The notes under the pieces: model-generated
Databases searched by the model: none
Told to the model about the DNA's origin: nothing
The model's input: only the letters and a program-made list of their open reading frames with translations
Origin: Clostridia bacterium
GTDB lineage: Bacteria > Bacillota > Clostridia > Oscillospirales > SIG627
Reading direction: 5' to 3'
DNA: 64,000 nt
Assembly: GCA_017414535.1 (NCBI GenBank)
Contig: JAFQMA010000045.1
Coordinates: forward strand, 3,054 to 67,053
In this document: one piece after another, positions 1 through 64,000 of the stretch
How positions within the stretch are numbered: the first letter of the stretch is position 1
How the letters are laid out: each line of letters begins with the position of its first letter
Program-made: the position numbers and the translations under genes

Positions 1-1692
1 GAGGACCTGAATGTCCTCGTCCTTCCAACCCTCCGCAGAGCCGTAGGCAATGCGAAGCTCTCTGCCGCAGGTGCCCAGAATATCCAGATAGCCGTCCTTG
101 TTCAGATCGGCGCAGTGACCGCCCCAGGCAAGGGGAATGTCGATCTTGACAACGTTCTCGTCAGAGAAGCCGTCGGGGCCGCCGAAGAACAGATCGCTGG
201 GCAGGTTCAGCTGAGGCTGATCCTCGCCGTTCTGCATGATGAGAATATCGGGATAGCCGTCGTCGTTAAAGTCGCAGGGGACCATGGTGCCCGCGGAGTG
301 ACCGAGAAATTCCAGTCGGCGATCACCCTTGTAGCCGTCGGGACCGCCCAGATATACGTGCACGGGGATATGGCCGTAGGCGGCGCTCTCCTGCTGGTTG
401 AAGAAGATCAGCTCAAGCTTGCCGTCACCGTTCACGTCCTCGGCATAGACCTCAATGCAGTTGTGGGTGGTGAAGCGGCGGGGCTCCTCTGCGATCCTGC
501 CGTTTTCATCCACGGGATATAGGTGAGATTCGGTGGTGTATGCCTCGTGACCTCTGCCCAGTGCGATGACGATATCGTCGTGGCCGTTGCCGCTCAGATC
601 CGCCAGGATCACGTCGCGGGGGGTCAGAACGGGCATGGTTCGAACGGGAGCGTCAAGGCCGTTCTTTTCAAAGAACACCAGTGCCTTTTGATCCTCCAGA
701 CTGTTGACCTGCAGGAACACCATATCCTCGCTTTCCGCGGTATCGATATGACCGATGGCCATCTCAATGACGTTGGGAATGGGAAGGACGATCTTTTCGG
801 AGGGTGCTCTGCCCTCAAAGCGGATCAGTTGAACCTCCTTCTCGTTGGCGTAGAAGAGGTATTCCTTGCCCTTGTATTTGACAAACTTCGGACGGCAAAA
901 TTCGTGGTACTCCACGTTACCGCCACCCATGCCCAGAAGGTCAAATCGCTTTCCGTCGTCGGTGCGGGGGGCAACCTCGGTGCAGTTCTGACGGTCAAAG
1001 CCGTCCTTGCCGCCCCACAGAACGATCCACTGTCCGTCCTTGGTACGGCAGTACAGATCGTCACAGCCGTCCCCGTCCACGTCACCTGCAACGAACCAGG
1101 TCAGATCGGGAGTGGGGTAATCCTTGTAGTTCTCCACGCCGATGCCGATCTCGGTCTTGTGATAGACGCGCAGTCTGTAATTGTACAGAAGAGCAGGGGA
1201 GAAGGAGACCTCGGGGCTGGTGGAAACGAGATAGCAAAGCTCCGTCTCGCCGTCTCCGTCAAAGTCGCCGGAAACCACGCAGCAGCACCCGGGTGCGGCC
1301 AGATCGATCTTGCGGTTCTCGGTAATACCGTCGGCACCGCCGAAATAGATGTAGGAGGCAAGGTCGCAGTGGTGGCCATCGTTGTTGGCGGCCAGGATCA
1401 CGTCGGCAAAGCCGTCTCCGTTAAAGTCGCATACGTGTCCTGCTTGACAAGCCGTGGTGAGCACGCTCTTGCACTCTGCCTTACCGCAGGGATCGTAAAT
1501 AATGTAGGTATCGGGATGCTCTGCATAGTCGTGGCTGTTGGCAATGAGCAGATCCACGTAACCGTCCTGGTTTACGTCAAAGCGCCAGATCCTTTGCAGA
1601 ACACCCTTTTTGGATACGTAAAGGTTGGGTGCGGAATCGCCGAAGCTTCCCTTGGAAAGCTCCTCGAAGCCGGAGGCAGACCATTTTTTCAT
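1..1692 (-). CDS. FG-GAP/VCBS-repeat (beta-propeller) protein; N-terminus complete, C-terminus beyond the window start
   Basis: Absent from the ORF track because it runs off the left edge. The minus strand is open from ATG 1692 (AAAGGA RBS about 7 nt upstream) to position 1, which is 564 codons. The translation MKKWSASGFEELSKG... has at least 8 Ca-binding-like blades: DVNQDGYVD, DFNGDGFAD, DFDGDGETE, DVDGDGCDD, DLSGNGHDD, DVNGDGKLE, DFNDDGYPD, DLNKDGYLD. Plus-strand ORFs 115-522 and 523-1734 are its antisense shadows. No signal peptide is evident. Confidence 0.7.
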   Translation of the reverse strand, partial: MKKWSASGFEELSKGSFGDSAPNLYVSKKGVLQRIWRFDVNQDGYVDLLIANSHDYAEHPDTYIIYDPCGKAECKSVLTTACQAGHVCDFNGDGFADVILAANNDGHHCDLASYIYFGGADGITENRKIDLAAPGCCCVVSGDFDGDGETELCYLVSTSPEVSFSPALLYNYRLRVYHKTEIGIGVENYKDYPTPDLTWFVAGDVDGDGCDDLYCRTKDGQWIVLWGGKDGFDRQNCTEVAPRTDDGKRFDLLGMGGGNVEYHEFCRPKFVKYKGKEYLFYANEKEVQLIRFEGRAPSEKIVLPIPNVIEMAIGHIDTAESEDMVFLQVNSLEDQKALVFFEKNGLDAPVRTMPVLTPRDVILADLSGNGHDDIVIALGRGHEAYTTESHLYPVDENGRIAEEPRRFTTHNCIEVYAEDVNGDGKLELIFFNQQESAAYGHIPVHVYLGGPDGYKGDRRLEFLGHSAGTMVPCDFNDDGYPDILIMQNGEDQPQLNLPSDLFFGGPDGFSDENVVKIDIPLAWGGHCADLNKDGYLDILGTCGRELRIAYGSAEGWKDEDIQVL

Positions 1693-1884
1693 GGTAAGAT
1701 CCTTTCTTTTTTAGAGTCTTCTCCCGTTTTTTAGAGATTGCTTTCATTATACTGAAAAAAATTCTCCTTGGCAACGGATTTCTATCTTTTTATGTTACAA
1801 AAGGACTGCTGATTTTGAAAAGAGGTTTTTTTTGGAAATGATATTGCTCTCTTTGCTTGTCGCGCGTTTTTCTTTGTTTTTTTC

Positions 1885-1914
1885 TTGCATAGCGGCGAGG
1901 GAATATGTTATAAT
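1885..1914 (+). promoter_or_regulatory. sigma-A-type promoter upstream of the SDR gene
   Basis: TTGCAT (1885-1890), an 18-nt spacer, then TGtTATAAT (TATAAT at 1909-1914). Confidence 0.45.
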
Positions 1915-1947
1915 AATGAAAATGAAACAAAAGAGAAGGAGCCTTCC

Positions 1948-2694
1948 ATGAAATTAAAGAATAAGATCGCCATTATCACCGGAGGCAGTCGCGGTATCGG
2001 CTTTGCTACGGCAGAGCGCTTCTTGGCCGAGGGTGCTACCGTCATTATTACGGCCAGCTCTCCCGCCACTGTGGAGAAGGGAGTCACGGCTCTCCGTGCG
2101 CGCCACCCCGAGGGCACCGTGGAGGGCATCAGCCCCAACCTTGCGGATACCGCCTCTGTTCGTGCCGCCTTTGACGCCGTTGCCGAAAAGTACGGCCGCA
2201 TCGATATTCTGGTCAATAACGCAGGCGTTTCCGAAAGCACTCCCTTTACAGCTTATACCGAGGAGCTTTACGATAAGGTCATGGATCTGAACGTGAAGGG
2301 CGTGTTCAACGCCACCCATGCCGTTGCCGAGCGCATGGTGGGGCAGGGCGGCGGCGTGATCCTTTCCACCTCCTCCATGGTCAGCATCTCCGGCCAGCCC
2401 GCGGGCTTTGCCTATCCCGCCTCCAAGTTTGCCGTCAACGGTCTTACCGTGTCTTTGGCCCGCGAGCTCGGACCTAAGGGCATTCGCGTTAACGCCGTAG
2501 CGCCCGGCATCATTGAGACCGATATGATGAAGGCCGTGCCGAAGGAGGTTATCGAGCCCATGATCGCCCGTGTACCCCTGCGCCGCCTCGGTCAGCCAGA
2601 GGATATTGCCAACGCCTTCGTCTTCCTCGCCTCCGACGAGGCTTCCTATATCACGGGAGTCATCCTCAGCGTGGACGGAATGGCCAGATCCTGA
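1948..2694 (+). CDS. Short-chain dehydrogenase/reductase (FabG-like 3-oxoacyl reductase family)
   Basis: ATG 1948 follows a GAAGGAG RBS. Motifs present: TGGSRGIG cofactor motif, NNAG, catalytic YPASK (YxxxK). The track start at 1885 lies inside the promoter, so the internal ATG is preferred. Confidence 0.9.
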   Translation: MKLKNKIAIITGGSRGIGFATAERFLAEGATVIITASSPATVEKGVTALRARHPEGTVEGISPNLADTASVRAAFDAVAEKYGRIDILVNNAGVSESTPFTAYTEELYDKVMDLNVKGVFNATHAVAERMVGQGGGVILSTSSMVSISGQPAGFAYPASKFAVNGLTVSLARELGPKGIRVNAVAPGIIETDMMKAVPKEVIEPMIARVPLRRLGQPEDIANAFVFLASDEASYITGVILSVDGMARS

Positions 2695-2725
2695 TTTTGA
2701 AAAACTATCCTGTACGTATGACAAA

Positions 2726-2757
2726 AAGTCGCAGAACGACCTTCTGCGACTTTTTTG
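2726..2757 (+). terminator. Rho-independent terminator after the SDR gene
   Basis: AAGTCGCAGAA / TTCTGCGACTT stem followed by a T-run. Confidence 0.7.
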
Positions 2758-2775
2758 CGTTTTATACGAAAACAG

Positions 2776-2804
2776 TTGACAGCAAGAGACAAAAATGATA
2801 AAAT
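2776..2804 (+). promoter_or_regulatory. sigma-A-type promoter for the lipoprotein gene
   Basis: TTGACA (2776-2781), a 17-nt spacer, then TGaTAAAAT (2799-2804). Confidence 0.45.
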
Positions 2805-2834
2805 TTTAATATAATCACAATAGAGGAGGTTGCT

Positions 2835-4271
2835 ATGACCTTAAAGCTTCGCATCACGTCTCTTTTTCTGTCCTTTATATTGATCCTGTCCCTGTGCGCT
2901 TGCGATCTTTTTGCCCCCGAAACGACGGCGCCTACCTCTGCGGAGGAGGCTCCCTTCGTTCCCACCGACGCCAATGAACTGTGGAATAAAATGAACGAGG
3001 TCATGGCTGCACAGACCGGCTATTCCGAAAAGATGGAATCTTCTCTTACTATTTACTACAGTGGATTTGAGATGGTCAGCATCATCGCGGCGAACGGAAC
3101 GTACGATCGCTCCGACGGCACTCTGCGTTATTATTTCGACGGCACTATCACCAATTCCTCCGAGGAAATGAGTTATTCCGATGAGACCAAGACGATGGAG
3201 GCGTTTTGTGACGGTAAATATTACCTTTCCGTGAAGAATGCTGACTACGATCAAAAGCTGTGTGCGCCCATGACGGAGGAGGAATACCGTGACATGAGCC
3301 GATCCGACATGCTGACCGACGTAGACTTTTTGGATTGTACCCGTCGCGAATTTGCCGAGGCTGACGGCGGCTGGAGCATGAAATTCTCCGGCTATACGAA
3401 GAAGGCCGTTCACAGCTTCCTTGAGTTTATTGAATTAACTGAGGAGGATCTCGGCGCCGCCGTAGAGGATATGGAGACCGCAGTAGCTACCGATGCGGAA
3501 TTCCGATGCCTTTCCCTTTCCGTGAAGCTGTTCTTCGACGTGGATGAAAGCTCTACCACCAAGCCTGAGTTCAGCATGTCCTCAAGCTATGCCGATTTCG
3601 GTACCGCCGCCTTTGATCCCACGCTGTTCGTTCCGGAGGAATTTACGCAGGTGGATGATCTGCGCATATTGGAGGATCTGCCCAAGGCCATGGAAGAGCT
3701 GGCCTCCGCTACGGAAGGTAAATTCTCTGCCGATCTCGTTTTAAAGACGACAGTCGAGGGATACGGAGAAAGCGAAGCCAATCAGCACAGTCAGGTGAGC
3801 TTCGGCAAAAAGAACGGCAGCATCTATTATGATCTTGACATGACGCTGGATGGAGAAAAGTACGTCATCAGCTATAAAAACGGACTTGAGACCGTTCAGT
3901 ATGGCGGAGAATCCTTTACGGACGATATCTCCGAGCGGGAGGCACAGGAATTTTTGAGTAATCTTATCGACGGCGCGGAGTTTTACGCTTCATCCGTTAC
4001 CGGCGTAGAGAAGAAGGGCGAGGGAGTGTACCTGCTTCACATTGAAAAGGTGAAAACGGACCTTCACGCCTCCGGTGCGGAGGAAAGCGGCATTGAGATC
4101 ACGGGCGGCTCTCAGGAGATCACCGTTACCTTTAACGGAGACGCTCTCCAAAGCATCGAAAGCACCGTGATCATGGCGGCTGTCATTGACGACGGCGGGC
4201 AAAAGGTGCCTGTAAGCTATCACATTCACTCCGTTGTTACCGTGGAGAGCGCTACGCTTCCCACTGCATAA
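2835..4271 (+). CDS. Secreted lipoprotein of unknown function
   Basis: GGAGG RBS. The signal peptide has a lipobox, LSLCA-C (MTLKLRITSLFLSFILILSLCAC). The mature part is acidic and globular. I recognise no catalytic motif. Confidence 0.75.
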   Translation: MTLKLRITSLFLSFILILSLCACDLFAPETTAPTSAEEAPFVPTDANELWNKMNEVMAAQTGYSEKMESSLTIYYSGFEMVSIIAANGTYDRSDGTLRYYFDGTITNSSEEMSYSDETKTMEAFCDGKYYLSVKNADYDQKLCAPMTEEEYRDMSRSDMLTDVDFLDCTRREFAEADGGWSMKFSGYTKKAVHSFLEFIELTEEDLGAAVEDMETAVATDAEFRCLSLSVKLFFDVDESSTTKPEFSMSSSYADFGTAAFDPTLFVPEEFTQVDDLRILEDLPKAMEELASATEGKFSADLVLKTTVEGYGESEANQHSQVSFGKKNGSIYYDLDMTLDGEKYVISYKNGLETVQYGGESFTDDISEREAQEFLSNLIDGAEFYASSVTGVEKKGEGVYLLHIEKVKTDLHASGAEESGIEITGGSQEITVTFNGDALQSIESTVIMAAVIDDGGQKVPVSYHIHSVVTVESATLPTA

Positions 4272-4277
4272 GAAAAA

Positions 4278-4625
4278 ATGGCACTTCTTCCCGAATACGT
4301 AAAGCATTTGGTGGATTCCACCCTCCCCGAAAAGGAAGAGCTTCCCCATAGCCATCATCCCAAGGCGGATTATACCTTTCTCCTCCTGCGAAACGTCTTC
4401 GTTGGCTTGGCCGCCGTGCTCTTTTTGATGGCGCTGTTTGTCAGAGAGTATCACACGCTCCTCAACGGGATCGCCTACGTCAGCGGCGCCGTGGCCTATC
4501 TTGCGGAGTGCCTTGCGGTCACCGACTGCTTCCGCACCAAGGTACCCCATACGGAGCTGTTTATGGTCTATTGCTTTGGACCGCTCTATCTTCTCATGGG
4601 GTTGAACTATCTGTTTTGGCACTGA
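4278..4625 (+). CDS. Small hydrophobic membrane protein (hypothetical)
   Basis: 115-aa ORF immediately downstream of the lipoprotein gene with 2-3 hydrophobic segments. The RBS is weak, so the call is tentative. Confidence 0.4.
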   Translation: MALLPEYVKHLVDSTLPEKEELPHSHHPKADYTFLLLRNVFVGLAAVLFLMALFVREYHTLLNGIAYVSGAVAYLAECLAVTDCFRTKVPHTELFMVYCFGPLYLLMGLNYLFWH

Positions 4626-4640
4626 GATAAAAGGGGAAAC

Positions 4641-4675
4641 GATAAAAGCTCTATCGCAAGATAGGGCTTTTATCA
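4641..4675 (+). terminator. Hairpin/terminator
   Basis: GATAAAAGCTCTATC-GCAA-GATAGGGCTTTTATC forms a 15-bp stem with one G-U pair. Confidence 0.5.
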
Positions 4676-4767
4676 TACTGCAAAACGGACAGCTTTTTTC
4701 TTGACTTTGTTTTTGTTTGAAGCCATAATAAAAGCACAAAAAAGACAGACTGAAAGGAATGACCGTA

Positions 4768-5754
4768 ATGGAACAAAAAGCCTATATCATCGGTGAGGAG
4801 ACCGTCAAAAAGCTTCTGACCGTGGACGATGTTATCGATATTTGTGAAAAAACCTGGCGCTGGTATGGTGAGGGAAGGGTAGTTATGCCCAATAAGATCA
4901 CCACCGATATGTCCTCTCAGGGAGTAGCAGGCTGGTTCAATTCCATGCCCGCCTACATCGCTCCCTTGAACGCCGCAGGCCTCAAGCTTGTGGGAGGCTA
5001 CGACGGAAACCGCGCCAAGGGCCTGCCTTATATCAAGGCCAACGTGATCCTGACCGATCCCGAAACGGGCGTGCTCCGCGCCGTTGTCAGCGGCGACTTT
5101 ATCAACGATGCCCGCACCGGTGCTCAGCCCGCCATCATGACTCGCCTCCTTGCCTCCTCCACGGAGACCGTGTGCTTTATCGGCACGGGATTGATGGCCT
5201 ATTACAGCCTTCTTTGTATGTCCAAGACCCTTCCCATCTCCCGTGTGAAACTCTGCGATATTTCCGAGGAGGCCATGGATCGCTTCATTGCCCGTTTTCC
5301 CGACGCGCCCTTTACCTTTGTAAAGTGCAAGAGCAACGAGGAGGGCTGCCGCGATGCCGATGTGATCATTACCGTCACCAATGCCGATGCCGATCTGGTG
5401 GAGGAGCCTTGGGTGAAAAAGGGTGCCTTGGTCATGACTATGGGCTCCTTCCGCGAGGTTTCCTTTGACGTGGTGCGCAAGGCGGACCGCATCGCCGTGG
5501 ATCAGGTGGGCCAATCCCTCCACCGCGGAAATTTGAAAGAACTTGCTGAAATGGGCGAGATCACGGAGGATTCCTTCGATCTGATCGTGCCCGAGGTGCT
5601 GGCAGGAAAATATTCGGTCAACCGCCTTCCCGACGAGCGAATCTATGCCCAGATCATCGGCACGGGCATGCTGGACGTAGCCTGCGCCGCCGTTGTTTTG
5701 GAAAAGCTCCGTGAGAGAGGGGAAGAGGCATTGCTTGCCGATATGTTGAAATGA
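4768..5754 (+). CDS. Ornithine cyclodeaminase / mu-crystallin family NAD(P) enzyme
   Basis: Family-typical layout: ...MPNK...MPAY...GLKLVGGY..N...GLPYI.A.V.L.DPETG...DARTGAQ...FIGTGLMAYY (Rossmann)...DVIITVT. The second ATG (4768) has better spacing to the AAAGGA RBS than the track start at 4759. Confidence 0.8.
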   Translation: MEQKAYIIGEETVKKLLTVDDVIDICEKTWRWYGEGRVVMPNKITTDMSSQGVAGWFNSMPAYIAPLNAAGLKLVGGYDGNRAKGLPYIKANVILTDPETGVLRAVVSGDFINDARTGAQPAIMTRLLASSTETVCFIGTGLMAYYSLLCMSKTLPISRVKLCDISEEAMDRFIARFPDAPFTFVKCKSNEEGCRDADVIITVTNADADLVEEPWVKKGALVMTMGSFREVSFDVVRKADRIAVDQVGQSLHRGNLKELAEMGEITEDSFDLIVPEVLAGKYSVNRLPDERIYAQIIGTGMLDVACAAVVLEKLRERGEEALLADMLK

Positions 5755-6440
5755 CCGATCCTATTTTTCGCACCAAGCTTCCCGAGGACGTAGCGGAGCG
5801 CATGATAGAGAGGATCCGCAGTCAGGAGTGGGGCGTGGGCATGAAGCTCCCCTCCGAGCCTGACCTTGCCATTTTTTTTGACGTGAGCCGTGCCACGGTG
5901 CGCGTGGCCGTCAAAAGCCTGGGGCGCATGGGCGTGCTTCGTTCCAAAAGCGGCTCCGGCACCTATGTGACGGAATCTGCCCCGTTGATCCTGGAAAAAA
6001 AGGAGCTGGCCATGGCCAGCGATTCCAAGGAGACCCTTTATTCGCTCATTCAGGCGCGCTTCTACATCGAACCGATCCTTGCCTCCTTAGCGGCAGAGAA
6101 TGCCACTATGGAGGAATGCGCTGCCCTCTTTTCCGTGGTGGAGGAGATGGAGGCTCATCCCGACCGCCATTCTCTTATGGCTTACGGCTCTCGCTTTCAT
6201 CAGCAGATCGCCTCTGCCGCTCACAATCAGGTTCTCTCCGATTTCTGCCGCTCCATTGCGGCACAGCTTCGCGGCCTGCGGGCGCTGGAGCATCTGACCG
6301 AAGAAATGTTCATCGACGGTATCGAGGAACACCGAGCCATCGCTCTTGCCATTGAGGACGGTAACCCCTCTCTTGCGGCAGAGACGATGCGCGCCCACCT
6401 GAAAAAGGACTACGGTCTCTATCTGGACCGTATCGAATAA
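5751..6440 (+). CDS. GntR/FadR-family transcriptional regulator (wHTH + FCD domain)
   Basis: LPSEPDLAIFFDVSRATVRVAVKSLGRMGVLRSKSGSGTYV winged helix plus a helical FCD-like C-terminal domain. Its ATGA start overlaps the upstream OCD gene. Confidence 0.85.
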   Translation: MTDPIFRTKLPEDVAERMIERIRSQEWGVGMKLPSEPDLAIFFDVSRATVRVAVKSLGRMGVLRSKSGSGTYVTESAPLILEKKELAMASDSKETLYSLIQARFYIEPILASLAAENATMEECAALFSVVEEMEAHPDRHSLMAYGSRFHQQIASAAHNQVLSDFCRSIAAQLRGLRALEHLTEEMFIDGIEEHRAIALAIEDGNPSLAAETMRAHLKKDYGLYLDRIE

Positions 6441-6444
6441 CAAA

Positions 6445-6480
6445 AAGCCCTTTGCTTTTACGCAAAGGGCTTATGCTTTT
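6445..6480. terminator. Bidirectional terminator between convergent genes
   Basis: AAGCCCTTTGC-TTTTAC-GCAAAGGGCTT hairpin flanked by A- and T-runs. Confidence 0.6.
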
Positions 6481-6491
6481 TATAGATGGGA

Positions 6492-7364
6492 TCAGCTCAA
6501 AAGGAATACCGCAACGGCACCGATCCCGAGGCCGATCCACTGCAAAGGTCTGAGGCGCTCCTTAAAGAGAAGCACGGAGGCCAGCGTGGAAAGAGCAACG
6601 CCTCCGATGGCCAGCACAGGGTAGATAAAGCTGGTAGACAGCTTGGTCTGCGCCATGAGGATGAAGAATACGTTGGCAAGTGCGCAGCAGACACCGCTGG
6701 CAAGGCCGATATGCCAGTTTTCCTCCACCGTTTCCTTCCATTCGCTTTTGTCGTCCTTCAGGGAGAGCAGAACGGTGGCCACCAGCGCGAACAGCGCCGC
6801 AAAGAACATCAGCTGACTGCCGTGGCGATGATAAAATTCGATCTGCTGGGTGCGCTGAACGATGTTGCAGGCCGCGTTGGAGACCAAAAGCAGAAGCAGG
6901 AACAGGACCCAGATCACGGAGGTCTTTTTGGGCCCTCCGTTCTTGGGCTTGGGCTCCAAAAGGCAGAGCAACAGAGCAATGACGATCAGTACTATGCCTA
7001 CGATCACCACGGGGGTAACGGGTTCTTTCCAGAAGAAAAAGCCCCAAACGGAAACCAGCACGAAGGCCACCTGCTTAAAGAAGGAGGTGACGGAGGCGGA
7101 GCCGTGCTTGATGCCGCCCGTCAGTCCCGTAAAGAACAGGGCAAGGCATATGCCGTATACGGCAGAATAAGACAAAACGTAGGGGTGAAAGGTGAAATCA
7201 AAAATGTAAAGAATGCCCCAGCAGATCGCATTGGATGCTGCGATCATGCAGTTGAACAGAGTGGAAACGTTCCTTTTCCCCGCCGTGTTCTTCTCATAGA
7301 ACATGCCTGCCACGCTCATGGCGGCACTGAGCAGAACGGCAAGGATCAAATAAAAGTAAGACAT
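6492..7364 (-). CDS. DMT-superfamily (EamA-like) membrane transporter
   Basis: 290 aa with about 10 hydrophobic helices in two halves. AGGAG RBS. Plus-strand ORF 6486-7403 is its shadow. Confidence 0.7.
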   Translation of the reverse strand: MSYFYLILAVLLSAAMSVAGMFYEKNTAGKRNVSTLFNCMIAASNAICWGILYIFDFTFHPYVLSYSAVYGICLALFFTGLTGGIKHGSASVTSFFKQVAFVLVSVWGFFFWKEPVTPVVIVGIVLIVIALLLCLLEPKPKNGGPKKTSVIWVLFLLLLLVSNAACNIVQRTQQIEFYHRHGSQLMFFAALFALVATVLLSLKDDKSEWKETVEENWHIGLASGVCCALANVFFILMAQTKLSTSFIYPVLAIGGVALSTLASVLLFKERLRPLQWIGLGIGAVAVFLLS

Positions 7365-7423
7365 AGCGATTCTCCTTTTTTTTCTGTGACGATTGTAGCA
7401 TAAAGCAGGCCTGTTTTCAAGCC

Positions 7424-7452
7424 TTGCAATTTATTTTTTTGTGTGCTATACT
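7424..7452 (+). promoter_or_regulatory. sigma-A-type promoter for the larA-like operon
   Basis: TTGCAA (7424-7429), a 17-nt spacer, then TGcTATACT (7447-7452). Confidence 0.4.
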
Positions 7453-7481
7453 GAAGCCGAAAAAGAAAGAGAGGAAATTCC

Positions 7482-8759
7482 ATGACAAAGCTTTCGTTTC
7501 CTTACGGAAAAAACACCTTGGAATATGATTTTTCCGAAGAGCGCCTGCAGGGCGTTCTCCTTTCCCGTTTAGAAGAATATATCCCCGAAAAGGGAGAGCA
7601 GGAGTTGGTTTTGGAGGCGCTGGCCACCCCCATCGGCACACCGAGCCTTGCGGAGCTTTCCCGCGGCAAGAAAAAGGTAGTCCTTATCGCCAGTGACCAT
7701 ACCCGTCCCGTGCCCTCCCGTCTGATCGTGCCGCCTATGCTCTCCGAGATCCGGCGCGGCAACCCCGAGGCGGAGATCACCATTCTCGTGGCTACGGGCT
7801 GTCATCGCGGCACTACGAGGGAGGAGCTGGTCTCAAAATTCGGTGAGGAGCTGGTGGCAAAGGAAAGAATCGTGGTTCACGATTGTGATGACGAAGCCTC
7901 CCTTGCTCCCTTGGGGATCCTGCCCTCGGGCGGTCTGTGCCGCATCCACTCCCTCGCCCTGAAGGCGGATCTGCTTGTATCCGAGGGCTTTATCGAGCCC
8001 CATTTCTTCGCGGGCTTTTCCGGCGGCAGAAAAAGCGTCTTGCCGGGCATCTGTGCCAGAGAAACGGTGCTGGCCAATCACTGCTCGGAATTTATCGCCT
8101 CACCCCATGCCAAAACGGGCATTCTGGAGGGAAATCCCATCCACGAGGATATGCTCTGGGCCGCTAAAAAGGCAGGGCTTGCTTTCGTAGTCAACGTGGT
8201 GCTGAACGGCGAAAAAAAGGTGGTCTGTGCGGTAGCGGGTGACGTCGAGCAGGCTCACGCCGCGGGCTGTGAATTTCTGTCCGAAAGGTGTGTGGCTCAT
8301 CCTGTTCCCGCCGATATCGTTATCTCCACCAACGGCGGCTATCCCTTGGATCAGAACGTCTATCAGGCCGTGAAAGGGATGACCGCTGCGGAAAGCACCG
8401 TAAAAAAGGACGGTGTCATCATCATGCTGGCCGAAAGCGGCGACGGTGTGGGAGGAGATCATTTCTTCCACCAGCTGGCTGACGAGCCCTCCATCGAAAA
8501 GACAATGGCGGGTTTTCTTGCCCGTTCCCGCGGCGAGACCATGCCCGATCAGTGGCAGACCCAGATCCTTCTGCGGGTGATGATGCACGCCCGCGTTATT
8601 TTCATCTCCTCCTTGGAGGATGACCTGATCCGCCAAATGCACATGACCCCCGCTCACAGCATCGGTGAGGCTTTGGCCTTGGCCAAGGAAATGCTGGGGA
8701 GGGAAGACCCCACCGTTACAGCCATTCCCGACGGCGTTGCCGTGGTGGTCAGAAAGTGA
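7482..8759 (+). CDS. LarA-family (DUF2088) nickel-pincer-dependent 2-hydroxyacid racemase/epimerase homolog
   Basis: Motifs ASDHTRPVPS, TGCHRG, EPHFFAGFSGGRKS with a His 16 residues after the Lys, and YQAVK. These correspond to the catalytic and cofactor-binding residues I recall for L. plantarum LarA. Confidence 0.85.
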   Translation: MTKLSFPYGKNTLEYDFSEERLQGVLLSRLEEYIPEKGEQELVLEALATPIGTPSLAELSRGKKKVVLIASDHTRPVPSRLIVPPMLSEIRRGNPEAEITILVATGCHRGTTREELVSKFGEELVAKERIVVHDCDDEASLAPLGILPSGGLCRIHSLALKADLLVSEGFIEPHFFAGFSGGRKSVLPGICARETVLANHCSEFIASPHAKTGILEGNPIHEDMLWAAKKAGLAFVVNVVLNGEKKVVCAVAGDVEQAHAAGCEFLSERCVAHPVPADIVISTNGGYPLDQNVYQAVKGMTAAESTVKKDGVIIMLAESGDGVGGDHFFHQLADEPSIEKTMAGFLARSRGETMPDQWQTQILLRVMMHARVIFISSLEDDLIRQMHMTPAHSIGEALALAKEMLGREDPTVTAIPDGVAVVVRK

Positions 8760-8765
8760 GTTTAT

Positions 8766-9908
8766 ATGAAGATCGTTTTAGCCATCGATTCCTTTAAAGG
8801 AAGTCTTTCTACGCTGGAGGCCGGCCATGCCGCCGCCCGCGGCATTTTGCGCGCCCTGCCCGATGCCGAAACGCTGGTCTGCCCTTTGGCCGACGGGGGA
8901 GAGGGCACGGTAGAGGCCATCCTTTCTGCTCTGAACGGCGAGAGAGTGGAGATTCCCGTCACGGGCCCCCTGGGCGACCCCGTCCTTGCTACCTACGGCT
9001 ATATCGGAGAGCGCGGCCTTGCGGTGATGGAAATGAGCAGTGCCGCAGGCATCACCCTTGTTTCCCGCGAAAGGCTCGATCCTCTGAAGGCTACCACCTT
9101 CGGTGTGGGTGAAATGATCGCCCATGCCCTGTCTCAAGGCTGTCGCGAGATCCTCATGGGCATCGGCGGCAGTGCCACCAACGACGGCGGCGCAGGTATG
9201 CTGCAGGCACTGGGCTTTTCCCTCCTTGACGAAAGAGGAGAGGAGATCCCCCGCGGAGCCGCAGGCCTGGAGCGGCTTTCCGAGATCCGTGCGGATGGGG
9301 TGCATCCCGCTCTCGCCGCTTGTCGCTTCCGTATCGCCTGCGACGTGACAAATCCCCTTTGCGGCCCCACAGGCTGCAGTGCGGTCTTCGGTCCCCAAAA
9401 GGGTGCTACCGCGCTGACCGTTCCCCGCATGGACGCCGCTCTTCGGCGCTTTGCCGCCCTGACCCGCAGGATCCTTCCCGCCGCCGATGAAAATAAGGCG
9501 GGTGCAGGTGCCGCAGGCGGCCTCGGCTTTGCCCTCGCCTCCTACTTGGGCGCCACCTTGGAAAAGGGCGCTCCGCTGGTCTGCGAGGCCGTAGGCCTGG
9601 AGGAAAGGATCGCCACCGCCGATCTTGTGCTCACGGGCGAGGGAAGACTGGATTCTCAGTCCGCCATGGGTAAGGCCCCGGCGGGCGTTGCCGCCATCGC
9701 GAAGAAATACGGTCTGCCGGTTCTCGGCTTTTCGGGCTGTGTTACCGAGGATGCGGGGGTGCTGAACAGCCACGGCATCGATGCCTTTTTCCCTATTCTT
9801 CGCACTCCCTGCACCGTGGAGGAGGCCATGGAAAAGGATACCGCCGCCCGCAACCTGGAGGCCACCGTCGAGCAGGCCATGCGGCTGTGGCTTTGCGCTA
9901 AAGCATGA
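8766..9908 (+). CDS. Glycerate kinase (GlxK/GarK family)
   Basis: MKIVLAIDSFKGSLS...PLADGGEGTVEA...GGSATNDGGAGML...TGEGRLDSQS are hallmark motifs of the family. Confidence 0.9.
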   Translation: MKIVLAIDSFKGSLSTLEAGHAAARGILRALPDAETLVCPLADGGEGTVEAILSALNGERVEIPVTGPLGDPVLATYGYIGERGLAVMEMSSAAGITLVSRERLDPLKATTFGVGEMIAHALSQGCREILMGIGGSATNDGGAGMLQALGFSLLDERGEEIPRGAAGLERLSEIRADGVHPALAACRFRIACDVTNPLCGPTGCSAVFGPQKGATALTVPRMDAALRRFAALTRRILPAADENKAGAGAAGGLGFALASYLGATLEKGAPLVCEAVGLEERIATADLVLTGEGRLDSQSAMGKAPAGVAAIAKKYGLPVLGFSGCVTEDAGVLNSHGIDAFFPILRTPCTVEEAMEKDTAARNLEATVEQAMRLWLCAKA

Positions 9909-10849
9909 ATTACCGCCATTTGAACGGCTATCTGAGGGAGAGATTCGGCAAAAAGATCTATAAGCTCTCTCTGTCTACTCCCTTTACCTGTCCCAATCGT
10001 GACGGCACCAAGGGCAGGGGAGGATGCATCTTTTGCTCTGCCTCCGGCAGTGGCAATTTCGCCGCCGAAAGCCGCTTTTCCGTAGCGGACCAGCTGAGGA
10101 GTGCCAAGGAACGGATCAAGAAAAAGCTTCCCCAAGAGGACTGTGGCTTCATTGCCTATTTCCAGTCCTTTACCTCCACCTACGGTCCCGTTTCCCTGCA
10201 GGAGAAGCTTTTTCGTGAGGCTATCGAAGATCCCGAGGTTGTGGCCCTGTCCGTTGCTACCCGTCCCGACTGTCTCCCGGAGGAGGTGCTGGATCTTCTG
10301 GAACGGCTCAGTCGCATCAAGCCCGTGTTCGTGGAGCTGGGTCTGCAGACCTCCTGCGAGAAAACGGCACAGCGCATCAACCGATGCTACGACAACGAGG
10401 AATTCACCCGTGCCGTAAACGCCCTTGCCGCGCGCGGCCTCGAGGTGGTGGTGCATCTGATCCTGGGACTTCCCGGTGAGGATCACGAAACGGAGATCTC
10501 TTCCTTGCGCTTTGTCACTTCTCATCCCGTGTCGGGTATAAAATTTCATCTTCTTCATGTACTGCGCGGCACGGCCTTGGCCGCAACGGATTACGTCCCC
10601 CTGACGCAGGAGGAATACGTTTTTCGGGTCACCGACCTTCTCCGCTACGTGCCGGAGAACGTGGTCATCCATCGTCTCACGGGCGACGGCGACAAAAAGG
10701 AATTGATCGCTCCCCTTTGGAGTGCCGATAAGAAGCGAGTGCTCAATGCCATCACCCGCCGCCTCAGAGAAACCGGCCTCCGCCAGGGCGAAGCCTTGGA
10801 TTTATACATGCTAACGCGTGATGATATGCCAAGCCTGCGGCTTGGATAA
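9905..10849 (+). CDS. TIGR01212-family radical SAM protein
   Basis: The N-terminus Y..LNGYLRERFGKKIYKLSL..FTCPNRDG..GRGGCIFCS is typical of the family. Its ATGA start overlaps the glycerate kinase gene. Confidence 0.85.
   Translation: MNYRHLNGYLRERFGKKIYKLSLSTPFTCPNRDGTKGRGGCIFCSASGSGNFAAESRFSVADQLRSAKERIKKKLPQEDCGFIAYFQSFTSTYGPVSLQEKLFREAIEDPEVVALSVATRPDCLPEEVLDLLERLSRIKPVFVELGLQTSCEKTAQRINRCYDNEEFTRAVNALAARGLEVVVHLILGLPGEDHETEISSLRFVTSHPVSGIKFHLLHVLRGTALAATDYVPLTQEEYVFRVTDLLRYVPENVVIHRLTGDGDKKELIAPLWSADKKRVLNAITRRLRETGLRQGEALDLYMLTRDDMPSLRLG
10820..10845 (+). repeat. 9-mer GATGATATG followed by a short hairpin (inverted partner of the 11034-11072 repeats)
   Basis: GATGATATG (10820-10828) followed by CCAAGCC-TGC-GGCTTGG. 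It lies in the last codons of the radical SAM gene. Confidence 0.4.
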
Positions 10850-10852
10850 AAA

Positions 10853-10890
10853 AAGAAGTACCTTTTGGTAGACAAAAGGTACTTCTTTTT
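10853..10890. terminator. Bidirectional terminator (radical SAM gene / tRNA-Glu)
   Basis: AAGAAGTACCTTTTG-GTAGA-CAAAAGGTACTTCTT forms a 15-bp stem flanked by A- and T-runs. Confidence 0.75.
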
Positions 10891-10965
10891 TGGTGACCCG
10901 TACGGGAATCGAACCCATGTTACCGCCGTGAAAGGGCGGTGTCTTAACCGCTTGACCAACGGGCC
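10891..10965 (-). tRNA. tRNA-Glu (anticodon UUC), CCA encoded
   Basis: The reverse complement is GGCCCGTTGGTCAAGCGGTTAAGACACCGCCCTTTCACGGCGGTAACATGGGTTCGATTCCCGTACGGGTCACCA. It has a 7-bp acceptor stem, anticodon loop CTTTCAC, a GGTTCGATTCC T-arm and a 3' CCA. Confidence 0.9.
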
Positions 10966-10977
10966 GAATACCTTGTT

Positions 10978-11006
10978 ATTATAGCGGGGCAGCGGTCGTT
11001 TGTCAA
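10978..11006 (-). promoter_or_regulatory. sigma-A promoter for tRNA-Glu
   Basis: On the minus strand: TTGACA (11006-11001), a 17-nt spacer, then TATAAT (10983-10978), about 12 nt upstream of the mature 5' end. Confidence 0.55.
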
Positions 11007-11033
11007 GAGGGAATGAAAAATTCATTCATTTTT

Positions 11034-11072
11034 CATATCATCGCCGTAGGCGCATATCATCAGCCGAAGGCT
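11034..11072 (+). repeat. Two tandem units of CATATCATC + short hairpin
   Basis: CATATCATC-GCCGTAGGC (11034-11051) and CATATCATC-AGCCGAAGGCT (11053-11072). The 9-mer is the reverse complement of the one at 10820. Confidence 0.4.
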
Positions 11073-11074
11073 GC

Positions 11075-11100
11075 AAAAGCCCCATTTTGGGGCTTTTTTT
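11075..11100 (+). terminator. Orphan plus-strand terminator-like hairpin with no upstream CDS
   Basis: AAAAGCCCC-ATTTT-GGGGCTTTTTTT. No convincing ORF lies between the tRNA promoter and this hairpin. Confidence 0.4.
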
Positions 11101-11121
11101 CTTTCTCGGTGCATTTCGTGA

Positions 11122-11150
11122 TTGACGGGGCGGCGTATTTTTGTTACAAT
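11122..11150 (+). promoter_or_regulatory. sigma-A-type promoter for the HAD gene
   Basis: TTGACG (11122-11127), a 17-nt spacer, then TACAAT (11145-11150). Confidence 0.45.
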
Positions 11151-11176
11151 GTTGGGAGAAAGAAAAGGTGAATTGA

Positions 11177-11818
11177 TTGAAATATCAGCACTATTTGTTT
11201 GATTTTGACGGTACGCTGGTGGATTCCATGCCCGCCTACGCCGTTTCCATGAAGCGCATTCTGGATGAAAACGGCGTCTCCTACGGGGAGGATCTTATTG
11301 CCACCATTACGCCACTTGGCACCATCGGTGCCGCAAAGTATTTTCAAAAGCTGGGGCTTGCTCTCTCGCTGGAGGAGATCTTCGAGCTGATGAAGCGCTA
11401 TCTGTGTGAAGCGTATTTTTATTACATTCCCGCCAAGGATAAGGTGAAGGAGACCCTTTTAAGGCTTAAGGAGCAGGGTGCCACCCTCCGCGTGCTCACT
11501 GCCAGCCCTCATATCACGCTGGATCCGTGCCTGAAGCGTTTGGGCCTTTACGATCTTTTTGAAAACGTCTGGTCCTGTGATGATTTCGGCCTGGAAAAGA
11601 ACGATCCCGCCATTTACCTTGCCGCCGCGGAAAGAATGGGCTTGCCTTGCAGTGACATCCTTTTTGTGGATGATAATCTGGGTGCTTGCACCACCGCCGT
11701 TTCCGCTGGGCTTCAGGTCTGCGGCGTGTACGATGTGACCTCAGCGGGTGACAGGGAGCAGATGCGCGGGATATGCCACCACTATGCGGAGGATCTGTCC
11801 GCACTTCTTTCCCTTTGA
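11177..11818 (+). CDS. HAD-superfamily hydrolase (phosphatase)
   Basis: TTG start after an AAAGGTG RBS. Motif I is FDFDGTLVDS, and a late DD motif is VDDN. Confidence 0.85.
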   Translation: MKYQHYLFDFDGTLVDSMPAYAVSMKRILDENGVSYGEDLIATITPLGTIGAAKYFQKLGLALSLEEIFELMKRYLCEAYFYYIPAKDKVKETLLRLKEQGATLRVLTASPHITLDPCLKRLGLYDLFENVWSCDDFGLEKNDPAIYLAAAERMGLPCSDILFVDDNLGACTTAVSAGLQVCGVYDVTSAGDREQMRGICHHYAEDLSALLSL

Positions 11819-11876
11819 GCTTTTTTACCAATGCATTTCATACAATGATTTTTGAAATATGAATGAAGGAGTTACC

Positions 11877-12737
11877 ATGAGCAAAAAAGTAATCATCGCT
11901 TCCGACAGCACCTGCGACCTCAGCCCCGAGCTGATCGAGCATTACGGCATTCGCATCATTCCTCTGGGTGTGACCCTTTCCGACAAATCCTATAAGGATG
12001 GCGTGGATATGGATCCCGATACCATCTACCGCCACTACGAGGAAACGGGCGAGCTCCCCAAGACCGCCGCCATCAATATCGACGAGGCGATGGCTTTTAT
12101 CGCATCCCTCAAGGAGGAGGGAGAGGGTGTGGTATTCTTTACCATCAGCAGTGACATGTCCTCCACCTTCCAGAACGCCCGCCTTGCCGCAGGAGGCTTT
12201 GAGGATGTGCACGTGGTGGACAGCCGCAATCTTTCCACCGGTATCGGCCTTCAGGTGCTTCGTGCCGCAAGGCTTGCCGAGGAAGGAAAGTCTGCCGCCG
12301 AGATCGCCACGGAGTGCGAGGCGCTTTGCGACCGCGTGGATGCCTCTTTCGTGGTGGACGATCTGGAATTTTTGCACAAGGGCGGCCGTTGCTCCGCGCT
12401 GGCGGCCTTCGGTGCCAATCTTCTCCAGCTGAAGCCCTGCATCGTGGTCAAGGGCGGTAAGATGGGTGTAGATAAGAAATACCGCGGCAAATACGGCATG
12501 ATCCTTCCCAAGTATATTGCGGAGCGCCTCGGCGACGGCAGTGACGTGGAGGGCGATACCGTGTTCGTTACTCATGCGGGCTGTGACGAGGCCATCGTTA
12601 ACGCTTGCGTGGAAAAGGTGAAGAGCCTCGGCTATTTTAAGGAGATCCACGTGACCCGTGCAGGCTGCACCATCTCCTCCCATTGCGGCAGAAACACCCT
12701 GGGTGTTCTCTTTATCCGTAAGAATCCCATCATCTGA
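11877..12737 (+). CDS. DegV-family fatty-acid-binding protein
   Basis: The ATG follows GAAGGAG. MSKKVIIASDSTCDLSPELIEHYGIRIIPL is the classic DegV N-terminus. Confidence 0.9.
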   Translation: MSKKVIIASDSTCDLSPELIEHYGIRIIPLGVTLSDKSYKDGVDMDPDTIYRHYEETGELPKTAAINIDEAMAFIASLKEEGEGVVFFTISSDMSSTFQNARLAAGGFEDVHVVDSRNLSTGIGLQVLRAARLAEEGKSAAEIATECEALCDRVDASFVVDDLEFLHKGGRCSALAAFGANLLQLKPCIVVKGGKMGVDKKYRGKYGMILPKYIAERLGDGSDVEGDTVFVTHAGCDEAIVNACVEKVKSLGYFKEIHVTRAGCTISSHCGRNTLGVLFIRKNPII

Positions 12738-12742
12738 GATCT

Positions 12743-13663
12743 ATGCGCAATCAAAAACTGAAGGGGAATCTCCTTCTTCTTTTCACCGCCGTCGTTTGGG
12801 GAGCTTCTTTTATTGCTCAAAGCAAGGGCGTGGAGCAGGTCTCTCCCGTTGCCTTTATCGGCATCCGCAGTCTCCTTGGCAGTGCCGTGCTTCTCCCTGT
12901 GATCCTTTTTTTGGATCGCAGAAGAAAAAAGAAGGGCAGGGAGGTGATGGGCTGGAATAAGCCCCTGTGGCTGGGCGGCATCCTCTGCGGTCTCTTCCTC
13001 TGTGCCGCTACCACCCTGCAGACCATGGGCATGGTGGAAACAAGCCCCGGAAAGGCGGGCTTTATCACCGCCCTTTATATGGTCATCATCCCCCTTTGTC
13101 AGATCTTTCGAGGCCGTAAGCCATCCTCGGCTGTCCTTGTTTCCGTTCTTTTGGCGGTGGGAGGCATGTATTTGATGTGCATCGGCGGAAGCTTTACCTT
13201 AAACCGCGGCGATCTTCTCATCTTTGCCTGTGCCTTTTTCTTTGCGGGACATATTCTGGTCATCGATCATTTTTCTCCCATGGTGGACGGCATCAAGCTT
13301 TCCTGCGTTCAGTTTTTTGTCTGCGGCCTGATCAATACCTGCTGGATGCTTCTCTTTGAGGAGGTCACACTCGGGCCCATCCTTCAAAGCTGGATGTCCA
13401 TCGGCTACGCCGGCGTTTTCTCCTGCGGTGTGGCCTATACTCTGCAGATCGTGGGACAAAAATACACCGATCCCACCTCCGCCTCCATCATTATGAGTCT
13501 GGAGTCGGTCTTTGCCACCCTGTTTACGGTGCTTTGCGTGGCCTTGGGCTGGGATCTGACGGGTGGTCAGCTTACTCTGAAGGAGCTTTGCGGCTGCGCC
13601 CTCATGTTCGGCGCCATTCTATTGGTACAACTGCCCGATCTTCGGCAGAAAAAGAATACTTAA
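12743..13663 (+). CDS. DMT-superfamily (EamA) transporter
   Basis: LLLLFTAVVWGASFIAQSKG start and 10 predicted helices in two EamA-like halves. Confidence 0.8.
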   Translation: MRNQKLKGNLLLLFTAVVWGASFIAQSKGVEQVSPVAFIGIRSLLGSAVLLPVILFLDRRRKKKGREVMGWNKPLWLGGILCGLFLCAATTLQTMGMVETSPGKAGFITALYMVIIPLCQIFRGRKPSSAVLVSVLLAVGGMYLMCIGGSFTLNRGDLLIFACAFFFAGHILVIDHFSPMVDGIKLSCVQFFVCGLINTCWMLLFEEVTLGPILQSWMSIGYAGVFSCGVAYTLQIVGQKYTDPTSASIIMSLESVFATLFTVLCVALGWDLTGGQLTLKELCGCALMFGAILLVQLPDLRQKKNT

Positions 13664-13684
13664 AACGATTTTTGGAGGTTTATC

Positions 13685-14653
13685 ATGAATCCTTACATCG
13701 GTCATACGTCTCAACTTTACGGCGTAGAGGAGCACCGCCTGGTGGGCGGCAAGGGCGACGGTATGCGCCTCTTTCAGGTCAGAAACGGTGCAGGTCTTGA
13801 GTTCACCGTCTCTGCCGACAGAGCCTGCGATCTGTCCCGCCTCAGCTTCGACGGCGTCAATTTCGGCTATTTCGGCCCCACGGGCTACGTTGCCCCCGCT
13901 TATTACGATAAGGAGGGCGCAGGCTTCTTAAAGAGCTTTACCGCAGGCTTTTTGACCACCTGCGGCCTGTTCAGCTTCGGCGAGCCCTGCGAGGACGGCG
14001 GGGATACCCTTGGCCTTCACGGCACCATTTCTCAGGTTCCCGCAGAGCAGGTCAGCTGGTGGGAAAAGGACGGCGTCATCCATATCAAGGCTCTCATCCG
14101 CGATACCATGACCCTTTCCTATGAAATGCTTCTGGAGCGCGAATACCTGGTTCCCGTGGGTGGCAACACCATGACCATCGTGGACCGTGTTACCAACCTT
14201 GGTCCCGCCGAGGTTCCCTATCAGATCCTCTATCACTTCAACGTGGGCTACCCCCTTCTCAGCGAAAAGGCAAAGCTGACCGTTCCCACGGAAAAGGTCA
14301 CTCCTCAGAATCAGCACGCTGCCGATCATATCGCTACTTGGCAGACCATCGAGCCCCCCACGAAGGGCTACGAGGAAATGTGCTTCTATCATACCATGTC
14401 CGGTCGCGCCAAGGTCACCCTTTTCAATCCCGACGTGCAGAAGGGCTTCACCATGGAGTATGATACCGAGGCCCTGCCTTGCTTTACTCAGTGGAAGATG
14501 ATGGGCGAGCGCGATTACGTCATGGGCGTAGAGCCCGGCAACGGCACTCCCGACGGCAGAAAGGTCATGCGCGAAAGAGGCATGCTGAAGTTCCTGCAGC
14601 CCGGCGAAAGCGCGGAGCAGAGCATCACCTTCACCTTCCTGAGAGAGGAATAA
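13685..14653 (+). CDS. Aldose-1-epimerase-like protein (DUF4432 family)
   Basis: The N-terminus ...EEHRLVGGKGDGMRLFQVRNGAGLEFTVSADRACDL..LSFDGVNFGY matches my recollection of DUF4432/mutarotase-like proteins. Confidence 0.65.
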   Translation: MNPYIGHTSQLYGVEEHRLVGGKGDGMRLFQVRNGAGLEFTVSADRACDLSRLSFDGVNFGYFGPTGYVAPAYYDKEGAGFLKSFTAGFLTTCGLFSFGEPCEDGGDTLGLHGTISQVPAEQVSWWEKDGVIHIKALIRDTMTLSYEMLLEREYLVPVGGNTMTIVDRVTNLGPAEVPYQILYHFNVGYPLLSEKAKLTVPTEKVTPQNQHAADHIATWQTIEPPTKGYEEMCFYHTMSGRAKVTLFNPDVQKGFTMEYDTEALPCFTQWKMMGERDYVMGVEPGNGTPDGRKVMRERGMLKFLQPGESAEQSITFTFLREE

Positions 14654-14655
14654 GG

Positions 14656-15207
14656 ATGACCTACGCTTTAAAGAATTGCCGCAACGGGGAAGAGGCCTGC
14701 TATCCCACTACCGTTACCGTGGAGGACCTGGGTAAGAGCCTGCGCTTCACCTTCACGGGGGAGCATTCCTCCTACTATTGCCCCCATCCCGGCTACAACG
14801 GCGTCCATTCCGACGGCGATATTTTCGAGATCCTCATCGGTACCGATTCCCAGAGAAAAAGCTATTACGAGATCCGGGTCAGCCCCGAAAGCGACTTTTT
14901 CCTGGCCCGTATGGAGTATGGCGGAGCCGATGAAAACGGGATCCCCCGATTAACGCCCCATTTTGTGGAAAACTGCTTCCTGCGGGGCGGCGCCGTCAAA
15001 ACGGAAACGGGCTTTACCGCCACCGTGGAATTTAATAAAAAGGACGTATTTACGGGCGAGGGCGAGCTGTATTTTAATTGCTACCGCATCGAAACGGACG
15101 GCGGCGAGATGGACAAGCATCTCTTCGCACTGTTTCCCACCATGCGCCCCAAATTTCACGCTCCCGAGCACTACCGCTTCCTCAAGGATTACGCCACAAA
15201 AAAATAA
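14656..15207 (+). CDS. Carbohydrate-binding family 9-like domain protein (no signal peptide)
   Basis: ATG 14656 sits 2 nt after the upstream stop and follows GGAATAAGG. GDIFEILIG....YYEIRVSPE...F is CBM9-like. The longer track ORF from 14479 overlaps the upstream gene out of frame. Confidence 0.5.
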   Translation: MTYALKNCRNGEEACYPTTVTVEDLGKSLRFTFTGEHSSYYCPHPGYNGVHSDGDIFEILIGTDSQRKSYYEIRVSPESDFFLARMEYGGADENGIPRLTPHFVENCFLRGGAVKTETGFTATVEFNKKDVFTGEGELYFNCYRIETDGGEMDKHLFALFPTMRPKFHAPEHYRFLKDYATKK

Positions 15208-15213
15208 ACGAAG

Positions 15214-15240
15214 AAGAAAGCCGCAGGGCTTTCTTTTTCT
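15214..15240 (+). terminator. Rho-independent terminator
   Basis: AGAAAGCC-GCAG-GGCTTTCT followed by a T-run. Confidence 0.6.
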
Positions 15241-15296
15241 TAAAAAAAATCACCAAAAAGAGTCTCCTATTTTTTTATTCTTCGTCTTATTTGCCG

Positions 15297-15326
15297 TTGA
15301 CGGATGAAGGAAAAAGGGAGTATAAT
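15297..15326 (+). promoter_or_regulatory. sigma-A-type promoter for the antiporter gene
   Basis: TTGACG (15297-15302), an 18-nt spacer, then TATAAT (15321-15326). Confidence 0.45.
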
Positions 15327-15337
15327 GTGTCAGACTG

Positions 15338-16684
15338 GTGTGGTTTGCAAAAAATAACAGAATAAAGAAGGTGTCTCTTTTGAATACATTACTTTCCGTC
15401 TCCATTGCACTTCTTGCAGGCCTTTTAATGACACGCCTTTTTAAGCCCTTAAAGCTGCCCGCTGTTACCGCCTATCTCATTGCGGGCGTGTTCATCGGCC
15501 CCTATTGTTTGGGCGCTCTCGGCATTGAAGGCCTTGGCTTTGCCTCCTTCGGCTCCGTGGAGAGCCTCGGTCTCATTTCCGAGGTTGCACTGGGCTTTAT
15601 CGCCTTCTCCATCGGAAACGAATTTCGCCTGAACGATCTGAAGAAAACGGGTAAGCAGGCCCTTGTGATCGGTGTTCTGCAGGCCGTGGTGGCCATGCTT
15701 CTGGTGGATGCCGCCCTCGTGGGACTGCATTTTCTCATTCCCGATAAGCTTTCTCTGCCTCAGGCGCTGACCTTGGGTGCCATTGCCACTGCGACCGCCC
15801 CCGCCGCCACCCTCATGGTGGTGCGCCAGTATAAGGCGGACGGTCCCCTCACCCGTCTTCTTCTGCCCATCGTGGCACTGGACGACGCCGTGGGTCTCGT
15901 GGCCTTTGCCGTGTCCTTCGGTATTGCCAAGACTTTGGTCAGCGGCTCCGTGGATCTGATCTCCATTTTGGTCAATCCTTTCATCGAGATCCTCCTTTCT
16001 TTGGTTCTGGGCGCTGTGGCAGGCTGGGTGCTTACTCAGCTGGAAAAGCTCTTCAACTCCAATACCAACCGCCTTAACCTTACCATTGGTGTGGTCTTTC
16101 TCACTGCGTCCCTTTCTATGCTGGACTTTACCGTGGGTCCCGTCCACGTGCATTTTTCCTCTCTTCTCACCTGCATGATGCTGGGCACGGTGTTCTGTAA
16201 CCTCTGCCCCCTGTCCGAGGATCTGATGGGTGCCACCGATAAGTGGACCAGTCCGCTGTTCGCTCTGTTCTTCGTTATCAGCGGCGCCGAGCTGGAGCTT
16301 GGCGTATTCACCGATCTTGCCATCGTGGGCATCGGCGTGATCTATATCCTGTCCCGCTCCGCGGGCAAGTATTTCGGTGCCTTCGGCAGCGCCAAGCTTA
16401 CCCGATGCGACGGCAAGATCTGTAAGTACCTCGGCATCACTCTGCTTCCTCAGGCGGGTGTTGCGCTGGGGATGTGTACCACCGCCATGCAGCTGGGTGA
16501 GCAGGGAGCCCTCATTCGTAATATCACCCTTTTCGCCGTACTGATCTACGAGCTTTGCGGCCCCATCTTCACTCGCATGGCACTGACCGCCGCAGGGGAG
16601 ATCCGTCCCATGTCCGACGAGGTGAAGAACCGCCGTCACCATAAGCTTTCTGCCCTGAATCAAAAAACGGACGATACCCACTAA
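15338..16684 (+). CDS. Cation:proton antiporter (CPA2/Kef-type Na+/H+ exchanger family)
   Basis: ...LLAGLLMTRLFKPLKLPAVTAYLIAGVFIGP... and 11-13 helices. The true start may be GTG 15371 or TTG 15380, downstream of an AAGAAGG RBS. Confidence 0.85.
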   Translation: MWFAKNNRIKKVSLLNTLLSVSIALLAGLLMTRLFKPLKLPAVTAYLIAGVFIGPYCLGALGIEGLGFASFGSVESLGLISEVALGFIAFSIGNEFRLNDLKKTGKQALVIGVLQAVVAMLLVDAALVGLHFLIPDKLSLPQALTLGAIATATAPAATLMVVRQYKADGPLTRLLLPIVALDDAVGLVAFAVSFGIAKTLVSGSVDLISILVNPFIEILLSLVLGAVAGWVLTQLEKLFNSNTNRLNLTIGVVFLTASLSMLDFTVGPVHVHFSSLLTCMMLGTVFCNLCPLSEDLMGATDKWTSPLFALFFVISGAELELGVFTDLAIVGIGVIYILSRSAGKYFGAFGSAKLTRCDGKICKYLGITLLPQAGVALGMCTTAMQLGEQGALIRNITLFAVLIYELCGPIFTRMALTAAGEIRPMSDEVKNRRHHKLSALNQKTDDTH

Positions 16685-16709
16685 ATTCTAATCAGAGAGA
16701 AGGGATCCT

Positions 16710-17585
16710 ATGGAGCTTTGCATTTCTCTTTTGCAGATCCCTCGCGGGGACAGCCCGGAGGAAGCTATGCAGTTGGGCGAGGCGGCCTGTCGCAAGGCGC
16801 GTGCCGCAGGTGCTGACCTTGCTCTTTTCCCCGAAATGTTCAGCACGGGCTACTGTATCCCGCAGGAAAAGAAAGCTCTCCGCGCCGCCGCCATCGGAAG
16901 AGATCACCCCTTCCTGAGGCACTTTGCGGATCTTGCAAAGGAGCTTTCCATGGCCATTGCCGTCACCTTTCTGGAGGCCTTCGAGCCTGCCCCCCGCAAC
17001 AGCGTGATGCTGTTTGACCGAAAGGGCAGGGAGGTGCTTTGTTATGCCAAGGTGCACACCTGCGACTTTGGAGACGAGCGCGTGCTCACCCCCGGCGATG
17101 AGCTTCCCGTGGCAGAGCTTGACCTCGGCAAAGGCTCCGTTCGTGTGGGCTGTATGATCTGCTACGATCGGGAATTTCCCGAAACGGCGCGCCTTCTCAT
17201 GCTGAAGGGAGCCGAGGTGATCCTGGTGCCCAATGCTTGCCCCATGGAGATCAACCGTCTTTCCCAGCTACGCGCCCGCGCCTTTGAAAATATGCTGGCC
17301 GTTGCCACCTGTAACTACCCCGCTGTCGTTCCCGATTGCAACGGCGGCTCCTCCGTCTTTGACGGTATCGTGTATCTGCCCCATCTGTCGGGCAGTCGAG
17401 ATACCTGCCTTGGTATGGCCTCGGAAGAGGAGGAGATCCTTACCGTCTCCCTTCCCATGGATACCCTGCGTGAGTACCGCGAAAGTGAGGTCCACGGCAA
17501 TGCCTATCGCCGCCCGTCACTGTACGGTGCCTTGACGGAGGAACGGGTGGAAGCCCCCTTTCTGCGCCCCGATCGGAGAAAATAA
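16710..17585 (+). CDS. Carbon-nitrogen hydrolase (nitrilase superfamily)
   Basis: A Glu-Lys-Cys triad context is present: LALFPEMF, ...YAKVH..., GCMICYDREFPE. Confidence 0.85.
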   Translation: MELCISLLQIPRGDSPEEAMQLGEAACRKARAAGADLALFPEMFSTGYCIPQEKKALRAAAIGRDHPFLRHFADLAKELSMAIAVTFLEAFEPAPRNSVMLFDRKGREVLCYAKVHTCDFGDERVLTPGDELPVAELDLGKGSVRVGCMICYDREFPETARLLMLKGAEVILVPNACPMEINRLSQLRARAFENMLAVATCNYPAVVPDCNGGSSVFDGIVYLPHLSGSRDTCLGMASEEEEILTVSLPMDTLREYRESEVHGNAYRRPSLYGALTEERVEAPFLRPDRRK

Positions 17586-17587
17586 GC

Positions 17588-17860
17588 GTGTGGGACGATA
17601 TTTTCGAAATTCTCTTCGAGCTGTTCGGTGAGCTCTATTGCGAACTGCTGGACGGCTGGCTCCGCCGCACGGGAAGAAGGGGAGGCCGCGTCTTGCTCGG
17701 TGCGATCAAGGTCTTTTCCGTTTTGATGCTCGTTGCCCTGGTGCTGGGCGTTCTCATGCTATTTGATGAGACCCTTTCCCTCGTTGGCACGGTCCTTTCC
17801 GCCTTGGGCGGGCTCTACGTGCTGACTACCCTGATCCTCGCCCTTGTGATGAAAAAATAA
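17588..17860 (+). CDS. Small membrane protein (hypothetical)
   Basis: GTG start 9 nt after GGAGA. 90 aa with two hydrophobic helices. Confidence 0.4.
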   Translation: MWDDIFEILFELFGELYCELLDGWLRRTGRRGGRVLLGAIKVFSVLMLVALVLGVLMLFDETLSLVGTVLSALGGLYVLTTLILALVMKK

Positions 17861-17881
17861 ATCCAGAGAAGGTGTCTTTTG

Positions 17882-19162
17882 ATGAATTCCTTTTATTTGA
17901 AGCCTAAATTTCTTTCTACCCTCCGCGGCTATACCGCCTCTGCCCTTGGCAAGGACGTGATCGCAGGCATCATCGTGGCCATCATCGCCCTGCCCCTGTC
18001 CATTGCTCTGGCACTGGCCAGCGGCGTAGAGCCTGCCGCGGGCGTTTATACCGCTATCATTGCGGGCTTTGTGGTGTCGCTTCTGGGCGGTAGCCGCGTG
18101 CAGATCGCAGGCCCCACCGCCGCCTTCGCTGCCATCGTAGCGGGCGTGGTGGCCACCCAAGGCATGTCGGGGCTGATCCTTGCCACCCTCATTGCGGGTA
18201 TCATCCTGATCCTCATGGGCGTTTTGAAGCTGGGCGGTCTCATCCGCTTTATTCCCACCACCATCACCGTGGGCTTTACCGCGGGCATCGCCGTCACCAT
18301 TCTGGCAGGTCAGCTGAAGGACTTTTTCGGCCTCCGGTACGCCGAAGGCCTCCGCCCCGTGGAGACGCTGGAAAAGCTGGAGGCAAACGTGGCCTCCATC
18401 GGTACCTTCTCTTGGCAGGCTCTTCTGGTCGGTGTGGTTTGCCTTGCCATCCTCATCATCTATCCCAAGTTTGAAAAGCGCGTGCCCCCCTCCCTCATTG
18501 CCGTGGTGGTGGGCGCCCTTATGGTGAAATTCATCCCCGGTCTGGATGCGGGTGTCTTTACCATCGGCGAGCTTTATGAGATCCCCCGCGGTCTGCCCCC
18601 CTTTACCCTGGGAAGCGTCAACTTTGATCTTGATTCCATCCTTGCCGTCCTGCCCGATGCCGTCACCATTTCCCTCCTTGCCGCCATTGAGTCTCTGCTC
18701 TCCTGCGTGGTGGCCGACGGCATGGTCAATTCCAAGCACAATCCCAATGCAGAGCTGGTAGCGCAGGGCGCGGGCAATATGCTCTCCGTCATGTTCGGCG
18801 GCATCCCCGCCACCGGCGCCATCGCCCGCACCGCCGCCAATGCCAAAAACGGCGGCCGCACTCCCGTGGCGGGTATGGTCCATGCCTTGGTTCTCCTTTT
18901 AGTGCTTTTGGTGCTCATGCCCCTTGCCAAAATGATCCCCATGCCCACCATCGCCGCCATCCTCTTCATGGTGGCCTATAACATGAGTGAGTGGAAAAAA
19001 TTCGTCTCCCTGTGTAAAACGGAAAAGTGGATGGGTATCCTCGTTCTGGTGCTCACCTTCCTTCTCACCGTCATTTTCGACTTGGTGGTGGCCATCGTGG
19101 CAGGCCTTGCCGTCCACTACCTCTTCGTCCTCATCCTCTTCCTTAAAAAGAAAAAGGCATAA
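17882..19162 (+). CDS. SulP-family anion transporter, transmembrane core only (no STAS domain)
   Basis: ATG 17882 follows AGAAGGTG. ...GYTASALGKDVIAGIIVAIIALPLSIALALASGV... is the SulP signature region. The ORF ends right after the last helix. Confidence 0.85.
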   Translation: MNSFYLKPKFLSTLRGYTASALGKDVIAGIIVAIIALPLSIALALASGVEPAAGVYTAIIAGFVVSLLGGSRVQIAGPTAAFAAIVAGVVATQGMSGLILATLIAGIILILMGVLKLGGLIRFIPTTITVGFTAGIAVTILAGQLKDFFGLRYAEGLRPVETLEKLEANVASIGTFSWQALLVGVVCLAILIIYPKFEKRVPPSLIAVVVGALMVKFIPGLDAGVFTIGELYEIPRGLPPFTLGSVNFDLDSILAVLPDAVTISLLAAIESLLSCVVADGMVNSKHNPNAELVAQGAGNMLSVMFGGIPATGAIARTAANAKNGGRTPVAGMVHALVLLLVLLVLMPLAKMIPMPTIAAILFMVAYNMSEWKKFVSLCKTEKWMGILVLVLTFLLTVIFDLVVAIVAGLAVHYLFVLILFLKKKKA

Positions 19163-19313
19163 AAATTATGCTTTTGATAGGAACACTTGCGATCTTCGCG
19201 GAGATTCTTCCTTGACCGTATTCCAATAGGTATGGATTAAAAGTTGCGGTCTATTTGCAAAGAAAGCTATAAAAATTCCAATCGGAGGCTTGAAGCCTTC
19301 ATCCAAAGAAAAG

Positions 19314-19341
19314 AAAAAGAGCCCGATTGGGCTCTTTTTTT
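19314..19341. terminator. Hairpin AAAAAGAGCCC-GATT-GGGCTCTTTTT, copy 1 (duplicate of 20575-20602)
   Basis: Same stem-loop sequence as the cotJC terminator. It lies downstream (minus-strand sense) of the cotJC relic. Confidence 0.6.
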
Positions 19342-19343
19342 CT

Positions 19344-19462
19344 CTGCATCAAAAAATCGGCTGCAACTTCGTCAAAGTTCAAAAATAGCTCGGTTATTTA
19401 CGAAAAGTAAACGCCCTCGCCATTTTCTGCTTTTCCTCGTTTCGCTCGATTTTTTGAAGCAG
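19344..19462. mobile_element. Possible miniature inverted-repeat element (119 bp, 16-bp terminal inverted repeats)
   Basis: CTGCATCAAAAAATCG (19344-19359) and CGATTTTTTGAAGCAG (19447-19462) are reverse complements at 15 of 16 positions. The segment accounts for the extra spacing between the relic stop codon and hairpin copy 1. Confidence 0.3.
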
Positions 19463-19476
19463 ATGGATTGTCTGAA

Positions 19477-19567
19477 CTAACATCCGCATCCCTTGTCAAA
19501 TTCGGGATTGAAGGCGTAGAAGTTCTTTTTGTCAAGCTTGTCCTGGGCAATACGCAGGGCATCACCG
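19477..19567 (-). pseudogene. Relic 3' fragment of a manganese-catalase (cotJC-like) gene
   Basis: The minus strand reads GDALRIAQDKLDKKNFYAFNPEFDKGCGC*. The intact cotJC C-terminus is GDALRIAQDKLDEKNFYAFNPSFDKICPNGGCNH*. Nucleotide similarity to 20628-20706 is obvious and stops abruptly at 19567. Confidence 0.75.
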
Positions 19568-19634
19568 TTCTTACCAAATCAAAAAGATGCCCAAAAAGTT
19601 TGGTAAAACAGGAAGAGAGAAGGGATGATTTTTC

Positions 19635-19663
19635 TTTACAACAAAAAAATACAGTGCTATAAT
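19635..19663 (+). promoter_or_regulatory. sigma-A-type promoter for the islet gene
   Basis: TTTACA (19635-19640), a 17-nt spacer, then TGcTATAAT (19658-19663). An 8-bp inverted repeat TTACCAAA...TTTGGTAA (19571-19606) lies upstream and may be an operator. Confidence 0.45.
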
Positions 19664-19694
19664 TAGATTGTCGAATAAATAATATTGAGGAGTT

Positions 19695-20576
19695 GTGAGT
19701 ATGTTTGATTTAGCGGAAAGAATCAAAGTTGCACGACAAATAAAAGACATTACACAGCAGGAGTTTTCCGATTTGCTAGGAGTGTGCAGAAGTACTGTTG
19801 CTAACTATGAACTTGGCAGAAGAAGCCCTTCGGTAGAAGAAATTGTAAAGATTTCCGAGGTGCTTGATGTTGATGTTGATTTTCTTTTGGGCGTTGAATC
19901 CAAAAAAAGAAAAGGGCAGGGGGTAATATATGTACTTAAGAATCCATCTTTTCCTGATTATGTGAAAATCGGTTATGCAGATAATATTGAAACCCGTTTA
20001 CAACAACTCAATAATAGCGAATGCACGCCCTTTGCTTTTCGTGTTTATGCAACGTATGAAGTGGATTCTCGTCTTTCGGATTTGAAAATTCATTCTATTA
20101 TTGACAAATTAAACCCCAATCTTCGTTCTATTGATAACTGCAATGGTAAGAAACGAGTTCGTGAGTTTTATGCAATGTCGGCAGAAGATGCATATTCATT
20201 GTTAGAGGCAATTGCGGAAATTCATAATCGTACGGATAGATTGAAAAAGTGGGAACTTAGCGAAAAGGAATTAGTTGCTGAGGAGACTGCAAAAGAGATA
20301 AGCTTAGAAAAGAGGGATAGAAGTACTAATTTTTCTTTTGCGGATTATAATATTCCGATAGGGGGGATTTTGGTCTATATTGATGACCCCAATGTTATTT
20401 GTACTGTCGCGGATGATAGAAGAATTGAATACCGCGGAGAAACAATGTATATTACTCCTTTTGTGAAAATGATTAGTGGAAAAGAGTATATCACAAGAGG
20501 CCCTGGATACCTTGCGGATCATTTTACTTTTAACGGTGATTTGTTGAGACATTATTTTGAAAAAAAGAGCAAATAA
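19695..20576 (+). CDS. XRE-type HTH fused to a T5orf172 / GIY-YIG-like domain protein with an uncharacterised C-terminal domain
   Basis: GAGGAG RBS. The HTH is QQEFSDLLGVCRSTVANYELGRRSPSVEEIVKISEVLDV. The T5orf172-like block is GVIYVLKNPSFPDYVKIGYADNIETRLQQLN...FRVYATYEV...KIHSIIDKLNP...REFY. The coding sequence is visibly AT-rich compared with the flanks. Confidence 0.8.
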   Translation: MSMFDLAERIKVARQIKDITQQEFSDLLGVCRSTVANYELGRRSPSVEEIVKISEVLDVDVDFLLGVESKKRKGQGVIYVLKNPSFPDYVKIGYADNIETRLQQLNNSECTPFAFRVYATYEVDSRLSDLKIHSIIDKLNPNLRSIDNCNGKKRVREFYAMSAEDAYSLLEAIAEIHNRTDRLKKWELSEKELVAEETAKEISLEKRDRSTNFSFADYNIPIGGILVYIDDPNVICTVADDRRIEYRGETMYITPFVKMISGKEYITRGPGYLADHFTFNGDLLRHYFEKKSK

Positions 20577-20602
20577 AAAAGAGCCCGATTGGGCTCTTTT
20601 TT
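20575..20602. terminator. Bidirectional terminator (islet gene / cotJC), copy 2 of the 19314-19341 hairpin
   Basis: AAAAAAGAGCCC-GATT-GGGCTCTTTTTT. It overlaps the stop codons of both convergent genes. Confidence 0.75.
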
Positions 20603-21224
20603 AGTGGTTGCAGCCGCCGTTCGGGCAGATTTTATCAAAACTGGGATTGAAGGCGTAGAAGTTCTTTTCGTCAAGCTTATCCTGAGCAATGCGCAGGGCA
20701 TCACCGAAGCGCTGATAATGCACCAGCTCTCTGGCGCGCAGATAGCGAATGGGATCCTGCACGTCGGGATCGTCCACCAGCCGCAGAATATTGTCGTAGG
20801 TGACTCTTGCCTTTTGCTCTGCGGCCAAGTCCTCGTTCAGGTCGGCCAGAAGATCGCCCTTCACGCCGATATACTTCATGTCACAGGGGACGCCGGCGGC
20901 AGAAGCGGGATAGAGGCCTGCGGTGTGATCCACGAAATACTGATCCATGCCTGCCGCGCGGATCTCCTCGGGAGAAAGTCCCTTGGTCAGCTGATACAGG
21001 ATCGCTGCCACCATCTCCAGATGGGCCAGCTCCTCCACGGCCACGTCGGTCAGGATACCTACGATCTGGCCGTAAGGCACGGTGTAGCGCTGATGGAGAT
21101 AGCGCATGGCCGCGGCCAGCTCACCGTCGGGGCCGCCCAGCTGGCTGATGATGATCTTGGCAAATTTTGCATTGGGATTTTTGATCTTGACGGGATATTG
21201 AAGCTTTTTCTCATATAAAAACAT
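20601..21224 (-). CDS. cotJC: Manganese catalase-family spore coat protein CotJC
   Basis: MFLYEKKLQYPVKIKNPNAKFAKIIISQLGGPDGELAAAMRYLHQRY...EELAHLEMV is the canonical CotJC / Mn-catalase di-metal motif. The start is 1 nt after the cotJB stop. Confidence 0.9.
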   Translation of the reverse strand: MFLYEKKLQYPVKIKNPNAKFAKIIISQLGGPDGELAAAMRYLHQRYTVPYGQIVGILTDVAVEELAHLEMVAAILYQLTKGLSPEEIRAAGMDQYFVDHTAGLYPASAAGVPCDMKYIGVKGDLLADLNEDLAAEQKARVTYDNILRLVDDPDVQDPIRYLRARELVHYQRFGDALRIAQDKLDEKNFYAFNPSFDKICPNGGCNH

Positions 21225-21225
21225 A

Positions 21226-21483
21226 TCAGTTTGCCTCCTTTTCCCAAGGCCAGGGGCCGTTGACCCACTGCCAGCTGTCGCAATCGGCACTGCTGTAAAT
21301 GGTCAGAGGACCGTAAAGCTCCTCGTACTTTTCCTTGAGCTTTTTTACAGCACACTTATGCTCACGATAATATGCCAGCGCCTTTTCGCAGTTGGGATGT
21401 GCATCCAGATAAAGGGCGGCCTCGTAGACGGCGAAATCCTCCGCCTGAATTTCCTTTAACAGCTCGTTACCGTACAGCATCAT
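21226..21483 (-). CDS. cotJB: Spore coat protein CotJB
   Basis: LLKEIQAEDFAVYEAALYLDAHPNCEKALAYYREH...YGPLT is the CotJB signature. Its ATGA start overlaps the cotJA stop. Confidence 0.85.
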   Translation of the reverse strand: MMLYGNELLKEIQAEDFAVYEAALYLDAHPNCEKALAYYREHKCAVKKLKEKYEELYGPLTIYSSADCDSWQWVNGPWPWEKEAN

Positions 21484-22013
21484 TTCCTCCCGTAAGCCAG
21501 AAAAGGCTTGTTCAGCTCCTGGAAGACCGTGCCGCGGCAAAGGCCCTCCTTGGGATCGTAAAGGGAAGAGAAGTGCTGCTTCTCGGAATAGACCATGGCA
21601 AGGCTCCGATGGTCGTGGTCGCAGTCGACCTCGCGTTCACAGTCGTTGTCTCTGCTTCTGTCCGCGCCGGAGCTCTGCTCACAGCCGCAATCGGTGCTTC
21701 TCTGCAGGGGACAGGAAAGTGCCTGACCGCCGCAGGAGCCCCGACACAGGCTTCTTGCTACGGAAGGGCCGCCGCATCGGCCGCAACTGCCGCATTCGTT
21801 CCAGGCTCTTGCGCGAAAGGCACCGCAGGAGGAGTCGCATTCATTCCAGGGTCTGGCACGGAAGGCACTGCAAAGACCGCATCCGTTTCTTGCCTGAGAG
21901 GAACAGCTGTTGCATCCGCTTCTTGCCTGTGCGGAGCAGGAGGAACCGTATTGGGAAACGCCGCAGCTGCCGTTGCCGACACCACAGCGGGAATTCTGTT
22001 TCATCGTGTTCAT
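21480..22013 (-). CDS. cotJA: CotJA-domain spore coat-associated protein with a long Cys-rich N-terminal extension
   Basis: The C-terminal LAMVYSEKQHFSSLYDPKEGLCRGTVFQELNKPFL is the CotJA domain. The first ~131 residues contain 19 Cys with internal repeats. RBS spacing favours the second ATG (22004). Confidence 0.7.
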   Translation of the reverse strand: MNTMKQNSRCGVGNGSCGVSQYGSSCSAQARSGCNSCSSQARNGCGLCSAFRARPWNECDSSCGAFRARAWNECGSCGRCGGPSVARSLCRGSCGGQALSCPLQRSTDCGCEQSSGADRSRDNDCEREVDCDHDHRSLAMVYSEKQHFSSLYDPKEGLCRGTVFQELNKPFLAYGRK

Positions 22014-22060
22014 TCTCCTTCGTTTCGTTTTTTTACCCTCCTGTGGGAGGGCTCAAGGTC

Positions 22061-22088
22061 AGTATATGGCAGGGGCTCCGCAGGGTGA
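22061..22088 (-). promoter_or_regulatory. Mother-cell sporulation-type (sigma-K-like, possibly sigma-E) promoter of the cotJ operon
   Basis: The minus strand reads TTTCACCCTGCGGAGCCCCTGCCATATACTG. This gives CAC, a 16-nt spacer, then CATAtacT, about 45 nt upstream of the cotJA start. The same motif occurs at 47551-47578. Confidence 0.4.
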
Positions 22089-22185
22089 AAGCCTCCTTTT
22101 CTGTGCGTATGAAAAGGAGAGCGAGTCCGGCGCTTTTGTTGCCGCCATTCCTCCGTTTTTTTCTTTTTTTTCCATAAAAGAAAAA

Positions 22186-22935
22186 TCAGCCTAAGATCAC
22201 GTCCAGCAGCATCATCACCACGAAGCCGCAGAAAAGGGCAATGCTGCCCGCCTCTTTATTCTGACTGCGGTAGGAAGGGATCAGCTCTTCCGCTACCACG
22301 AAGGTCATGGCCCCTGCGGAAAAGGCCAGTACGAAGGGAAGAAGAGGGGCGGCAAGCCCTGTAAACGCGAGGGCGAACAATGCCCCGACGGGCTCTACCA
22401 CACCGGATAGAAAGCCCGGCAAAAATGCCTTGGGAGGGCTTTTTCCAAGAGCGCGCAGTGGCAGGGAGATCACGGCTCCCTCGGGAAAATTCTGCAAGGC
22501 AATGCCTATGGCCAGTGCCAGCGCTGCTCCGCCGCCGCTCCCTGTGGGAGAGGAAAGGAATTCCGCCAAAACTACTCCTACTGCCATCCCCTCGGGCAGG
22601 TTGTGCAGTGTTACGGATAGGATCAGGGAAAGGGCAGGGATCCGTGAACGGTCGACACGCCCGCGCCTTGCGATCAGTCCGTCTCCCCACAGGAAGACAA
22701 GCCCACCCAAAAGAAATCCCAGCCCCACGGTGAGAGGGTGCTCGGCTCGCTCCAGCGCAGGCAACAGCAGGCTCCAGACCGAGGCCGCACCCATGACGCC
22801 CGCGGCAAAGCCCATGAGGGCGCCCGTCAGCCTCGGAGAGGGAAGGGAACGAAGAAAAAATACAGCGGCGGCGCCGAGGCTTGTTCCCAAAAAGGGAAGA
22901 AAGATAGCCGCCACGCAAAGAAAAATAGCATTCAT
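22186..22935 (-). CDS. ZIP-family divalent metal transporter (ZupT/GufA-like)
   Basis: Start MNAIFLC follows a GAGGTG RBS. The motifs LHNLPEGMAVGV and ALQNFPEGAVIS are typical of ZIP transporters. Confidence 0.85.
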   Translation of the reverse strand: MNAIFLCVAAIFLPFLGTSLGAAAVFFLRSLPSPRLTGALMGFAAGVMGAASVWSLLLPALERAEHPLTVGLGFLLGGLVFLWGDGLIARRGRVDRSRIPALSLILSVTLHNLPEGMAVGVVLAEFLSSPTGSGGGAALALAIGIALQNFPEGAVISLPLRALGKSPPKAFLPGFLSGVVEPVGALFALAFTGLAAPLLPFVLAFSAGAMTFVVAEELIPSYRSQNKEAGSIALFCGFVVMMLLDVILG

Positions 22936-23089
22936 ATTACACCTCAAAGGATCGGATGATTGGCAGTTCATGCTACTATATTCCGCCTGAGGCACGCCCG
23001 TTCTCCTCAAAAGGCTCGGTTTCTTGGATGTTTTTTACAAAAAATCAAGAAAAAATGGCAAAAAGAAGAACAAAATGTGAAGAAAGGCA

Positions 23090-23118
23090 TTGCAATTTGT
23101 GAAAATCCGTGCTAAAAT
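23090..23118 (+). promoter_or_regulatory. sigma-A promoter for hup
   Basis: TTGCAA (23090-23095), a 17-nt spacer, then TGcTAAAAT (23113-23118). Confidence 0.5.
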
Positions 23119-23176
23119 ATATAAGCAAAGACAATTTGTGCTTTTAATTTTGATTATTTTTTTTGGAGGATTTACC

Positions 23177-23452
23177 ATGAACAAGACCGAACTTATTGCA
23201 GCTGTTGCTGCAGAAGCAGAAGTTTCCAAGAAGGAAGCTGCTGCCGTTATTGAAGCTACCATCGCTGCTGTTACCAAGGCTCTGAAGAAGGGCGAAAAGG
23301 TTCAGCTGATCGGCTTCGGTACCTTTGAGACTCGCGCTCGCGAAGCTCGTCAGGGCAAGAATCCCCGCACCGGTGAGGCTATCAAGATCGCCGCTTGCAA
23401 GGTTCCCGCTTTCAAGGCAGGCGCTGCTCTGAAGGAAGAAGTTAACAAATAA
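23177..23452 (+). CDS. hup: DNA-binding protein HU
   Basis: MNKTELIAAVA...GEKVQLIGFGTFETRAREARQGKNPRTGEAIKIAACKVPAFKAGAALK is near-consensus HU. GGAGG RBS. Confidence 0.95.
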   Translation: MNKTELIAAVAAEAEVSKKEAAAVIEATIAAVTKALKKGEKVQLIGFGTFETRAREARQGKNPRTGEAIKIAACKVPAFKAGAALKEEVNK

Positions 23453-23464
23453 GTTAAGCCAAAA

Positions 23465-23496
23465 GAACAGGGATCCCTTGGGATCCCTGTTTTCTG
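23465..23496 (+). terminator. Rho-independent terminator after hup
   Basis: ACAGGGATCC-CTTG-GGATCCCTGT followed by a T-run. Confidence 0.75.
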
Positions 23497-23530
23497 TCTC
23501 AAATTATGAGTGTGAAGGGGCGATAATCTT

Positions 23531-25408
23531 ATGAGTTCCAAGAAAAAGAAAATATCGGCGGAAAAGTTTACCCGTGCTACCATCGTTCTGTTTTTCGACG
23601 TTCTGGTGATCCTTCTGGCCTATTTTGCGGCCATGTTCATTCAGGCGGATTTTGAATATTCCGGTATTACCTCGTTTCAGAGGACGGCATATGCCACCTC
23701 CATGCCCTTCTGGATCATTCAGACGGTTGCCGTGTTCTTTATTTTCCGTCTGTACGACAGCCTTTGGAGCTACGTCGGTGCCAGCGAGCTGCGCAATATG
23801 ATCTTTGCACACCTTACCCTGATCCCGTTGTACGTGCTCAGTGCCTGGCTATTAAAGCTCCAGATGTCCTATATGTCCCCCGGCTACTACATTATGGGCT
23901 ACGTGCTCGGCTTCTTCGGCACCACCGCCGTCCGCTTCGCCTATCGCTTTTTGCGCTCGCTGACGCCTTTCGGAAGGCGTTCTCACGACGGTAAACAGGA
24001 AAACGTCATGGTGGTTGGCGCCGGCTCCGCCGCGCGCGCCATTATCCGTGAAATGAAGGATTCCCGCAGTACTCGCATAAGGGTGCGCTGCGCCATTGAC
24101 GATAATCCTGCCAAGCACGGCAGACTCATTGAGGGCGTGGAGATCGTGGGCGACCGCTTTGATATTATCAAGGCCGCAGGAAAATTCGATATCACAAAGA
24201 TCGTTTTCGCCATTCCCAGCTGTCCCATTGCCGACCGTCGGGATATCCTGAATATTTGTAAGGAAACGGGCTGTCGACTGATGATCCTTTCCAATGTCGA
24301 TCGGCTTGTGGAGGGCGAGAGCCGTACAGGTCAGCTCCGCCAGGTGGAGATCACTGACCTATTGGGCCGTCAGCAGCTGGACGTGGATAACCGCGCCCTT
24401 TTTGCCGAGCTGAAAAAAAAGATCGTGCTGGTCACGGGCGGCGGCGGCTCCATCGGCAGTGAGCTTTGCCGCCAGATCGCCGATGCAGGAGTCAAGCAGC
24501 TCATCGTTTTTGATATTTACGAAAATTCCGCCTACGAGATCCAGCAGGAGCTTTGCCGCAATCATCCCGAGCTTGACGTGAAGGTGCTCATCGGCTCCGT
24601 GCGCAATACCGCCAGGATCGAATCGGTCATGCAGCAATACCGTCCCGACCTGGTATTTCACGCCGCCGCCCATAAGCACGTGCCCCTTATGGAGGACAGC
24701 CCCTGCGAGGCCATCAAAAACAACGTATTCGGCACGCTGAAGACTGCCGTGGCCGCCGAGAAGGCAGGCGTTGAAAAATTCGTTCTCGTCTCCACCGATA
24801 AGGCCGTCAACCCCACCAATATCATGGGTGCCTCCAAGCGCCTTTGCGAAATGGTGGTGCAGATGATGGATCGCAAAAAGAGCCGCACTCGCTTTGTGGC
24901 TGTCCGCTTCGGCAACGTTTTGGGCAGTAACGGCAGTGTGATCCCCCTCTTTAAGAAGCAGATCGAGGCCGGCGGCCCCGTTACCATTACCGACAAGCGC
25001 ATCATCCGCTACTTTATGACCATCACCGAGGCCGTGTCTCTCGTATTGCAGGCGGCCTACAGCGCCAAAGGCGGAGAGATCTTCGTCCTGGATATGGGCG
25101 AGCCGGTGAAGATCGACGATATGGCCCGCAATCTGATCCGCCTCTCCGGTCTCCGTCCCGACGTGGATATCAAGATCGAATACGTAGGTCTCCGCCCCGG
25201 CGAAAAGCTCTACGAGGAGCTTCTCATGGCCGAGGAGGGCATGACGGAAACGGATAATAAGCTCATCCACATCGGAAAGCCCATCGAGATGAACGACAAA
25301 AATTTCATGGCTCAGCTGAAGGAGCTGGAAAAGGCTGTGAAAAACGAAACCGATGACGTGCGCCGTCTTGTTTCGGAAATGGTACCCACCTACAAGTATC
25401 AAGAATAA
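23531..25408 (+). CDS. Membrane-anchored polysaccharide biosynthesis protein, CapD/PglF/EpsC-type UDP-GlcNAc 4,6-dehydratase
   Basis: Four N-terminal helices, then two Rossmann regions (VVGAGSAARA; VTGGGGSIGSEL), a catalytic-type HAAAHKHVP motif, and FVLVSTDKAVNPTNIMGASKR. Confidence 0.9.
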   Translation: MSSKKKKISAEKFTRATIVLFFDVLVILLAYFAAMFIQADFEYSGITSFQRTAYATSMPFWIIQTVAVFFIFRLYDSLWSYVGASELRNMIFAHLTLIPLYVLSAWLLKLQMSYMSPGYYIMGYVLGFFGTTAVRFAYRFLRSLTPFGRRSHDGKQENVMVVGAGSAARAIIREMKDSRSTRIRVRCAIDDNPAKHGRLIEGVEIVGDRFDIIKAAGKFDITKIVFAIPSCPIADRRDILNICKETGCRLMILSNVDRLVEGESRTGQLRQVEITDLLGRQQLDVDNRALFAELKKKIVLVTGGGGSIGSELCRQIADAGVKQLIVFDIYENSAYEIQQELCRNHPELDVKVLIGSVRNTARIESVMQQYRPDLVFHAAAHKHVPLMEDSPCEAIKNNVFGTLKTAVAAEKAGVEKFVLVSTDKAVNPTNIMGASKRLCEMVVQMMDRKKSRTRFVAVRFGNVLGSNGSVIPLFKKQIEAGGPVTITDKRIIRYFMTITEAVSLVLQAAYSAKGGEIFVLDMGEPVKIDDMARNLIRLSGLRPDVDIKIEYVGLRPGEKLYEELLMAEEGMTETDNKLIHIGKPIEMNDKNFMAQLKELEKAVKNETDDVRRLVSEMVPTYKYQE

Positions 25409-25410
25409 AA

Positions 25411-25441
25411 AAGAAAAGCAGGCTTGCCTGCTTTTCTTTTT
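25411..25441. terminator. Bidirectional terminator
   Basis: AGAAAAGCAGG-CTTG-CCTGCTTTTCT between convergent genes. Confidence 0.7.
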
Positions 25442-25444
25442 GCC

Positions 25445-26500
25445 TTAATAGACGGATTCCGGTGTGACCATGTCCCAATATTCGGAGTATTCTACCTTGA
25501 TATCCTTTCCCTTTTCCCGATACAGGCGGTAGAAAACGTCGTCGTAAGCACCGGAATGCCATTCGTTATAGGAATCGGTATAGCCGAACAGTGCCGTGTC
25601 GCGGTTCTCCAGCATCCTTACCTCCCGCATCTCCACGCGGCGGATCAGGTACAGTCCCGTCTCTCCCGCCGTGGGCTCGGACACCTCGCCGACCGCCAGT
25701 GCGCGGCTCGTCTCATACAGAACGTCCTCCGCCTGACCCTCGGTGATGTAATAACCGTCGGGATAATCGCCCATGCGCTCGTCCTTACCGTATTTCAGCA
25801 CCAGCTCCCAGAAATCCTCCCCTGCAGAGAGCTTATCCTGCACGGCCTTGATCTCTGCCATCGTCTTTTCGTGGGAGGTCCTGTTCTCGCCCTCGGCGTA
25901 GGGGATAAAGATCTGCTGCACCGCCAGATAGTGCTGACGGTAATATTCCAGGAATTCCTCGTCGGTAAAGGCGGCCGCGCCACCCTCGCCGAAGAGCGTG
26001 TTAAAGAGCTTTTTGTAAAGGGCGGCGTATTCCATCATGGAGCGATAAAGCCCCTCGGTCATGTAAGATTTTTCGAGCTCCGCCGCAACCGCCTCATCGC
26101 CGCCGCTCAGCTCTGCGATCTGGTCCAGCTGCTCCTGCACGGCCTTCCTTTCGTCCTCGCTCAGAGAGACCTTGTGCTCCGCGGCCAGCTGACGGACGGA
26201 ATACACGTCCAGCAGGACCTGCAGGATCTCCTGCTTTAAGGTCTCGTTTGCCCCGTCCTTCTTGAAGTGGTCGGGATCTTCCTTCAGATAAGAGTCGCGG
26301 TAATTCAGGTAATAATAGCGAAATTCCGTAAAGGATACGGTTTTTCCGTCAAAGCTGAGAAAATTCTCGGGGAACAGATCTCCCTCGCTTAAACGGAGCC
26401 CCCCCGCACGTCCGGGATCGATGCTTTCTTCCTTCGCTGAGCAGGCGCACAGGGAGAGAAGGGTAAGCAGAGCCAAAAGAAATGCAACGGTTCTTTTCAT
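25445..26500 (-). CDS. PrsA/SurA-like lipoprotein with a (degenerate) PpiC parvulin domain
   Basis: The lipobox is LSLCA-C (MKRTVAFLLALLTLLSLCAC). The C-terminal half (...DKLSAGEDFWELVLKYGKDE...GYYITEGQ...VGEVSEP..GETGLYLIRR) resembles a parvulin PPIase fold. Confidence 0.6.
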   Translation of the reverse strand: MKRTVAFLLALLTLLSLCACSAKEESIDPGRAGGLRLSEGDLFPENFLSFDGKTVSFTEFRYYYLNYRDSYLKEDPDHFKKDGANETLKQEILQVLLDVYSVRQLAAEHKVSLSEDERKAVQEQLDQIAELSGGDEAVAAELEKSYMTEGLYRSMMEYAALYKKLFNTLFGEGGAAAFTDEEFLEYYRQHYLAVQQIFIPYAEGENRTSHEKTMAEIKAVQDKLSAGEDFWELVLKYGKDERMGDYPDGYYITEGQAEDVLYETSRALAVGEVSEPTAGETGLYLIRRVEMREVRMLENRDTALFGYTDSYNEWHSGAYDDVFYRLYREKGKDIKVEYSEYWDMVTPESVY

Positions 26501-26662
26501 ATCATACCATGCCTTTTTTATTACTTTATTTCTATGATAACGGGTAATTGTGAAGGAATAATGAAATCCGAGAAAAAATTGTGTGCGGTCGGAAAAAGGC
26601 TTTTGTCAGCTTTTGACAAAAGAAGAAGCTTTTGCACAAAGCGTGACAGTACTTGATTTTTT

Positions 26663-28588
26663 TTGACCGCTGTGATAGAATGGGCTGGAATACGAAAGAA
26701 AGGGGGGAGATATGCCTTGGAGGATAAGAACGAAAAAAAAACTCGAGAAGAGGGACACCACGTTCGTCGCCGTGCCGTCAGAGAGCCCGGCAAGATCTCG
26801 ACCGGAACGGAAAAGCCGGCCTTTGAAAAGGAAAAGGATCTGTTCCGCCGCCGCAGTCTCCGCCGTCATTATGCCGCCTTCCGTCGCGGCGGTCTTGGTA
26901 TTACGGACTCTCTGTTCAATGCCTTTTATATCATCCTGACGGAGCGCAGTCTTGAAAAAGAGCAAAAGCGTGCAGAAAAGAGTGGAAAAGCCGCCGCTGC
27001 CGAAATGAATCTCATGGAGCATCACGCAGGAGGACTTCGCTTCCTGTCCTCCGTTCTGGTGAGATTCAGAGGCTTCTTTTCCGCCGTTGCCAATTTCTTT
27101 CTCGCTCCCTGGAAGGGAAAGCGAGAGGGAAGCCGTACCCACCGCAACATGTGGTGGTTTTTAAAACAGAATCTGGCCTATCTGGTCGTTTTTCTCTTAA
27201 CGGTGGCTGCAGGCATTTATGCCTACGCCACTCTGTCAGTGCCTGTGGTGCTTCGCGCGGAGATCGGCGGTAAGCCCCTGGGCGTGGTGGAAAGCGTCAA
27301 CGTGGTGGACAGTGCCATCAACGAGCTGGAGGACAATGTAGAGCGCATCCTCGGCAAGAGCTTTCACTTCCCCCATGAGATCCGTTATACCTTCGTGCGC
27401 CAGCGGGAGGATACCCTGACGCCAAAGGCTGAGATCAGCGATGCCCTGTACGGCTATGTGCAGGATTCCATCACCACTGCCGCAGGTCTCTACGTGGACG
27501 ACGTCCTCGTGGCCATTTGCGAAAGTGAGGAGGCCATCCGCGAACGGCTGGATTATTTTATTGCCGCTTCGGGAAAGGGCCTGGAATCGGGCATTTTCAA
27601 TGAGATCAGCATCGTCACGCAGGCCTATCCCACCGATAAGGTGGTCTCTACCGATACCCTTGCCATCATGCTGCAGGAAATGAGCATTCCCCTGGAAGAC
27701 AGAAAGAAGGATCCCGATCCCGATATCTCCGTTATTCCGGGTCTGCCTTCCGTTCCGGAGAAGGATGAAGAGGAGGAGACGGTGCCTGCCATGGTGCTCA
27801 TCGCAGATACGCAGTATCTGTCTCAGACCTCCAATACTCCTCTGTCCAATCAGCCGCAGTCCTACGAGGACATCAAGCTCGATCTCTATACCGTCAAGAC
27901 GCAGGTCTATGACGATATCATTCCCTATCGCACCGAATACCAAGAAAGCAGTCAGCATTATACCTCCATGGCTGACGTGACTACCGTAGGCCGCAACGGT
28001 CTTGCCACCGTGGAGGCAAAGATCTATTACGTTAACGGCAAGGTGGCCAAGCGTGAGATCCTGAGCCGTGAGGTGAAAAAGGAGCCCGTCACCTGCGTTA
28101 TTTCCGTAGGCACCAAGCTTTTGCCCGAGGAGATCGGCATCCGTAGCTTTACCACGGGTCTGGGTCGCTTCATCGTGCCCCGTGTTGGCTTTGTCTATTC
28201 CTATTACGGCCCCCGTGAGGACGGTTACCACCGCGGCTGGGATATTCCCGGCAACGAGGGGGATAATCTCTACGCCGCCGCCAGCGGCACCGTTGTTGTG
28301 GCCATCGGTCAGGACGGATATTTTTCCAACCGTCCCAGCAACTACTATACCGGCTACGGGTATTGCGTGGTCATTGAGCACGAAAACGGCTTTTCTACCA
28401 TGTACGCCCATTGCAGTAAGATCAACGTGACCCTGGGACAAAAGGTCAAGCAAGGAGAAAAGATCGCCGAGGTGGGGAACACGGGTGTTTCCGAAGGAAA
28501 CCACGTACATTTCGAGATCATGCGAGGAAATACCAAGGTGGATCCGCAGGCCTATCTCTACCGCGGTGATGCCACTATTTACGATTGA
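26663..28588 (+). CDS. Membrane-anchored M23 (LytM) metallopeptidase with a G5 domain
   Basis: C-terminal M23 motifs are HRGWDI, ...YAAASGTV... and NTGVSEGNHVHFEI. The G5-like block is TTVGRNGLATVEAKIYYVNGKVAKREILSREVKKEPVTCVISVGTK. There is one transmembrane helix (LAYLVVFLLTVAAGIYAY). The start is uncertain; TTG 26717 follows GGGGAGA. Confidence 0.85.
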   Translation: MTAVIEWAGIRKKGGRYALEDKNEKKTREEGHHVRRRAVREPGKISTGTEKPAFEKEKDLFRRRSLRRHYAAFRRGGLGITDSLFNAFYIILTERSLEKEQKRAEKSGKAAAAEMNLMEHHAGGLRFLSSVLVRFRGFFSAVANFFLAPWKGKREGSRTHRNMWWFLKQNLAYLVVFLLTVAAGIYAYATLSVPVVLRAEIGGKPLGVVESVNVVDSAINELEDNVERILGKSFHFPHEIRYTFVRQREDTLTPKAEISDALYGYVQDSITTAAGLYVDDVLVAICESEEAIRERLDYFIAASGKGLESGIFNEISIVTQAYPTDKVVSTDTLAIMLQEMSIPLEDRKKDPDPDISVIPGLPSVPEKDEEEETVPAMVLIADTQYLSQTSNTPLSNQPQSYEDIKLDLYTVKTQVYDDIIPYRTEYQESSQHYTSMADVTTVGRNGLATVEAKIYYVNGKVAKREILSREVKKEPVTCVISVGTKLLPEEIGIRSFTTGLGRFIVPRVGFVYSYYGPREDGYHRGWDIPGNEGDNLYAAASGTVVVAIGQDGYFSNRPSNYYTGYGYCVVIEHENGFSTMYAHCSKINVTLGQKVKQGEKIAEVGNTGVSEGNHVHFEIMRGNTKVDPQAYLYRGDATIYD

Positions 28589-28614
28589 TGTTATTCCGAA
28601 GGAAGGAAATCCTT

Positions 28615-29943
28615 ATGAAAAAAAGAGATCTGTTTCGCGTAGGCCTTTTGCTTTCGCTTCTGTGCCTGCTGACCATCTGCGCCATCTCCTGCGGAGCAGG
28701 GGAGAACGCTCCCGCAACCACCGCCCCCGAGGCACCCGCATCGGAGGAGCCGAGCTTTGAGCCCACCCCCGAGGTAACGGAGCCCTACGTGGTGGATACC
28801 GCCTCCGTAGGCGTCATCGGTGACATTCTTATCCACGAGACCAATTATAATTCCGCTCGCCGTGCCGACGGCACCTACGACTTTACCGAAAACTATACGC
28901 TGGTGCAGCCCTATCTTTCCAAGTACGATTACACCGTGGCAAATCTCGAGGTCACCCTGGGCGGCGAAAAGCCCGCGGTGGGCAGATACCCCTCCGCCTA
29001 CCCTCTGTTTAACTGTCCCGACAGCATCGTGGATGCGCTCAAGGGCGCAGGCGTGGATCTGCTTCTCACCGCCAATAACCACAGCTATGATACCCGTACC
29101 GCAGGCATGCTCCGTACCGTACAGGTGGTGCGCGATAAAGGCTTGGAGTATCTTGGCACGAGAGACGATCTGAACGAAAGCTTTTACAAGGTCAAGGATC
29201 TGAACGGCATCAAGATCGGCATGGCCTGCTTTACCTATTCCACCGTCAGTTCCTCCGGTGTGAAGGCCCTGAACGGCATTACCATGGATCGGGATGCCGG
29301 CCCCTACGTTTCCAGCTTTGCCTATAACCGTCTGGACGAGTTTTATGCCGAGGCGGAGAAGGCCATTGCCGAAATGAAGCAGGGCGGCGCCGAATTTATC
29401 ATGTTCTATCTCCATTGGGGAGACGAATACCGCTATAGCCCCAACACCTATCAAAAGACCATTGCCGCCAAGCTCTGTGAGCTGGGAGTGGATGTGATCG
29501 TGGGCGGCCATCCTCATGTGATCCAGCCCTTTGAGACCATTACCGCCCCCAACGGCAACGAGACCCTTTGCATCTATTCCACCGGCAACGCTATTTCCAA
29601 CCAGAGAAAATTCTTGATGGACAGCGACAATTACAGCGGTCATACCGAGGACGGCATGATCTTCGGCGTCACCTTTGAGCGCTGGAGCGACGGCAAGGTG
29701 CGTCTTTCCGAGGTGAATATTGAGCCCCTTTGGGTCACCCGTGAGCCCGAGGGCGGCCGTCAGGTCTATCGTATCATTCCCTTGGATCTTGCCGTTTCCG
29801 ATTGGCACAGCTTTGCGCTGGACGATCGTCTCGTAGCCGATGCCAAGGCAAGCTATAACCGCACCATGGCACTGGTGGGCACGGGGCTGAACGCCGCCCG
29901 CGAAAAGCTGGGTCTGGCCCCTGTTCCCGTCACCGTTTCATAA
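28615..29943 (+). CDS. CapA/PGA_cap-family metallophosphatase-like lipoprotein
   Basis: ATG 28615 follows GAAGGAAGGA. The lipobox-like signal is LLTICAISCG. IGDILIHE...ANLEVTLGG...LLTANNHSYD...GGHPHVIQP matches the CapA family. Confidence 0.85.
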   Translation: MKKRDLFRVGLLLSLLCLLTICAISCGAGENAPATTAPEAPASEEPSFEPTPEVTEPYVVDTASVGVIGDILIHETNYNSARRADGTYDFTENYTLVQPYLSKYDYTVANLEVTLGGEKPAVGRYPSAYPLFNCPDSIVDALKGAGVDLLLTANNHSYDTRTAGMLRTVQVVRDKGLEYLGTRDDLNESFYKVKDLNGIKIGMACFTYSTVSSSGVKALNGITMDRDAGPYVSSFAYNRLDEFYAEAEKAIAEMKQGGAEFIMFYLHWGDEYRYSPNTYQKTIAAKLCELGVDVIVGGHPHVIQPFETITAPNGNETLCIYSTGNAISNQRKFLMDSDNYSGHTEDGMIFGVTFERWSDGKVRLSEVNIEPLWVTREPEGGRQVYRIIPLDLAVSDWHSFALDDRLVADAKASYNRTMALVGTGLNAAREKLGLAPVPVTVS

Positions 29944-29948
29944 GGACC

Positions 29949-29977
29949 GATCCCATCGCTCTGCGGTGGGATCTTTT
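29949..29977 (+). terminator. Rho-independent terminator
   Basis: GATCCCATCGC-TCT-GCGGTGGGATC forms an 11-bp stem with one G-U pair, followed by TTTT. Confidence 0.6.
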
Positions 29978-30000
29978 ATAAAAGAGAGGAGGAAAAAAGC

Positions 30001-31521
30001 ATGAAATCCGTGCCGCGCTTTCCTTCTCTCTTTTTCCGTCAGTATCTCAATTGCCTTTCCGTTTCCTTCTTGGCGGCAGTGGTGTTGCTTCTCCTTTGCG
30101 AACAGGCTCCGCTTTCGGTGCTTGCGGCGGTCGTTGGCGCTCTTGCCCTGCTGCTGACAGCGGCTTTTCAAAAGCTGCGCTATCATCGTATCGCTTTACT
30201 TTTTGCTGCCTTCGGCATCGCTCTGGCTCTTCTTGCCGTAGGTTCCCGCTCCCTCAAAGCGGAGCTGGCCGTCAAGGCCTCTCAAGGAGAAGGGGAGTGC
30301 ACGGGGTACGTAACGCACGTGGATGAGGACGGCTTCGATCTGAAGACCACCTCTCTGCAGGGAAAGACGAAATTTGTCAAAATTCGGGTCTGTAGCGAGG
30401 AGAAGCCGCGCTTTGGCGACCGTGTTTGCCTGACTCTTTCCGAGGCCCGTGCGGCAGACGGCGCCGCGGCGAGCGAGGGCGTTGTGCTCCTTGCCGAGGG
30501 AGAGGACGTGGTGCGACTTTCCTCCTCCGTGCTCCTCTCCCTTGTGGGAGATCTTCGCACGTATCTGACGCAAGTCTTCGGGGAAGGGGAGACGGGCACC
30601 TTTTTGTCTGCCATCCTGCTGGGAGAGCGCTCGGGTCTTCCCGCCTCGCTTTCCGAGGCCTTCCGTCGCACGGCCTCCTCTCATCTCTTGGCCATATCGG
30701 GACTTCACGTGACCACCATCATGGGCTTTTTGTATTTTGCTGCCCGCGCATTCCGTATAGATCGGCGCGCCGTTAACGGGATCGCCGTCCCCACCGTGCT
30801 TTTGCTGATCCTGCTCACGGGTCTTTCCGTTTCCGTGATCCGCGCAGGCGTGATGATGCTCATGACCCTCCTTGCCTATTTTTCACGACGCAAGAGCGAT
30901 CCGACGACGGCACTTTTTCTGGCGGCCCTGCTGATCGTGCTTTGGGAGCCCCGTGCCGTCTTTTCCGCCTCATTTCTGCTTTCTTTCCTGTCCACTCTTT
31001 CCATCCTCACCGTCAGCGCACCGCTTTCCGCTTATCTTGAAAGCCTTTTGGGCGGGAAGAAGACAAAAGGGACTTGGGAGAGGCTTCTGATGCGGCTTTG
31101 TGCGTTGTTTCTCCTTCCCGTGCTCATGGCGGCGGCCTCGTTTCTTTTTACCCTTCCCGTGCAATTCTTGCTTTTCGAGGAGACCTGCCTCCTTGCGCCG
31201 ATCTACGCCGTCATTCTGATCCCGCTGTTTGCACCCTGTCTGGTGTTGGGACTTCTTTGGGCGGTCCTTTCCGCCGTGCCCGCCGTTTCCTTTGCTGTGG
31301 GCTTTGCCGCCCGCGGCTATTCCGCCTTTTTTCTCTTTTTGACCCGCTCCCTTTCTGCTGCTGCACCGGAGCCCGCCGCCGTGGGTGCGTGGGGTCTGCC
31401 TCTTGCACTGTTCTGCAGTGCCGCATTGCTCTTTTTTATGATCGTGCGCGCACCCTTGAGCCGCTTTTATTACGCTTATCCCGCGCTTTTTCTGATCTGT
31501 CTTGTCTGCGCTGCTTTTTGA
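30001..31521 (+). CDS. comEC: ComEC/Rec2-family membrane protein (competence domain only, no metallo-beta-lactamase domain)
   Basis: ...AFRRTASSHLLAISGLHVTTIMGFLYF... is the ComEC signature. The protein is polytopic. Confidence 0.8.
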   Translation: MKSVPRFPSLFFRQYLNCLSVSFLAAVVLLLLCEQAPLSVLAAVVGALALLLTAAFQKLRYHRIALLFAAFGIALALLAVGSRSLKAELAVKASQGEGECTGYVTHVDEDGFDLKTTSLQGKTKFVKIRVCSEEKPRFGDRVCLTLSEARAADGAAASEGVVLLAEGEDVVRLSSSVLLSLVGDLRTYLTQVFGEGETGTFLSAILLGERSGLPASLSEAFRRTASSHLLAISGLHVTTIMGFLYFAARAFRIDRRAVNGIAVPTVLLLILLTGLSVSVIRAGVMMLMTLLAYFSRRKSDPTTALFLAALLIVLWEPRAVFSASFLLSFLSTLSILTVSAPLSAYLESLLGGKKTKGTWERLLMRLCALFLLPVLMAAASFLFTLPVQFLLFEETCLLAPIYAVILIPLFAPCLVLGLLWAVLSAVPAVSFAVGFAARGYSAFFLFLTRSLSAAAPEPAAVGAWGLPLALFCSAALLFFMIVRAPLSRFYYAYPALFLICLVCAAF

Positions 31522-31648
31522 ATGAAAAAAACGAAAAAAAACATCAAAAAACGAGCGCATTGTGCACAATTTGTAAACGGCGATTTCAGTCAAAGTGCTG
31601 AAATGTATCAAAAAAAGGGAAAGAACTGCAAATCCGCGTTTTTTTCTC

Positions 31649-31677
31649 TTGCAAAACACACGGAAAAACTGTATAAT
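31649..31677 (+). promoter_or_regulatory. sigma-A promoter for paralog 1
   Basis: TTGCAA (31649-31654), a 17-nt spacer, then TATAAT (31672-31677). Confidence 0.5.
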
Positions 31678-31736
31678 GATGATAACTTAGTATGGGTAAA
31701 AGTATATCCATGCGAGCATTCATAGGAGGTTCTCCC

Positions 31737-34700
31737 ATGTTGAAAAACAAAAACTTACTGAAAGGTATCACCGCGCTCGTGGCATTCGTTTTGGTGCTGG
31801 GTGTCGGCGTGCTGCTCCATACCGTGGCAGCTTCCGACAACCTTATCCTTTACGTCTCCACCTACGGTGATAACACCAACGGAAAGGATGAGGCGACTGC
31901 CTTCAAAACGCTGAAGGATGCAACCATTGCTCTTCGCGATATGAAGCTTTCTCCCTCCACAAACGTAACCCTCATTGTTGTAGATAAGTGCTACACCACC
32001 GAGGGTAATACGGATGCAGGTCAGGAAATGGACGGAGTTCGCGTATACGACTCCGAGGGCAATAAAAAGCTCATCACCATTACCTCCCTCAATACGGATA
32101 ATGCGGCCAACCGTTCGGAGATCCATCTGAATTATAAGCCCGATCCTTATCACATCGATAATCAGAACGTGCGTGTGGTGAACGATCTGGTGTTCAAGGA
32201 TATCAACATCGTTTCCGAGGTTGCCTCCGTTCAGGTCAGCGACAGCTCCGGCGGCAACACGCAGTACTGGGCTCAGAAGCGTATGTTCCTGCAGAACTCC
32301 AACGTCACCTTCGACGGCGTGGATTTCACCTTCTCCGATACCGGAAAGTGCCAGAGCTTTGATTTTATTTACACGGATTTCTATCATCCCGTCACCACCG
32401 ATAAGAACAACAACGACGCAACCTACCAGGGCGATCTGGAAGTGACCTTTATCGATTGTAACCTGGGCAATGCTCTTGTTACCCGCTCCAAGCCCATCCC
32501 CGGTGCCAACCTGAAGTATAACTTCATCAACACCACCCTGGGCGAATTTCGCGGCACCATGGCCAACTGCGGCGGCATCGAGGTCTATGCCGAGGGCACT
32601 ACCTTTAATAGCTTTTTCGTTCTCACCGGTAACAACAAGGGCCGTGTGATCTCCGGCCCCGTTAAGGGCGTCCTGAAGAATTGCATCAACAAGACCAATG
32701 TCTTTGCTACTGCAGGCACCATGGAGAGTGACGTTACTCTGGAGTACATCGGCGGCGATTGCACCGGTAACTTCATGATCACCCGTTCCGGCTACGCTAC
32801 CAGCGTTGCAGGCAAGACCACCGTCAACGTGAAGGATTCTCTCCTCCGCGGCGTGTTCAGCGGTCCTCAGGGCACCTTTAACGGCGTTGATGTGCTCGTT
32901 CAGAATTCCACCGGTCAGCGCAGCTTTAGTGCATCCTACTTCAATTTGGATTCCGCCACCACCATCAACGGTGACTATAACATCGTTCTGGACGGTGCAC
33001 AGTATCCCGTTGTCGCAGGCGATAGCGGCTATTTCCACGGTATCAGCGGCGTGACCGTCACCGGTGACTACAACATCACCATCAAGGGAGACACCCTCAT
33101 CGACGACCGCTTCTTCGGTACGAAGAATACCGGTACCAGCACCTCTTACCTCCCCGTTCTGGTGGAAGGCAAGATGACCGTGACTATGCTTGACGGCCGA
33201 ATCGATAACTATTTCGGCTTTGGCGGCGGTATTACCCCCGCTACCATCAAGGGTGGCCTTTACAACTACTTCTACGGCGGTGACTTCTCCAAGGGCGTGG
33301 GCTGGGCCATCTCCGGCGGCTCCTACGGCACCAATAAGTACACGCCCATCATCAATGCCGATATTACCAACGTTCTCCAGAACGGTCCCGACGGCAAGGG
33401 TGAAGGTCCTCTCTTCGGTGGTACCTGTAACTCCGCAGCCCGCGGCGTATTTGCCGGCGGTTGCCAGTTTGATGCCAAGCACACCGGTAATATTACCAAC
33501 TATCTCTATGGCGGCAGATTTACCAATCCCGCAGGCGGTATCAATGCCGGCGGCCATAACCCCACCAACTACGGTGACGTCACCACCTATATCGGCAAGG
33601 GCTTCTCTTGTCCCAAGTGGTTCTACGGCGGTACCAACTGCGGTACCGTGCACGGCAACGTTTCCGTTATTGCCGAGGATTGCTCCTTTGACGGTATCTT
33701 TTACGTTGCTCAGGCCGGCGGTAACATCTACGGTGACGTTTCCTTTACCATGAACGAAGGAACCGTCCTGAAGACCGGTCTCTACGGCATGGGAGCCGGC
33801 TACGTAACCGGTAATTTCTCCAGTACCTTCAACGGCGGCGAGATTCAGGGCACCGCTTCCTCCAACACCTATGTTCTCGGTACCGGTAAGGGTGTGACCG
33901 GTAACGTATACAACACTTTCAACGGCGGCACCTTCAATACCAACATGAATCTGTCCCACTCCACCCCCGTCACGGGTAACGTGTACAATGAGTACAACGG
34001 TGGTACCTTTACCTACGGTGTATACAATGCATCCATTCAGCCCGCCGGTATCGTAAAGGGTAATATCTACAACACCGTAAATGGCGGCGACTTTAAGAAG
34101 TCCTTCCATGGCGGCGGCTACCGCGGTGCTGTCGAAGGCGACATCATCAATGTATTCAATAATACGACGATGGCTGTTACCGCAAACGGCGGTCATGGCT
34201 CTACCTCCTCTACCCACGTTGGTAATATTTACAATACGATCAATAACACGGTATTCAAGAGCCATTTTGTAGCAGGTCACGCCGCCCTGAACGCTTCTTA
34301 TACCTCTAAGGTAAACGCTGACACCAAGGTCTACGGCGCCTCCTTTGGTAATACCCTCCAGACCGGTACCGCAAAGACCTCCTACCTGCTCCTTTCTCCC
34401 ACGCTTGGTGACATTACCCTGCAGAAGGCAAACTGCGTATACAATTTTGCCACTGCAAACATTACCGTTACCGGTGGCGAGCACTTCCTGAAGATGAACA
34501 GCGACGGAAAACTCAATGCAGGCATCTTTGAGGGCACTGCACCTCTTAAGGTATCTCAGATGCAGTCTTGGACCAACGGACACGAATACGTGATCCTGCC
34601 CGCTACGGCTCCTGCAAACGCATTCATCGCCTTCGCTGATTCCGCCTCCGTTACCGGTACCGCAACTCAGGTCAACGGCGCTTCTGCCGTGAAGCTTGTA

Positions 34701-35573
34701 GGCGGACAGGGCAACAGCGCTGTTATTCCTACGCTGGATGGCTACAGAATTTCCGTTGACAAGGATCTTTCCGTGATCTTTGAGGTCGATAAGACCGAGC
34801 TTGAAAACTTCATTAACGCAGGTTACACCTGGTCCTGCACCGTGAAGATCAAGGATCAGCAGAAGACCCTCACCTTCGAGAAGGCTTCCGATCTGGATTC
34901 CTTCACAGGTGAAAACGTGGTACTTGCCCTGACCGGCATTCTGGCCAACGATTATGACGAGTATATCACCATTTCCATCCCCGGCAGAGCTGACGTAAGC
35001 ACGACTGTCTTCACTCTGCTTGGCAATGCCGTGAAGGCGTCTGCCTCAGATCCCGATCTGCAGTACTTCTTGAAGGCCCTCCACAATTACGGCATTCAGA
35101 CCGAAAGATACTTTGACGGTGTTAACTGGACCGGTGCCTACGCAGGCGATATTTCCTACAGCGGCTCCTACAATGATGTTCCCGTTCTGAATGAGACCGC
35201 AGGCTACAGCTTCTACGGCTCCAGCCTTGCTATGGATCAGAAGGTTGCCCTCAACCTCTACCTGAAGGCTCCCTCCGCAGAGGGTCTCACCGCGAAGGTA
35301 TTCATCGGCGGTACCGAATACGCCGCAGCTGAACTTGTTACCAAGTCCATCTCCGACAACGATGCCTTCAATTACGGTGTATCTCTGAGCGTGCCCTTCA
35401 CCGATATGGATGAGATCTTTACCATCCGTATCTACAACGGCACCACCGAGGTCGCTTCCTACACCGGCTCCATTGCCGCCGTATGTAACGCATACGTGGA
35501 AGCAGATGCCGACTGCAAGGCTCTTGCCGAGGCAATTCTTGCTCTGGTCGAAGCTGCAGGCGCTCACTTCTAA
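31737..35573 (+). CDS. Very large secreted or membrane-anchored GG(T)F-repeat protein, predicted parallel beta-helix-like (paralog 1)
   Basis: ATG 31737 follows AGGAGG. The N-terminal signal/anchor is MLKNKNLLKGITALVAFVLVLGVGVLLHTVAAS. The core has many ~20-25-aa units such as YNTFNGGTFNTNMN, YNEYNGGTFTYGVYN, YNTVNGGDFKKSFHGGGYRG and YNYFYGGDFSKG. I see no LPXTG, SLH or dockerin motif. Minus-strand ORF 31755-34583 is an antisense shadow. Confidence 0.85.
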   Translation: MLKNKNLLKGITALVAFVLVLGVGVLLHTVAASDNLILYVSTYGDNTNGKDEATAFKTLKDATIALRDMKLSPSTNVTLIVVDKCYTTEGNTDAGQEMDGVRVYDSEGNKKLITITSLNTDNAANRSEIHLNYKPDPYHIDNQNVRVVNDLVFKDINIVSEVASVQVSDSSGGNTQYWAQKRMFLQNSNVTFDGVDFTFSDTGKCQSFDFIYTDFYHPVTTDKNNNDATYQGDLEVTFIDCNLGNALVTRSKPIPGANLKYNFINTTLGEFRGTMANCGGIEVYAEGTTFNSFFVLTGNNKGRVISGPVKGVLKNCINKTNVFATAGTMESDVTLEYIGGDCTGNFMITRSGYATSVAGKTTVNVKDSLLRGVFSGPQGTFNGVDVLVQNSTGQRSFSASYFNLDSATTINGDYNIVLDGAQYPVVAGDSGYFHGISGVTVTGDYNITIKGDTLIDDRFFGTKNTGTSTSYLPVLVEGKMTVTMLDGRIDNYFGFGGGITPATIKGGLYNYFYGGDFSKGVGWAISGGSYGTNKYTPIINADITNVLQNGPDGKGEGPLFGGTCNSAARGVFAGGCQFDAKHTGNITNYLYGGRFTNPAGGINAGGHNPTNYGDVTTYIGKGFSCPKWFYGGTNCGTVHGNVSVIAEDCSFDGIFYVAQAGGNIYGDVSFTMNEGTVLKTGLYGMGAGYVTGNFSSTFNGGEIQGTASSNTYVLGTGKGVTGNVYNTFNGGTFNTNMNLSHSTPVTGNVYNEYNGGTFTYGVYNASIQPAGIVKGNIYNTVNGGDFKKSFHGGGYRGAVEGDIINVFNNTTMAVTANGGHGSTSSTHVGNIYNTINNTVFKSHFVAGHAALNASYTSKVNADTKVYGASFGNTLQTGTAKTSYLLLSPTLGDITLQKANCVYNFATANITVTGGEHFLKMNSDGKLNAGIFEGTAPLKVSQMQSWTNGHEYVILPATAPANAFIAFADSASVTGTATQVNGASAVKLVGGQGNSAVIPTLDGYRISVDKDLSVIFEVDKTELENFINAGYTWSCTVKIKDQQKTLTFEKASDLDSFTGENVVLALTGILANDYDEYITISIPGRADVSTTVFTLLGNAVKASASDPDLQYFLKALHNYGIQTERYFDGVNWTGAYAGDISYSGSYNDVPVLNETAGYSFYGSSLAMDQKVALNLYLKAPSAEGLTAKVFIGGTEYAAAELVTKSISDNDAFNYGVSLSVPFTDMDEIFTIRIYNGTTEVASYTGSIAAVCNAYVEADADCKALAEAILALVEAAGAHF

Positions 35574-35583
35574 AATTAACTGA

Positions 35584-35617
35584 AAAAAACGAGGATCTTC
35601 GGATCCTCGTTTTTTTA
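35584..35617 (+). terminator. Rho-independent terminator of paralog 1
   Basis: AAAAAAACGAGGATC-TTCG-GATCCTCGTTTTTTT. Confidence 0.8.
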
Positions 35618-35698
35618 TCATCTCAGAGGGGTTGGATACACTATTTCTCATATATTGGTTTTTTTGTATAAAAAAATGGATTATTCTATGATTTTCTA

Positions 35699-35727
35699 TT
35701 GAACTGGAATGATAATTTTGCTATAAT
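35699..35727 (+). promoter_or_regulatory. sigma-A promoter for paralog 2
   Basis: TTGAAC (35699-35704), a 17-nt spacer, then TGcTATAAT (35722-35727). Confidence 0.5.
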
Positions 35728-35778
35728 ATCTCAACATAGATTGGGGATTGTACCAACCGGGCATTTGGAGGAATATTC

Positions 35779-38700
35779 ATGCTGAAAAACAAGAATCTAT
35801 TGAAAGGGATCACCGCGCTCGTGGCATTCGTGCTGGTGCTTGGCGTTGGCGTACTGCTGCATTCCGTGGCCGCCTCTGACAACCTTATTCTTTACGTTTC
35901 CACTTATGGTGATAACTCAAACGGAAAGGACGAAGCAACGGCCTTTAAGACCTTGAAGGATGCTACCATTGCCCTTCGGGATATGAAGCTTTCTCCCTCC
36001 ACCGAGGTCACGATCATCGTCGTCGATAAGTGTTATACCAGAGACGGTGAAACGGATGCGGGTCAGGAGATGGACGGCGTTCGCGTGTTTGATTCCAAGG
36101 GCAATAAGAAGCTTATTACCGTTACCTCCCTTAATACGGATTCCAAGGAGAATTTCTCTGAGATCCATCTGAACTATCTGCCCGATCCCTATCATTACGA
36201 CAATCAGAATGTTCGCGTGGTGAACGATATCATCTTCAAGGATATTGATATCGTATCCGAGGTTGCCAACGTTCAGGTCAGTGACAGCAAGGGCGCCGAT
36301 ACTCAGTACTGGGCTCAGAAGCGCTTCTTCATGCAGAATGCCAAGGTTACCTTCGACAACGTTGACCTCACCTTCAGTGACACCAATAAGTGTCAGGATT
36401 TTGCGTGGATCTACACGGATTTTTATCACCCCGCTACCAAGGACAAAATGAACAACTCCGCCACCTACGACGGAGAGATCTCTCTTACCCTTATTGACTG
36501 CGATTTCGGCAATATCGCCGTAGCCGGTGCAGTCAAGTATGATATTCCCAATGCCAATTTAAAATACACCTTCATCAATTCCACCATCGGCACCTTCCAC
36601 GGTACCCGAAACGACTGTAATACCATTACCGTTGATGCCAAGGATTCCCATTTTTACAACGAGTTTAACATCTGCGGTGTCATGGATAAGACCGATCTCG
36701 GCCGTACTATCCATTCCGATGTTTACGGTATGATGGACGGATGCACCATGGACATGAACATCTTCCTCGTCGGTGCCAACATCGGCGGTAACGCCACTTT
36801 TGATTTTAACAATTCCAACGTTTCCGGCAACTTCATCGTTGCCCGTAATGGCTATAAGGCCAACGTTCAGGGGAACGTCACCGTTAATGTCGACTCCTCT
36901 TATTTTAAGGGCAATATCCGTGGTGTGCAGGGCACCTTCCACAAGGATGTTATCTATAACATCAAGGGCTCTACTCACGTGGACGGACGTTTCCAGGGTA
37001 CCTACGATAACGGCGAAGCCTCCCACATTTACGGAAAGCTCATCAACACCGTTTACAGCGGCCGAGTCGATAATTTCTTCGGCATGGGAGGCGGACCCAA
37101 TGACGTGCGCGTAGAGGGCGGTGTTTACAACTACTTCTACGGCGGGGATTTCTCCAATGGCGCTGCTATGGCGACCTCCGGCGGTGCGTACGGTACCAAT
37201 ACTTATGATTCCGCCGTTTACGCCGATATCACCAACGTGATCAAGAACGGCCCCGACGGCAACGGCCCCGCACCCATATTCGGTGACAAGACAGGCTCAC
37301 AGGCCCGCGGTGCTTTCGCTGGCGGTAACCAGTATCCCGGCACCCTTGAGGGCGATATTACCAACTACTTCTACGGCGGTGAGTATAGGTATTCCTCCTA
37401 TTCCTCCGGTCTTGTTTACGGCGGATGCTTCAACGCTACCCACACCGGTAACATTTATAACTACTGGGGTGAGAATTTTACCACCGATTATGGTGTCTTC
37501 GGAGGCACCTACGGTGGCGGAATTACCTACGGCGATATTCATAATACCTACGAGGGCGGTGTCTTCAAGGGAGGTGTTACCGGCGGTACCGGCAACGGTC
37601 ACCATTACGGCAGTATCTACAACACCGTCAATGCAGGCACCTTCGACAGCACCTTTAACGGCGGCCACCAGAACAACTATATGCTGGACGGCAGCGTGAC
37701 TACTGAGGTCAACGGCGGCACCTTCAACGATTTGTTCATGAACGGAACCCTCGGCGATTCCAAGAAACGCTACGGCGAGATCACCGGTGACCTGAATCTC
37801 ACTGTTAACGGCGGCACCTTTAATAAGGATTTCCGTTTGATCACCTCCGGTGGCACCTACGGCGGTGACGCCAACTTCACCATGACCGGCGGTACCATTG
37901 GCTACAATGAGGCAAACCTGTATCTTGTCGGTGATTCCGATAAGGTCAACCTCAAGGGCGATATCAACGTCCTCATCACCGGCGGTACCATCGACCGTGC
38001 CAGCTACGCTCTATATCCCGGCGGCCACAGCTGTCAGGTAGAAGGCAAGTCTACCGTGAGGATTACGGACGGCACCCTCAACTGTATGGTCTTCACCGCA
38101 CAGGTTAAGGCCCCCGGCGTCATTAAGGGCGGTGTCGAGCTGGATATTTCCGGCGGTACCTTTACCAAGGCTGTCAGTGGTGGTGGCTACCGCGGCGAGA
38201 TCCAAGGCAACACCGTAACCAAGATCAGTGGTGGTACCTTCAGCAACATTGTTTACGGTGGCTCCATGACTGAGCTTGTGGTCCACAACGGTAACCACAC
38301 CACCTCCATCAGCGGCGGCACCTTCAATAAGGCTGTTTTTCTCGGTCACGAGCAGCAGGACGCAAGCTATAACGGTACTCTGAATGCCTCCGTGACGGGC
38401 GGTACCTTCAAGGACGTTGTGAAGGGCGGTGGTGCTTACAGGTCCGCAGAGATCCTCTTTGCACCCAAGGATGGCAACATCACCTTTAACAATAGCAATC
38501 CCTTCAGCGCCAAGGTGGCGGCCGATACCCATGTTCTGGCAGGCGGCGAGCACTTCATTTGCCTGCGCAGCAATACGAAGCTTGCCTTCGACGATTTTGA
38601 AGGTAACGAGTCTGTGAAGTTTATGCAGCTTGTCAATTGGTCCGACGGCCATACCTACGTTACCGTAGCAAAGAACGCTCCTACCGATGCATTCGTGGCT

Positions 38701-39636
38701 CTCAACGATAAGGAGTCCGTTGTGGGCACTGCAACGCAGGTGGCGGACGGCGTCCGGATGAAGCTGGTAGGCGGCACGGGAAGCGGAGTTATCGTTCCCA
38801 CTCTTGAGTCCTATGCCCTGTCCGTTGACAATGACCTTTCCGCTCTCTTCTTTGTATCCAAGACCCGTCTTGAGGAATACGTCGGTGCCGGCAACAACTG
38901 GACCTGCACCGTGAAGAGCGGTGACAAGGTCAAGGCCGTGACCTTTGAAAGCGTTTCCGATCTTTCCTCCGTTGCGGATGAATACGTGGTCATTACCTTG
39001 ACCGATATTCTGGCCACCGATTACGACCGCGCCATCACCGTGACGATCTCCGGTAGAGAGCCTCTCGAATTTACGGTTTACGATCTGATCGAGGACGGCA
39101 TTGACAATGCCAACACTGCAGAGCTTGAGGACTTCCTGAAGGCCTTGCATAACTACGGTGTGGAATCTGAGAATTACTTCGTCAAGGGTAAGCTTTCCTT
39201 GAAGTATCCCGAGATCGCTTATACCGATTCCTACACGGCAACGCCTGTTCTGTCCGAGAGTACAGGCTATCGCTTCTACGGCTCCAGCTTGGCCATGGAT
39301 CAGAAGATCGCCCTCAACCTCTATCTGAAGACCCCCTTTGCCGAGGGACTGACCGCGAAGGTCTTCGTGGGCGGTACGGAATATACCGGTGCAAAGGTCA
39401 TCGCGAAGCCCCTTTCCGGCTACGATGCCTTTAACTACGGTGTATCTCTGAGCGTGCCCTTCACCGATATGGACGAGACCTTTACCGTTCGCATCTATGA
39501 GGGGGAGGCAGAGGTTGCTTCCTATACCGGCTCCGTTGCCAATGTCTGCGCCGCTTACGTGGATGCAAACGCTGACTGCAAGGATCTGGCAGAGGCTGTG
39601 CTGACGCTCTTTGAAACGGCAAAGGCCGCCTTTTAA
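35779..39636 (+). CDS. Very large GGTF-repeat beta-helix-like protein (paralog 2)
   Basis: GGAGG RBS. The first 100 aa differ from paralog 1 at only 7 positions (my count). The core repeats are VNGGTFNDLF, VNGGTFNKDF, MTGGTIGYNE, ITGGTIDRAS, ISGGTFTKAV, ISGGTFSNIV, ISGGTFNKAV and VTGGTFKDVV. The C-terminal ~330 aa are again clearly homologous to paralog 1. Confidence 0.85.
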   Translation: MLKNKNLLKGITALVAFVLVLGVGVLLHSVAASDNLILYVSTYGDNSNGKDEATAFKTLKDATIALRDMKLSPSTEVTIIVVDKCYTRDGETDAGQEMDGVRVFDSKGNKKLITVTSLNTDSKENFSEIHLNYLPDPYHYDNQNVRVVNDIIFKDIDIVSEVANVQVSDSKGADTQYWAQKRFFMQNAKVTFDNVDLTFSDTNKCQDFAWIYTDFYHPATKDKMNNSATYDGEISLTLIDCDFGNIAVAGAVKYDIPNANLKYTFINSTIGTFHGTRNDCNTITVDAKDSHFYNEFNICGVMDKTDLGRTIHSDVYGMMDGCTMDMNIFLVGANIGGNATFDFNNSNVSGNFIVARNGYKANVQGNVTVNVDSSYFKGNIRGVQGTFHKDVIYNIKGSTHVDGRFQGTYDNGEASHIYGKLINTVYSGRVDNFFGMGGGPNDVRVEGGVYNYFYGGDFSNGAAMATSGGAYGTNTYDSAVYADITNVIKNGPDGNGPAPIFGDKTGSQARGAFAGGNQYPGTLEGDITNYFYGGEYRYSSYSSGLVYGGCFNATHTGNIYNYWGENFTTDYGVFGGTYGGGITYGDIHNTYEGGVFKGGVTGGTGNGHHYGSIYNTVNAGTFDSTFNGGHQNNYMLDGSVTTEVNGGTFNDLFMNGTLGDSKKRYGEITGDLNLTVNGGTFNKDFRLITSGGTYGGDANFTMTGGTIGYNEANLYLVGDSDKVNLKGDINVLITGGTIDRASYALYPGGHSCQVEGKSTVRITDGTLNCMVFTAQVKAPGVIKGGVELDISGGTFTKAVSGGGYRGEIQGNTVTKISGGTFSNIVYGGSMTELVVHNGNHTTSISGGTFNKAVFLGHEQQDASYNGTLNASVTGGTFKDVVKGGGAYRSAEILFAPKDGNITFNNSNPFSAKVAADTHVLAGGEHFICLRSNTKLAFDDFEGNESVKFMQLVNWSDGHTYVTVAKNAPTDAFVALNDKESVVGTATQVADGVRMKLVGGTGSGVIVPTLESYALSVDNDLSALFFVSKTRLEEYVGAGNNWTCTVKSGDKVKAVTFESVSDLSSVADEYVVITLTDILATDYDRAITVTISGREPLEFTVYDLIEDGIDNANTAELEDFLKALHNYGVESENYFVKGKLSLKYPEIAYTDSYTATPVLSESTGYRFYGSSLAMDQKIALNLYLKTPFAEGLTAKVFVGGTEYTGAKVIAKPLSGYDAFNYGVSLSVPFTDMDETFTVRIYEGEAEVASYTGSVANVCAAYVDANADCKDLAEAVLTLFETAKAAF

Positions 39637-39643
39637 GTAAATA

Positions 39644-39675
39644 AAAACGAGGATCTTCAGATCCTCGTTTTTTTA
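39644..39675 (+). terminator. Rho-independent terminator of paralog 2 (near-identical to 35584-35617)
   Basis: AAAAACGAGGATC-TTCA-GATCCTCGTTTTTTT. Confidence 0.8.
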
Positions 39676-39728
39676 TCTTTTCTTTTTGCGCAATCTGTGC
39701 TACAATAGGGAAAATAGGAGGAAAAAGC

Positions 39729-39917
39729 ATGGTTTTTGAAGTGATTCGGGGCAAAACGCCTATGGGCGGAGATTATCGAGAGATCTATTATTTTACCCGC
39801 GACATGATTCCCACGGAAAAGGAACTTGCCACCCGTGCCATCGTGAGGGAATGTAAGGAGGACGGCACCCTCGTCGGGGAGTCTGTTCTCGTTCTGCAAA
39901 AGGGAGAGGAGAAGTGA
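39729..39917 (+). CDS. 62-aa protein of unknown function, translationally coupled to the CotH gene
   Basis: AGGAGG RBS 7 nt upstream. An extended -10 (TGcTACAAT) lies about 30 nt upstream. Its stop overlaps the GTG start of the next gene (GTGA). Confidence 0.5.
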   Translation: MVFEVIRGKTPMGGDYREIYYFTRDMIPTEKELATRAIVRECKEDGTLVGESVLVLQKGEEK

Positions 39918-42460
39918 AGCCCCTTTCCTCACGTCGTCTGCTGATCTCACTTTCTCTGCTTTTTGCCTTCTTCATTCTTGCCTTGAGCCTCTTTTTCTTC
40001 TTTTTGGGAAAGGGCGCCTACGGCGGCGTTTTTTCTCCCGATACCATAGATTTTTCCCTTTCTCTGAACGGACAGACCGTCCTTTCTCCCGAAAGCGGCG
40101 TCTTACTTCCCGCAGGGGATCATCGGCTGACCCTTACCGTAGAGGAGCCGTCCCCCCTTTTTGTCTACCTTCTGTGCGACGGCAAGCCCTTGTACGAGGG
40201 CGAGCTGTATGAAAAGGAGACCGTTCTTTCGGCTTCATTGGAGAAGGAAAGCCGTCTTTCCGTTCTCTTTATGAAGGAAGCCGAGGCCAAGGCCTATCTT
40301 TCTACCTCCTCGGATCTTGCCTTTTCTCTGAAAAAAATGCGGGTCGGCGGGGATCTTACTTTCCTTGAGGATCTAGGCTCCGCTCCTCTTTCTTTACAGG
40401 CGCCCTTCCGTCTGTTCGGCATCTATTCCTTCGAGGAAATCACCGTGGAAACGGCTCTGTCCGCTCCCATCGTCCTCTGTCCCTCTGTGCCCGCCTCAGG
40501 CGCTCTCTATGTGAATGCTCCTGCGGCAATGGTCTATTATCGCAATTTCACCCCTTCCTTTACGAAGACCACCCGCGATCTTTATTTAAAGGCAGCAGGC
40601 TGCAACGGCGATGCCTTGGATCCTCTCTACTATCCCGTATCAAGCCTTGCGGAGCTGGAACGCCTGGCCGATCCCGCAGCTCTGCCCCGTCTGCAGGAAA
40701 ATGGCTCCATTTGCTTTCTTGCCCCCGTTTCCTTGCAGAAAAGCCTTTCCTTCACTTGCCATGCAAATCTTTCCTTCTTGGCTCAGCCCTCCTTTGGGGC
40801 GCATGCCCTTATTTTTTCTACCCCAACGGAAGGGGAATTCAGCGTTACGGTAGACGGGGGGATCTCCGTGCCTCAATGCGCCCTACGCTTTGATGCTCCC
40901 CGTTCAGGCCTTACTTGGAGTGCTTCGGCACTTAGCGGTCTTTCTACCGCCCCTGTCGCCTTGACCGTGGAAAAATACAATAACCTTGCCTTTTATAACG
41001 GCTCGGAGCTGGCGTTGGGCGGTGAAGGCAAGGCCGTTCCCACTCTTGCCTTTTACAAGACCTATCATCCTTCCCTTGAGGAGGATATCGTCTTTACGGC
41101 AGAGGGCAATCTCCTCACCGCCGCATTGCCTTTTTCCATGACCTTGAAGGATCTGGAGGGGCTTTCTCATACTCTTGTTTCCGATGGGGGCACCTGCCAC
41201 TTGGTGGGAACGCTGTCCGACGGCTACGTGCTTACCGTGGATGAAAACGGTTTGGAACATCGATACGGCATTGCTGCTCGCCGCGAGGCTAAGGGCATTC
41301 CCGTGGTATATCTTGAAACGGAAAACGGCGCGGCGATCGATTCCAAATCTCAGTACGTTTCCGCCACTATCATGCTGGATAGCGTCGATCCCGCTCTTTC
41401 CTCCCTGCAGGAGACCCATATCCGCATTCGCGGCCGCGGTAATTCTACGTGGAAGTGGGATAAAAAGCCCTATAAGATCCATTTTGATGAACCGGTCGCT
41501 CTCTTCGGCCTGCCCGCAGGAGAGGAGTGGGCGTTGTTTGCCAATTTTGCAGACAAGACACTCATGCGCAACCGCCTGGCGCAGATCATGTCGGAGGAGC
41601 TTTCCTTCGCCTACACCCCATCCCACGTTTATGTGGACGTTTTCCTCAACGGAGAATACCTTGGCATCTACGGACTCGGTGAGCATCTGGAGGAGGGGGA
41701 GGGCAGGGTAGAGGTGCCCCACGATCCCTCAGCGCTGGATTGCGGCTTCTTTATGGAGGCGGGCGGTGTCGTGGCAGGGGTTGACGTAAAAGGAATGAAT
41801 TATTTTCATACCGATCTTTTGAAATTCGTCCTTATCAAGGGCCCTGAATTCAATGCCCTGACCTCCGAGCAATTTTCCTATATCCGCGATTACGTACAAA
41901 AGGCCTGTGATGCCGTAGTGGCGGGGGATGGCTACGAGGAGTATATCGATATGGAGTCCTTCATTGATTGGCTCATTATGATCGAGCTTTCCAACAACGT
42001 GGACTGCGCCTATCGTCGCAGCACCTATATCACCAAGGCACCGGGCGGAAAGCTGGTTTTCGGTCCCATGTGGGATTTTGACCTTGCTTTCGGTAATTTT
42101 TCCAAGGATGAGCAGGCCTACAACGTGTGGGTCTCTACCTCGGAGGACGACTACGTAGGCACTACCTGGTCCACCTATCTTCTGGAGGATCCCGAATTCC
42201 GTGCCATGTTCAAACGGCGCTGGCTGGAGGTTCGGGACAGCCTTTTGGAGGCCGCCTTTGCCGAGATCGAAACGGGCTACGAAAAGCTTGCTCCCTCCGC
42301 CGAGGAGAACTTTATCCGCTGGGATATCTTGGGCAAAAAAGTCGCCTTCGAGCCCTTTTCCACCAAGTATTATCCTACCTTTGAATCCAACATCGAATAT
42401 CTGACCGAGTTTTTGGAGGATCGAGCCGCGTGGATCAGCGCTCAGGTCAAGGATTGGTAA
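39914..42460 (+). CDS. Membrane-anchored CotH (atypical kinase-fold) domain protein with a ~450-aa uncharacterised N-terminal region
   Basis: The GTG start follows GGAGAGGAG. There is an N-terminal transmembrane helix (LLISLSLLFAFFILALSLFFFFLG). The C-terminal half (IRIRGRGNSTWKWDKKPYKIHFD...GEEWALFANFADKTLMRNRLA...VDVFLNGEYLGIYGLGEH...FGPMWDFDLAFGN) is typical CotH. Confidence 0.85.
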   Translation: MKPLSSRRLLISLSLLFAFFILALSLFFFFLGKGAYGGVFSPDTIDFSLSLNGQTVLSPESGVLLPAGDHRLTLTVEEPSPLFVYLLCDGKPLYEGELYEKETVLSASLEKESRLSVLFMKEAEAKAYLSTSSDLAFSLKKMRVGGDLTFLEDLGSAPLSLQAPFRLFGIYSFEEITVETALSAPIVLCPSVPASGALYVNAPAAMVYYRNFTPSFTKTTRDLYLKAAGCNGDALDPLYYPVSSLAELERLADPAALPRLQENGSICFLAPVSLQKSLSFTCHANLSFLAQPSFGAHALIFSTPTEGEFSVTVDGGISVPQCALRFDAPRSGLTWSASALSGLSTAPVALTVEKYNNLAFYNGSELALGGEGKAVPTLAFYKTYHPSLEEDIVFTAEGNLLTAALPFSMTLKDLEGLSHTLVSDGGTCHLVGTLSDGYVLTVDENGLEHRYGIAARREAKGIPVVYLETENGAAIDSKSQYVSATIMLDSVDPALSSLQETHIRIRGRGNSTWKWDKKPYKIHFDEPVALFGLPAGEEWALFANFADKTLMRNRLAQIMSEELSFAYTPSHVYVDVFLNGEYLGIYGLGEHLEEGEGRVEVPHDPSALDCGFFMEAGGVVAGVDVKGMNYFHTDLLKFVLIKGPEFNALTSEQFSYIRDYVQKACDAVVAGDGYEEYIDMESFIDWLIMIELSNNVDCAYRRSTYITKAPGGKLVFGPMWDFDLAFGNFSKDEQAYNVWVSTSEDDYVGTTWSTYLLEDPEFRAMFKRRWLEVRDSLLEAAFAEIETGYEKLAPSAEENFIRWDILGKKVAFEPFSTKYYPTFESNIEYLTEFLEDRAAWISAQVKDW

Positions 42461-42499
42461 AAAAGAAATTCCCGCCTTTTCGACGGGAATTTCTTTTTT
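42461..42499. terminator. Bidirectional terminator (CotH gene / nth)
   Basis: AGAAATTCCCG-(9-nt loop)-CGGGAATTTCT flanked by A- and T-runs. Confidence 0.75.
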
Positions 42500-43157
42500 A
42501 TTCCGCTATATTCTTCATGGGACAGTTTTCACAACTCGGATTTTGCGCGCGGCAGTATTCTCTTCCCAAAAGGATGATGCGATGGCAGAAATCGCTTTGC
42601 TCCTTTTTGGGAATAATCTTCTCTAAGGCTCGCGTGACCTTGGAAGGGTCTGTTTCTCTTGTAAGACCCAGCCTTCCCGCCAAGCGGATACAGTGGGTAT
42701 CTGCCACGATGTGGGGGTCTCCGAATACGTCACCCAACATAAGATTGGCGATCTTTTCGCCCACACCCGGCAGAGAAAGGAGAGTTTCCTTGTCTTGCGG
42801 CACCTCTCCTCCAAAGTGCTCCGTCAAGATCCTTGCCGTATCTCGGATGCTCTTGGCTTTCGTGCGGTAAAGACCGCAGGGACGTACTGCCTCTTCCAGC
42901 TCCTCGAGACGGCTGCTTGCAAAGGCTTCTACGTCGGGATATTTCTCAAACAAAGGACGGCTCACTTCGTTGACCCGTTTGTCCGTACACTGAGCGGAAA
43001 GCCTTGCCATGACTAAAAGTCGCCAGGGATCGCCTCCGAATTCCAGAGCACACTGCGCCTCGGGATAAAGATCCTTCAGCTTTGCGTGGATCTTATCGGC
43101 ACGTTTTTTCTTGCTTTTTTCCCCCATGAAGGGAGAAGGACAGCGTAGCTTTTTCAT
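42498..43157 (-). CDS. nth: Endonuclease III (HhH-GPD base-excision glycosylase)
   Basis: ATG 43157 follows AAAGGAG. LPGVGEKIANLMLGD is the HhH motif, followed by VADTHCIRL. The C-terminal Cys cluster CRAQNPSCENC has only 3 of the usual 4 Cys. Confidence 0.85.
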   Translation of the reverse strand: MKKLRCPSPFMGEKSKKKRADKIHAKLKDLYPEAQCALEFGGDPWRLLVMARLSAQCTDKRVNEVSRPLFEKYPDVEAFASSRLEELEEAVRPCGLYRTKAKSIRDTARILTEHFGGEVPQDKETLLSLPGVGEKIANLMLGDVFGDPHIVADTHCIRLAGRLGLTRETDPSKVTRALEKIIPKKEQSDFCHRIILLGREYCRAQNPSCENCPMKNIAE

Positions 43158-43319
43158 GGCGATCTCCTTTATTTTTATGTTTCTTTTATTGTAGCAGGCG
43201 CCCGTGCATTCGTCAAGAGTCGGGGAAAGTGCTTTCTTTCCTCTTTTTTTGGCGAAACCCTTGTATTTTTTTGCCATTTAGGTTAAAATAGGAATGATCA
43301 TATTATGTAGAGGTATGCC

Positions 43320-43877
43320 ATGAATCAGATCGTAGCTTTAGTCGGTATGTGCGGAAGCGGAAAAAGCGTATGCTGTGAAGAGTTCCGTGACGCAGGCTGG
43401 GAATACGTTTATTTCGGCGGTGTTACCATGCAGGAGCTGGAAAAGCGCGGACTTCCCCGCAACGAGCAAAATGAGCGCGCCGTGCGCGAGGAGCTTCGCG
43501 CTACTTACGGTCCCGCTGCCTTTGCCATCCTTTTGCTCCCTCAGATTGAAGAAAAACTGAAGGTCTCCAACGTTTGTTTGGACGGCCTTTATTCCTGGTC
43601 GGAATGGAAGGTGCTGAAGGAAGCCTTCGGCGACCGCCTTTCCGTGGTGGCCATCGTGGCAGATCGCAAGCTCCGTTACAGTCGCATCGGCCGTCGCATC
43701 GTGCGTCCCCTCACACCCGAGCAGGCAGAGAGCCGCGACGTGGCTGAAATCGAGAATATGGAGAAGGGCGGCCCCATTGCCATGGCTGACGTATTTTTGA
43801 TGAACGGCAATGATATCGATTCCTTCCGTGCTGATACCCGTTCCCTGATCGCCCGTGCTGAGGCGGGTGATCTTTGA
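43320..43877 (+). CDS. P-loop nucleotide/nucleoside-kinase-like protein (dephospho-CoA kinase / UPF0200-like)
   Basis: Walker A motif VGMCGSGKS and a small alpha/beta protein size. The specific substrate cannot be assigned. Confidence 0.5.
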   Translation: MNQIVALVGMCGSGKSVCCEEFRDAGWEYVYFGGVTMQELEKRGLPRNEQNERAVREELRATYGPAAFAILLLPQIEEKLKVSNVCLDGLYSWSEWKVLKEAFGDRLSVVAIVADRKLRYSRIGRRIVRPLTPEQAESRDVAEIENMEKGGPIAMADVFLMNGNDIDSFRADTRSLIARAEAGDL

Positions 43878-43915
43878 TCGCTTTTACACCCGTTTGGATG
43901 AAAAGAGGATAAAGA

Positions 43916-45637
43916 ATGAATGAATTTGGACATAAAACAGTCAGGCAGGCCTACGATCTGCGCAGTATGCTGCAGTTTACTGCCGCAAGACTGCCCGAGA
44001 AGGACTATCTGATTTATAAGCGCGACGGCGCCTTGGAGTCCTTGACCTACGGCGGTCTGGAGGAGCGCGTGCGTGCTCTGGTGGAGGCCTTGGCCGAACT
44101 GGGTGTTGCAGGAGAGAGCGTTGCCATTATCGGTGAGACCAGCCCCGAATGGGTCATTAGCTATCTTGCTACCGTTATTGCGGGCGGCACCGTTGTCCCG
44201 CTGGATCGTGAGCTCAGTTGCGAGGCCGTGCATGGCTTTACGGAAAAGGTAGGCTGTCGCTTTGTGGTTTATTCCTCCAAGCTTGATAGCTTTTTTGAAA
44301 ATACGTCGGATTTTCCCTCCGTTTCCTATTTTGTTCGCATCTCTTCCGAAACGGAGGAATTATCCTCCGATCGTCCCGAAAAGGGCATCTGCTCCTTCCT
44401 CTCTCTGTTAAACTACGGCAGAAGCCTTGTGGAGGAGGGAAGAAGCGCCTTTGAAGATACTCCTGTGGATCTGGAGCGCGTTTGTGCCATTCTCTTTACC
44501 TCGGGTACTACGGGCACCTCCAAGGGCGTGATGCTTTGCCAGAAGAATATCATTCACGCGGTGAACGTATCTCACCGTTGCACGGGCTTTACGGAGGACG
44601 ATACCATCGTTTCCGTCCTGCCCATTCACCACACCTATGAGATGACCTGCGGTATTTTAACCCCTCTCCTTTTAGGTGCCACGGTGTGCATCAACGATTC
44701 TTTAAAATATATCGTGCGTAATTTCCAGCTCTTCCGTCCCACGGGTTTGGTACTGGTGCCTCTGTTTGTTACCACGGTCTACAAGAAGATCTGGGAGACC
44801 GCAAGAAAATCCAAGCGGGATAAGCTCCTTCAGGGTGCCATGACCGTTTCTAAGTCCTTGCGTCGCTTTAGGATCGATCCCTCAAGCCTTCTTTTTAAGA
44901 GTGTGCGTGACGTATTCGGCGGCAGACTCCGTCGTATCATTTGCGGCGGTGCCCCCATGCCCGCGGAGCTTGTGGAGGAGTTTGATACCTTCGGCATCAA
45001 GCTTTGTCAGGGCTACGGTATTACGGAGTGTGCCCCTCTCATCAGCGTTTGTCCTGAAAAGGATAACCGCCCCGGCTCCGTCGGTCCCGCCGTTCCCGGT
45101 TGCAGTGTGAAGATCGATCCCGAAACGGAGGAGGACGGTAGGATCATTGGTGAGATCCTTTTCAAGGGCCCCAACGTTATGAAGGGCTACTTCCAAGACG
45201 AGGAGGCCACAAGGCAGGTTATGGACGGCGCGTGGTTCCGTACCGGTGATTACGGTTATTTAGATGAGGACGGCTTTATCTACATTACAGGCAGAAAAAA
45301 GAACGTCATCGTTTTGAATAACGGTAAAAACGTGTTCCCCGAGGAGATCGAGGAATACTTGCAGAAGATCGAACTGGTCAAGGAATGTGTTGTCGTAGGC
45401 AGAAGCCAGGAGGACGGCACCGTTCAGGTAACCGCTTTGATTTATCCCGACTTTGCCCGTGCCCTTGAAATGGGTATCGGTGAAGATATATCCGAGGTAG
45501 GTCGCGTCATCAAAGAGGAGATCGCGTCTCTGAACCGAACTCTCCCTTCGTTTAAGCAGATCCGCGGCATCGAAATGCAACGGACCGAATTCGAAAAGAA
45601 CACCTCGAAAAAAATTATTCGCTACAAGATCAAATAG
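43916..45637 (+). CDS. AMP-dependent acyl-CoA/acyl-ACP synthetase (long-chain fatty-acid ligase family)
   Basis: AMP-binding motifs are present: ILFTSGTTGTSKGVML, GYGITE, TGDYGYLDEDGFIYITGRKKN. Confidence 0.85.
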   Translation: MNEFGHKTVRQAYDLRSMLQFTAARLPEKDYLIYKRDGALESLTYGGLEERVRALVEALAELGVAGESVAIIGETSPEWVISYLATVIAGGTVVPLDRELSCEAVHGFTEKVGCRFVVYSSKLDSFFENTSDFPSVSYFVRISSETEELSSDRPEKGICSFLSLLNYGRSLVEEGRSAFEDTPVDLERVCAILFTSGTTGTSKGVMLCQKNIIHAVNVSHRCTGFTEDDTIVSVLPIHHTYEMTCGILTPLLLGATVCINDSLKYIVRNFQLFRPTGLVLVPLFVTTVYKKIWETARKSKRDKLLQGAMTVSKSLRRFRIDPSSLLFKSVRDVFGGRLRRIICGGAPMPAELVEEFDTFGIKLCQGYGITECAPLISVCPEKDNRPGSVGPAVPGCSVKIDPETEEDGRIIGEILFKGPNVMKGYFQDEEATRQVMDGAWFRTGDYGYLDEDGFIYITGRKKNVIVLNNGKNVFPEEIEEYLQKIELVKECVVVGRSQEDGTVQVTALIYPDFARALEMGIGEDISEVGRVIKEEIASLNRTLPSFKQIRGIEMQRTEFEKNTSKKIIRYKIK

Positions 45638-45648
45638 GAGAAGGAAAA

Positions 45649-45879
45649 ATGTTTGAAGAAGTAAAGAAAATTTTGACGAATGAATTGGAAGTTGAGGAAT
45701 CTCTGGTGGTTCCTGAGGCTGAGTTTGTTAACGACTTGAAGCTTAATTCCTTGGAGATCGCCGATTTTATCGTTCTTTGCGAGGATAAATTCGGTGCCAG
45801 CGTGGAGGATGCCGATATCAACAGCATTCTTACCGTGGGTGACCTTTGCGATTACATTGCAAACCATGTTAAAAAATAA
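45649..45879 (+). CDS. Stand-alone acyl carrier protein
   Basis: 76 aa and acidic, with a four-helix pattern. The phosphopantetheine Ser sits in the context DLKLNSLEIADFI (NSL in place of the usual DSL). AGGAGAAGG RBS. Confidence 0.8.
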   Translation: MFEEVKKILTNELEVEESLVVPEAEFVNDLKLNSLEIADFIVLCEDKFGASVEDADINSILTVGDLCDYIANHVKK

Positions 45880-46372
45880 GCTTCATATTGTACTGCTTGA
45901 GCCGGAAATTCCGCAGAATACCGGCAATATTGCAAGAACCTGCGCCGCTATCGGCGCAGGTTTGCATTTAATCCGCCCCTTGGGCTTTGAAATCAGCGAT
46001 CGCTATTTGAAGCGTGCAGGGCTCGATTACTGGCAGTATCTGGAGCTTACTGTCTACGACGATCTTGCCGATTTCTATGCGAAAAACAGTGGTTCCTTTT
46101 ATTACTTCACCACCAAGGGCAAGCATACCCATACCTCCGTGCGCTTCGAGGGAGAGGTCTATCTCTTCTTCGGCAAGGAGACCCGCGGCCTGCCTGAGGA
46201 GCTTTTGAGGAAAAATGAAGAGCGAGCGCTGCGCCTTCCCATGAAGCGACTTATCCGCAGTCTAAACCTGTCCAATTCCGTGGCCATTGCTGCCTACGAG
46301 GTACTGCGCCAGTGGAATTTCGAGGGCTTTGAGCTTGAGGGCTTTCTTCCTTCCGGGGAGGCAGAGTCATGA
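45866..46372 (+). CDS. trmL: tRNA (cytidine/uridine-2'-O)-methyltransferase TrmL (SpoU/TrmH family)
   Basis: LHIVLLEPEIPQNTGNIARTCAAIGAGLHLIRPLGFEISDRYLKRAGLDYW is the canonical TrmL sequence. The start overlaps the end of the ACP gene. Confidence 0.85.
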   Translation: MLKNKLHIVLLEPEIPQNTGNIARTCAAIGAGLHLIRPLGFEISDRYLKRAGLDYWQYLELTVYDDLADFYAKNSGSFYYFTTKGKHTHTSVRFEGEVYLFFGKETRGLPEELLRKNEERALRLPMKRLIRSLNLSNSVAIAAYEVLRQWNFEGFELEGFLPSGEAES

Positions 46373-46635
46373 AGGAGGATATGATCTTTCTTATGCTGGA
46401 TCTGGCCTTTCCCGCCGTTTTGTACGTGCTTGGCTCTGCCACCGACAGGAATGTGGGGCGCATCTTGAAGAGGGAAGCGGTCTTTTGCATTTGTCTTGCC
46501 CTCCTGTTCGCTCTGCCGATGTTTTTGTACGCTTCTCTGGAGGTGCAGGGCGCGGTCTGTGCCATGCTTCTTTTTTTTACATATCTTTGCCCGTGGCTTG
46601 CCATGCGGAAAGAGAACAAAAAAGATCCTTCCTGA
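46369..46635 (+). CDS. Small membrane protein (hypothetical)
   Basis: 88 aa with three hydrophobic segments. Its ATGA start overlaps trmL. Confidence 0.4.
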   Translation: MKEDMIFLMLDLAFPAVLYVLGSATDRNVGRILKREAVFCICLALLFALPMFLYASLEVQGAVCAMLLFFTYLCPWLAMRKENKKDPS

Positions 46636-46649
46636 GAAGGATCTTTTTT
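46617..46649. terminator. Bidirectional terminator
   Basis: AAAGATCCTTC-CTGA-GAAGGATCTTT flanked by A- and T-runs. Confidence 0.75.
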
Positions 46650-46652
46650 GTG

Positions 46653-47507
46653 TTAAATGGTGCCCTCCACTGTCAGGGTGGCGGTGCCGGGATCGGTGAT
46701 CCAGGTGCCGTTTTCGGGTGACTGATAGAAGGTGGCGGCAGGTACGGTGATCACTCCGGGCACGGTGCTGAACCGGCCACTTGTCTGATCGTAGGTGTAG
46801 CCCGTGCCGATGGCTAAGGGCGTGCCGTTCAGAGTGACGGTCAGATCGGTGAGAATGGGATCGAACAGATCGGATACGCTGACGTTATCCGCAGCAACAG
46901 CTTCTGTGTTGCCGCTGTTCTGGATCACGAAGGTGTAGGTCACACGGCTTCCCTCGGTTACCACTCGCGGGGTAATGGCCTTGGTAATGGTAAGGCTTGC
47001 CCCCGCCTGGGGGGTCACCGTCTCGGTGGCTGTTGCTACGGTGGTAAGCGTGCCTGCGGTAACGGTGGCTGTGTTGGTCACGCTTGCGCCTGCGCCGAGT
47101 GGAGCCAGATTGTTGGCCACCGCCTCATAAAGCAGGATCGCATTGCCTCCTGCGGGAATGGTAATGCCGGAGAAGGTCACGCCCATTCCCTGAGTCACGG
47201 CGGGAGGGGTTTGCAGGACGCCGTTTACGAACAAACGGATGGAGCCCTCCTTATAATCCAAAGGCACCAGAGTTGAGCTTCCGAAGGGATATGCGCCCAG
47301 ATCGTCGGTGACGGTAATGCCGCCGATGGGGGATGTGCCGGAGTTGAGAATACTGATAACGTACGTTACGTCAGAGCCCGTGGTATAGGTCTCCGTCACG
47401 GCCGTTTTCGTTGCGCTTAATACCTCCAGCAGCTCACCGGTGGCGATGTTGGAGCTTGTAGTGGTATTTTGATAAGTCAGCGTTGCCTGATTTGTAAAAA
47501 TAGCCAT
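46653..47507 (-). CDS. DUF11 (conserved repeat domain) protein with two repeats and no signal peptide
   Basis: The two DUF11-type units are ...KTAVTETYTTGSDVTYVISILNSGTSPIGGITVTDDL... and ...ITKAITPRVVTEGSRVTYTFVIQNSGNTEAVAADNVSVSDLF... The N-terminus MAIFTNQATLTYQN is hydrophilic. Confidence 0.8.
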   Translation of the reverse strand: MAIFTNQATLTYQNTTTSSNIATGELLEVLSATKTAVTETYTTGSDVTYVISILNSGTSPIGGITVTDDLGAYPFGSSTLVPLDYKEGSIRLFVNGVLQTPPAVTQGMGVTFSGITIPAGGNAILLYEAVANNLAPLGAGASVTNTATVTAGTLTTVATATETVTPQAGASLTITKAITPRVVTEGSRVTYTFVIQNSGNTEAVAADNVSVSDLFDPILTDLTVTLNGTPLAIGTGYTYDQTSGRFSTVPGVITVPAATFYQSPENGTWITDPGTATLTVEGTI

Positions 47508-47550
47508 AAGCTGAAATCCTTTCTTTCATATTTCGATGTTGCATCACCAC

Positions 47551-47578
47551 AGTATATGTGAGCCTTTCCGAAGGGTGA
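47551..47578 (-). promoter_or_regulatory. sigma-K-like sporulation promoter of the DUF11 gene
   Basis: The minus strand reads TCTCACCCTTCGGAAAGGCTCACATATACTG. This gives CAC, a 16-nt spacer, then CATAtacT, about 45 nt upstream of the ATG. It matches the cotJA upstream motif in sequence and spacing. Confidence 0.4.
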
Positions 47579-47639
47579 GAAAGGGAATTGAAAAGCTGCG
47601 CCGATTCTGTTATAATAAAGAAAAGAAGGGAGGCTTCTT

Positions 47640-48818
47640 ATGAAATATCGTTTGGATAAAACTGGCCGCAGGCTTTCTGCTCTGGGCTTTGGCTGTATGC
47701 GCTTTCCACGCAAAATGGGAAAATGCGATGTGGCAGAGACGGAAAAGCTTGTGATGCGTGCTATAGAGCAAGGCGTCAACTATTTTGATACCGCATATAT
47801 CTACCCCGGCTCTGAGGCCGCCTTGGGCGAGATCCTGGAGAAAAACGGCGTGCGCGACAAGGTCTATATCGCCACGAAGCTTCCGCATTATCTGATCCGC
47901 TCGGCGGAAGCCATGGAAAAGATCTTTCGGGAGGAGTTGGAGCGCCTTCGTACCGATCATATCGACTACTATCTTCTCCATATGCTCACGGATGTTCCCA
48001 CGTGGCACCGCCTGAAGGAAATGGGCATTGAGGATTGGATCCGTGAAAAGAAGGCGGCGGGGCTCATCGGACAGATCGGCTTTTCTTACCACGGGAATTC
48101 TACTATGTTTTGCTCCCTCTTGGATGAGTACGATTGGGATTTTACCATGATCCAGTATAATTATATGGACGAGCATTCTCAGGCGGGCCGTCGCGGACTG
48201 GAAAGAGCCGCAGAAAAGGGCATCCCCGTGATGATCATGGAGCCTCTGCGCGGCGGTAGGCTTGTCAGTCACCTGCCACGTACCGCAACCGAGCTTTTCG
48301 CCTCTCACAGCCGAAGCTTTTCTCCCGCCCAATGGGCTTTCCGTTGGCTGTGGGATCAAAAGGACGTGACCGTGGTGCTTTCCGGTATGAATACCATGGA
48401 AATGCTGGAGGACAATCTGCAAACGGCAGACAGTGCCGAGGTAGGAGATCTGTCTGAGGAGGATCAGGCTCTTCTGAAGCAGGTGGTCGCCGCCATCGGT
48501 GCCAACATGAAGGTGGGCTGCACGGGCTGCGGATACTGTATGCCCTGTCCGAAAAACGTGGATATCCCCGGTACCTTTTCCGCCTATAACCGCCGCTACT
48601 CCGAGGGACGCTTTGCCTCCTTGAAGGATTATTTTATGTGTACCGCTCTGCGCAAGGATCCCACCTCTGCTTCCCAATGCATCGGATGCGGCAAATGCGA
48701 AAAGCATTGCCCACAGGCTATTCCCATCCGTGAAAAGCTGGCAGAGGCCACCCGTGAGCTGGAGATCCTGCCCTACCGCGCAGCTAAGGCGTTGGTTTCC
48801 CGCTTTGCCAAATTCTAA
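47640..48818 (+). CDS. Aldo/keto reductase with a C-terminal 4Fe-4S ferredoxin-type domain
   Basis: LGFGCMRFP...GVNYFDTAYIYPGSE is the AKR N-terminus. The C-terminus has CTGCGYCMPCP and CIGCGKCEKHCP cluster motifs. Confidence 0.85.
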   Translation: MKYRLDKTGRRLSALGFGCMRFPRKMGKCDVAETEKLVMRAIEQGVNYFDTAYIYPGSEAALGEILEKNGVRDKVYIATKLPHYLIRSAEAMEKIFREELERLRTDHIDYYLLHMLTDVPTWHRLKEMGIEDWIREKKAAGLIGQIGFSYHGNSTMFCSLLDEYDWDFTMIQYNYMDEHSQAGRRGLERAAEKGIPVMIMEPLRGGRLVSHLPRTATELFASHSRSFSPAQWAFRWLWDQKDVTVVLSGMNTMEMLEDNLQTADSAEVGDLSEEDQALLKQVVAAIGANMKVGCTGCGYCMPCPKNVDIPGTFSAYNRRYSEGRFASLKDYFMCTALRKDPTSASQCIGCGKCEKHCPQAIPIREKLAEATRELEILPYRAAKALVSRFAKF

Positions 48819-48851
48819 AAAAAGACCGCTTCCCACGGGAAGCGGTCTTTT
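48819..48851. terminator. Bidirectional terminator
   Basis: AAAGACCGCTTCC-(loop)-GGAAGCGGTCTTT between convergent genes. Confidence 0.75.
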
Positions 48852-48854
48852 GCT

Positions 48855-49958
48855 TTATTTTAATACCTCGTCGCAGCGTTGCAGTGCGGCATCGATGACG
48901 GTGTCCATATCGTAGTATTTGTATTCGCCGAGGCGTCCGCCGAAGATCACGTTTTCTTCGCTTTCTGCCAGCTTCTTGTATTCACCGTAGAGAGCCGTGT
49001 TTTTCTCGTCGTTGATGGGGTAGTAAGGCTCGTCTCCAACCTTCCACTCCGAGGAGTATTCGCGACTGATGACGGTCTTTTCCTGTGTTCCGAATTCGAA
49101 CCATTTGTGCTCGATGATCCTGGTCCAGGGGGTCTCACGGTCGGTGTAGTTTACTGCGGCATTGCCCTGGAAGTTGGGGGTGTCCAGCACCTCGTTCTCA
49201 AAGCGAACGGAGCGGTATTGCAGAGCACCCAGCTGATAGTCGAAATACGCGTCGATGGCACCGGTGTACACCACCTTATCAGCCAGCGCATCAAGCTCAG
49301 CCTTGTTTTTCAGATAATCAACGCCCGTGCGGACCTCAATGCCCTCCAGCATATTTTCCACAAGCTTTGTGTAGCCGCCCATGGGAATGCCCTGGTAGAG
49401 TGCGTTGAAATAGTTGTTGTCAAAGGTCAGTCTCACGGGGAGACGCTTGATGATGGAAGCGGGAAGCTCCTTGCAATCTCTGCCCCACTGCTTTTCCGTG
49501 TAGCCCTTGACCAGCTTCTCGTAAATATCGGTTCCCACGAGAGAGATGGCCTGCTCCTCCAGATTTTTCGGCTCGGTAATGCCGGCGGCCTTTCTCTGCT
49601 CCTCGATCTTTTGTTCCGCCTCCTGAGGTGTCACAACACCCCACATCTTGTTAAAGGTGTACATGTTGAAGGGGAGGGAATAAAGCTCGCCTTTGTAATT
49701 GGCAACGGGCGCATTGGTAAAGCGGTTAAACTCAATAAAACGGGTGACGTATTCCCACACTCGCTTGTTGTTGGTATGGAAAATATGCGCGCCGTATACG
49801 TGCACGTTGATGCCCTCGATCTCTTTGGTGTAAACGTTTCCGGCAATGTGATCTCTCTTATCGATCACAAGGACCCTCTTGCCGATCTCTTTTGCTCTTT
49901 GAGCAAAGACGGCGCCGTAGAGACCTGCGCCCACTACCAGATAATCGTACTGCTTCAT
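48855..49958 (-). CDS. glf: UDP-galactopyranose mutase
   Basis: MKQYDYLVVGAGLYGAVFA...VLVIDKRDHIAGNVYT...VHVYGAHIFHT is the canonical Glf sequence. Confidence 0.95.
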   Translation of the reverse strand: MKQYDYLVVGAGLYGAVFAQRAKEIGKRVLVIDKRDHIAGNVYTKEIEGINVHVYGAHIFHTNNKRVWEYVTRFIEFNRFTNAPVANYKGELYSLPFNMYTFNKMWGVVTPQEAEQKIEEQRKAAGITEPKNLEEQAISLVGTDIYEKLVKGYTEKQWGRDCKELPASIIKRLPVRLTFDNNYFNALYQGIPMGGYTKLVENMLEGIEVRTGVDYLKNKAELDALADKVVYTGAIDAYFDYQLGALQYRSVRFENEVLDTPNFQGNAAVNYTDRETPWTRIIEHKWFEFGTQEKTVISREYSSEWKVGDEPYYPINDEKNTALYGEYKKLAESEENVIFGGRLGEYKYYDMDTVIDAALQRCDEVLK

Positions 49959-49967
49959 AAATACTCC

Positions 49968-50729
49968 TTAAACGCCCTTGTACTTCTTCAGGCCCATGAT
50001 GCCCCAACGAATCAGGTTGCAACCACTCTTAAATACGCCGAGCTTCAGATAATCGCGGTAGAAGCGCCACTGCTTTTTGATGAGCTTTTTCTTGTTACCC
50101 GTGGTAGAGTTGGCCAATACGCGGTATCTGGCCAAAAGCTTCTGATTGCCGTACGCCTTATCGTCCAGCTTTACGATATCAAGCCAGTAGGCATAGTCGT
50201 CGCGCATGCTCTTCAGCTCCTCGCGCAGATAGACCTTGCCGTGCTTTTCCAGATTGTAAAGACCGCTCAGACAGCCGATGTAGTTGGTCACCATCATATC
50301 CTTGGTGGTGATCTCGGGCTTGCAGATCACGGGATTTAAGATCTCTTCATCGTTTTCGTTGATACAGCGATAGGAGCAATATACGCAGGTTGCGTTCTTT
50401 TCCGTCATGAAGCGGACCTGCTCCTCCAAAAATTCCGGCTCCCACAGATCGTCCGCATCCAAAAGGGCGATATACTGGCCCTCTGCTCTGCGAATGCCGT
50501 TATTACGGGCGGCGGCGGAGCCTGCGTTCTCCTGCTGATAGAACTGAATGCGGCTGTCCTTCTCCACGTAGGAGCGGACCAGCTCGGCGGAACCGTCCTT
50601 GGAACCGTCGTCAATGATGATCATTTCCCAATCTCCATAGGTCTGTGCCAATACGGAGTCAATGGTGCGTGCAATGTATTTTTCACCGTTGTAGCAGGGA
50701 GTGATGATGGAAACAAGACCTTTTTTCAT
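49968..50729 (-). CDS. Family 2 glycosyltransferase
   Basis: VSIITPCYNGEKYIARTIDSVLAQTY.DWEMIIIDDGSKDGS and a DAD motif (LLDADD). Confidence 0.85.
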   Translation of the reverse strand: MKKGLVSIITPCYNGEKYIARTIDSVLAQTYGDWEMIIIDDGSKDGSAELVRSYVEKDSRIQFYQQENAGSAAARNNGIRRAEGQYIALLDADDLWEPEFLEEQVRFMTEKNATCVYCSYRCINENDEEILNPVICKPEITTKDMMVTNYIGCLSGLYNLEKHGKVYLREELKSMRDDYAYWLDIVKLDDKAYGNQKLLARYRVLANSTTGNKKKLIKKQWRFYRDYLKLGVFKSGCNLIRWGIMGLKKYKGV

Positions 50730-50752
50730 AAAAATCTCCTTGAAATGCGATA

Positions 50753-52174
50753 CTACTTGTCGTCTTTCTTGATTTCTTGATTCTCTTGAATTTGGTTTAG
50801 AAGCTCGCTCTTCTTCTTCTCGTTTTCCTCCGCTGCCTCCATACCCTCGGTGCTCTCCTTGGAGAAGATGATCTTAAAGGTGAGAATGATCAGCTTGATA
50901 TCAAGCAAAAGCGAGTAATTTTCAATGTACATCAGGTCAAAACGAAGCTTGTCGTAGGGAGTGGTATTGTACTTGCCGTAGACCTGTGCGTAGCCGGTCA
51001 GACCGCCCTTGACTTTGGTTCTGAAGGCGAATTCAGGCATTTCCTGACAGAACTGATCCACAAAGACGCGTCGCTCGGGACGGGGACCCACCACGGACAT
51101 ATCGCCCTTGAGAATGTTGATGATCTGGGGCAGCTCATCAAAGCGTGTGGCTCTTACGAAGCGACCTACCTTCGTGATGCGGGGATCGTTTTCGCCGGCA
51201 CTCCATACCGCACCGGTAAGCTTTTCCGCATTGGGGACCATGCTGCGGAATTTTAAGATCTCAAATTCCTTGTCGCCTACGGTCAGTCTTTTCTGCTTGT
51301 AGAAAACGGGGCCTCCGTCCTCCAGCTTAATGGCAATGGCGACTACCAGAAGAATAGGGGAGGCAAGGATGAGTGCAATCAGGCTGAGAACGATGTCCAT
51401 TGCGCGCTTTGCGATCCTCTGAGCCAGCGTCATGCCGCGCATGCTCAGGCACAAAAGGGGCGTGTCAAAAAGGTTTACCGCCTTGCCGCCACGCATCATA
51501 ATATCGGAGATCTTGGGCACAGCGTAGGTGCGGATGCCCTCGCTGTAGCAGAATTTCAAAAGGTTGTTGCGGATCTTGGGGGGCAGATCGTTCAGGATCA
51601 CCGCGTCGTAATTGCGGATCTCGGCACAGACGTTGTCAAAGCCCTCGTCAATACTCATGAGCTTTTTGACGTTGTATTTGTCCTTTCTGGTATCGAGCTT
51701 GAGCTTGATGCCAACGGCATTGTCCGAGCCGAAGATGAGGATCATGTTGTGGGGTGCATAAAACTTTTGATAAAACTTCTTGTAAACGTAGACCAAAACG
51801 CCTGCCATGACAAAATCGATCACTGTCAGCATCAGTATGGGTAGAACGGAGATCATGTGGTTTGCAATGAGACAAAGCTGGAAATAGGTCAAGCAGTTTA
51901 CGATGATCAGTGCCAGTGACTGCCCGATCAGCAGATCGGTAAATCTCTTCTGGTCAAAAAGGAAGCCGTCCAGATTGTTAAAGAGCAGAACGATCAGTAC
52001 GCCGTACACCCCGGCCAATACGTACTTTCCGTTAAAGAAATAATCCGGGAAGAGTCCGTCCTCATAGCCGTAGCGCCAAACAAAATAATAGAGAATGCAA
52101 AGGAGAACGACCTCCAGCGTGCATTCTATTCCTCGTAAAAGACCGCGGGAATCCGCGTGGGTTTTATTTTTCAA
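50753..52174 (-). CDS. Polytopic polyprenyl-phosphate glycosyl-1-phosphate transferase (WcaJ/CpsE/EpsE-type priming enzyme)
   Basis: N-terminal helices plus a C-terminal bacterial sugar transferase domain (KRAMDIVLSL..., KFRSM, DELPQIINILKGDMSVVGPRPE). TTG 52174 after AAGGAAGG is preferred over the track start at 52297. Confidence 0.85.
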   Translation of the reverse strand: MKNKTHADSRGLLRGIECTLEVVLLCILYYFVWRYGYEDGLFPDYFFNGKYVLAGVYGVLIVLLFNNLDGFLFDQKRFTDLLIGQSLALIIVNCLTYFQLCLIANHMISVLPILMLTVIDFVMAGVLVYVYKKFYQKFYAPHNMILIFGSDNAVGIKLKLDTRKDKYNVKKLMSIDEGFDNVCAEIRNYDAVILNDLPPKIRNNLLKFCYSEGIRTYAVPKISDIMMRGGKAVNLFDTPLLCLSMRGMTLAQRIAKRAMDIVLSLIALILASPILLVVAIAIKLEDGGPVFYKQKRLTVGDKEFEILKFRSMVPNAEKLTGAVWSAGENDPRITKVGRFVRATRFDELPQIINILKGDMSVVGPRPERRVFVDQFCQEMPEFAFRTKVKGGLTGYAQVYGKYNTTPYDKLRFDLMYIENYSLLLDIKLIILTFKIIFSKESTEGMEAAEENEKKKSELLNQIQENQEIKKDDK

Positions 52175-52435
52175 AACGCTTTCACCTTCCTTGCGTGCTC
52201 TGTCAAAGCAGAAAAAACGGTCGTGACCCGTTCCTAATGAACCGATCCTTTTGTAAAGCTTACTGACAATATACCACATTTTGGACGCTTCCGTCAACTC
52301 TTTTTGCGAAAACGGGCGCCAAATCGGAAAAAGCTTGTCAAAAAACAGAATAATGAGAGCAATGAATAGACGAAAGAATGAGGTGGAAAATATGACATAA
52401 GTTTTGCCAAACCATGTTTTTTTTAAAAATAACTA

Positions 52436-52464
52436 TTGTTTTAGCAGCCCGCTTATGTTATAAT
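52436..52464 (+). promoter_or_regulatory. sigma-A promoter of the plus-strand polysaccharide operon
   Basis: TTGTTT (52436-52441), a 17-nt spacer, then TGtTATAAT (52459-52464). It leaves a leader of about 100 nt. Confidence 0.45.
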
Positions 52465-52572
52465 GGAAGACAACAATGTAAAGATGGCGAAGTTTGGCCA
52501 TTGCCCTACGGCTCAGCATTCTGTGACAGGCCGACGGACACGGTGCTTCGCCGTAAAGCGTAAGGAGATCCT

Positions 52573-53700
52573 ATGAATAGCAAGCGTATCTTTCTTTCCA
52601 CTCCCACCATGCACGGGGAGGAAATGGGCTACATTAAAGAAGCTTTTGAAAAAAACTGGATCGCACCTCTTGGCTTTAATTGCGACGGCTTTGAGCAGGA
52701 GCTGGCCGCGTATCTTTCGGGAGAGGGCGATCCTCTTTATGCCCTGTCCCTGTCCTCCGGCACGGCGGCTCTTCACTTGGGTGTCAAGCTGGCGGGCGTA
52801 AAAAGGGGAGAGAAGGTGCTCTGCTCCGACATGACCTTCTCCGCCACCGTCAATCCCGTCACCTACGAGGGCGGCATCCCCGTCTTTATCGATGCCGAGC
52901 GGGACAGCTGGAACATGGATCCCGAAGCGCTGGAGGAGGCCTTCCGCAAGCATCCCGAGGCACGGGTGGTCATGCTGGCCCATCTCTACGGCACTCCTGC
53001 CAAAATGGACGAGCTTCTTGACGTGTGTCGCCGCCATAACGCCGTTCTGATCGAGGATGCGGCCGAGGCTCTTTCCGCTGCTTATCACGGACAAAAATGC
53101 GGCACCTTCGGTGACTATAATGCCATCAGCTTCAACGGCAATAAGATCATTACCACCTCCGGCGGAGGCATGCTTCTCACCGTCTCCAAGGAGGCTCGCG
53201 ATAAGGCCTTCTTTTGGGCCACCCAGTCCCGCGATCCCGCCCCTTGGTATCAGCACAGCGAGATCGGCTATAACTACCGTATGTCCAACGTCCTTGCGGG
53301 CATCGGCAGGGGACAGCTTCTGCATCTGGAGGAGCACCGTGACAGAAAAGAGGCCATCTATCGCCGCTATGAAAAAGCCTTTGCCGATCTTCCCGTTGCC
53401 ATGAACCCCGTCCTGCCCGATACCCGTGCCAATTTCTGGCTCTCGTGTCTGCTCATCGACGAAGGCGCGGGGGATCCCATGGCGCTCATGGAAAAGCTTG
53501 CCGCCGAGAATATTGAGGCACGCCCCATCTGGAAGCCCATGCACATGCAGCCCGTCTTTGCCCATTGCGATTTTGTCAGCACAGCCCCCGCTCCCGTCAA
53601 CGAGGATATCTTCCGCCGCGGCCTGTGCCTTCCCAGCGATATTAAAATGACCCCCGAGGAGCAGGATCGCGTCATCGATCTGATCCGTTCCTCCTTTTAA
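52573..53700 (+). CDS. DegT/DnrJ/EryC1/StrS-family PLP sugar aminotransferase (WcfR/PglE/EpsN-like)
   Basis: AAGGAG RBS. FLSTPTMHGEEMGYIKEAFEKNWIAPLG N-terminus. The PLP-lysine context is SFNGNKIITTSGGGML. Confidence 0.9.
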   Translation: MNSKRIFLSTPTMHGEEMGYIKEAFEKNWIAPLGFNCDGFEQELAAYLSGEGDPLYALSLSSGTAALHLGVKLAGVKRGEKVLCSDMTFSATVNPVTYEGGIPVFIDAERDSWNMDPEALEEAFRKHPEARVVMLAHLYGTPAKMDELLDVCRRHNAVLIEDAAEALSAAYHGQKCGTFGDYNAISFNGNKIITTSGGGMLLTVSKEARDKAFFWATQSRDPAPWYQHSEIGYNYRMSNVLAGIGRGQLLHLEEHRDRKEAIYRRYEKAFADLPVAMNPVLPDTRANFWLSCLLIDEGAGDPMALMEKLAAENIEARPIWKPMHMQPVFAHCDFVSTAPAPVNEDIFRRGLCLPSDIKMTPEEQDRVIDLIRSSF

Positions 53701-53709
53701 GGAGCCCTT

Positions 53710-54381
53710 ATGTACCGAAGGTTTGCAAAACGTATTCTTGACTTTTTGATCGCCCTTTGCGCACTGACCGTCCTGTCTCCCATCCTTTTGATCCTGACCG
53801 TGACGGGCGCCGTCGCCATGGGGGGCAATCCCTTCTTCACTCAGCTCCGCCCCGGCAGGATCGATCGTAAAACGGGAGAAGAAAAAATTTTCCGTATGAT
53901 CAAATTCAGAACGATGTCCAACAAGAAAGATGAGAACGGAAAGCTTTTGCCCGACATGAAGCGTCTTACGAAATACGGGAGATTTCTTCGTTCCTCCTCT
54001 CTTGACGAGCTTCCCGAGCTGATCAATATCCTGAAGGGAGATATGTCCATCGTCGGTCCGAGACCGCTTTTGGTCAAATATCTACCTCTGTATTCGGAGC
54101 GACAGCGACATCGTCACGATGTCAGACCCGGCCTGACGGGTCTTGCTCAAGCTCACGGAAGAAACAACAACACATGGGACGAGATTTTCCTTATGGATCT
54201 TTCTTACGTGGAGAATATTACCTTTTGCACCGACTTGAGGATTATATTTGATACCGTGCTTGCCGTGCTGAGAAAAAAGGATATTGATTCGGGTGAAACC
54301 GAAGAATATACGAGACGGGAGTTTACGGGTTCGGAGAGTGTAACGGATGAAAACACCCTATTTTCTGATCAACGAAGCTGA
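53710..54381 (+). CDS. Small monotopic phosphoglycosyl transferase (PglC/WcfS/EpsL-like)
   Basis: KRILDFLIALCALTVLSPILL re-entrant helix, ...KFRTM..., and DELPELINILKGDMSIVGPRPLL. Confidence 0.85.
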   Translation: MYRRFAKRILDFLIALCALTVLSPILLILTVTGAVAMGGNPFFTQLRPGRIDRKTGEEKIFRMIKFRTMSNKKDENGKLLPDMKRLTKYGRFLRSSSLDELPELINILKGDMSIVGPRPLLVKYLPLYSERQRHRHDVRPGLTGLAQAHGRNNNTWDEIFLMDLSYVENITFCTDLRIIFDTVLAVLRKKDIDSGETEEYTRREFTGSESVTDENTLFSDQRS

Positions 54382-55531
54382 GATAAACAAAAACGTTAAC
54401 GAGTTCAAGGCTGCCTTGAAGAAATACTGGAGCAATTCTGTGCTTGCTTATTCCGTAAAAACCAATTCGTTGCCTTGGATACTGGAATACATGAACAAAA
54501 GCGCGGTGTTTGCCGAGGTAGTTTCCGACGAGGAATACCAACTGGCAATCAAATGCGGCTTCTCGGACGATAGGATCGTGTTCAACGGCCCTATTAAGGG
54601 AGAGGAGTATTTTCTTCGCGCGATCGAGAAGCGTGCCGTCGTTAATATCGATTCGGAAAAGGAGCTTGAATGTTTAAGCAAGAATGAAAAAGTGAAGCTG
54701 TCTGAGATCGGTATCCGTCTCAACGTGGATATCGGCGTTTTCCCCGAAGGTGACGTTGACTACCGTGAGGATGGCTTCCGCTTTGGCTTTAGCCACGAAG
54801 CCTGTGGCTTGAAGCGCGCCTTGGACCGTATTCGTCAAATCAACGAAAACTGCAGGATCGGTCTTCATCTCCATTGCAACAGCATAACGAGAAGTCTTGA
54901 CGTTTATCGCAGTATCTCAAAATACACCGCCATGATCGTGGAGACCTACGGCTTAACACCTTCTTATATCGACGTGGGCGGAGGCTTTTTCGGCGGTGTG
55001 GCGGGCAAGCCCACGGCGGAGGAATATATTTCCGTCATCGCTCAAGAGCTTTCGCGGGTCGTTGATCCGAAGGAAACAAGGCTGATCATTGAGCCCGGCT
55101 CCGCTATGATAGGCTCTGCCGTAGATCTGCATTCCTCGGTGCTTGACGTGAAAAGCAATAACCGTTCCCGCATCATTACTACGGATGCCAGCAGGATCCT
55201 CATCGATCCTCTTTGGAAAAAGTCCCGTTACTTTTATTCAGTGAATGGCGATCCCGACGGTGCTGTTGAGGAAAAGCAGATCGTTTGCGGCTATACCTGC
55301 ATGGATTTTGACCGCATCATGGTCTTGAAGGATCAAAGGGCGTTGTCTGTAGGCGACAAGATCGTCTATCACAAGGTTGGCGCCTATACCATGACCTTTG
55401 GCGGGCCCTTCATCCGTTATTATCCCGCAGTTTACGTAAAAAGCGGTACCGAGATCAAAAAGGTACGGCAAAGAATGTCGGTTGACAGTTATTATTCCAT
55501 TCATAAAACGGAGGAAGAAAATGAGCATTGA
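54347..55531 (+). CDS. Fold-type III PLP-dependent decarboxylase (Orn/DAP/Arg decarboxylase family)
   Basis: TPYFLINEAEINKNV..., YSVKTN (PLP-Lys), VVSDEEYQLAIKCGF..IVFNGP.K, NIDSEKELE, and a C-terminal CGYTCMDFD. The start overlaps the upstream gene by 35 nt. Confidence 0.8.
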   Translation: MKTPYFLINEAEINKNVNEFKAALKKYWSNSVLAYSVKTNSLPWILEYMNKSAVFAEVVSDEEYQLAIKCGFSDDRIVFNGPIKGEEYFLRAIEKRAVVNIDSEKELECLSKNEKVKLSEIGIRLNVDIGVFPEGDVDYREDGFRFGFSHEACGLKRALDRIRQINENCRIGLHLHCNSITRSLDVYRSISKYTAMIVETYGLTPSYIDVGGGFFGGVAGKPTAEEYISVIAQELSRVVDPKETRLIIEPGSAMIGSAVDLHSSVLDVKSNNRSRIITTDASRILIDPLWKKSRYFYSVNGDPDGAVEEKQIVCGYTCMDFDRIMVLKDQRALSVGDKIVYHKVGAYTMTFGGPFIRYYPAVYVKSGTEIKKVRQRMSVDSYYSIHKTEEENEH

Positions 55532-56549
55532 AAAGGTATTGGTTCTCGGAGCAACAGGAAATCTCGGTGCTTACAGTGCCATTGCATTGAAGAAGGCCGG
55601 TTTTGAGGTTATTGCTGCGGGAAAAAGAGATTCCGATAACGGCTTTTTTGCGGATCACGGTATTTCTTATTATTCATTGGATATTACTGAGAAAGAGACC
55701 TTTGACGCATTAAGGGGGAAGGGAATTACTTCTGTGGTGGATCTTGCCGGTGAGCTTCCGTCAAGATGTGCCTTTAATCCTCAAGCACTGATTCGCACCA
55801 TTACGGAGTCAACGCTCAACGTTCTTGAATTTATGCGCGAAGAGGGCGTGAAAAAGATCGTTTTTCCAACGACCCCCTACGATCTGGCTCAATTCCACGA
55901 GACGGGTCTGCCGATTGATCCCGATGCTACGCGTTCCTTTCCTGCCACGGGAGATCACAGCGTTTATGCCATTGCAAAAAATGCCGCAGTGGATCTGATC
56001 GAGCATTACCATCATGAATTTGGCATTTCAAGATTTATTTTAAGGTTTTTTACGATCTATCAGTATCATCCGAATGCGTATCACTATACGGACGGCAAAA
56101 TGAGAATGATGCCTTACCGCATGCTTATGGATAGAGCGATGAAATCAGAAAAGATCAGCGTGTACGGCAATCCTGCCCGCGTAAAAGAGATGGTTTACAT
56201 CAAGGATTTCACCAAGGTTATCGTGAATGCGGTAAAGTCGGACAGAGAGGGAGGCTTGTACAACGTCGGCTCTCCCGAACGGGTTTCGCTAGATCAGATG
56301 ATAAAAGGAATCGTGGAGGTCTTTTCTCCCGAACATAAAAAATCCGAAATTTCCTACGATCCCTCCAAGCCCGATACCTTACAAACGATGCTGGATTGGT
56401 CGAAAACCAAAGACGAGCTGGGGTACGAGCCGGAATATCATTACCTTAAAATGCTTGCGGATTTCAAGAAAGAAATGGAAACGGAGCCCTTTGCCAAGCT
56501 GTGGGGCACCCGTGAATACTATGAAGAGCTATATAGGGACAAGGTTTAA
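55521..56549 (+). CDS. NAD-dependent epimerase/dehydratase-family (extended SDR) protein
   Basis: ATG 55521 follows GGAGGAAG. The Rossmann motif is VLVLGATGNLGAY and the catalytic motif is SVYAIAK (YxxxK). Confidence 0.85.
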   Translation: MSIEKVLVLGATGNLGAYSAIALKKAGFEVIAAGKRDSDNGFFADHGISYYSLDITEKETFDALRGKGITSVVDLAGELPSRCAFNPQALIRTITESTLNVLEFMREEGVKKIVFPTTPYDLAQFHETGLPIDPDATRSFPATGDHSVYAIAKNAAVDLIEHYHHEFGISRFILRFFTIYQYHPNAYHYTDGKMRMMPYRMLMDRAMKSEKISVYGNPARVKEMVYIKDFTKVIVNAVKSDREGGLYNVGSPERVSLDQMIKGIVEVFSPEHKKSEISYDPSKPDTLQTMLDWSKTKDELGYEPEYHYLKMLADFKKEMETEPFAKLWGTREYYEELYRDKV

Positions 56550-56567
56550 TTCATCGGAGGATGTTGA

Positions 56568-57530
56568 ATGAATATACTGTTTTGCAGTGCGGGAAGACGG
56601 GCACAACTGCTGAAAAACTTCAGACGATCCATGGGAAATGAGGGAAAGATCGTTGCGACGGACCTTTCTCCCTATGCTCCCGCTCTGTATTTTGCAGATC
56701 GCCATTATTTGGTTCCCAGAATTGACGATCCGACTTACGTTGACGTTATTTTAAATATCTGCAAGGAAGAAGAAATCGACGCAATCACGACAGTGATCGA
56801 TCCGGAAATTGAGATACTATCCGAAAATCGCTCAAGATTTGAGGCGCTCGGTATCACGGTCCTTGCCCCGTACGATTCCTCCGCACGGCTTTGCTTTGAT
56901 AAGTTCGCCCTATACGAGCATTTGACAAGCTGTGGGATCCCTACGGTTCTGACCTTCGGAGATATGGATACCTTCCTTGAGGCTTACCGTGAGAAGAAAA
57001 TCGACTTTCCCGTGTTTGTCAAACCGAGAAACGGAAGCGGAAGCGTCGGTGCAAGAAGGGTCGGAGGCATGTCCGAGCTTGCGGCTGCAATGGAAGCGGA
57101 TCCGACGCTGATCATTCAGGAATACATGCAAGGACAGGATCTTGATGCAGACGTTTATATCGATACGGTATCCAAAAGGGTTGTATCTGCCTTTACGAAG
57201 AGAAAACTGTCCACCACCATCGGCGGTGCCAATAAAACCGTATCCTTTAAGGATCCAAAGCTTTTCGATCTGATCTCGGAAGCGCTGACACACTTTCAGT
57301 TCAACGGCCCGATCGATATCGACTTTTTCGAAAAGGACGGAGCCTATTATCTTTCTGAGATCAATCCTCGCTTCGGCGGAGCGTATCTGCATGCGTACGG
57401 AGCAGGCGTTGATTTTGTAAAGCTGATCGAGAATAACGTCAAGGGGATCGCCAACGAGCCGAGCATCGGCAACTACGAGGAAAAGGTCGTTATGATGATG
57501 TATGACGATGTGGTCATCATCAAGGAATAG
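56568..57530 (+). CDS. ATP-grasp ligase (carbamoyl-phosphate-synthase-L-like fold)
   Basis: MNILFCSAGRRAQLLKNFR... N-terminus, ...DKFALYEHL...PVFVKPRNGSGSVG...IIQEYM.GQDLDADVY...EINPRFGG, which is typical of polysaccharide-locus ATP-grasp enzymes. Confidence 0.8.
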   Translation: MNILFCSAGRRAQLLKNFRRSMGNEGKIVATDLSPYAPALYFADRHYLVPRIDDPTYVDVILNICKEEEIDAITTVIDPEIEILSENRSRFEALGITVLAPYDSSARLCFDKFALYEHLTSCGIPTVLTFGDMDTFLEAYREKKIDFPVFVKPRNGSGSVGARRVGGMSELAAAMEADPTLIIQEYMQGQDLDADVYIDTVSKRVVSAFTKRKLSTTIGGANKTVSFKDPKLFDLISEALTHFQFNGPIDIDFFEKDGAYYLSEINPRFGGAYLHAYGAGVDFVKLIENNVKGIANEPSIGNYEEKVVMMMYDDVVIIKE

Positions 57531-57560
57531 GCCTCCCCTTGAAAATAAAAAAAGGAAGTG

Positions 57561-58769
57561 ATGAGGATCAATATTCTGTTTTTGTCTCTTTTGGATTTCA
57601 ATTCCTTGGAGGAGCACAATATTTATACGGATCTGTTACGGATCTTCCGAAAAAACGGAGACTCGCTCTATATCGTTTCCCCTGTGGAAAGACGAAAAAA
57701 ACAGTCCACTCGCCTCATAAAGAGTGAAAATACGTCTATTTTAAAGCTCCGTTGCGGCAACATCCAAAAAACGAACCTCATTGAGAAGGGAATCTCCACG
57801 TTAACGGTGGAGCAGATCGTAAAAAACGGGATCAAAAAGTATTTTTTTGATGTAAAATTCGATCTGGTACTGTACACCACCCCGCCCATTACCTTTGCAG
57901 GGGTGATCTCCTATATCAAAAAGAGGGACGGTGCGAAAAGCTACCTGCTCTTAAAGGATATTTTCCCCCAAAACGCCGTGGATATCGGTATGATGTCAAA
58001 AAGCGGTCCCAAGGGCCTGCTCTACCGCTATTTCCGCCGTAAGGAGAAAAAGCTTTACGCCCTTTCCGATTTTATCGGCTGTATGTCTCAGGCCAATGTG
58101 GACTTTGTTTTGCGCCATAATCCCGAGCTTTCACCGGAAAAGGTACACGTCAGCCCCAACAGCATGGAGCTTCGCTCCTTTGAGGCAGGGGAGAGGGAGG
58201 CCATTCGCGAGAAATACGGCATCCCCCAAAGCGTCACCGCCTTCATTTACGGCGGTAATCTCGGAAAGCCTCAGGGCATCTCCCATTTGGTGGCCTGCCT
58301 TCGCGCCATGAAGGATCGAAAGGACGTGTTCTTCGCCGTTTGCGGCACGGGTACCCATTTTTCCTTGCTGAAGGAGTTTGCGGAACAGGAACAGCCTGCC
58401 AATCTCCTTTTGCTGAACGGCCTGCCCAAGGAGGAGTACGAAGCCTTTGTCAAGGCCTTTGACGTAGGCCTGATCTTCTTGGATCACCGCTTTACCATTC
58501 CCAATTTCCCCAGCCGCTTGCTTTCTTATATGCAGGCAAAAATGCCTGTCATCGCCTGTACCGATCCCAATACGGATATCGGTCGCGTCATCGAGGCGGG
58601 GGGCTTCGGCTGGTGGTGCGAAAGCAATGACCCCGCTCGGTTTACCGCTTGCGTGGATAAGGCTCTTGCCGCTCCTCTTGCCGAGCTCGGCGAAAAGGGC
58701 TATGAATACTTAAAAGAAAACTATACGGTAGAGCAAAGCTACCGCATCATTATGGAGAGATTGAGTTGA
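57561..58769 (+). CDS. Family 4 glycosyltransferase (WbuB-like)
   Basis: INILFLSLLDFNSLEEHNIYTDLLRIF..NGDSLYIVSPVERR...IEKGISTL is a WbuB-type N-terminus. There is a GT-B C-terminal domain. Confidence 0.8.
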   Translation: MRINILFLSLLDFNSLEEHNIYTDLLRIFRKNGDSLYIVSPVERRKKQSTRLIKSENTSILKLRCGNIQKTNLIEKGISTLTVEQIVKNGIKKYFFDVKFDLVLYTTPPITFAGVISYIKKRDGAKSYLLLKDIFPQNAVDIGMMSKSGPKGLLYRYFRRKEKKLYALSDFIGCMSQANVDFVLRHNPELSPEKVHVSPNSMELRSFEAGEREAIREKYGIPQSVTAFIYGGNLGKPQGISHLVACLRAMKDRKDVFFAVCGTGTHFSLLKEFAEQEQPANLLLLNGLPKEEYEAFVKAFDVGLIFLDHRFTIPNFPSRLLSYMQAKMPVIACTDPNTDIGRVIEAGGFGWWCESNDPARFTACVDKALAAPLAELGEKGYEYLKENYTVEQSYRIIMERLS

Positions 58770-59986
58770 AAAACGTGGAGAAGGTATTGTTTCTTGGGGG
58801 GCTTTTTCCTAAGGAAACAGAAAAAGAGATTGTGGATCATTCCATAGGCAGCGTGCAAAACGCCGCCAACGTTCTTCAATGGAATCTGGTGCGCGGCTTA
58901 GATGAAAATCTGCCCGTTCCCGTAAAGATCTTAAACTCTCTTTACATAGGCTCTTGGCCGCAGCGCTACAAAAAGGCGGTGATACCGTCTTACGAGTTTT
59001 CTCACGCGCCCGGTGCCAAGGATCGAAACGTGGGCTTCTGGAATATTACCTTTTTTAAGCAGCTTTTTCGGTCCTCCACGCTCTCCCGTGCCGTCAAGCG
59101 GGAGTTGGCCGCAGAGCCGAATCAGAGCAGTGCCGTCATCGCTTATGCCATGACCCGCCCCATGCTCCGCGCCCTGCGCGCCGCCAAACGGTGCGATCCC
59201 CGCGTGACCACCTGCCTTGTGATTCCCGATCTTCCTGAGTTTATGAATGCGGGGACCAAGCGCTCTGTTTTGGAGCGATTTCTGAAAGCACGCGACATGA
59301 AGACCCAGCGAAGGGATCTGGCCTTCGTGGACTGTCTCGTAGTACTTACCGAGCCCATGATGGAAAAGCTCCCCGCCAAGCCATACGTTGTGATGGAGGG
59401 CATTGCAGGTGCTGTGCCTGCGGATGAAGTGCTCCCTCGCCGCGAAAAGACCGTGGTCTATACGGGCGGACTGAACGCCTCGTACGGTGTGGTGGATCTG
59501 GTGGAGGCCTTCCGTGCCATTCCCGATCCCGATTATCGCCTGATTCTTTGCGGAGCAGGCGATGCGGTGGACACCATTCGCCGCGCCGCCGAAGAGGATC
59601 CGCGTATCGATTTCCGTGGCCTCGTTCCTCACGGGGAGATCCGCGCCATCCAGCAAAGCGCTGCCGTGCTGGTGAATCCACGTACCCCTGCAGGTGAATT
59701 TACCCGCTACAGCTTTCCCTCCAAAAATCTGGAGTATATGGCCAGCGGCACGCCCACCGTTGCTCACCGTCTCCCCGGCATTCCGTCGGAATACGAGGGG
59801 CATCTCGTCTTTATTCCCGAGCCCACCGTGGCTTCTCTGAAGGAGACCATTATGAAGGTATGCTCTCTTTCTCCCGAGGAAAGCCTCCTTTTGGGCGAAA
59901 GGGCAAAGACCTTTGTTTCCCGCGAAAAAAATGCCGCCCGTCAGGCACAAAAAATCTTGGACCTGATGCGGAGCGTTTCACAATAA
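58766..59986 (+). CDS. GT-B fold glycosyltransferase (GT4/GT1 family)
   Basis: The TTG start overlaps the upstream stop. The C-terminal motif is VLVNPR....FTRYSFPSKNLEYMASGTPTV (E-x7-E-like). Confidence 0.8.
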   Translation: MKNVEKVLFLGGLFPKETEKEIVDHSIGSVQNAANVLQWNLVRGLDENLPVPVKILNSLYIGSWPQRYKKAVIPSYEFSHAPGAKDRNVGFWNITFFKQLFRSSTLSRAVKRELAAEPNQSSAVIAYAMTRPMLRALRAAKRCDPRVTTCLVIPDLPEFMNAGTKRSVLERFLKARDMKTQRRDLAFVDCLVVLTEPMMEKLPAKPYVVMEGIAGAVPADEVLPRREKTVVYTGGLNASYGVVDLVEAFRAIPDPDYRLILCGAGDAVDTIRRAAEEDPRIDFRGLVPHGEIRAIQQSAAVLVNPRTPAGEFTRYSFPSKNLEYMASGTPTVAHRLPGIPSEYEGHLVFIPEPTVASLKETIMKVCSLSPEESLLLGERAKTFVSREKNAARQAQKILDLMRSVSQ

Positions 59987-60046
59987 ATTGCATACCGTTT
60001 TTCCGCCTGCCAAAGCGGATCTTCGGTGATAGGAAAGGATCCTTTC

Positions 60047-61354
60047 ATGTCCCAATTCAAACCCAAATCCGGCATTGAAAGGGAAACGCGCTTTAAGTTC
60101 GTTGACCTTCTCTTTTTGATCTGCCTTCTTTGGTTCGATCTCGGTGTCGTCGGTGCCGTTTCCTTTTATCGTGCCGCGGCTAACGTGGTGTTGTTTGCCA
60201 TTGCCGCCTTTCTTGCTTGCAGCACCGATCATAAGATCCTTCCGAGGCTTTCCTCTGTCGGCTTTTTCTGGGGGGTGGCCTATTTATTGATGATCACCTT
60301 GCCCAGCTTCTTCTCGGGCCGTGGGCTCAGTCTGGACTTTTGGAATACGCTCTACGCGTTAATGATCCTGTTTGCCTTTCTGTACTTTAGCAATCGTACC
60401 CGCTTCGTACAAAAGATCGTTTTCTGGGTCATCCTCCTGGATCAGATCCTCATCAATATCCGTTCGTACTTTTTGATGCTGGAGCAGCCGAATCTGGCTC
60501 GCTATCTGGCTACGGGAAAGATCGGTGAATTTGTGAATGCGGGGGAACTGGACACCTTCCTTCTGTGCTCCTTCGATCACGTGTACGCGCTGGTGTTGAT
60601 CCTACCCTTTTTGATCCTTTACTGGAAGGACGCCAAGGAAAACGGCTTGAAGAGTCAAAAACAGATTCCCTTTATCGTTTTAACGGTCGTGTATTTCATT
60701 AGCTCCGTTTTCGTGGTTGCGGCGGCCTCTTTTACGACGGCTATTTTGTTTATGGTCTTCTTTCTGATCTGCGCACTGTTTTCCTCCAAGACCAATGCGG
60801 TCGCAACGTCGTTGACCACGATAGTCTTTGCCGTATTGCTTTTAGTTTTTGCCGTTCCCGTGCTGGAATTTATTTCGGAAAATTTCTTTGCGGATAATTT
60901 TGAGGTACAGGCCCGTTTGACCGAGCTTGCCCGTCTCTTCGGCGGTGACGACCGCGGCATGAGCGGTGATTTCGGTAGCCGCATGGCAAGACTTACCCAA
61001 AGCTGGGAGGCCTTTGCTGAAAACCCCTTCTTCGGTATATTTGAAGGGGAATACGATGAGATCGAGGACGTGATCGGTAATCACTCCGAATGGGTGGATG
61101 GCCTTGCCAAATACGGCGTGTTCCGCTTTGCTACTTTCGTGACCTTCCTCGTTACCTCCCTGCGAGGTGTGTACCGCACCCGTCGCACTCCCTCAGCGAT
61201 CTTTTTGATCTACCTTCTTTTGATCGTCCTCGGCTTCCTCAATCCCATTTTGTGGCAAAAGACCTATCTTGCCCTCTTTATCCTGATTCCGCTGATGCTC
61301 CCACCCCGAATAAGCAGTGAAGAGGAGGCCGCCCTTGAAGATCCTGCACGTTAA
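60047..61354 (+). CDS. wzy: Wzy-type O-antigen/EPS polymerase (O-antigen ligase-like membrane protein)
   Basis: ATG 60047 follows AGGAAAGGA. There are about 10-12 helices and a large late loop containing ...GNHSEWVDGLAKYGVFRF... Confidence 0.7.
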   Translation: MSQFKPKSGIERETRFKFVDLLFLICLLWFDLGVVGAVSFYRAAANVVLFAIAAFLACSTDHKILPRLSSVGFFWGVAYLLMITLPSFFSGRGLSLDFWNTLYALMILFAFLYFSNRTRFVQKIVFWVILLDQILINIRSYFLMLEQPNLARYLATGKIGEFVNAGELDTFLLCSFDHVYALVLILPFLILYWKDAKENGLKSQKQIPFIVLTVVYFISSVFVVAAASFTTAILFMVFFLICALFSSKTNAVATSLTTIVFAVLLLVFAVPVLEFISENFFADNFEVQARLTELARLFGGDDRGMSGDFGSRMARLTQSWEAFAENPFFGIFEGEYDEIEDVIGNHSEWVDGLAKYGVFRFATFVTFLVTSLRGVYRTRRTPSAIFLIYLLLIVLGFLNPILWQKTYLALFILIPLMLPPRISSEEEAALEDPAR

Positions 61355-62561
61355 CTGCCTTGATACGGGCAGTACGGGAAAGATCATTTCCTCCATATCT
61401 CGCTTCATGGCATTGGAAAAGCATGAAAGCGTGCTTTGTGCCGCTACCTGCCTTGGCGAGGAAAAAAGCTTTCTCAAGTGTTATCGAACCAGCCTTCCCA
61501 AGGAACAGGGCATTTACCGCCGTATCAGCTTCCTTTTGGGCTTGCGCTATGGCTTCGCACCTTTTTCCACGCGACGCATTCTTCGCATCATAAAAAACGA
61601 AAGACCCGACGTGGTCCATCTTCATTCCATAAACTGCAACATGGTGAATATTTACGCGCTTCTTCGTTTTTTGAAGCACAGAAGCATTCCCACCGTTGTG
61701 ACGAATCATGCGGAATTTCTTTATACGGGCTCCTGCTCCCACGCCGGTGAATGTACCGGATTTTTGGCAAACTGCGGCAACTGCCCTCACTTGTTCGAAG
61801 CCGCGGAGTCCAAACTCTTTGACCGCACCGCCACCGCCCATGAGAAAATGAAGATCGCCTTTGACGGCTTTGACCGTCTTGCCATCGTTTCCGTTTCTCC
61901 TTGGGTGAAGGAGCGAGCATCGGCTTCTTCCATCATGAAGTCTCTTTCCCACCGCGTGATACTCAATGGCGTGGATACGGACGTGTTTTGCCCCCGAAGC
62001 GCAAAATACTCGGACGAGCACTACGGCATCCCCGCAGGGGCTAAGGTGGTCTTTCACGCAACGGCAAGCTTTACCGATCGCAAGGGAGATCCCAAGGGGG
62101 GAGAGCACGTGCTGGCAATGGCACGGCGCTTTGCCTCGCAAAACGTCGTTTTCCTTGTGGCAGGACGGCACAGCATTTCCAATGAATTGCCGAAAAACGT
62201 GCGATTGCTTGGTGAGATTCGCGATCAGGAGGAGCTGGCGGGCTTATATAGCCGTGCCGATCTGACGCTTGTCACAAGCTTTAGGGAAACCTTTTCCATG
62301 CCCGTGGCAGAGAGCCTTTGTTGCGGAACGCCCGTGGTGGGTTTTTGCGCAGGCGGACCCGAAAGCATTGCCCTTTCTGCTTTTTCGGCCTTCTGTCCCT
62401 TCGGTGACGAAGAGGCATTGTACGGGCTGACGGAGTCTTGGCTTCCTTTTAAAAGTACGGATCGCGCCGGGAGTATTGTCTCTGCTGCCGTAGAGTACTA
62501 TTCCTCCGAACGCATGGCGAAGGAGTATTACGAGCTTTATCAAAGCCTGAAAAAGGAATAA
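61335..62561 (+). CDS. GT-B fold glycosyltransferase (GT4 family)
   Basis: TTG 61335 sits 7 nt after GAGGAGG and is preferred over GTG 61317. KILHVNCLDTGSTGKI N-terminus. ...LVTSFRETFSMPVAESLCCGTPVVG is a GT4 motif. Confidence 0.75.
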   Translation: MKILHVNCLDTGSTGKIISSISRFMALEKHESVLCAATCLGEEKSFLKCYRTSLPKEQGIYRRISFLLGLRYGFAPFSTRRILRIIKNERPDVVHLHSINCNMVNIYALLRFLKHRSIPTVVTNHAEFLYTGSCSHAGECTGFLANCGNCPHLFEAAESKLFDRTATAHEKMKIAFDGFDRLAIVSVSPWVKERASASSIMKSLSHRVILNGVDTDVFCPRSAKYSDEHYGIPAGAKVVFHATASFTDRKGDPKGGEHVLAMARRFASQNVVFLVAGRHSISNELPKNVRLLGEIRDQEELAGLYSRADLTLVTSFRETFSMPVAESLCCGTPVVGFCAGGPESIALSAFSAFCPFGDEEALYGLTESWLPFKSTDRAGSIVSAAVEYYSSERMAKEYYELYQSLKKE

Positions 62562-62563
62562 AC

Positions 62564-63601
62564 ATGAATATTGGATTGATTACTTTTCATTGGGCAACCA
62601 ACCACGGTGCCATCCTCCAGACTTGGGCCACCGTGCGGTATTTGGAATCCTTGGGGCATAAGGTGTCCGTGATCGATTATTATCCGCCCGCCCTAAAGAC
62701 TTCGCTCAAAAGTGCCCTTCGTCCCTCAAGACACTGGCTTTCCCAATGGAAAACCTGGCGCAAGGAAAAGAAACTGGCCGTCTTTCGTGATCGACTCCCC
62801 TTGACGGAGCACTTCTCGTCCTTAAATGAATTAGGGCACGCCTCCCTTTCCTTTGACGCTGTTCTTTGCGGAAGCGATCAGATCTGGAATTATCATTTTC
62901 TTACAAGAGGAGAAGGAAGACCCACCCCCGCCTATTTCTTACCTTTTGTTCCCGATGAAACGAAAAAAATTGCGCTGGCGGTCAGCTTTGGCTGTGAGAG
63001 CTATCCCGAAAATGCCGCCGCCTTGGCCGCTCCCTTGATCGATCGGTTTTTCCGTGTAAGCGTACGAGAAAAAAGCGGCCTATCCATTTTAAGATCCATG
63101 GGGCAAAGCGGTGTTTTGGTTGCCGACCCCGTCAGCCTGATCCCCGCGGGGGATCTGAAACAATTTTGTTGTTGTGAGGCACCGTCTTCCTTCACCGCAA
63201 CTTGCATTTTAAGAAGTCAGCCCAAAGCGGTCAAACGGCGCATTCGCGCCCTGCTCCGTCGAGAGGGGCATCCCGTGCGGGATCTTTCCCTCCTTTCTAT
63301 GGAGGACTGGATAAGCGGGATTTGCCATGCCGAAACGGTGGTTACCAATTCCTTCCATTGCACGCTGATGTGCTTAAAGCTTCATACCCCCTTCTACGTT
63401 TTAACCGAGGAGGGAGCCCTTTCCGGCATGAATGACCGTTTGGTTTCTTTGCTTTCACGGTTCGGTCTGACGGATCGCATCGTTTCCTCCGATTCCATGC
63501 CCACGCCCTCTCCCATTTTCTGGGAGGCGGTGGATGAGGCTATGGAGCAGTACAGTGCCACTTTAAAGAACTTTATTCACGAGGCATTGATGAATGAATA
63601 A
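62564..63601 (+). CDS. Polysaccharide pyruvyl transferase family protein
   Basis: The N-terminus MNIGLITFHWATNHGAILQTWATVRYLESLGHKVSVIDYYP is characteristic of the family. SFHCTLMCL lies near the C-terminus. Confidence 0.85.
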   Translation: MNIGLITFHWATNHGAILQTWATVRYLESLGHKVSVIDYYPPALKTSLKSALRPSRHWLSQWKTWRKEKKLAVFRDRLPLTEHFSSLNELGHASLSFDAVLCGSDQIWNYHFLTRGEGRPTPAYFLPFVPDETKKIALAVSFGCESYPENAAALAAPLIDRFFRVSVREKSGLSILRSMGQSGVLVADPVSLIPAGDLKQFCCCEAPSSFTATCILRSQPKAVKRRIRALLRREGHPVRDLSLLSMEDWISGICHAETVVTNSFHCTLMCLKLHTPFYVLTEEGALSGMNDRLVSLLSRFGLTDRIVSSDSMPTPSPIFWEAVDEAMEQYSATLKNFIHEALMNE

Positions 63602-64000
63602 GTACAAAAAGCTGTTTGGTAATTCGTTGATCTTTACCGTTGCCTCCTTTGGAAGCAAGATTTTATCGTTCTTGTTCGTTCGGTTTTACACCGAACTGCT
63701 TTCCGTAGAAGAATACGGTATTATTGACGTTTTTACCACCACCTCCGGCCTTCTGTATCCCTTCCTGACCCTTAGCATCGTGGAGGCGGTGCTCCGCTTT
63801 TCCATTGATGACGAGGAAAACCGAAAAAAGACCTTTTCCTTAGGCTTTTTCACCGTCCTCGGCGGTAATCTGCTGTTGCTTTTCGCTTTGCCGCTTTTTG
63901 GCTTGAGTGAGATCTTCCGAGAGCACGCGATCATGCTGTTCTTCATTTCCTTTACCTCGGCCATGAACGTGATCTTTTCACACTTTTCCAGAGGATTGGG
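63594..64000 (+). CDS. wzx: Wzx-type oligosaccharide flippase (MOP superfamily), 3' end beyond the window
   Basis: ATG 63594 overlaps the upstream stop. MNKYKKLFGNSLIFTVASFGSKILSFLFVRFYTELLSVEEYGIIDVF is a typical flippase N-terminus. The frame stays open to the window end. Confidence 0.8.
   Translation, partial: MNKYKKLFGNSLIFTVASFGSKILSFLFVRFYTELLSVEEYGIIDVFTTTSGLLYPFLTLSIVEAVLRFSIDDEENRKKTFSLGFFTVLGGNLLLLFALPLFGLSEIFREHAIMLFFISFTSAMNVIFSHFSRGL

What the first reader, a model, noticed from the sequence alone, without database searches (positions are those of the whole stretch)
19314..20706. AT-rich single-gene islet (HTH + T5orf172/GIY-YIG-like) inserted in the 3' end of cotJC, bracketed by a duplicated cotJC tail and terminator
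Between sulP and the convergent cotJC lies a visibly AT-rich ~1 kb block (about 19568-20576) in a GC-rich window. It encodes one protein made of an XRE-type HTH, a T5orf172/GIY-YIG-like module and an unknown C-terminal domain. Host sequence is duplicated on both sides. First, the hairpin AAAAAGAGCCCGATTGGGCTCTTTTT occurs at 19314-19341 and again at 20575-20602. Second, the last 29 codons and stop of cotJC have a diverged in-frame second copy at 19477-19567. That copy reads ...KLDKKNFYAFNPEFDKGCGC*, while the functional gene reads ...KLDEKNFYAFNPSFDKICPNGGCNH*. Similarity stops sharply at 19567/20706, inside the cotJC reading frame. This is the footprint of an element that targets the 3' end of a conserved gene and supplies a replacement 3' end plus terminator. 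Islands that target tRNA genes do the same. Here there is no integrase, transposase or recombinase. The only candidate catalytic function is the nuclease-like T5orf172 domain. That suggests either a homing-type mobile gene or cargo (for example a defence or regulatory gene) moved by homologous recombination between cotJC alleles.
Basis: partly seen in the sequence, partly recalled or inferred. Interest (0 to 1): 0.65.

Follow-up and report, generated by a model that had tools for sequence, protein, structure and literature searches.

The report
Defence-gene cassette in cotJC insertion hotspot
A single AT-rich gene for a candidate anti-phage nuclease sits behind the spore-coat gene cotJC, at the exact point where serine-recombinase mobile elements insert in many gut Clostridia; the duplicated gene end marks that hotspot and was not made by the nuclease.

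Summary
In detail: the AT-rich 1-kb block, the duplicated hairpin, the duplicated cotJC tail and the sharp break at 19567/20706 are all there.

The gene is an XRE-HTH fusion of PADLOC candidate defence family PDC-S57. It combines a T5orf172/GIY-YIG domain with a C-terminal domain that resembles DNA-binding domains.

Homologs sit as lone genes at unrelated loci with no flanking duplication. The same cotJC tail duplication, starting at the same codon (RFG|DALR), occurs in five other species with unrelated cargo, including a three-cassette array.

That codon is the crossover site of large serine recombinase (LSR) elements. In related loci these elements interrupt cotJC, and precise excision would restore the gene.

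A strain of the same species lacks both the islet and the second tail. The working tail ends in a sequence type native to other species, while the displaced tail is the local type. So a replacement 3' end really was supplied.

What is not shown:
- how the duplication arose (LSR acting in trans, RecA crossover inside the tail, or decay of a larger element);
- any recognisable element-side arm next to the window's pseudo-tail.

Verdict: a new variant of a known kind, of moderate interest.

The parts
17882..19162 (+). sulP (SulP-family permease), conserved right-hand boundary of the variable gap
   Evidence: Pfam Sulfate_transp E = 2e-84. Homology to the islet-free strain L103 resumes at the sulP stop codon.
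19163..19313 (.). 150-nt spacer between sulP and hairpin B; absent from the islet-free strain
   Evidence: No match in L103/L105.
19314..19340 (-). Hairpin B, the distal copy of the cotJ terminator
   Evidence: Identical to the terminator behind cotJC in sister species L127.
19342..19476 (.). 135-nt palindromic spacer (17-nt inverted ends at 19343-19359 and 19447-19463) between the pseudo-tail and hairpin B
   Evidence: Inverted repeat I2. Folds at -68.9 kcal/mol, z = -7.1. No other copy in the window. No Rfam match at threshold.
19477..19567 (-). Displaced cotJC pseudo-tail B (GDALRIAQDKLDKKNFYAFNPEFDKGCGC*), the local tail type. A stop codon lies 4 codons upstream in frame.
   Evidence: It is 94% identical to the working tail of the islet-free strain L103.
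19568..19700 (+). Junction flank and islet promoter region: -35 at 19635-19640, extended -10 at 19655-19663, RBS at 19687-19692. No recognisable LSR element-side arm.
   Evidence: Promoter scan scores 11/12 with TG. A position matrix built from 14 element-side arms scores this flank at background, the 27th percentile.
19701..20576 (+). Islet gene, 291 aa: XRE HTH (about 19722-19886), T5orf172/GIY-YIG (about 19920-20213), helical linker, C-terminal domain resembling DNA-binding domains (about 20307-20564). Belongs to the PDC-S57 family.
   Evidence: Pfam. PADLOC PDLC05043 E = 4e-84. Alignment A2. AlphaFold models and Foldseek.
20559..20570 (.). Partial extra copy of a hairpin arm (GAAAAAAAGAGC) overlapping the last codons of the islet ORF; possible join point
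   Evidence: Inverted repeat I4. The C-terminal residues differ from all homologs.
20575..20601 (-). Hairpin A, a bidirectional terminator shared by cotJC and the convergent islet gene
20601..20642 (-). Foreign 3' part of the working cotJC tail (SFDKICPNGGCNH*)
   Evidence: Diverges from the same-species allele L103 after AATCCC. This tail type is native to P0243, P0245, P0267, P0250 and L127.
20643..20706 (-). Species-native 5' part of the repeated tail (DALRIAQDKLDEKNFYAFNP), plus the 4-nt cggt at which A/B identity begins
   Evidence: 60/60 nt identical to L103. The boundary coincides with the LSR cores GGTGAAGCG and GGCGAAGC.
20601..21224 (-). cotJC (Mn-catalase-type spore coat protein), intact, 207 aa
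   Evidence: Pfam Mn_catalase E = 8e-55. Gene calls in identical contigs.
21226..22013 (-). cotJB and cotJA, upstream genes of the operon
   Evidence: Pfam CotJB and CotJA. Gene calls.

Best explanation
The 1139-bp insert (one tail, one terminator, one gene with its promoter) is a recombinase-less single-gene cassette. It lies in a recurrent insertion hotspot at a fixed point of cotJC (codons ...RFG|DALR...). That point is the chromosomal attachment site of a large family of Clostridial elements that carry a large serine recombinase (LSR).

Incoming DNA carrying a cotJC 3' end and terminator from another lineage was joined there in a Campbell-like way. As a result cotJC stays intact with a foreign last 13 codons, and the resident tail was pushed outward, where it survives as an untranslated pseudo-tail.

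The cargo is an XRE-HTH fusion of candidate defence family PDC-S57: a T5orf172/GIY-YIG nuclease plus a C-terminal domain that resembles DNA-binding domains. It is transcribed from its own strong promoter and ends at the shared bidirectional terminator. The gene is a passenger. It most likely acts as a self-regulated nuclease directed against invading DNA. It did not cut or target cotJC.

Shown:
- the anatomy of the insert;
- the fixed boundary across species;
- LSR elements at that boundary;
- the strain polymorphism;
- the foreign origin of the working tail;
- the family membership of the protein.

Inferred:
- that the window's junction was made by, or inherited from, an LSR-type event;
- which enzyme (LSR acting in trans at the core, or RecA within the 60-nt shared tail) made the present arrangement;
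- the defence function.
For: 1. Extra cotJC tails lie behind an intact cotJC in 5 of 80 species representatives, found by a search blind to the boundary. All 7 copies, and the window's, start at the same codon. Each has different cargo.

2. At that codon cotJC is interrupted by elements that end in an LSR gene. Examples are L091 (3333 bp, core GGTGAAGCG) and L121/L122 (7132 bp, core GGCGAAGC). The right ends of L085, L086, L087 and L120 show the same arrangement. Pfam finds Resolvase+Recombinase+Zn_ribbon_recom. The deduced element-side attachment site (attP) of L121 is dyad-symmetric at 44/68. Precise excision restores the reading frame.

3. The extra tails in other species are preceded by a conserved stretch of about 27 nt. 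It is homologous, in register, to the element-side arm next to the LSR genes.

4. The literature already lists cotJC among sporulation genes used for phage or transposon integration (bioRxiv 10.1101/2021.11.22.469490, citing Abe et al. 2013).

5. Same-species contigs L103/L105 are 98.8-99.3% identical in the flanks. They have one tail, no islet, and other genes in the gap. Sister species L127 keeps the cotJ...sulP synteny with yet other genes in the gap.

6. Tail A is 60 nt identical to the native allele followed by a foreign CPNGGC-type end. Tail B is 60 nt with 4 differences followed by a native-type end.

7. Protein: PADLOC PDC-S57 E = 4e-84 over residues 75-290. Residues of the GIY-YIG type are invariant. 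Slx1 is the top structural match of the core, and the C-terminal domain matches the CcrM C-terminal domain. The HTH resembles restriction-modification controller proteins, CapH and ImmR.

8. Homologs are lone genes at many loci, and the closest one lies on a small Mob_Pre+LSR element.
Against: - The 30 nt upstream of the window's pseudo-tail do not look like any known element-side arm; the matrix score is at background. For this window the LSR link therefore rests on the coincidence of position: identity begins 1 nt from the left edge of the LSR core.
- My rough estimate is that a random duplication would land within that 10-nt interval about 3% of the time.
- The LSR elements actually seen interrupt cotJC and carry no replacement tail. 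LSR sites normally share only a few bases, so a 90-175-nt duplication is not what a plain LSR reaction leaves.
- The reciprocal chimerism of the tails points to an exchange inside the tail, not at the core.
- No LSR is present in the window.
- Defence activity of PDC-S57 is only a database candidate status. No paper was found.
Confidence: 0.55

Rival explanations
1. Allelic or homology-facilitated recombination only. The cotJC-sulP gap is an ordinary variable hotspot between two convergent conserved genes. DNA from a related lineage (CPNGGC-type tail, terminator, neighbouring islet gene) recombined with one end anchored in cotJC and the other joined illegitimately. This left part of the resident tail behind. 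No site-specific recombinase was ever involved here, and the boundary match is coincidence.
For: Three related lineages carry three different contents in the same gap. The tails are reciprocal chimeras with the switch inside the tail. No element-side arm is present in the window. Both tail types and the identical terminator exist natively in syntenic relatives.
Against: The start of identity falls within 1 nt of the LSR core edge. It is the same codon as in all 7 independently found extra tails. Chance is roughly 3% by my estimate. A plain double crossover would not leave a duplication.
Confidence: 0.25
2. Decayed remnant of a complete LSR element. An interrupting element carried the islet gene as cargo. 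The segment next to its right end (including tail and terminator) was tandemly duplicated. Excision between the left end and the nearer right end then rebuilt cotJC and stranded the distal part. Later deletions removed the recombinase and the arm.
For: The closest homolog of the islet gene (79%) lies on a small element with a Mob_Pre relaxase and an LSR. L089 keeps the L091-type arm but has unrelated sequence upstream, so rearranged derivatives exist. This route explains why tail and terminator are both duplicated, with a fixed 5' boundary and a variable 3' boundary.
Against: There is no trace of an LSR pseudogene. In the known elements the LSR gene is the one next to the right end, so it should have been stranded too. 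Tails A and B are of different lineage types rather than recent copies of each other.
Confidence: 0.15
3. Homing-type mobile gene. The T5orf172/GIY-YIG protein cuts the 3' end of an empty cotJC. Repair then copies in the gene with a cleavage-resistant replacement tail.
For: GIY-YIG-type residues are conserved. T5orf172 proteins include phage homing endonucleases and their domesticated relatives (titles and abstracts listed, e.g. PMC10448857, PMC8263062). The gene is AT-rich and patchily distributed.
Against: None of 80 cotJC loci from other species carries a homolog. Homologs sit at unrelated sites without target duplication. The same duplication occurs with unrelated cargo. Homing replaces rather than duplicates the target.
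Confidence: 0.04

Closest known systems
Sporulation gene-intervening elements with a large serine recombinase (skin in sigK, SPbeta in spsM, gin in gerE; cotJC listed as a target by Abe et al. 2013)
   Same: Same class of target (a mother-cell sporulation gene) and same class of recombinase. Related loci L091 and L121 fit this kind fully: cotJC is split at a short shared core, the LSR gene lies at one end, and precise excision restores the frame (literature).
   Different: In the window cotJC is not split, there is no recombinase, and about 90 nt of the gene plus the terminator are duplicated.
SCCmec and recombinase-less pseudo-SCC cassettes at the 3' end of rlmH (orfX) in staphylococci
   Same: Serine recombinases (Ccr) insert at the 3' end of a conserved gene and leave it intact. 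Tandem arrays occur, and some members lack the recombinase and depend on one supplied in trans. This resembles the L046 three-cassette array and the window's lone cassette.
   Different: SCC repeats are about 15-20 bp, not 90-175 nt. The cotJC LSR elements seen here interrupt the gene. No trans-mobilisation has been shown.
CIMEs, cis-mobilisable elements left at the 3' end of fda by ICESt1/ICESt3 in Streptococcus thermophilus (from my own knowledge)
   Same: Short elements that lack a recombinase, are bounded by attachment-site copies at the 3' end of a conserved gene, and carry accessory cargo.
   Different: Those depend on a tyrosine recombinase and have both site copies recognisable. Here only the position of one junction is preserved in the window.
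PADLOC candidate defence family PDC-S57, and T5orf172 nucleases of phages and satellites (Odn, CapR, phage homing endonucleases)
   Same: Full-length profile match of residues 75-290, T5orf172 domain, GIY-YIG fold.
   Different: An added N-terminal XRE HTH is present in only about 12 of the best 120 relatives. No defence phenotype is published for the family. Almost no phage-borne relatives were found.

Membership tests
PDC-S57 (PADLOC candidate single-gene defence system) | Full-length match to the family profile | tested here: met
   PDLC05043 E = 4.1e-84, residues 75-290 on profile positions 4-215 of 221.
PDC-S57 (PADLOC candidate single-gene defence system) | Acts alone, with no conserved partner gene | tested here: met
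   Neighbours differ in every context examined.
PDC-S57 (PADLOC candidate single-gene defence system) | Protects against phage | not testable with these tools
   No paper mentions PDC-S57. A phage challenge experiment is needed.
T5orf172 / GIY-YIG nuclease superfamily | Domain match above the curated threshold | tested here: met
   PF10544 scores 49.4 bits against a cut-off of 20. MUG113 scores 33.7 against 22.3.
T5orf172 / GIY-YIG nuclease superfamily | Conserved motif residues (Tyr of the first motif, K-I-G-Y second motif, Arg, Glu) | tested here: met
   In 33 sequences K89 I90 G91 Y92, R99, N104, R152, R154, E155 and F156 are invariant, and Y77 is at least 90% conserved. Assigning catalytic roles to them is an inference.
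T5orf172 / GIY-YIG nuclease superfamily | GIY-YIG fold | tested here: inconclusive
   Slx1 is the top Foldseek match of the core model, but the match is weak: E = 7e-3, probability 1.0, TM 0.34. Model pLDDT is 82.
Free-standing homing endonuclease gene | Homologs associated with the same target gene or site | tested here: not met
   No homolog in 80 cotJC loci. Homologs lie next to unrelated genes.
Free-standing homing endonuclease gene | The footprint at the target is specific to this gene | tested here: not met
   The same tail duplication occurs with other cargo in L029, L037, L046, L063 and L082.
LSR gene-intervening element (skin/gin type) | Carries a large serine recombinase gene | tested here: not met
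   No LSR homolog in the window or within about 8 kb either side. The feature is met in L085, L087, L091, L120 and L121.
LSR gene-intervening element (skin/gin type) | Target gene is split and restored by excision | tested here: not met
   The window's cotJC is intact. The feature is met in L091 and L121.
Recombinase-less att-bounded cassette (CIME / pseudo-SCC type) | Junction at the crossover core of a known recombinase family | tested here: met
   A/B identity begins at cggt|GAT, and the LSR cores are GGTGAAGCG and GGCGAAGC at the same codon.
Recombinase-less att-bounded cassette (CIME / pseudo-SCC type) | Recognisable element-side arm next to the core | tested here: not met
   The window flank scores -22 against a background mean of -28 (sd 9.6). 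The 14 arms used to build the matrix score 13 to 37.
Recombinase-less att-bounded cassette (CIME / pseudo-SCC type) | Mobilised by a recombinase supplied in trans | not testable with these tools
   Needs detection of circles or a recombination assay.
Integron cassette | IntI tyrosine recombinase with attI/attC sites | tested here: not met
   No recombinase near the site. The repeats are copies of a coding tail, not attC-like palindromes.

The most novel reading that the evidence does not exclude
The cotJC RFG|DALR site is a cassette platform. Small recombinase-less units consist of a cotJC tail, a terminator, often a promoter, one cargo gene and exactly one half-site length of element-side arm. 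A large serine recombinase encoded elsewhere captures, stacks and exchanges them. This would work like pseudo-SCC cassettes or an integron, but it would be built on a serine-recombinase site inside a sporulation gene, and each insertion would renew the gene's 3' end. The window's islet would be one such unit carrying a defence gene, and L046 would be a three-unit array.
Probability: 0.2. Interest if true: 0.7.

Novelty: new variant of a known kind. Interest (0 to 1): 0.5.

Why it matters
One is a widely travelling single-gene nuclease of a candidate defence family. The other is the insertion hotspot in which it happens to lie.

It also fixes, to the codon, an attachment site in cotJC used by a large serine-recombinase family in gut Clostridia. 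Around that site there are recombinase-less cassettes that keep the gene intact by duplicating its 3' end. A plain serine-recombinase reaction does not explain that arrangement.

If the cassettes prove mobile in trans, this would be a new route for exchange of accessory and defence genes among spore-forming gut anaerobes. It would also supply natural site pairs for serine integrase engineering.

If they are not mobile, the locus remains a clear worked example of a strain-variable hotspot, with an 'empty' allele available for comparison.

Tried and rejected
- Viral contigs: a scan for the cotJC tail pattern found nothing, so no phage with this site was found in IMG/VR.
- Phage records: the islet protein gave only two weak partial hits at 29% identity.
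- Flanking repeats around homologs of the islet gene (L001, L002, L003, L004, L110, L116): none beyond chance.
- DNA homology between the window's islet and its closest homolog locus L004 is confined to the ORF. No shared ends could be defined.
- Rfam scan of 19100-20800: only sub-threshold chance matches to terminator-like leaders.
- Position matrix of 14 element-side arms against the window's junction: background score. The idea that the window keeps a recognisable arm was therefore dropped. A gapped resemblance (CAT...TTGATT...TGG) is post hoc and not significant.
- PDB sequence search of the PDC-S57 core: nothing. Foldseek with the full-length model was dominated by the HTH, so the core was modelled separately.
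- PADLOC and Pfam on the cargo of the other cassettes and of the islet-free allele: essentially no annotation. The hotspot cannot be called a defence island.
- PDC-S57 literature search: no papers.
- I considered and rejected an integron, a tyrosine-integrase island and a transposon. There is no such enzyme, no terminal inverted repeats bounding the insert, and the repeats are copies of the gene tail.
Full report
OBSERVATION.

The hairpin AAAAAGAGCCCGATTGGGCTCTTTTTT occurs at 19314-19340 and at 20575-20601, with 27 of 27 bases identical. Both copies are called terminator-like on the cotJC strand.

A 75-nt stretch at 19493-19567 repeats 20632-20706 at 89% identity (blastn E = 2e-22). Read on the minus strand it is an in-frame copy of the cotJC C-terminus, GDALRIAQDKLDKKNFYAFNPEFDKGCGC*. 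The working gene ends ...GDALRIAQDKLDEKNFYAFNPSFDKICPNGGCNH*. Similarity stops at 19567/20706, four bases upstream of the Asp codon.

GC falls to 0.34-0.39 across 19500-20600 from about 0.58-0.60 on both sides. No other kilobase of the window is as low.

The single ORF most likely starts at ATG 19701. It is preceded by GAGGAG and by a near-consensus promoter TTTACA-17-TGcTATAAT. It carries Pfam HTH_3 and T5orf172 domains.

The left hairpin is separated from the left tail by a 135-nt palindromic spacer, which folds far better than shuffled sequence (z = -7.1).

THE GENE. Residues 75-290 match PADLOC profile PDC-S57, a candidate single-gene defence family, at E = 4e-84 over almost the whole profile.

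The database holds thousands of relatives at 55-79% identity. Most are about 220 aa and lack the HTH. About a dozen of the best 120 carry it.

In an alignment of 33 relatives the GIY-YIG-type positions are invariant or nearly so: Y77, K89-I-G-Y92, R99, N104, R152, R154, E155, F156.

AlphaFold models are confident (pLDDT 85 for the whole protein, 82 for the core). Foldseek gives three results:
- The HTH matches restriction-modification controller proteins, CapH, ImmR and SinR.
- The core's first half matches the GIY-YIG nuclease Slx1, though weakly.
- The last 90 residues or so match the C-terminal DNA-binding domain of CcrM and, more loosely, SAND-type domains.

The most likely role is a DNA-directed nuclease whose expression is controlled by its own HTH. 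Defence is a database candidate status only, and I found no paper on PDC-S57.

IS THE GENE RESPONSIBLE FOR THE FOOTPRINT? No.

Homologs sit as lone genes between unrelated housekeeping genes (L001, L003, L110-L119). The closest one (79%) lies on a small element with a Mob_Pre relaxase and a serine recombinase. None of these loci has a flanking direct repeat beyond chance.

I also fetched cotJC loci from 80 species representatives. None carries a homolog of the islet gene. Five of them (L029, L037, L046, L063, L082) nevertheless have extra copies of the cotJC tail behind an intact cotJC.

WHAT THE DUPLICATION IS. All seven extra tails found by that boundary-blind search, and the window's, begin at the same codon...RFG|DALR....

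In the other species each extra tail is preceded by a conserved stretch of about 27 nt (roughly AAAATaCTTCAYgtTGAYtgTTTyGGC). A cargo ORF ends 11-44 nt before the boundary.

L046 has three such units in a row. Each unit is a 175-nt repeat (tail + terminator + promoter) followed by a different small gene. The outermost tail is of a different type.

A metagenome scan for this arm+tail pattern returned eight more loci. In four of them a large serine recombinase gene ends just before the arm (L085, L086, L087, L091). Pfam finds Resolvase+Recombinase+Zn_ribbon_recom. L085 also has a MobA/VirD2 relaxase, so it looks like a mobilisable element.

In L091, cotJC is cut at ...VHYQRFGEA| by a 3333-bp element.

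Searching relatives of the L085 recombinase gave more than 4000 proteins at E < 1e-60, and two of these were followed up:
- L121/L122: a 7132-bp element carrying a two-component system, an ABC transporter and the recombinase, which interrupts a cotJC homolog at the same codon.
- L120: the same right end.

The left and right junctions share GGTGAAGCG (L091) or GGCGAAGC (L121). The deduced attP of L121 is dyad-symmetric at 44/68, and joining the flanks restores an in-frame cotJC.

This fits the known class of sporulation gene-intervening elements. A preprint citing Abe et al. 2013 already names cotJC among such targets.

So the point where the window's duplication starts is the chromosomal attachment site of a widespread serine-recombinase family. 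The conserved stretch before the extra tails is the element-side arm of that site.

THE WINDOW'S OWN HISTORY. Contigs with an identical islet are 99.7-100% identical to the window throughout.

Two JGI contigs (L103, L105) encode an identical CotJB and are 98.8-99.3% identical in the flanks. They have a single tail (...NPEFDKGCGCSH*), a single terminator and no islet. About 2 kb of other genes fills their gap up to sulP. Only these two cotJC alleles of the species are in the protein collection.

A sister species (L127, cotJC 85%) keeps the cotJ...sulP synteny with yet other genes in the gap. Its native tail ends ...SFDKFCPNGGCGCNN, and its terminator is identical to both window hairpins.

Base-by-base comparison of the tails:
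- The first 60 nt of the working tail are identical to the native allele. Its last 42 nt are of the foreign CPNGGC type.
- The first 60 nt of the pseudo-tail differ from the native allele at four positions. Its end is of the local GCGC type.

A replacement 3' end was therefore really supplied from another lineage. The reciprocal pattern shows an exchange inside the tail.

WHAT IS NOT EXPLAINED. The recombinase elements I could see interrupt cotJC and bring no tail. The recombinase-less cassettes all lie behind an intact gene with a 90-175-nt duplication. A plain serine-recombinase reaction does not leave that.

Three routes remain open:
- a small circle with a hybrid site, integrated by a recombinase acting in trans (as for pseudo-SCC cassettes; from my own knowledge);
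- a RecA-mediated Campbell insertion through the shared tail;
- tandem duplication of the segment next to the right end, followed by excision using the nearer copy.

The strict retention of one half-site length of arm next to varied cargo in other species favours a functional site. The chimeric tails in the window favour RecA.

In the window itself the 30 nt before the pseudo-tail score at background against a matrix built from 14 arms. Its link to the recombinase system therefore rests on position alone. By my rough estimate, a random duplication would start within that 10-nt interval about 3% of the time.

VERDICT.
This is a targeted site where a replacement 3' end was supplied, and allelic recombination was involved.
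The nuclease is a passenger, and the relevant enzyme family is a serine recombinase that is absent from this window.

The protein is a new architectural variant (HTH fusion) of a known candidate family. The locus is a new variant of known kinds of recombinase-targeted hotspots. Interest is moderate. It would rise if the cassettes prove to be mobilised in trans.

Noticed in passing
L046:2043-4188: Array of three recombinase-less cassettes behind an intact cotJC. A 175-nt unit (cotJC tail + terminator GGACGGCTTG..CAAGCCGTCC + promoter TTTACT-17-TGGTATAAT) is repeated at 86-95% identity. Each copy is followed by a different small gene (139-aa phosphatase-like protein with an HCxxGxxRS motif, then 153 aa and 165-191 aa unknowns). 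The array ends in a fourth tail of a different type.
   Followed up: partly
L121:4047-11600 (also L122-L126): 7132-bp element interrupting a cotJC homolog at ...FQRFGEA|. It carries a response regulator, a histidine kinase, an ABC ATPase and an FtsX-type permease (this looks like a peptide-antibiotic resistance module) plus the serine recombinase. The recombinase cluster has 274 member sequences, so the element is common.
   Followed up: partly
L091:268-3600: Very small (3333 bp) cotJC-interrupting element holding only a 329-aa zinc-ribbon membrane protein, a VanZ-like protein and a 427-aa serine recombinase. It would be a compact candidate for testing sporulation-specific excision.
   Followed up: partly
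window:19342-19476: 135-nt near-perfect long palindrome (17-nt inverted ends) between the pseudo-tail and the distal terminator. It folds at -68.9 kcal/mol (z = -7.1). It is unique in the window and absent from the islet-free strain. Relatives L005, L007 and L016 also have unrelated short inserts between the cotJC stop and the terminator.
   Followed up: partly
L089 (whole contig, 1916 nt): It has the same arm and tail as L091, but the sequence upstream of the 27-nt arm looks by eye like an alanine-dehydrogenase N-terminal fragment (no domain search was run) that reads through the arm. This is either a rearranged derivative or a chimeric assembly.
   Followed up: no
L103:3689-5747: The islet-free strain of the same species carries two unannotated genes (255 aa with a faint TPR hit, 270 aa membrane protein) in the cotJC-sulP gap. 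Sister species L127 carries a CsoR-like repressor and a 127-aa ORF there. That makes three lineages with three different contents.
   Followed up: partly
L004:246-4913: The closest homolog of the islet gene (79%) lies on a small element with DUF6291, a Mob_Pre relaxase and a 584-aa serine recombinase. That recombinase belongs to a different family (24% identity to the cotJC-targeting ones).
   Followed up: partly
window:20559-20570: A partial third copy of the hairpin arm (GAAAAAAAGAGC) overlaps the last codons of the islet ORF. The ORF's C-terminal residues (EKKSK) differ from all homologs, so this may be the join between the gene and the imported terminator.
   Followed up: no
window:19130-19162 versus L103:5751-5785: The last few codons of sulP differ between the islet-bearing and islet-free strains (...LILFLKKKKA* versus ...LILHIQKKKA*). 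The right-hand recombination breakpoint of the variable gap therefore lies inside the end of sulP.
   Followed up: no

What the first reader, a model, noticed from the sequence alone, without database searches (positions are those of the whole stretch)
31649..42499. Two tandem ~1,290-aa GGTF-repeat paralogs, a coupled micro-ORF and a membrane-anchored CotH-domain protein: candidate undescribed surface or spore-surface module
About 11 kb (a sixth of the window) is taken by three transcription units on one strand. The first two are monocistronic giant genes (31737-35573 and 35779-39636), each with its own sigma-A-like promoter and strong terminator. The third is a bicistron: a 62-aa ORF (39729-39917) whose stop overlaps (GTGA) the start of an 848-aa protein (39914-42460). 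That 848-aa protein has an N-terminal transmembrane helix, ~450 aa with no motif I recognise, and a C-terminal CotH domain. The giant proteins have an N-terminal signal/anchor but no LPXTG, SLH, choline-binding or dockerin module. Their cores are built from dozens of ~20-25-residue units centred on GG(T)F/N, which is what a right-handed parallel beta-helix looks like in sequence. CotH is an atypical protein kinase that phosphorylates spore-coat proteins in Bacillus. Here it appears to face outward and sits next to two S/T/Y/N/G-rich giant proteins in a genome that also carries cotJABC. I know of no described system pairing CotH with this protein family.
Basis: partly seen in the sequence, partly recalled or inferred. 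Interest (0 to 1): 0.7.

Follow-up and report, generated by a model that had tools for sequence, protein, structure and literature searches.

The report
Two beta-helix surface genes beside micro-ORF/CotH operon
The four genes are real, but they form two independent units in uncultured gut Clostridia: a duplicated, fast-evolving secreted beta-helix surface protein, and a small conserved protein translationally coupled to a membrane-anchored CotH-type kinase; neither unit needs the other as a neighbour.

Summary
The sequence-level observations hold. There are two paralogous giants of ~1,280 aa, each with a sigma-A-like promoter and its own terminator. A 62-aa ORF overlaps (GTGA) the start of an 848-aa protein that has one N-terminal transmembrane helix and a full-length CotH domain with both catalytic aspartates. 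The AlphaFold2 model of giant 2 (pLDDT 83.6) has the short, regularly spaced strands of a long beta-helix followed by beta-sandwich domains. It has no Pfam match and no significant structural match.

The proposed giant+micro+CotH module is not a conserved unit. Across about 25 related loci the giant always follows a ComEC-like gene (15/15). The micro-ORF sits directly upstream of CotH in 19 of 23 loci. Giant and CotH are adjacent in only 11 loci. Four giants have no CotH directly downstream, and 10-12 CotH genes have no giant upstream. In one genome both genes exist but lie in unrelated contexts. Every breakpoint falls at the terminator between the giant and the micro-ORF.

The micro-CotH operon carries a conserved extended -10 (TGTGnTAnAAT) promoter. 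That points to vegetative expression rather than spore-specific expression.

The most interesting piece is the micro-protein. It is under strong purifying selection (pN 0.13, pS 0.72), is confined to this clade, and is always coupled to CotH. Overall interest is modest.

The parts
31649..31677 (+). sigma-A-like promoter of giant 1 (TTGCAA-17-TATAAT)
   Evidence: 10/12 match; sequence
31737..35573 (+). giant 1, 1278 aa: signal peptide or anchor (aa 5-34, VAA|S site), beta-helix with 6-9 GGxF units, C-terminal beta-sandwich/helical region
   Evidence: family membership
35583..35616 (+). intrinsic terminator of giant 1 (15-bp stem, T-run); near-identical copy of the terminator after giant 2
   Evidence: sequence
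35699..35727 (+). sigma-A-like promoter of giant 2 (TTGAAC-17-TATAAT with TG extension)
35779..39636 (+). giant 2, 1285 aa: same architecture, 13 GGxF units. AF2 model of aa 34-1233 has pLDDT 83.6 and pTM 0.70, with short, regularly spaced beta strands to about aa 890, then beta-sandwich and helical elements
39643..39672 (+). intrinsic terminator of giant 2 (bidirectional hairpin)
   Evidence: sequence
39696..39706 (+). extended -10 promoter element TGTGcTACAAT of the micro-CotH operon, conserved as TGTGnTAnAAT in at least 11 of 17 orthologous loci
39729..39917 (+). micro-ORF, 62 aa, with no signal peptide and an AGGAGG ribosome-binding site at 39716-39721. It is a conserved 58-aa family: 65-81% identity across species, pN 0.127 and pS 0.724
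39914..42460 (+). membrane-anchored CotH-family protein, 848 aa, with a GTG start overlapping the micro-ORF stop
39932..40006 (+). transmembrane helix (aa 7-31) after a K/R-rich N-terminus, giving an N-in, C-out signal anchor
   Evidence: (helix 7-31)
40019..41425 (+). extracytoplasmic region of about 470 aa with no recognisable domain; 31-38% identity among orthologs
41426..42436 (+). CotH domain (aa 505-841), about 67% identical among orthologs. D721 and D723 are invariant and D697 is at least 90% conserved

Best explanation
The region holds two independent genetic units. In this lineage they happen to lie side by side within a conserved chromosomal neighbourhood: cotJ - Zip - HU - PrsA - M23/G5 peptidase - PGA_cap - ComEC | giant(s) | micro-CotH | EndoIII - AAA - acyl-AMP ligase - SpoU.

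Unit 1 is a clade-restricted, fast-evolving family of Sec-exported proteins. Each has a long right-handed beta-helix built partly from ~26-aa GGxF rungs, followed by C-terminal beta-sandwich domains. Here the gene is tandemly duplicated together with its terminator. Each copy is transcribed alone from a vegetative-type promoter. I infer that they are cell-surface fibrils or adhesins. Their conserved ends would handle export and attachment, and their variable middles would set binding or antigenic specificity.

Unit 2 is a two-gene operon with its own extended -10 promoter. A 58-62-aa cytoplasmic protein is translationally coupled to a type-II membrane protein. That membrane protein's extracytoplasmic part ends in a catalytically intact CotH (Fam20C-like) kinase domain. 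I infer that CotH phosphorylates an extracytoplasmic target. I also infer that the micro-protein acts on the cytoplasmic side, for example in assembly, insertion or control of CotH. Its substrate is unknown.

Shown: gene structures, conservation, synteny statistics, domain identity, residue conservation, and a strand-only model consistent with a beta-helix. Inferred: surface location, adhesin role, kinase activity, and the role of the micro-protein.
For: Independence of the two units:
- The giant follows ComEC in 15 of 15 loci.
- Micro-CotH follows the giant in 11 loci. It is replaced by SpoVT, PBP5 or a GH29-like gene in 4.
- CotH lacks an upstream giant in 10-12 loci.
- Genome JAZODR has both genes in separate contexts (L066; L012).
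- A terminator plus promoter lies between the units, both in the window and in orthologs.

Giants:
- Only 53 relatives at E<=1e-3 among 1.84 billion representative proteins, with no Pfam domain in the family.
- AF2 pLDDT 83.6, with short, regularly spaced strands through the first ~860 residues of the model.
- The best Foldseek alignments of 800-1000 columns are all beta-helix adhesin passengers: EspC, Ag43, SepA, pertactin, Hbp, Fap2 and EtpA. The C-terminus gives FN3-like hits.
- A distant repeat-sharing relative carries 3 SLH domains.
- The ends are conserved and the middle is variable. Third-codon identity is 0.5-0.7, so the duplication is old.

Micro-CotH:
- The micro-ORF is directly upstream of CotH in 19 of 23 full-length orthologs with upstream sequence.
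- pN 0.127 against pS 0.724.
- The CotH HMM match is full length, E 1.6e-54.
- D697 and D721 align with the QNFDG and WDYD motifs of B. cereus CotH 5JD9. The spacing matches the inactivating D228Q and D251A mutants (PMC7821199).
Against: Adjacency in 11 species is more than nothing. It could reflect an ancestral functional link that was later relaxed.

In L064 and L065 the gene after the giant sits next to recombinases or a contig end. A mobile insertion, rather than true separation, therefore cannot be excluded for those two loci.

Foldseek E-values for the giant are all above 1e-3, so the beta-helix assignment rests on the model's strand pattern and on the kind of top hits.

No cell-wall anchoring module was found in the giants.

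An extracytoplasmic kinase needs extracellular ATP, which is unproven here.

The alignment of the catalytic loop to 5JD9 is a weak HMMER domain (score -1.8), and the AF2 model of CotH failed.

Promoter assignments come from consensus matching only.
Confidence: 0.6

Rival explanations
1. One reading: a kinase-substrate surface module. The outward-facing CotH would phosphorylate the S/T/Y-rich giants encoded next to it, by analogy with the B. subtilis cotB-cotH-cotG cluster.
For: There is a precedent for CotH substrates being encoded beside cotH (PMC7821199). The giant-micro-CotH order is kept in 11 species-level loci whose CotH is only about 50% identical. Both products are predicted to be extracytoplasmic. 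Further GGxF-repeat proteins lie 3-9 kb downstream of CotH in L006, L009 and L019.
Against: The adjacency is broken in at least 14 loci, with both genes persisting. The units are separated by a terminator and a promoter. The giants are folded beta-helices, not disordered Ser/Lys/Arg repeats like CotB and CotG. The adjacency sits inside a larger conserved syntenic block, so it carries little independent weight. No domain is shared between the CotH N-region and the giants.
Confidence: 0.12
2. A spore-associated module. The giants and CotH would be made during sporulation and would build or modify a spore surface layer or appendage.
For: cotJABC lies about 10 kb upstream in the same syntenic block. 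SpoVT-like genes follow the giant in L064 and L065. The only characterised bacterial CotH is a spore-coat kinase (PMC7821199).
Against: The promoters are sigma-A type, including a conserved TGTGnTAnAAT extended -10 and no sigma-E or sigma-K-like motifs. Bacillus CotH is a soluble mother-cell protein, whereas this one has an N-in, C-out membrane anchor. The giants carry Sec signals, which is unusual for coat proteins.
Confidence: 0.1
3. The giants are secreted enzymes, such as polysaccharide lyases or hydrolases of the pectate-lyase fold, rather than adhesins.
For: The N-terminal YVSxxGDNxxGxDEATAFxT motif resembles the cap of pectin-lyase-fold enzymes (my own knowledge). Pectate and pectin lyase entries appear among weak viral fold hits. 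Polysaccharide biosynthesis genes flank the region.
Against: There is no hit to any glycoside hydrolase, lyase or Beta_helix Pfam model at E<=1. The top PDB fold hits are adhesin or protease passengers, not lyases. A variable middle with conserved ends is more typical of binding proteins.
Confidence: 0.13
4. The micro-ORF is only a translational leader (uORF) that controls CotH expression; its peptide has no function of its own.
For: Its stop overlaps the CotH start, or lies within about 30 nt of it, in orthologs. It is missing in 4 CotH orthologs.
Against: The amino-acid sequence is more conserved (65-81%) than that of CotH itself (about 50%). 28 of 58 positions are invariant, and pN/pS is about 0.18.
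Confidence: 0.05

Closest known systems
Bacillus CotH spore-coat Ser/Thr kinase (PF08757; B. cereus structure 5JD9/5JDA)
   Same: The window protein matches the Pfam CotH model over its full length. A profile hit to 5JD9 has E 1.4e-5, and the aspartates corresponding to D228 and D251 are conserved.
   Different: The window protein is 848 aa, against about 360 aa for the Bacillus enzyme. It has an N-terminal membrane anchor and an unknown extracytoplasmic region of about 470 aa. It has a coupled 58-62-aa upstream gene and a sigma-A-type promoter. It has no CotB/CotG-like neighbours. It is too divergent for a single-sequence phmmer search to find 5JD9.
cotB-cotH-cotG kinase/substrate gene cluster of B. 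subtilis
   Same: A CotH gene lies next to genes for large, S/T-rich structural proteins.
   Different: The adjacency is not conserved here. The neighbours are folded beta-helices rather than disordered SKR repeats, and they are separate transcription units.
Beta-helix surface adhesins and autotransporter passengers (Ag43, pertactin, Hap, EtpA, Fap2)
   Same: Both have a long strand-only rod with regularly spaced short strands. These proteins are the best Foldseek alignments, spanning 800-1000 columns.
   Different: No hit is statistically significant (E>=0.018, TM<=0.23). The organism is Gram-positive, so there is no beta-barrel translocator or two-partner secretion (TPS) domain. The GGxF rung motif is distinct, and the C-terminal beta-sandwich/helical region is family-specific.
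CotH accessory genes of Gram-positive pel loci (CotH + polyphosphate polymerase + DUF4956 + DUF4832; PMC7112168)
   Same: Both involve a non-spore-coat CotH homolog near cell-surface polymer genes.
   Different: None of the partner genes (polyphosphate polymerase, DUF4956, DUF4832, pelDEADAFG) is present around this CotH.

Membership tests
CotH kinase family (PF08757) | Full-length match to the family HMM above the gathering score | tested here: met
   186 bits against a cutoff of 23.8, HMM positions 1-322 of 322, aa 505-841
CotH kinase family (PF08757) | Catalytic and metal-binding aspartates equivalent to B. subtilis D228 and D251 | tested here: met
   D697 (NNVDC) aligns to QNFDG and D721 (WDFD) aligns to WDYD of 5JD9, with matching 23-24-residue spacing. 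D721 and D723 are invariant and D697 is at least 90% conserved in 40 sequences. The mutants are described in PMC7821199. The alignment of this segment is weak.
CotH kinase family (PF08757) | Protein kinase activity | not testable with these tools
   Needs a biochemical assay
Spore-coat CotH (Bacillus type) | Soluble mother-cell protein expressed from a sporulation promoter and deposited in the coat | tested here: not met
   It has an N-terminal TM anchor and a conserved sigma-A-type extended -10. Expression itself was not measured.
cotB-cotH-cotG type kinase-substrate cluster | Conserved adjacency of CotH and its putative substrate genes across species | tested here: not met
   Adjacent in 11 loci and separated in at least 14. 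Genome JAZODR has both genes apart.
cotB-cotH-cotG type kinase-substrate cluster | Substrates with disordered Ser/Lys/Arg-rich repeats | tested here: not met
   The giants have 1.6-2.1% Arg and model as an ordered beta structure with pLDDT 83.6
Right-handed parallel beta-helix surface proteins | Strand-only solenoid fold with periodic rungs | tested here: inconclusive
   The AF2 DSSP pattern shows short, regularly spaced strands over about 860 residues. The top Foldseek hits are all beta-helix passengers, but with E>=0.018. Model coordinates could not be inspected.
Pectate-lyase/Beta_helix Pfam clan enzymes | Match to a lyase, hydrolase or Beta_helix HMM | tested here: not met
   No Pfam or NCBIfam hit at E<=1 for either giant, and none in 26 family members
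Gram-positive wall-anchored proteins (LPXTG / SLH / choline-binding / dockerin) | Recognised anchoring module | tested here: not met
   No C-terminal LPXTG and no anchoring domain by Pfam. Only a distant repeat-sharing relative, P0027, has SLH.
pel-associated CotH accessory cluster | Neighbouring polyphosphate polymerase, DUF4956, DUF4832 and pel genes | tested here: not met
   The neighbours are ComEC, the giants, EndoIII, AAA_18 and an AMP-binding gene. The cluster is defined in PMC7112168.

The most novel reading that the evidence does not exclude
The conserved 58-62-aa cytoplasmic protein and the membrane-anchored, outward-facing CotH kinase form an undescribed two-part ecto-kinase system in gut Clostridia. 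The micro-protein would be an obligate partner, such as an insertion or activation factor or a transmembrane signal relay. The adjacent hypervariable beta-helix surface proteins would be among its physiological substrates, which would make this the first bacterial example of regulated extracellular phosphorylation of surface fibrils outside the spore coat.
Probability: 0.1. Interest if true: 0.75.

Novelty: new variant of a known kind. Interest (0 to 1): 0.33.

Why it matters
CotH-family kinases are widespread outside spore formers, and many are predicted to be secreted. Apart from Bacillus coat assembly and the Mucorales invasins, almost nothing is known about what they do. This clade offers a clean, compact case: a membrane-anchored CotH with intact catalytic residues and a tightly coupled small partner protein that is more conserved than CotH itself. 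That pairing is a concrete handle for experiments on extracytoplasmic phosphorylation in gut Firmicutes.

The giants add one more undescribed family of Gram-positive beta-helix surface proteins with no known anchoring module. That is of ordinary interest.

The practical lesson is that adjacency inside a conserved syntenic block should not be read as a functional module.

Tried and rejected
- A single-sequence phmmer search and a 3-sequence profile of CotH against the PDB found nothing. Only the 40-sequence profile reached 5JD9.
- The AF2 model of the CotH protein with 4 sequences failed (pLDDT 39.8), so it was not fold-searched.
- The third homologous-protein search, using the giant family profile, returned only very long repeat proteins and not the true family.
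- Foldseek of the giant model against PDB and BFVD gave no hit at E<=1e-3.
- hhalign of the CotH N-region and of the micro-protein against the giant N, middle and C parts found no shared domain.
- The micro-protein profile against PDB and Pfam gave only sub-threshold matches: the RpoZ segment at E 0.7-1.5, and TnsA_N at 0.047 in a single member. I treated these as chance.
- Rfam found no riboswitch or known RNA in 31300-42700. The one sub-threshold sRNA hit sits over the terminator.
- The Nguyen et al. 2016 CotH paper is not in the library, so residue numbering was taken from PMC7821199.
- I considered recent gene conversion between the paralog 5' ends and rejected it. Synonymous third-position identity there is only 0.60-0.68.
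Full report
**1. What is in the sequence**

The four ORFs exist as described.
- Giant 1 runs 31737-35573 (1278 aa). The open frame begins at 31692, but a GGAGG ribosome-binding site 8 nt before the ATG at 31737, and identity with the paralog's start, favour 31737.
- Giant 2 runs 35779-39636 (1285 aa).
- The micro-ORF runs 39729-39917 (62 aa). It is preceded by AGGAGG.
- An 848-aa ORF runs 39914-42460. Its GTG start overlaps the micro-ORF's TGA stop.

Consensus scans place TTGCAA-17-TATAAT at 31649 and TTGAAC-17-(TG)TATAAT at 35699. Long hairpin+T-run terminators lie at 35583-35616 and 39643-39672. The two terminators are almost identical, so the tandem duplication included the terminator.

Pfam finds only CotH (PF08757), at aa 505-841 of the last protein. 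The match covers the full HMM, with E 1.6e-54. Neither giant nor the micro-ORF matches any Pfam or NCBIfam model.

Hydropathy shows one N-terminal hydrophobic segment in each giant and in CotH, and none in the micro-protein. There is no C-terminal LPXTG.

The database identifies the source as an uncultured Clostridia MAG.

**2. The giants**

The paralogs are 52% identical over aligned positions.
- The first 200 aa are 78-93% identical and the last 130 aa about 65-70%.
- The middle is only about 30% identical and carries large indels.
- Third-codon identity among identical residues is only 0.5-0.7, so the duplication is old and the ends are held by purifying selection.

A profile built on the GGxF motif finds 13 units of about 26 aa in giant 2 and 6-9 in giant 1.

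An exhaustive HMMER search of 1.84 billion representative proteins found only 53 relatives at E<=1e-3 and 15 at E<=1e-30. None of the 26 family members I scanned has a Pfam domain, apart from one distant repeat-sharing protein, P0027, which carries Flg_new and three SLH domains.

AlphaFold2 on aa 34-1233, using a 25-sequence alignment, gave pLDDT 83.6 and pTM 0.70. The model is a continuous run of short, regularly spaced strands to about residue 860, followed by beta-sandwich and helical elements.

Foldseek found nothing significant in PDB or BFVD. The longest top alignments are uniformly right-handed beta-helix passengers and adhesins: EspC, Ag43, SepA, EspP, pertactin, Hbp, Fap2, EtpA and Hap. 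The C-terminal part gives FN3 or cytokine-receptor-like hits.

The family itself is undescribed.

**3. The CotH protein and the micro-ORF**

The protein has K/R residues before a 25-residue helix (aa 7-31), which implies an N-in, C-out signal anchor.

Among about 20 full-length orthologs (46-53% identity) found in species-representative genomes, conservation varies by region:

| Region | Identity among orthologs |
|---|---|
| CotH domain | ~67% |
| Preceding ~470 aa | 31-38% |
| Micro-protein | 65-81% |

In a 40-sequence alignment, D721 and D723 (WDFD) are invariant and D697 is at least 90% conserved.

A profile of that alignment reaches B. cereus CotH 5JD9 at E 1.4e-5. It aligns NNVDC with QNFDG and WDFD with WDYD. 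The 23-24-residue spacing matches the inactivating D228Q and D251A mutations of B. subtilis CotH (PMC7821199). This part of the alignment is weak. My AF2 model of the protein failed (pLDDT 39.8), so the assignment is moderately secure and not proven.

The micro-ORF is a real gene.
- A 58-aa homolog lies immediately upstream of CotH in 19 of 23 full-length ortholog loci with upstream sequence.
- 28 of 58 positions are invariant.
- pN is 0.127 against pS 0.724.
- It has no signal peptide and no match in Pfam or PDB beyond chance-level hits.
- A scan of JGI metagenomes found only one further copy, again directly upstream of CotH.

**4. Is it one module?**

Mapping the window's genes onto related loci shows a conserved neighbourhood: PrsA - M23/G5 peptidase - PGA_cap - ComEC - [giant] - micro - CotH - EndoIII(-) - AAA_18 - AMP-binding - SpoU. 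Related loci additionally carry cotJ - Zip - HU upstream of PrsA, as does the window.

| Observation | Count | Loci |
|---|---|---|
| Giant directly downstream of a ComEC-like gene | 15 of 15 | all loci with a giant |
| Giant followed by (micro-)CotH | 11 species-level loci | window, L001/L004, L005, L006, L007, L013, L021, L062, L063, L069, L070 |
| Giant followed by another gene | 4 | L064 and L065 (SpoVT), L066 (PBP5), L068 (GH29-like) |
| ComEC directly followed by micro-CotH, no giant | 1 | L009 |
| EF-G - Rpe - micro - CotH, no giant within the available upstream sequence (1.4 to 10 kb) | 9 | L003, L008, L011, L012, L014, L015, L017, L028, L067 |

- Genome JAZODR carries both genes in unrelated places (L066 and L012).
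- The breakpoints always fall between the giant's terminator and the micro-ORF's promoter.
- Caveat: in L064 and L065 the sequence after the giant contains recombinases or ends the contig. An inserted mobile element cannot be excluded for those two loci.

**5. Regulation**

In at least 11 of 17 orthologous loci the gene upstream of the micro-ORF ends in a terminator hairpin. That hairpin is followed by TGTGnTAnAAT about 20 nt before the ribosome-binding site (window coordinates 39696-39706). This is the extended -10 (TRTG) form of Firmicute sigma-A promoters (my own knowledge).

Together with the sigma-A-like giant promoters, this argues for vegetative expression. It gives no support to a spore-specific role, even though cotJCBA lies at about 21.0-21.9 kb.

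No riboswitch or known RNA family lies in the region.

**6. Interpretation**

The best-supported reading is two independent units.

- **Unit 1.** A duplicated, rapidly diverging, Sec-exported beta-helix protein, most likely a surface fibril or adhesin. Its conserved ends would serve export and attachment. Its variable shaft would determine specificity.
- **Unit 2.** A bicistronic operon encoding a small cytoplasmic protein and a membrane-anchored, outward-facing CotH kinase with intact catalytic residues.

The kinase-substrate idea has a precedent in the B. subtilis cotB-cotH-cotG cluster (PMC7821199). Several observations count against it here:
- the two units are separable;
- they are transcribed independently;
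- the giants are ordered rather than disordered SKR-type substrates;
- there is no shared domain between the giants and the CotH N-region.

I give it about 0.12. The known association of CotH with pel loci (PMC7112168) does not apply, because none of the partner genes is present.

**7. Novelty and score**

No paper in the searchable library describes a micro-ORF/CotH pair or this giant family. Both belong to known kinds: CotH-family kinases and beta-helix surface proteins.

The new feature worth following is the tightly conserved small partner of a membrane-anchored CotH. The 'module' as proposed is an effect of synteny.

Interest is 0.33. The most novel reading not excluded is an ecto-kinase system with an obligate micro-protein partner acting on the neighbouring surface fibrils. 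I give it a probability of about 0.1.

Noticed in passing
window 21021-21911 (-): cotJC, cotJB and cotJA homologs (76%, 60% and 34% identity to the relatives' genes), followed by Zip (22189-22926, -), HU (23177-23443, +) and PrsA (25448-26500, -). The order is the same as in related MAGs.
   Followed up: partly
window 23531-25408 (+): A Polysacc_synt_2 (CapD/PglF-like) dehydratase gene sits between HU and PrsA. In relatives L064-L066 those two genes are adjacent, so this looks like a lineage-specific insertion.
   Followed up: no
window 35583-35616 and 39643-39672: The terminators after the two giants are nearly identical (AAAAACGAGGATCTTC[G/A]GATCCTCGTTTTTTT), although the 3' coding ends are only about 70% identical at the nucleotide level.
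   Followed up: partly
window 39729-39917, aa 24-54: The micro-protein profile gives a sub-threshold match (E 0.7-1.5) to the conserved C-terminal motif of RNA polymerase omega: [29 protein letters not shown] against DEMxPCEKEKATRAIVRECKEGGALINEEIL. This is probably chance, but it was the only recurring hit.
   Followed up: partly
L006 15624-22523 (-), L019 5891-11434 (-), L009 21013-22164 (-): Further very large GGxF-repeat proteins (up to 2299 aa) lie 3-9 kb downstream of CotH on the opposite strand in some relatives. Other relatives lack them.
   Followed up: partly
L064 12375-17796: In one relative the giant is followed by a SpoVT/MazE-like gene and three large serine recombinases. This may be a mobile element inserted where micro-CotH sits in other genomes.
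   Followed up: no
window 48855-58769: A surface-polysaccharide gene cluster (UDP-galactopyranose mutase, GT2, two Bac_transf priming transferases, epimerase, ATP-grasp, GT1) lies 6 kb downstream of CotH.
   Followed up: no
window 46653-47507 (-): A DUF11/CARDB-like surface protein is conserved at the same position in relatives (L010, L070).
   Followed up: no
L012, L013, L018, L022: Four full-length or near full-length CotH orthologs lack the micro-ORF. In L013 the giant is followed directly by CotH with a gap of about 130 nt.
   Followed up: partly

Follow-up and report, generated by a model that had tools for sequence, protein, structure and literature searches.

An ATP-grasp ligase gene takes the place of the sugar acetyltransferase gene in a pyruvylated polysaccharide locus of a gut Clostridia bacterium

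The gut Clostridia bacterium studied here builds a surface polysaccharide that bears pyruvate and starts with a rare 4-amino sugar, which raises the question of what becomes of the 4-amine. An initial annotation proposed that it stays free, as in the AATGal of Bacteroides fragilis polysaccharide A (PSA). A screen that uses the wcfR/wcfS pair to predict zwitterionic polysaccharides exists, as that annotation had stated, with hits that are biochemically unvalidated according to its own authors (PMC10167101). We analyzed the locus in the window (the whole stretch of 64,000 nucleotides) and in the sequence that follows it, and our results support an operon of the Wzx/Wzy type whose product is a pyruvylated heteropolysaccharide and in which a PglC-like priming phosphoglycosyl transferase (PGT) is paired with a PglE/WcfR-family aminotransferase (Table 1). 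The main operon comprises 17 genes on the plus strand and extends ~6.7 kb beyond the window, ending at approximately window-equivalent position 70750, with a divergent large-PGT/GT2/Glf trio upstream. The small PGT gene is separated from the first GT4 gene by genes encoding a PLP decarboxylase, a GalE-like SDR and an ATP-grasp ligase, and these three are decisive for how the locus is read.

Table 1. Genes of the polysaccharide locus and the stand-alone dehydratase gene, with the matches and motifs behind each assignment.
Feature	Position	Strand	Basis
CapD/PglF-type UDP-GlcNAc 4,6-dehydratase, membrane-anchored, stand-alone	23531-25408	+	PF02719 5e-123; TDK...MGASK (TDK...MxxxK) motif
Glf (UDP-galactopyranose mutase), last of divergent trio	48855-49958	-	TIGR00031 423 bits, cut-off 304; PF03275 6e-84
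GT2 glycosyltransferase, TuaG-like	49968-50729	-	PF00535 4e-42; NF047683 218 bits, under cut-off
Large WbaP/WcaJ-type polyprenyl-phosphate hexose-1-phosphate transferase, second priming enzyme	50753-52297	-	TIGR03025 330 bits, cut-off 296; PF02397 3e-64
PglE/LegC-family sugar 4-aminotransferase (DegT), main operon gene 1	52573-53700	+	PF01041 1e-89; LegC family 327 bits, under cut-off; SFNGNK lysine motif; best solved relative C. jejuni PglE 1O61/4ZTC, E 4e-82
Small monotopic PglC-like phosphoglycosyl transferase	53710-54381	+	PF02397 2e-55; C. concisus PglC 8G1N E 1e-60, full length
Fold-III (Orn/DAP/Arg family) PLP decarboxylase, specialised	54347-55531	+	PF02784 2e-26
GalE-like extended SDR	55521-56549	+	PF01370 8e-28
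ATP-grasp carboxylate-amine ligase	56568-57530	+	NF009406 454 bits, cut-off 271; PDB 2PN1 E 2e-79
GT4 glycosyltransferase, WcaI-like	57558-58769	+	PF00534 4e-12; NF007640 88 bits
GT4 glycosyltransferase	58766-59986	+	PF13692 8e-16
Wzy-like polymerase, weak match	60026-61354	+	PF04932 2e-07, 31.4 bits vs cut-off 31.7
GT4 glycosyltransferase	61317-62561	+	PF13439 3e-14; PF00534 1e-12
Polysaccharide pyruvyl transferase	62564-63601	+	PF04230 1e-30, 108 bits
Wzx flippase, N-terminal part inside window	63594-64000, gene to ~65003 window-equivalent	+	PF01943 on full 469-aa ORF (L001)
Downstream Fnl set	past 64000	+	FnlA 509 bits; WbcJ-type reductase 354 bits; WecB-type 2-epimerase 204 bits

Family profiles matched the Glf, DegT, small PGT and pyruvyl transferase genes where the initial annotation had placed them; the Wzx start was likewise confirmed, and the Wzy call is a weak match just under the cut-off. 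Its five glycosyltransferases come down to four Leloir enzymes (one GT2, three GT4), and its otherwise accurate gene list had omitted the second, large PGT. Past position 64000, the main operon continues with Wzx, an FrhB/FdhB-like Fe-S protein, and FnlA/CapE-type, NTP_transf_5, FnlB/CapF-type and FnlC/CapG-type genes. Given the FnlA/B/C-type genes downstream of Wzx, the repeat unit probably also contains an L-FucNAc-type sugar. The initial annotation had combined galactofuranose (Galf), a pyruvylated sugar and a 4-amino sugar in one repeat. The last two are supported, but Galf in the same unit is uncertain, because Glf, although present, lies outside the main operon in the divergent unit, which brings its own large PGT, and none of the 88 related loci contains a Glf gene.

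The UDP-GlcNAc 4,6-dehydratase that had been assigned to the pathway from 27 kb upstream is borne out by its profile match and by a motif typical of PglF-type enzymes (motif table in PMC8987622). Its neighbours are unrelated, a ZIP transporter among them, and it is the sole such gene in the genome apart from the FnlA type. The CapD genes that related loci carry directly 5' of DegT are 50-56% identical to it, and the 4-keto sugar is probably provided in trans by this enzyme.

As the initial annotation had observed, the locus contains no acetyltransferase gene of the LbH or GNAT type, a result that holds to the end of the contig, 11.7 kb beyond the window; nor did any protein in the genome (86% complete) match the PglD/NeuD family above the cut-off. 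Five hexapeptide proteins are encoded in the genome, all outside the locus. The one whose context was inspected, on contig C27, has a neighbourhood unrelated to the polysaccharide module, and the remainder look like housekeeping types from their sequences. An acetyltransferase may lie on a contig missing from the 86%-complete assembly.

The ATP-grasp gene occupies the slot that belongs to the PglD/EpsM acetyltransferase in bacillosamine-type modules. We compared 68 homologous loci that have 4 kb or more of upstream sequence. A small PGT gene adjoins the ATP-grasp gene in 61 of them, with the latter directly after it; DegT is present in 47, and 36 have a CapD-type gene. The commonest order is CapD-DegT-PGT-ATP-grasp. 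These loci span five phyla (Bacillota, Bacteroidota, Spirochaetota, Actinomycetota and Chloroflexota), and the ExNxR and Lys motifs of the ligase are invariant (alignment A1). The step from a missing acetyltransferase to a free, PSA-like 4-amine fails at this point. Neisseria PglB2, a PGT/ATP-grasp fusion, makes the glyceramido sugar GATDH (PMC11130364), and in the Pat/Pyl pathway of Bacillus cereus an ATP-grasp enzyme acylates a sugar 4-amine, with 2-oxoglutarate as the reported acid (as outlined in PMC11626204 and PMC8987622). Together with the position of the gene, these precedents suggest that the 4-amine is probably acylated by the ATP-grasp enzyme, an outcome that the initial annotation had itself named as contrary to its model and that, by analogy, now appears the more likely one.

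The decarboxylase belongs to the same PGT/ATP-grasp module. It is found in 23 of the 68 loci, the window's own included, nearly always directly 5' of the ATP-grasp gene, and the five-gene order of the window recurs in Sporosarcina and in one MAG each of Clostridiaceae, Spirochaetaceae and Ruminococcus. One locus (L104) carries a natural PGT-decarboxylase fusion followed by ATP-grasp, and in another (L112), between ATP-grasp and NeuB, a distant relative of the decarboxylase forms a fusion with a CMP-sugar cytidylyltransferase. The enzyme retains the catalytic Lys, HxH, GGG, EPG and Cys motifs, with CES changed to CMD, like FslC. Assignment as LysA was rejected, since the 131-bit score falls short of the 298-bit cut-off and IDPLW stands in place of the DAP-binding RPxLY; the true lysA, on contig C21, scores 417 bits. 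For two pairs of an ATP-grasp enzyme with a decarboxylase of the Orn/DAP/Arg family, ligation followed by decarboxylation has been demonstrated: BtrJ/BtrK convert tethered Glu to 4-aminobutyrate, and CtaD/CtaF tethered Asp to beta-Ala, free Asp being no substrate (PMC7183216).

By analogy, the 4-amine of the first sugar may be ligated by the ATP-grasp enzyme to an amino acid, which is then decarboxylated to an omega-aminoacyl arm, a tentative reading to which we assign a probability of about 0.45. UDP-GlcNAc would be dehydrated by the stand-alone PglF/CapD-type enzyme and aminated at C4 by the PglE-like DegT enzyme, after which the ligase would acylate the 4-amine with a carboxylic acid at the expense of ATP. 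The acid would most likely be a dicarboxylic amino acid (Glu or Asp) bound via its side-chain carboxylate; once tethered, it would lose its alpha-carboxylate to the fold-III decarboxylase, giving a 4-aminobutanoyl- or beta-alanyl-type arm that ends in a primary amine. The regiochemistry of the Pyl product reportedly matches side-chain attachment. The PglC-like transferase would load the finished sugar onto undecaprenyl phosphate, and the three GT4 enzymes, pyruvyl transferase, Wzx and Wzy would complete, flip and polymerise the unit, its L-FucNAc-type sugar coming from the downstream FnlA/B/C-type genes. Amino sugars that carry a 4-aminobutanoyl or beta-alanyl group are, however, not known from any polysaccharide, a point against this pathway. 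In the ATP-grasp tree, decarboxylase presence switches at least 11 times, and sister ligases occur with and without it (the window versus L023; L041 versus L047), a scatter consistent with a single acid that the ligases share and that is tailored after ligation in some loci only. The acylation step is read from synteny and from analogy to Pyl and PglB2, and two further points count against the pathway as drawn: 2-oxoglutarate, the acid of Pyl, would need prior amination before a PLP decarboxylase could act, and BtrJ and CtaD load a carrier-protein thiol, whereas a sugar amine is proposed here.

The SDR is tied to the decarboxylase in the loci sampled, accompanying it in all 10 that carry an SDR and being absent from all 45 that lack a decarboxylase, but it has no step in the proposed chemistry, which also counts against that pathway. 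More distant relatives adjoin DegT and PGT genes without a decarboxylase. The SDR contains the GATGNLG and YAIAK motifs; a role as a 4,6-dehydratase was rejected, the [ST]DE motif being missing. Its AlphaFold model (pLDDT 85) is closest to UDP-sugar 4-epimerases/decarboxylases (TM 0.7-0.79, ~20% identity), a predicted fold of nucleotide-sugar epimerases and oxidoreductases. An Arg just after beta-strand 2 is invariant and, by a general SDR rule, may point to the use of NADP(H) and to a role as a reductase.

Such a role would suit another reading, which we regard as unlikely, in which the ligase couples the 4-amine to 2-oxoglutarate or to a different keto or hydroxy acid, reduction by the SDR yields a 2-hydroxyacyl group and the decarboxylase acts in a different step. 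An extra negative charge on the sugar would then make the polymer anionic rather than zwitterionic. Besides being the acid reported for Pyl in the accounts cited above, 2-oxoglutarate is a by-product of the DegT reaction, and the hydroxyglutaryl-FucNAc4N polymer of B. cereus offers a model for the arm. In locus L019, which carries the closest ATP-grasp homologue with known gene context (74% identity), the flanking genes encode an HpcH/HpaI aldolase and a 2-hydroxyacid dehydrogenase, which fit keto-acid arms reduced afterwards. This chemistry, however, leaves the decarboxylase without a role, although its gene lies between those for the PGT and the ATP-grasp enzyme in 23 loci and one locus has it fused to the PGT. 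The reading also sits poorly with the absence of the SDR wherever the decarboxylase is absent and with fold neighbours that are nucleotide-sugar enzymes, not 2-hydroxyacid dehydrogenases.

The model of the initial annotation, with an unsubstituted 4-amine on an AATGal- or bacillosamine-type sugar, is in our view improbable, and would have the decarboxylase, SDR and ligase decorate the polymer elsewhere, for example by producing an amine and using it to amidate a pyruvate-ketal or uronate carboxylate. The glucuronamide ligase of C. jejuni HS:2 is reportedly a precedent for such amidation. Campylobacter has ATP-grasp amidoligases that act on capsule uronates (covered in part by PMC11800379), the locus does encode a pyruvyl transferase, and the locus yielded no acetyltransferase and the genome none of PglD type. 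Across the homologous loci, however, the ligase tracks the small PGT and DegT and not pyruvyl transferases (weak matches, in three loci only). No uronic-acid gene is found in the window's locus; among the loci with gene tables examined, Ugd occurs only in that of Mogibacterium (L022) and beside the L104 fusion, and fusions of the PGT, in one case with ATP-grasp and in another with the decarboxylase, link these two enzymes to the priming sugar. A thiotemplated route like those of butirosin and closthioamide, in which the ligase would load Glu or Asp on a carrier such as the ACP at 45649-45879 for decarboxylation as a thioester and transfer of the omega-aminoacyl group to the sugar by a transacylase, is very improbable: both characterised pairs do work on carrier proteins (PMC7183216) and an orphan acyl-AMP ligase and the stand-alone ACP lie ~7 kb upstream, but no ACP homologue was found in the 88 related loci (best match E 0.26), the PP-binding family is absent from the gene tables examined among them, and the locus has no BtrH/CtaG-type transacylase.

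If the ligation and decarboxylation of an amino acid take place as proposed, decarboxylation should provide the acyl arm with a primary amine, so a positive charge is possible. The zwitterionic polymer predicted by the initial annotation may in that sense survive, although by a route unlike that of PSA, with the charge coming from a decarboxylated amino-acid arm.

Among known systems, the UDP-yelosamine pathway of B. cereus ATCC 14579 (Hwang et al., 2014, PMID 25368324, as described in PMC11626204 and PMC8987622) is likewise encoded in a Firmicute locus, and in those descriptions runs from UDP-GlcNAc through a 4-keto-6-deoxy sugar (4,6-dehydratase) and a 4-amino sugar (Pat aminotransferase) to acylation by Pyl without an acetyl-CoA transferase, with a PglC-like small PGT adjoining the pathway genes. 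The window's locus, in contrast, adds a decarboxylase and an SDR between PGT and ligase, so a different acyl arm is expected, and its dehydratase is of the membrane PglF/CapD type and 27 kb away; Pyl is likened here by description. In Neisseria PglB2, an ATP-grasp domain similarly stands in for the acetyltransferase that otherwise partners the PGT, and alters the N-acyl group on a bacillosamine-type 4-amine, giving glyceramido-acetamido-trideoxyhexose in place of diNAcBac (PMC11130364), but it is a fusion protein of protein O-glycosylation in a proteobacterium, with glycerate as the acid and no decarboxylase partner. BtrJ/BtrK and CtaD/CtaF pair the same two enzyme families, tethering the side-chain carboxylate and decarboxylating afterwards (PMC7183216); they act on carrier-protein thiols in antibiotic pathways, whereas the nucleophile here would be a nucleotide-sugar amine. 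The PSA locus (WcfR/WcfS, WcfO, WcfM) resembles the window's in gene type, with an aminotransferase beside a small PGT, a pyruvyl transferase, Glf, Wzx and Wzy, and a dehydratase encoded outside the locus. It lacks the ATP-grasp, decarboxylase and SDR genes, the 4-amine of AATGal being free, and the window's locus has in addition a second PGT, L-FucNAc-type genes and the FrhB-like protein. The diNAcBac modules PglF/E/D/C of Campylobacter and EpsC/N/M/L of Bacillus subtilis share a closely related dehydratase, aminotransferase and small PGT, but the locus described here is without the PglD/EpsM acetyltransferase and carries the ATP-grasp ligase at its position.

The source assembly (1.49 Mb in 57 contigs, estimated to be 86% complete) carries the window at C26:3054-67053. 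Every gene that the initial annotation had placed in a polysaccharide locus was recovered at its position, whereas its count of five glycosyltransferases is revised to one GT2 and three GT4 enzymes, besides a second, large phosphoglycosyl transferase (PGT) of the WbaP/WcaJ type. The window also holds the start of Wzx and a weakly matching Wzy-like protein. When the contig is read beyond the window, the plus-strand operon packs 17 genes closely together between 52573 and about window-equivalent position 70750, and continues, in order, with the rest of Wzx, an FrhB/FdhB-like Fe-S protein, an FnlA/CapE-type enzyme, an NTP_transf_5 protein, an FnlB/CapF-type enzyme and an FnlC/CapG-type enzyme.

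Genes of the locus and related functions, with the evidence for each assignment
Feature	Position	Strand	Evidence or context
UDP-galactopyranose mutase (Glf)	48855-49958	-	TIGR00031, 423 bits, above cut-off
DegT aminotransferase	52573-53700	+	best solved relative C. jejuni PglE, E 4e-82
Small monotopic PGT	53710-54381	+	full-length match to C. concisus PglC, E 1e-60
Fold-III PLP decarboxylase	54347-55531	+	between small PGT and first GT4
GalE-like SDR	55521-56549	+	between small PGT and first GT4
ATP-grasp ligase	56568-57530	+	NCBIfam NF009406, 454 bits, above cut-off; PDB 2PN1, E 2e-79
Pyruvyl transferase	62564-63601	+	PF04230, 1e-30
Membrane PglF/CapD-type dehydratase	23531-25408	+	TDK...MxxxK motif
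FnlA/CapE-type dehydratase/epimerase	beyond window	+	509 bits
FnlB/CapF-type reductase	beyond window	+	354 bits
FnlC/CapG-type 2-epimerase	beyond window	+	204 bits

A Wzx/Wzy polymer that is pyruvylated and primed by an amino sugar is well supported, and because the operon carries FnlA/FnlB/FnlC-type genes downstream, the polymer probably also contains an L-FucNAc-type sugar. That galactofuranose (Galf) shares a repeat unit with the amino sugar is not secure, because Glf is the last of three genes in a divergent unit, after a large PGT and a GT2, and was found near none of the 88 related loci described below. A GerA germination gene elsewhere in the genome fits a spore-former. An aldo/keto reductase fused to a 4Fe-4S dicluster domain (window 47640-48818, +) adjoins Glf in convergent orientation. 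In L001, the stretch of the same contig that runs past the window end, the gene of the FrhB/FdhB-like 4Fe-4S protein (8026-9177; C26:68025-69176) directly follows those of the pyruvyl transferase and Wzx; that it carries out another redox step on this group, such as reduction to a 1-carboxyethyl ether of the pyruvyl moiety, is speculation. The 413-aa NTP_transf_5 nucleotidyltransferase (L001 10164-11405; PF14907 at 2e-45), between the FnlA-type and FnlB-type genes for L-FucNAc, has no match among NCBIfam models.

The absence of an acetyltransferase from the locus, on which the initial annotation built its free-amine reading, was borne out: between 48855 and the end of the contig, positions beyond 64000 included, there is no gene for an LbH or GNAT protein. 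Across the whole 86%-complete genome, the best match to the PglD/NeuD family (TIGR03570) reaches 64 bits where the cut-off is 161, an absence to be read with the missing 14% in mind. The genome encodes five hexapeptide-repeat proteins, all on contigs other than that of the locus. As hidden acetyltransferases these were set aside, since four appear housekeeping-like by sequence (maltose-O-acetyltransferase, gamma-carbonic-anhydrase, GlmU-like and CysE types) and the fifth lies outside any glycan locus. This last is an orphan acyltransferase of 234 aa (C27:14784-15503, -, on another contig), flanked on one side by a MATE transporter and on the other by a PlsC-type acyltransferase; as the sole LbH protein of the genome without an obvious housekeeping match, it is a conceivable if unlikely amino-sugar N-acetyltransferase.

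The place of the acetyltransferase is taken by an ATP-grasp ligase with intact motifs, which belongs to a very large family (5,453 relatives at E <= 1e-30). We sampled 88 loci (80 named genomic loci and eight from metagenome contigs), located homologues of the window's genes in each, and restricted synteny counts to the 68 loci having at least 4 kb upstream of the ATP-grasp gene. The small PGT adjoins the ligase in 61 of the 68, mostly ending right at its start, while DegT (the PglE-like 4-aminotransferase) occurs in 47 and a CapD-type dehydratase in 36. The commonest arrangement, CapD-DegT-PGT-ATP-grasp, is a bacillosamine module in which the ligase replaces PglD/EpsM. Their taxonomic range takes in Lachnospiraceae, Oscillospiraceae, Butyrivibrio, Blautia producta, Prevotella, Bacteroides, Muribaculaceae and Treponema, together with one Atopobiaceae and one Chloroflexota genome. 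From this conserved context, the ATP-grasp enzyme probably acylates the 4-amine of the sugar. The ligase family is absent from all 19 same-genus genomes sampled, and G+C dips to 0.46-0.48 across 54-58 kb (decarboxylase-SDR-ATP-grasp-GT4) against about 0.53 for the window; the cassette was therefore probably acquired horizontally. We also observed that the closest ATP-grasp homologue with genomic context (74% identity; L019 2034-4978, a locus from elsewhere) lacks the decarboxylase; the genes after it encode an HpcH/HpaI aldolase and a 2-hydroxyacid dehydrogenase, which may be an alternative accessory set that makes or reduces a keto-acid arm.

The second distinguishing gene of the cassette encodes a fold-III PLP-dependent decarboxylase. 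It is not the housekeeping LysA: it scores 131 bits against the LysA cut-off of 298, and a true lysA (417 bits) is found on a separate contig, C21. The PLP lysine and the HxH, GGG, EPG and catalytic Cys motifs are retained, but IDPLW replaces the DAP-binding RPxLY of DAP decarboxylases and CMD, much as in the N-citrylornithine decarboxylase FslC, replaces their CES. About a third of the loci (23/68) carry it, nearly always directly upstream of the ATP-grasp gene, in gut and rumen Bacillota, Bacteroidota and spirochaetes. Sporosarcina sp. BP05, in which a pyruvyl transferase lies downstream of the five-gene set, has the window's exact order DegT-PGT-decarboxylase-SDR-ATP-grasp, as does one MAG each of Clostridiaceae, Spirochaetaceae and Ruminococcus; in Bacteroidota loci the order is SDR-PGT-decarboxylase-ATP-grasp.

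The decarboxylase belongs to the amino-sugar module, and two gene fusions connect it with amino sugars carried on a nucleotide or a lipid, not with free amino acids. In a metagenomic locus (L104 697-2583), a small Bac_transf PGT is fused to the decarboxylase (628 aa); an ATP-grasp gene that overlaps the fusion gene comes next, and then a GT2 and a UDP-glucose dehydrogenase. In two Clostridia genomes (G373 and G134; L112 1417-3345, -), a more distant decarboxylase homologue (38% identity) is joined to a CMP-sugar cytidylyltransferase (PF02348) in one protein of 642 aa, encoded between ATP-grasp and NeuB genes, which suggests that the same ligase/decarboxylase chemistry acts on a nonulosonic acid. 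The latter fusion came to light in an unbiased survey of 399 Clostridia species genomes, in which the SDR was found in six and the decarboxylase in three, both being so rare that the survey has little statistical power. Mapped onto a tree of the ATP-grasp enzymes, the decarboxylase changes between present and absent at least 11 times, and some sister ligases differ in whether they have it. The ligases that go with a decarboxylase form no clade of their own, which would have pointed to a different acid; the scattered distribution fits one common acid with optional tailoring after ligation. In a Mogibacterium sp. locus (L022 6937-12162), two consecutive decarboxylase and ATP-grasp pairs flank the small PGT, the second ATP-grasp being only 25% identical to that of the window; this locus may build two different arms or a dipeptide-like arm. 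A literature search returned no description of a decarboxylase-equipped cassette in polysaccharide or glycan loci. As far as that search shows, the decarboxylase-equipped module, though widespread, has not been described from glycan loci; the ATP-grasp substitution itself is already known chemistry.

The GalE-like SDR encoded between the decarboxylase and the ligase has GATGNLG and YAIAK motifs. The dehydratase [ST]DE motif is absent, which rules it out as the missing soluble 4,6-dehydratase (Pdeg-like). Foldseek searches with its AlphaFold model (pLDDT 85) returned generic UDP-sugar 4-epimerases and decarboxylases only, at about 20% identity, a match too general to single out a function. Among the ATP-grasp loci sampled, the SDR is accompanied by the decarboxylase in all ten of its occurrences. 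A DegT-PGT-SDR-ATP-grasp order is seen in genome G349 (L106 2526-2931), with an SDR 72% identical to the window's and, between it and the PGT, no more than a 78-aa remnant of the decarboxylase; loss of the decarboxylase is thus compatible with retention of the SDR. More distant SDR relatives lie beside DegT and PGT genes alone. The sugar ring may be its target, or it may serve to reduce an arm derived from a keto acid.

For a PLP enzyme to decarboxylate an amino acid, the alpha-amine must be free, and the product carries a primary amine. Because of this requirement, and because the sugar supplies the nucleophilic amine, a tethered substrate would have to be an amino acid with two carboxylates, attached by the one in its side chain. 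In our best model, built on synteny and analogy, the ATP-grasp enzyme would join Glu or Asp to the 4-amino sugar via the side-chain carboxylate, and the decarboxylase would then remove the alpha-carboxylate on the nucleotide- or lipid-linked sugar. The predicted product is an N-(omega-aminoacyl) 4-amino sugar (4-aminobutanoyl or beta-alanyl), its 4-amine capped and its flexible arm ending in a new primary amine. The side-chain linkage would have the same regiochemistry as the product of Pyl from the Bacillus cereus UDP-yelosamine pathway (Pat/Pyl), which is said to be a 5-yl amide; that pathway reportedly leads to a hydroxyglutaryl polymer. An order of tethering first and decarboxylating second is established for two pairs of an ATP-grasp enzyme and an Orn/DAP/Arg-family decarboxylase: BtrJ/BtrK convert carrier-bound Glu to 4-aminobutyrate, and CtaD/CtaF convert carrier-bound Asp to beta-alanine, CtaF refusing free Asp (PMC7183216). 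We put at roughly one in three the probability that the decarboxylase-bearing Pyl-type module is an undescribed charge-switch cassette, in which decarboxylation of a Glu or Asp arm yields a cationic arm that, with the pyruvate ketal, makes the polymer zwitterionic.

The ligase could instead use 2-oxoglutarate, the acid reported for Pyl (PMC11626204, PMC8987622), in which case the arm would be acidic; as this leaves the decarboxylase with no explained role, we regard it as rather unlikely. Less probable still is the free, PSA-like AATGal amine proposed in the initial annotation, given that a ligase syntenic with the small PGT occupies the acetyltransferase slot and that PglB2 and Pyl acylate the 4-amine.

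PSA and other zwitterionic capsules are sought after for immunomodulation, and gut genomes are screened for them by a wcfR-like aminotransferase gene beside a wcfS-like transferase gene. This signature is insufficient alone, as an ATP-grasp family of more than 5,000 members (E <= 1e-30) is often encoded in the same module, and optional partner enzymes would set the arm as acidic or basic. If the charge-switch reading is true, such screens lump together free, anionic-acylated and cationic-acylated amino sugars, and the polysaccharide would be zwitterionic by a route unrelated to free AATGal. An omega-amino arm would give commensals a second, widespread means of placing positive charge on a polysaccharide. 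Cultured carriers exist, such as the Sporosarcina strain with the same five-gene order. The decarboxylase variant is also carried by Prevotella disiens, P. amnii and Hallella bergensis, and a module that lacks the decarboxylase by Blautia producta DSM 2950 and Butyrivibrio hungatei.

A close known relative in organization is the Pat/Pyl module, whose genes lie directly upstream of a small PGT (PMC11626204); work on this pathway is also cited in PMC8987622. [quoted passage not shown] In the published sequence-similarity network of monotopic PGTs, UDP-yelosamine is the predicted substrate of cluster 24, and FucNAc4N is the substrate in clusters 6 and 10. Neisseria PglB2, a PGT-ATP-grasp fusion, yields the glyceramido sugar GATDH rather than diNAcBac (PMC11130364). 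With BtrJ/BtrK and CtaD/CtaF the locus shares an adjacent ATP-grasp enzyme and Orn/DAP/Arg-family decarboxylase, the latter with intact catalytic residues and distinct from LysA. Those systems differ in their dedicated carrier protein (PCP/ACP), which this operon does not encode; homologues of an ACP encoded some 7 kb upstream are absent from the 88 related loci. The diNAcBac modules (PglFEDC/EpsCNML) differ in their PglD/EpsM-type LbH N-acetyltransferase, which was not found here. With the PSA locus are shared a pyruvyl transferase as the source of negative charge and a 4-aminotransferase next to the small PGT (a gap of 9 nt, the likeness of the pair being measured against PglE/PglC rather than WcfR/WcfS). 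The PSA type is further defined by an axial (galacto) 4-amine, chemically demonstrated to be free, a stereochemistry that likeness to PglE does not by itself reveal. The two kinds of locus part over the 4-amine: a PSA-type locus has no enzyme able to cap it, whereas here an ATP-grasp ligase sits in the acetyltransferase slot.
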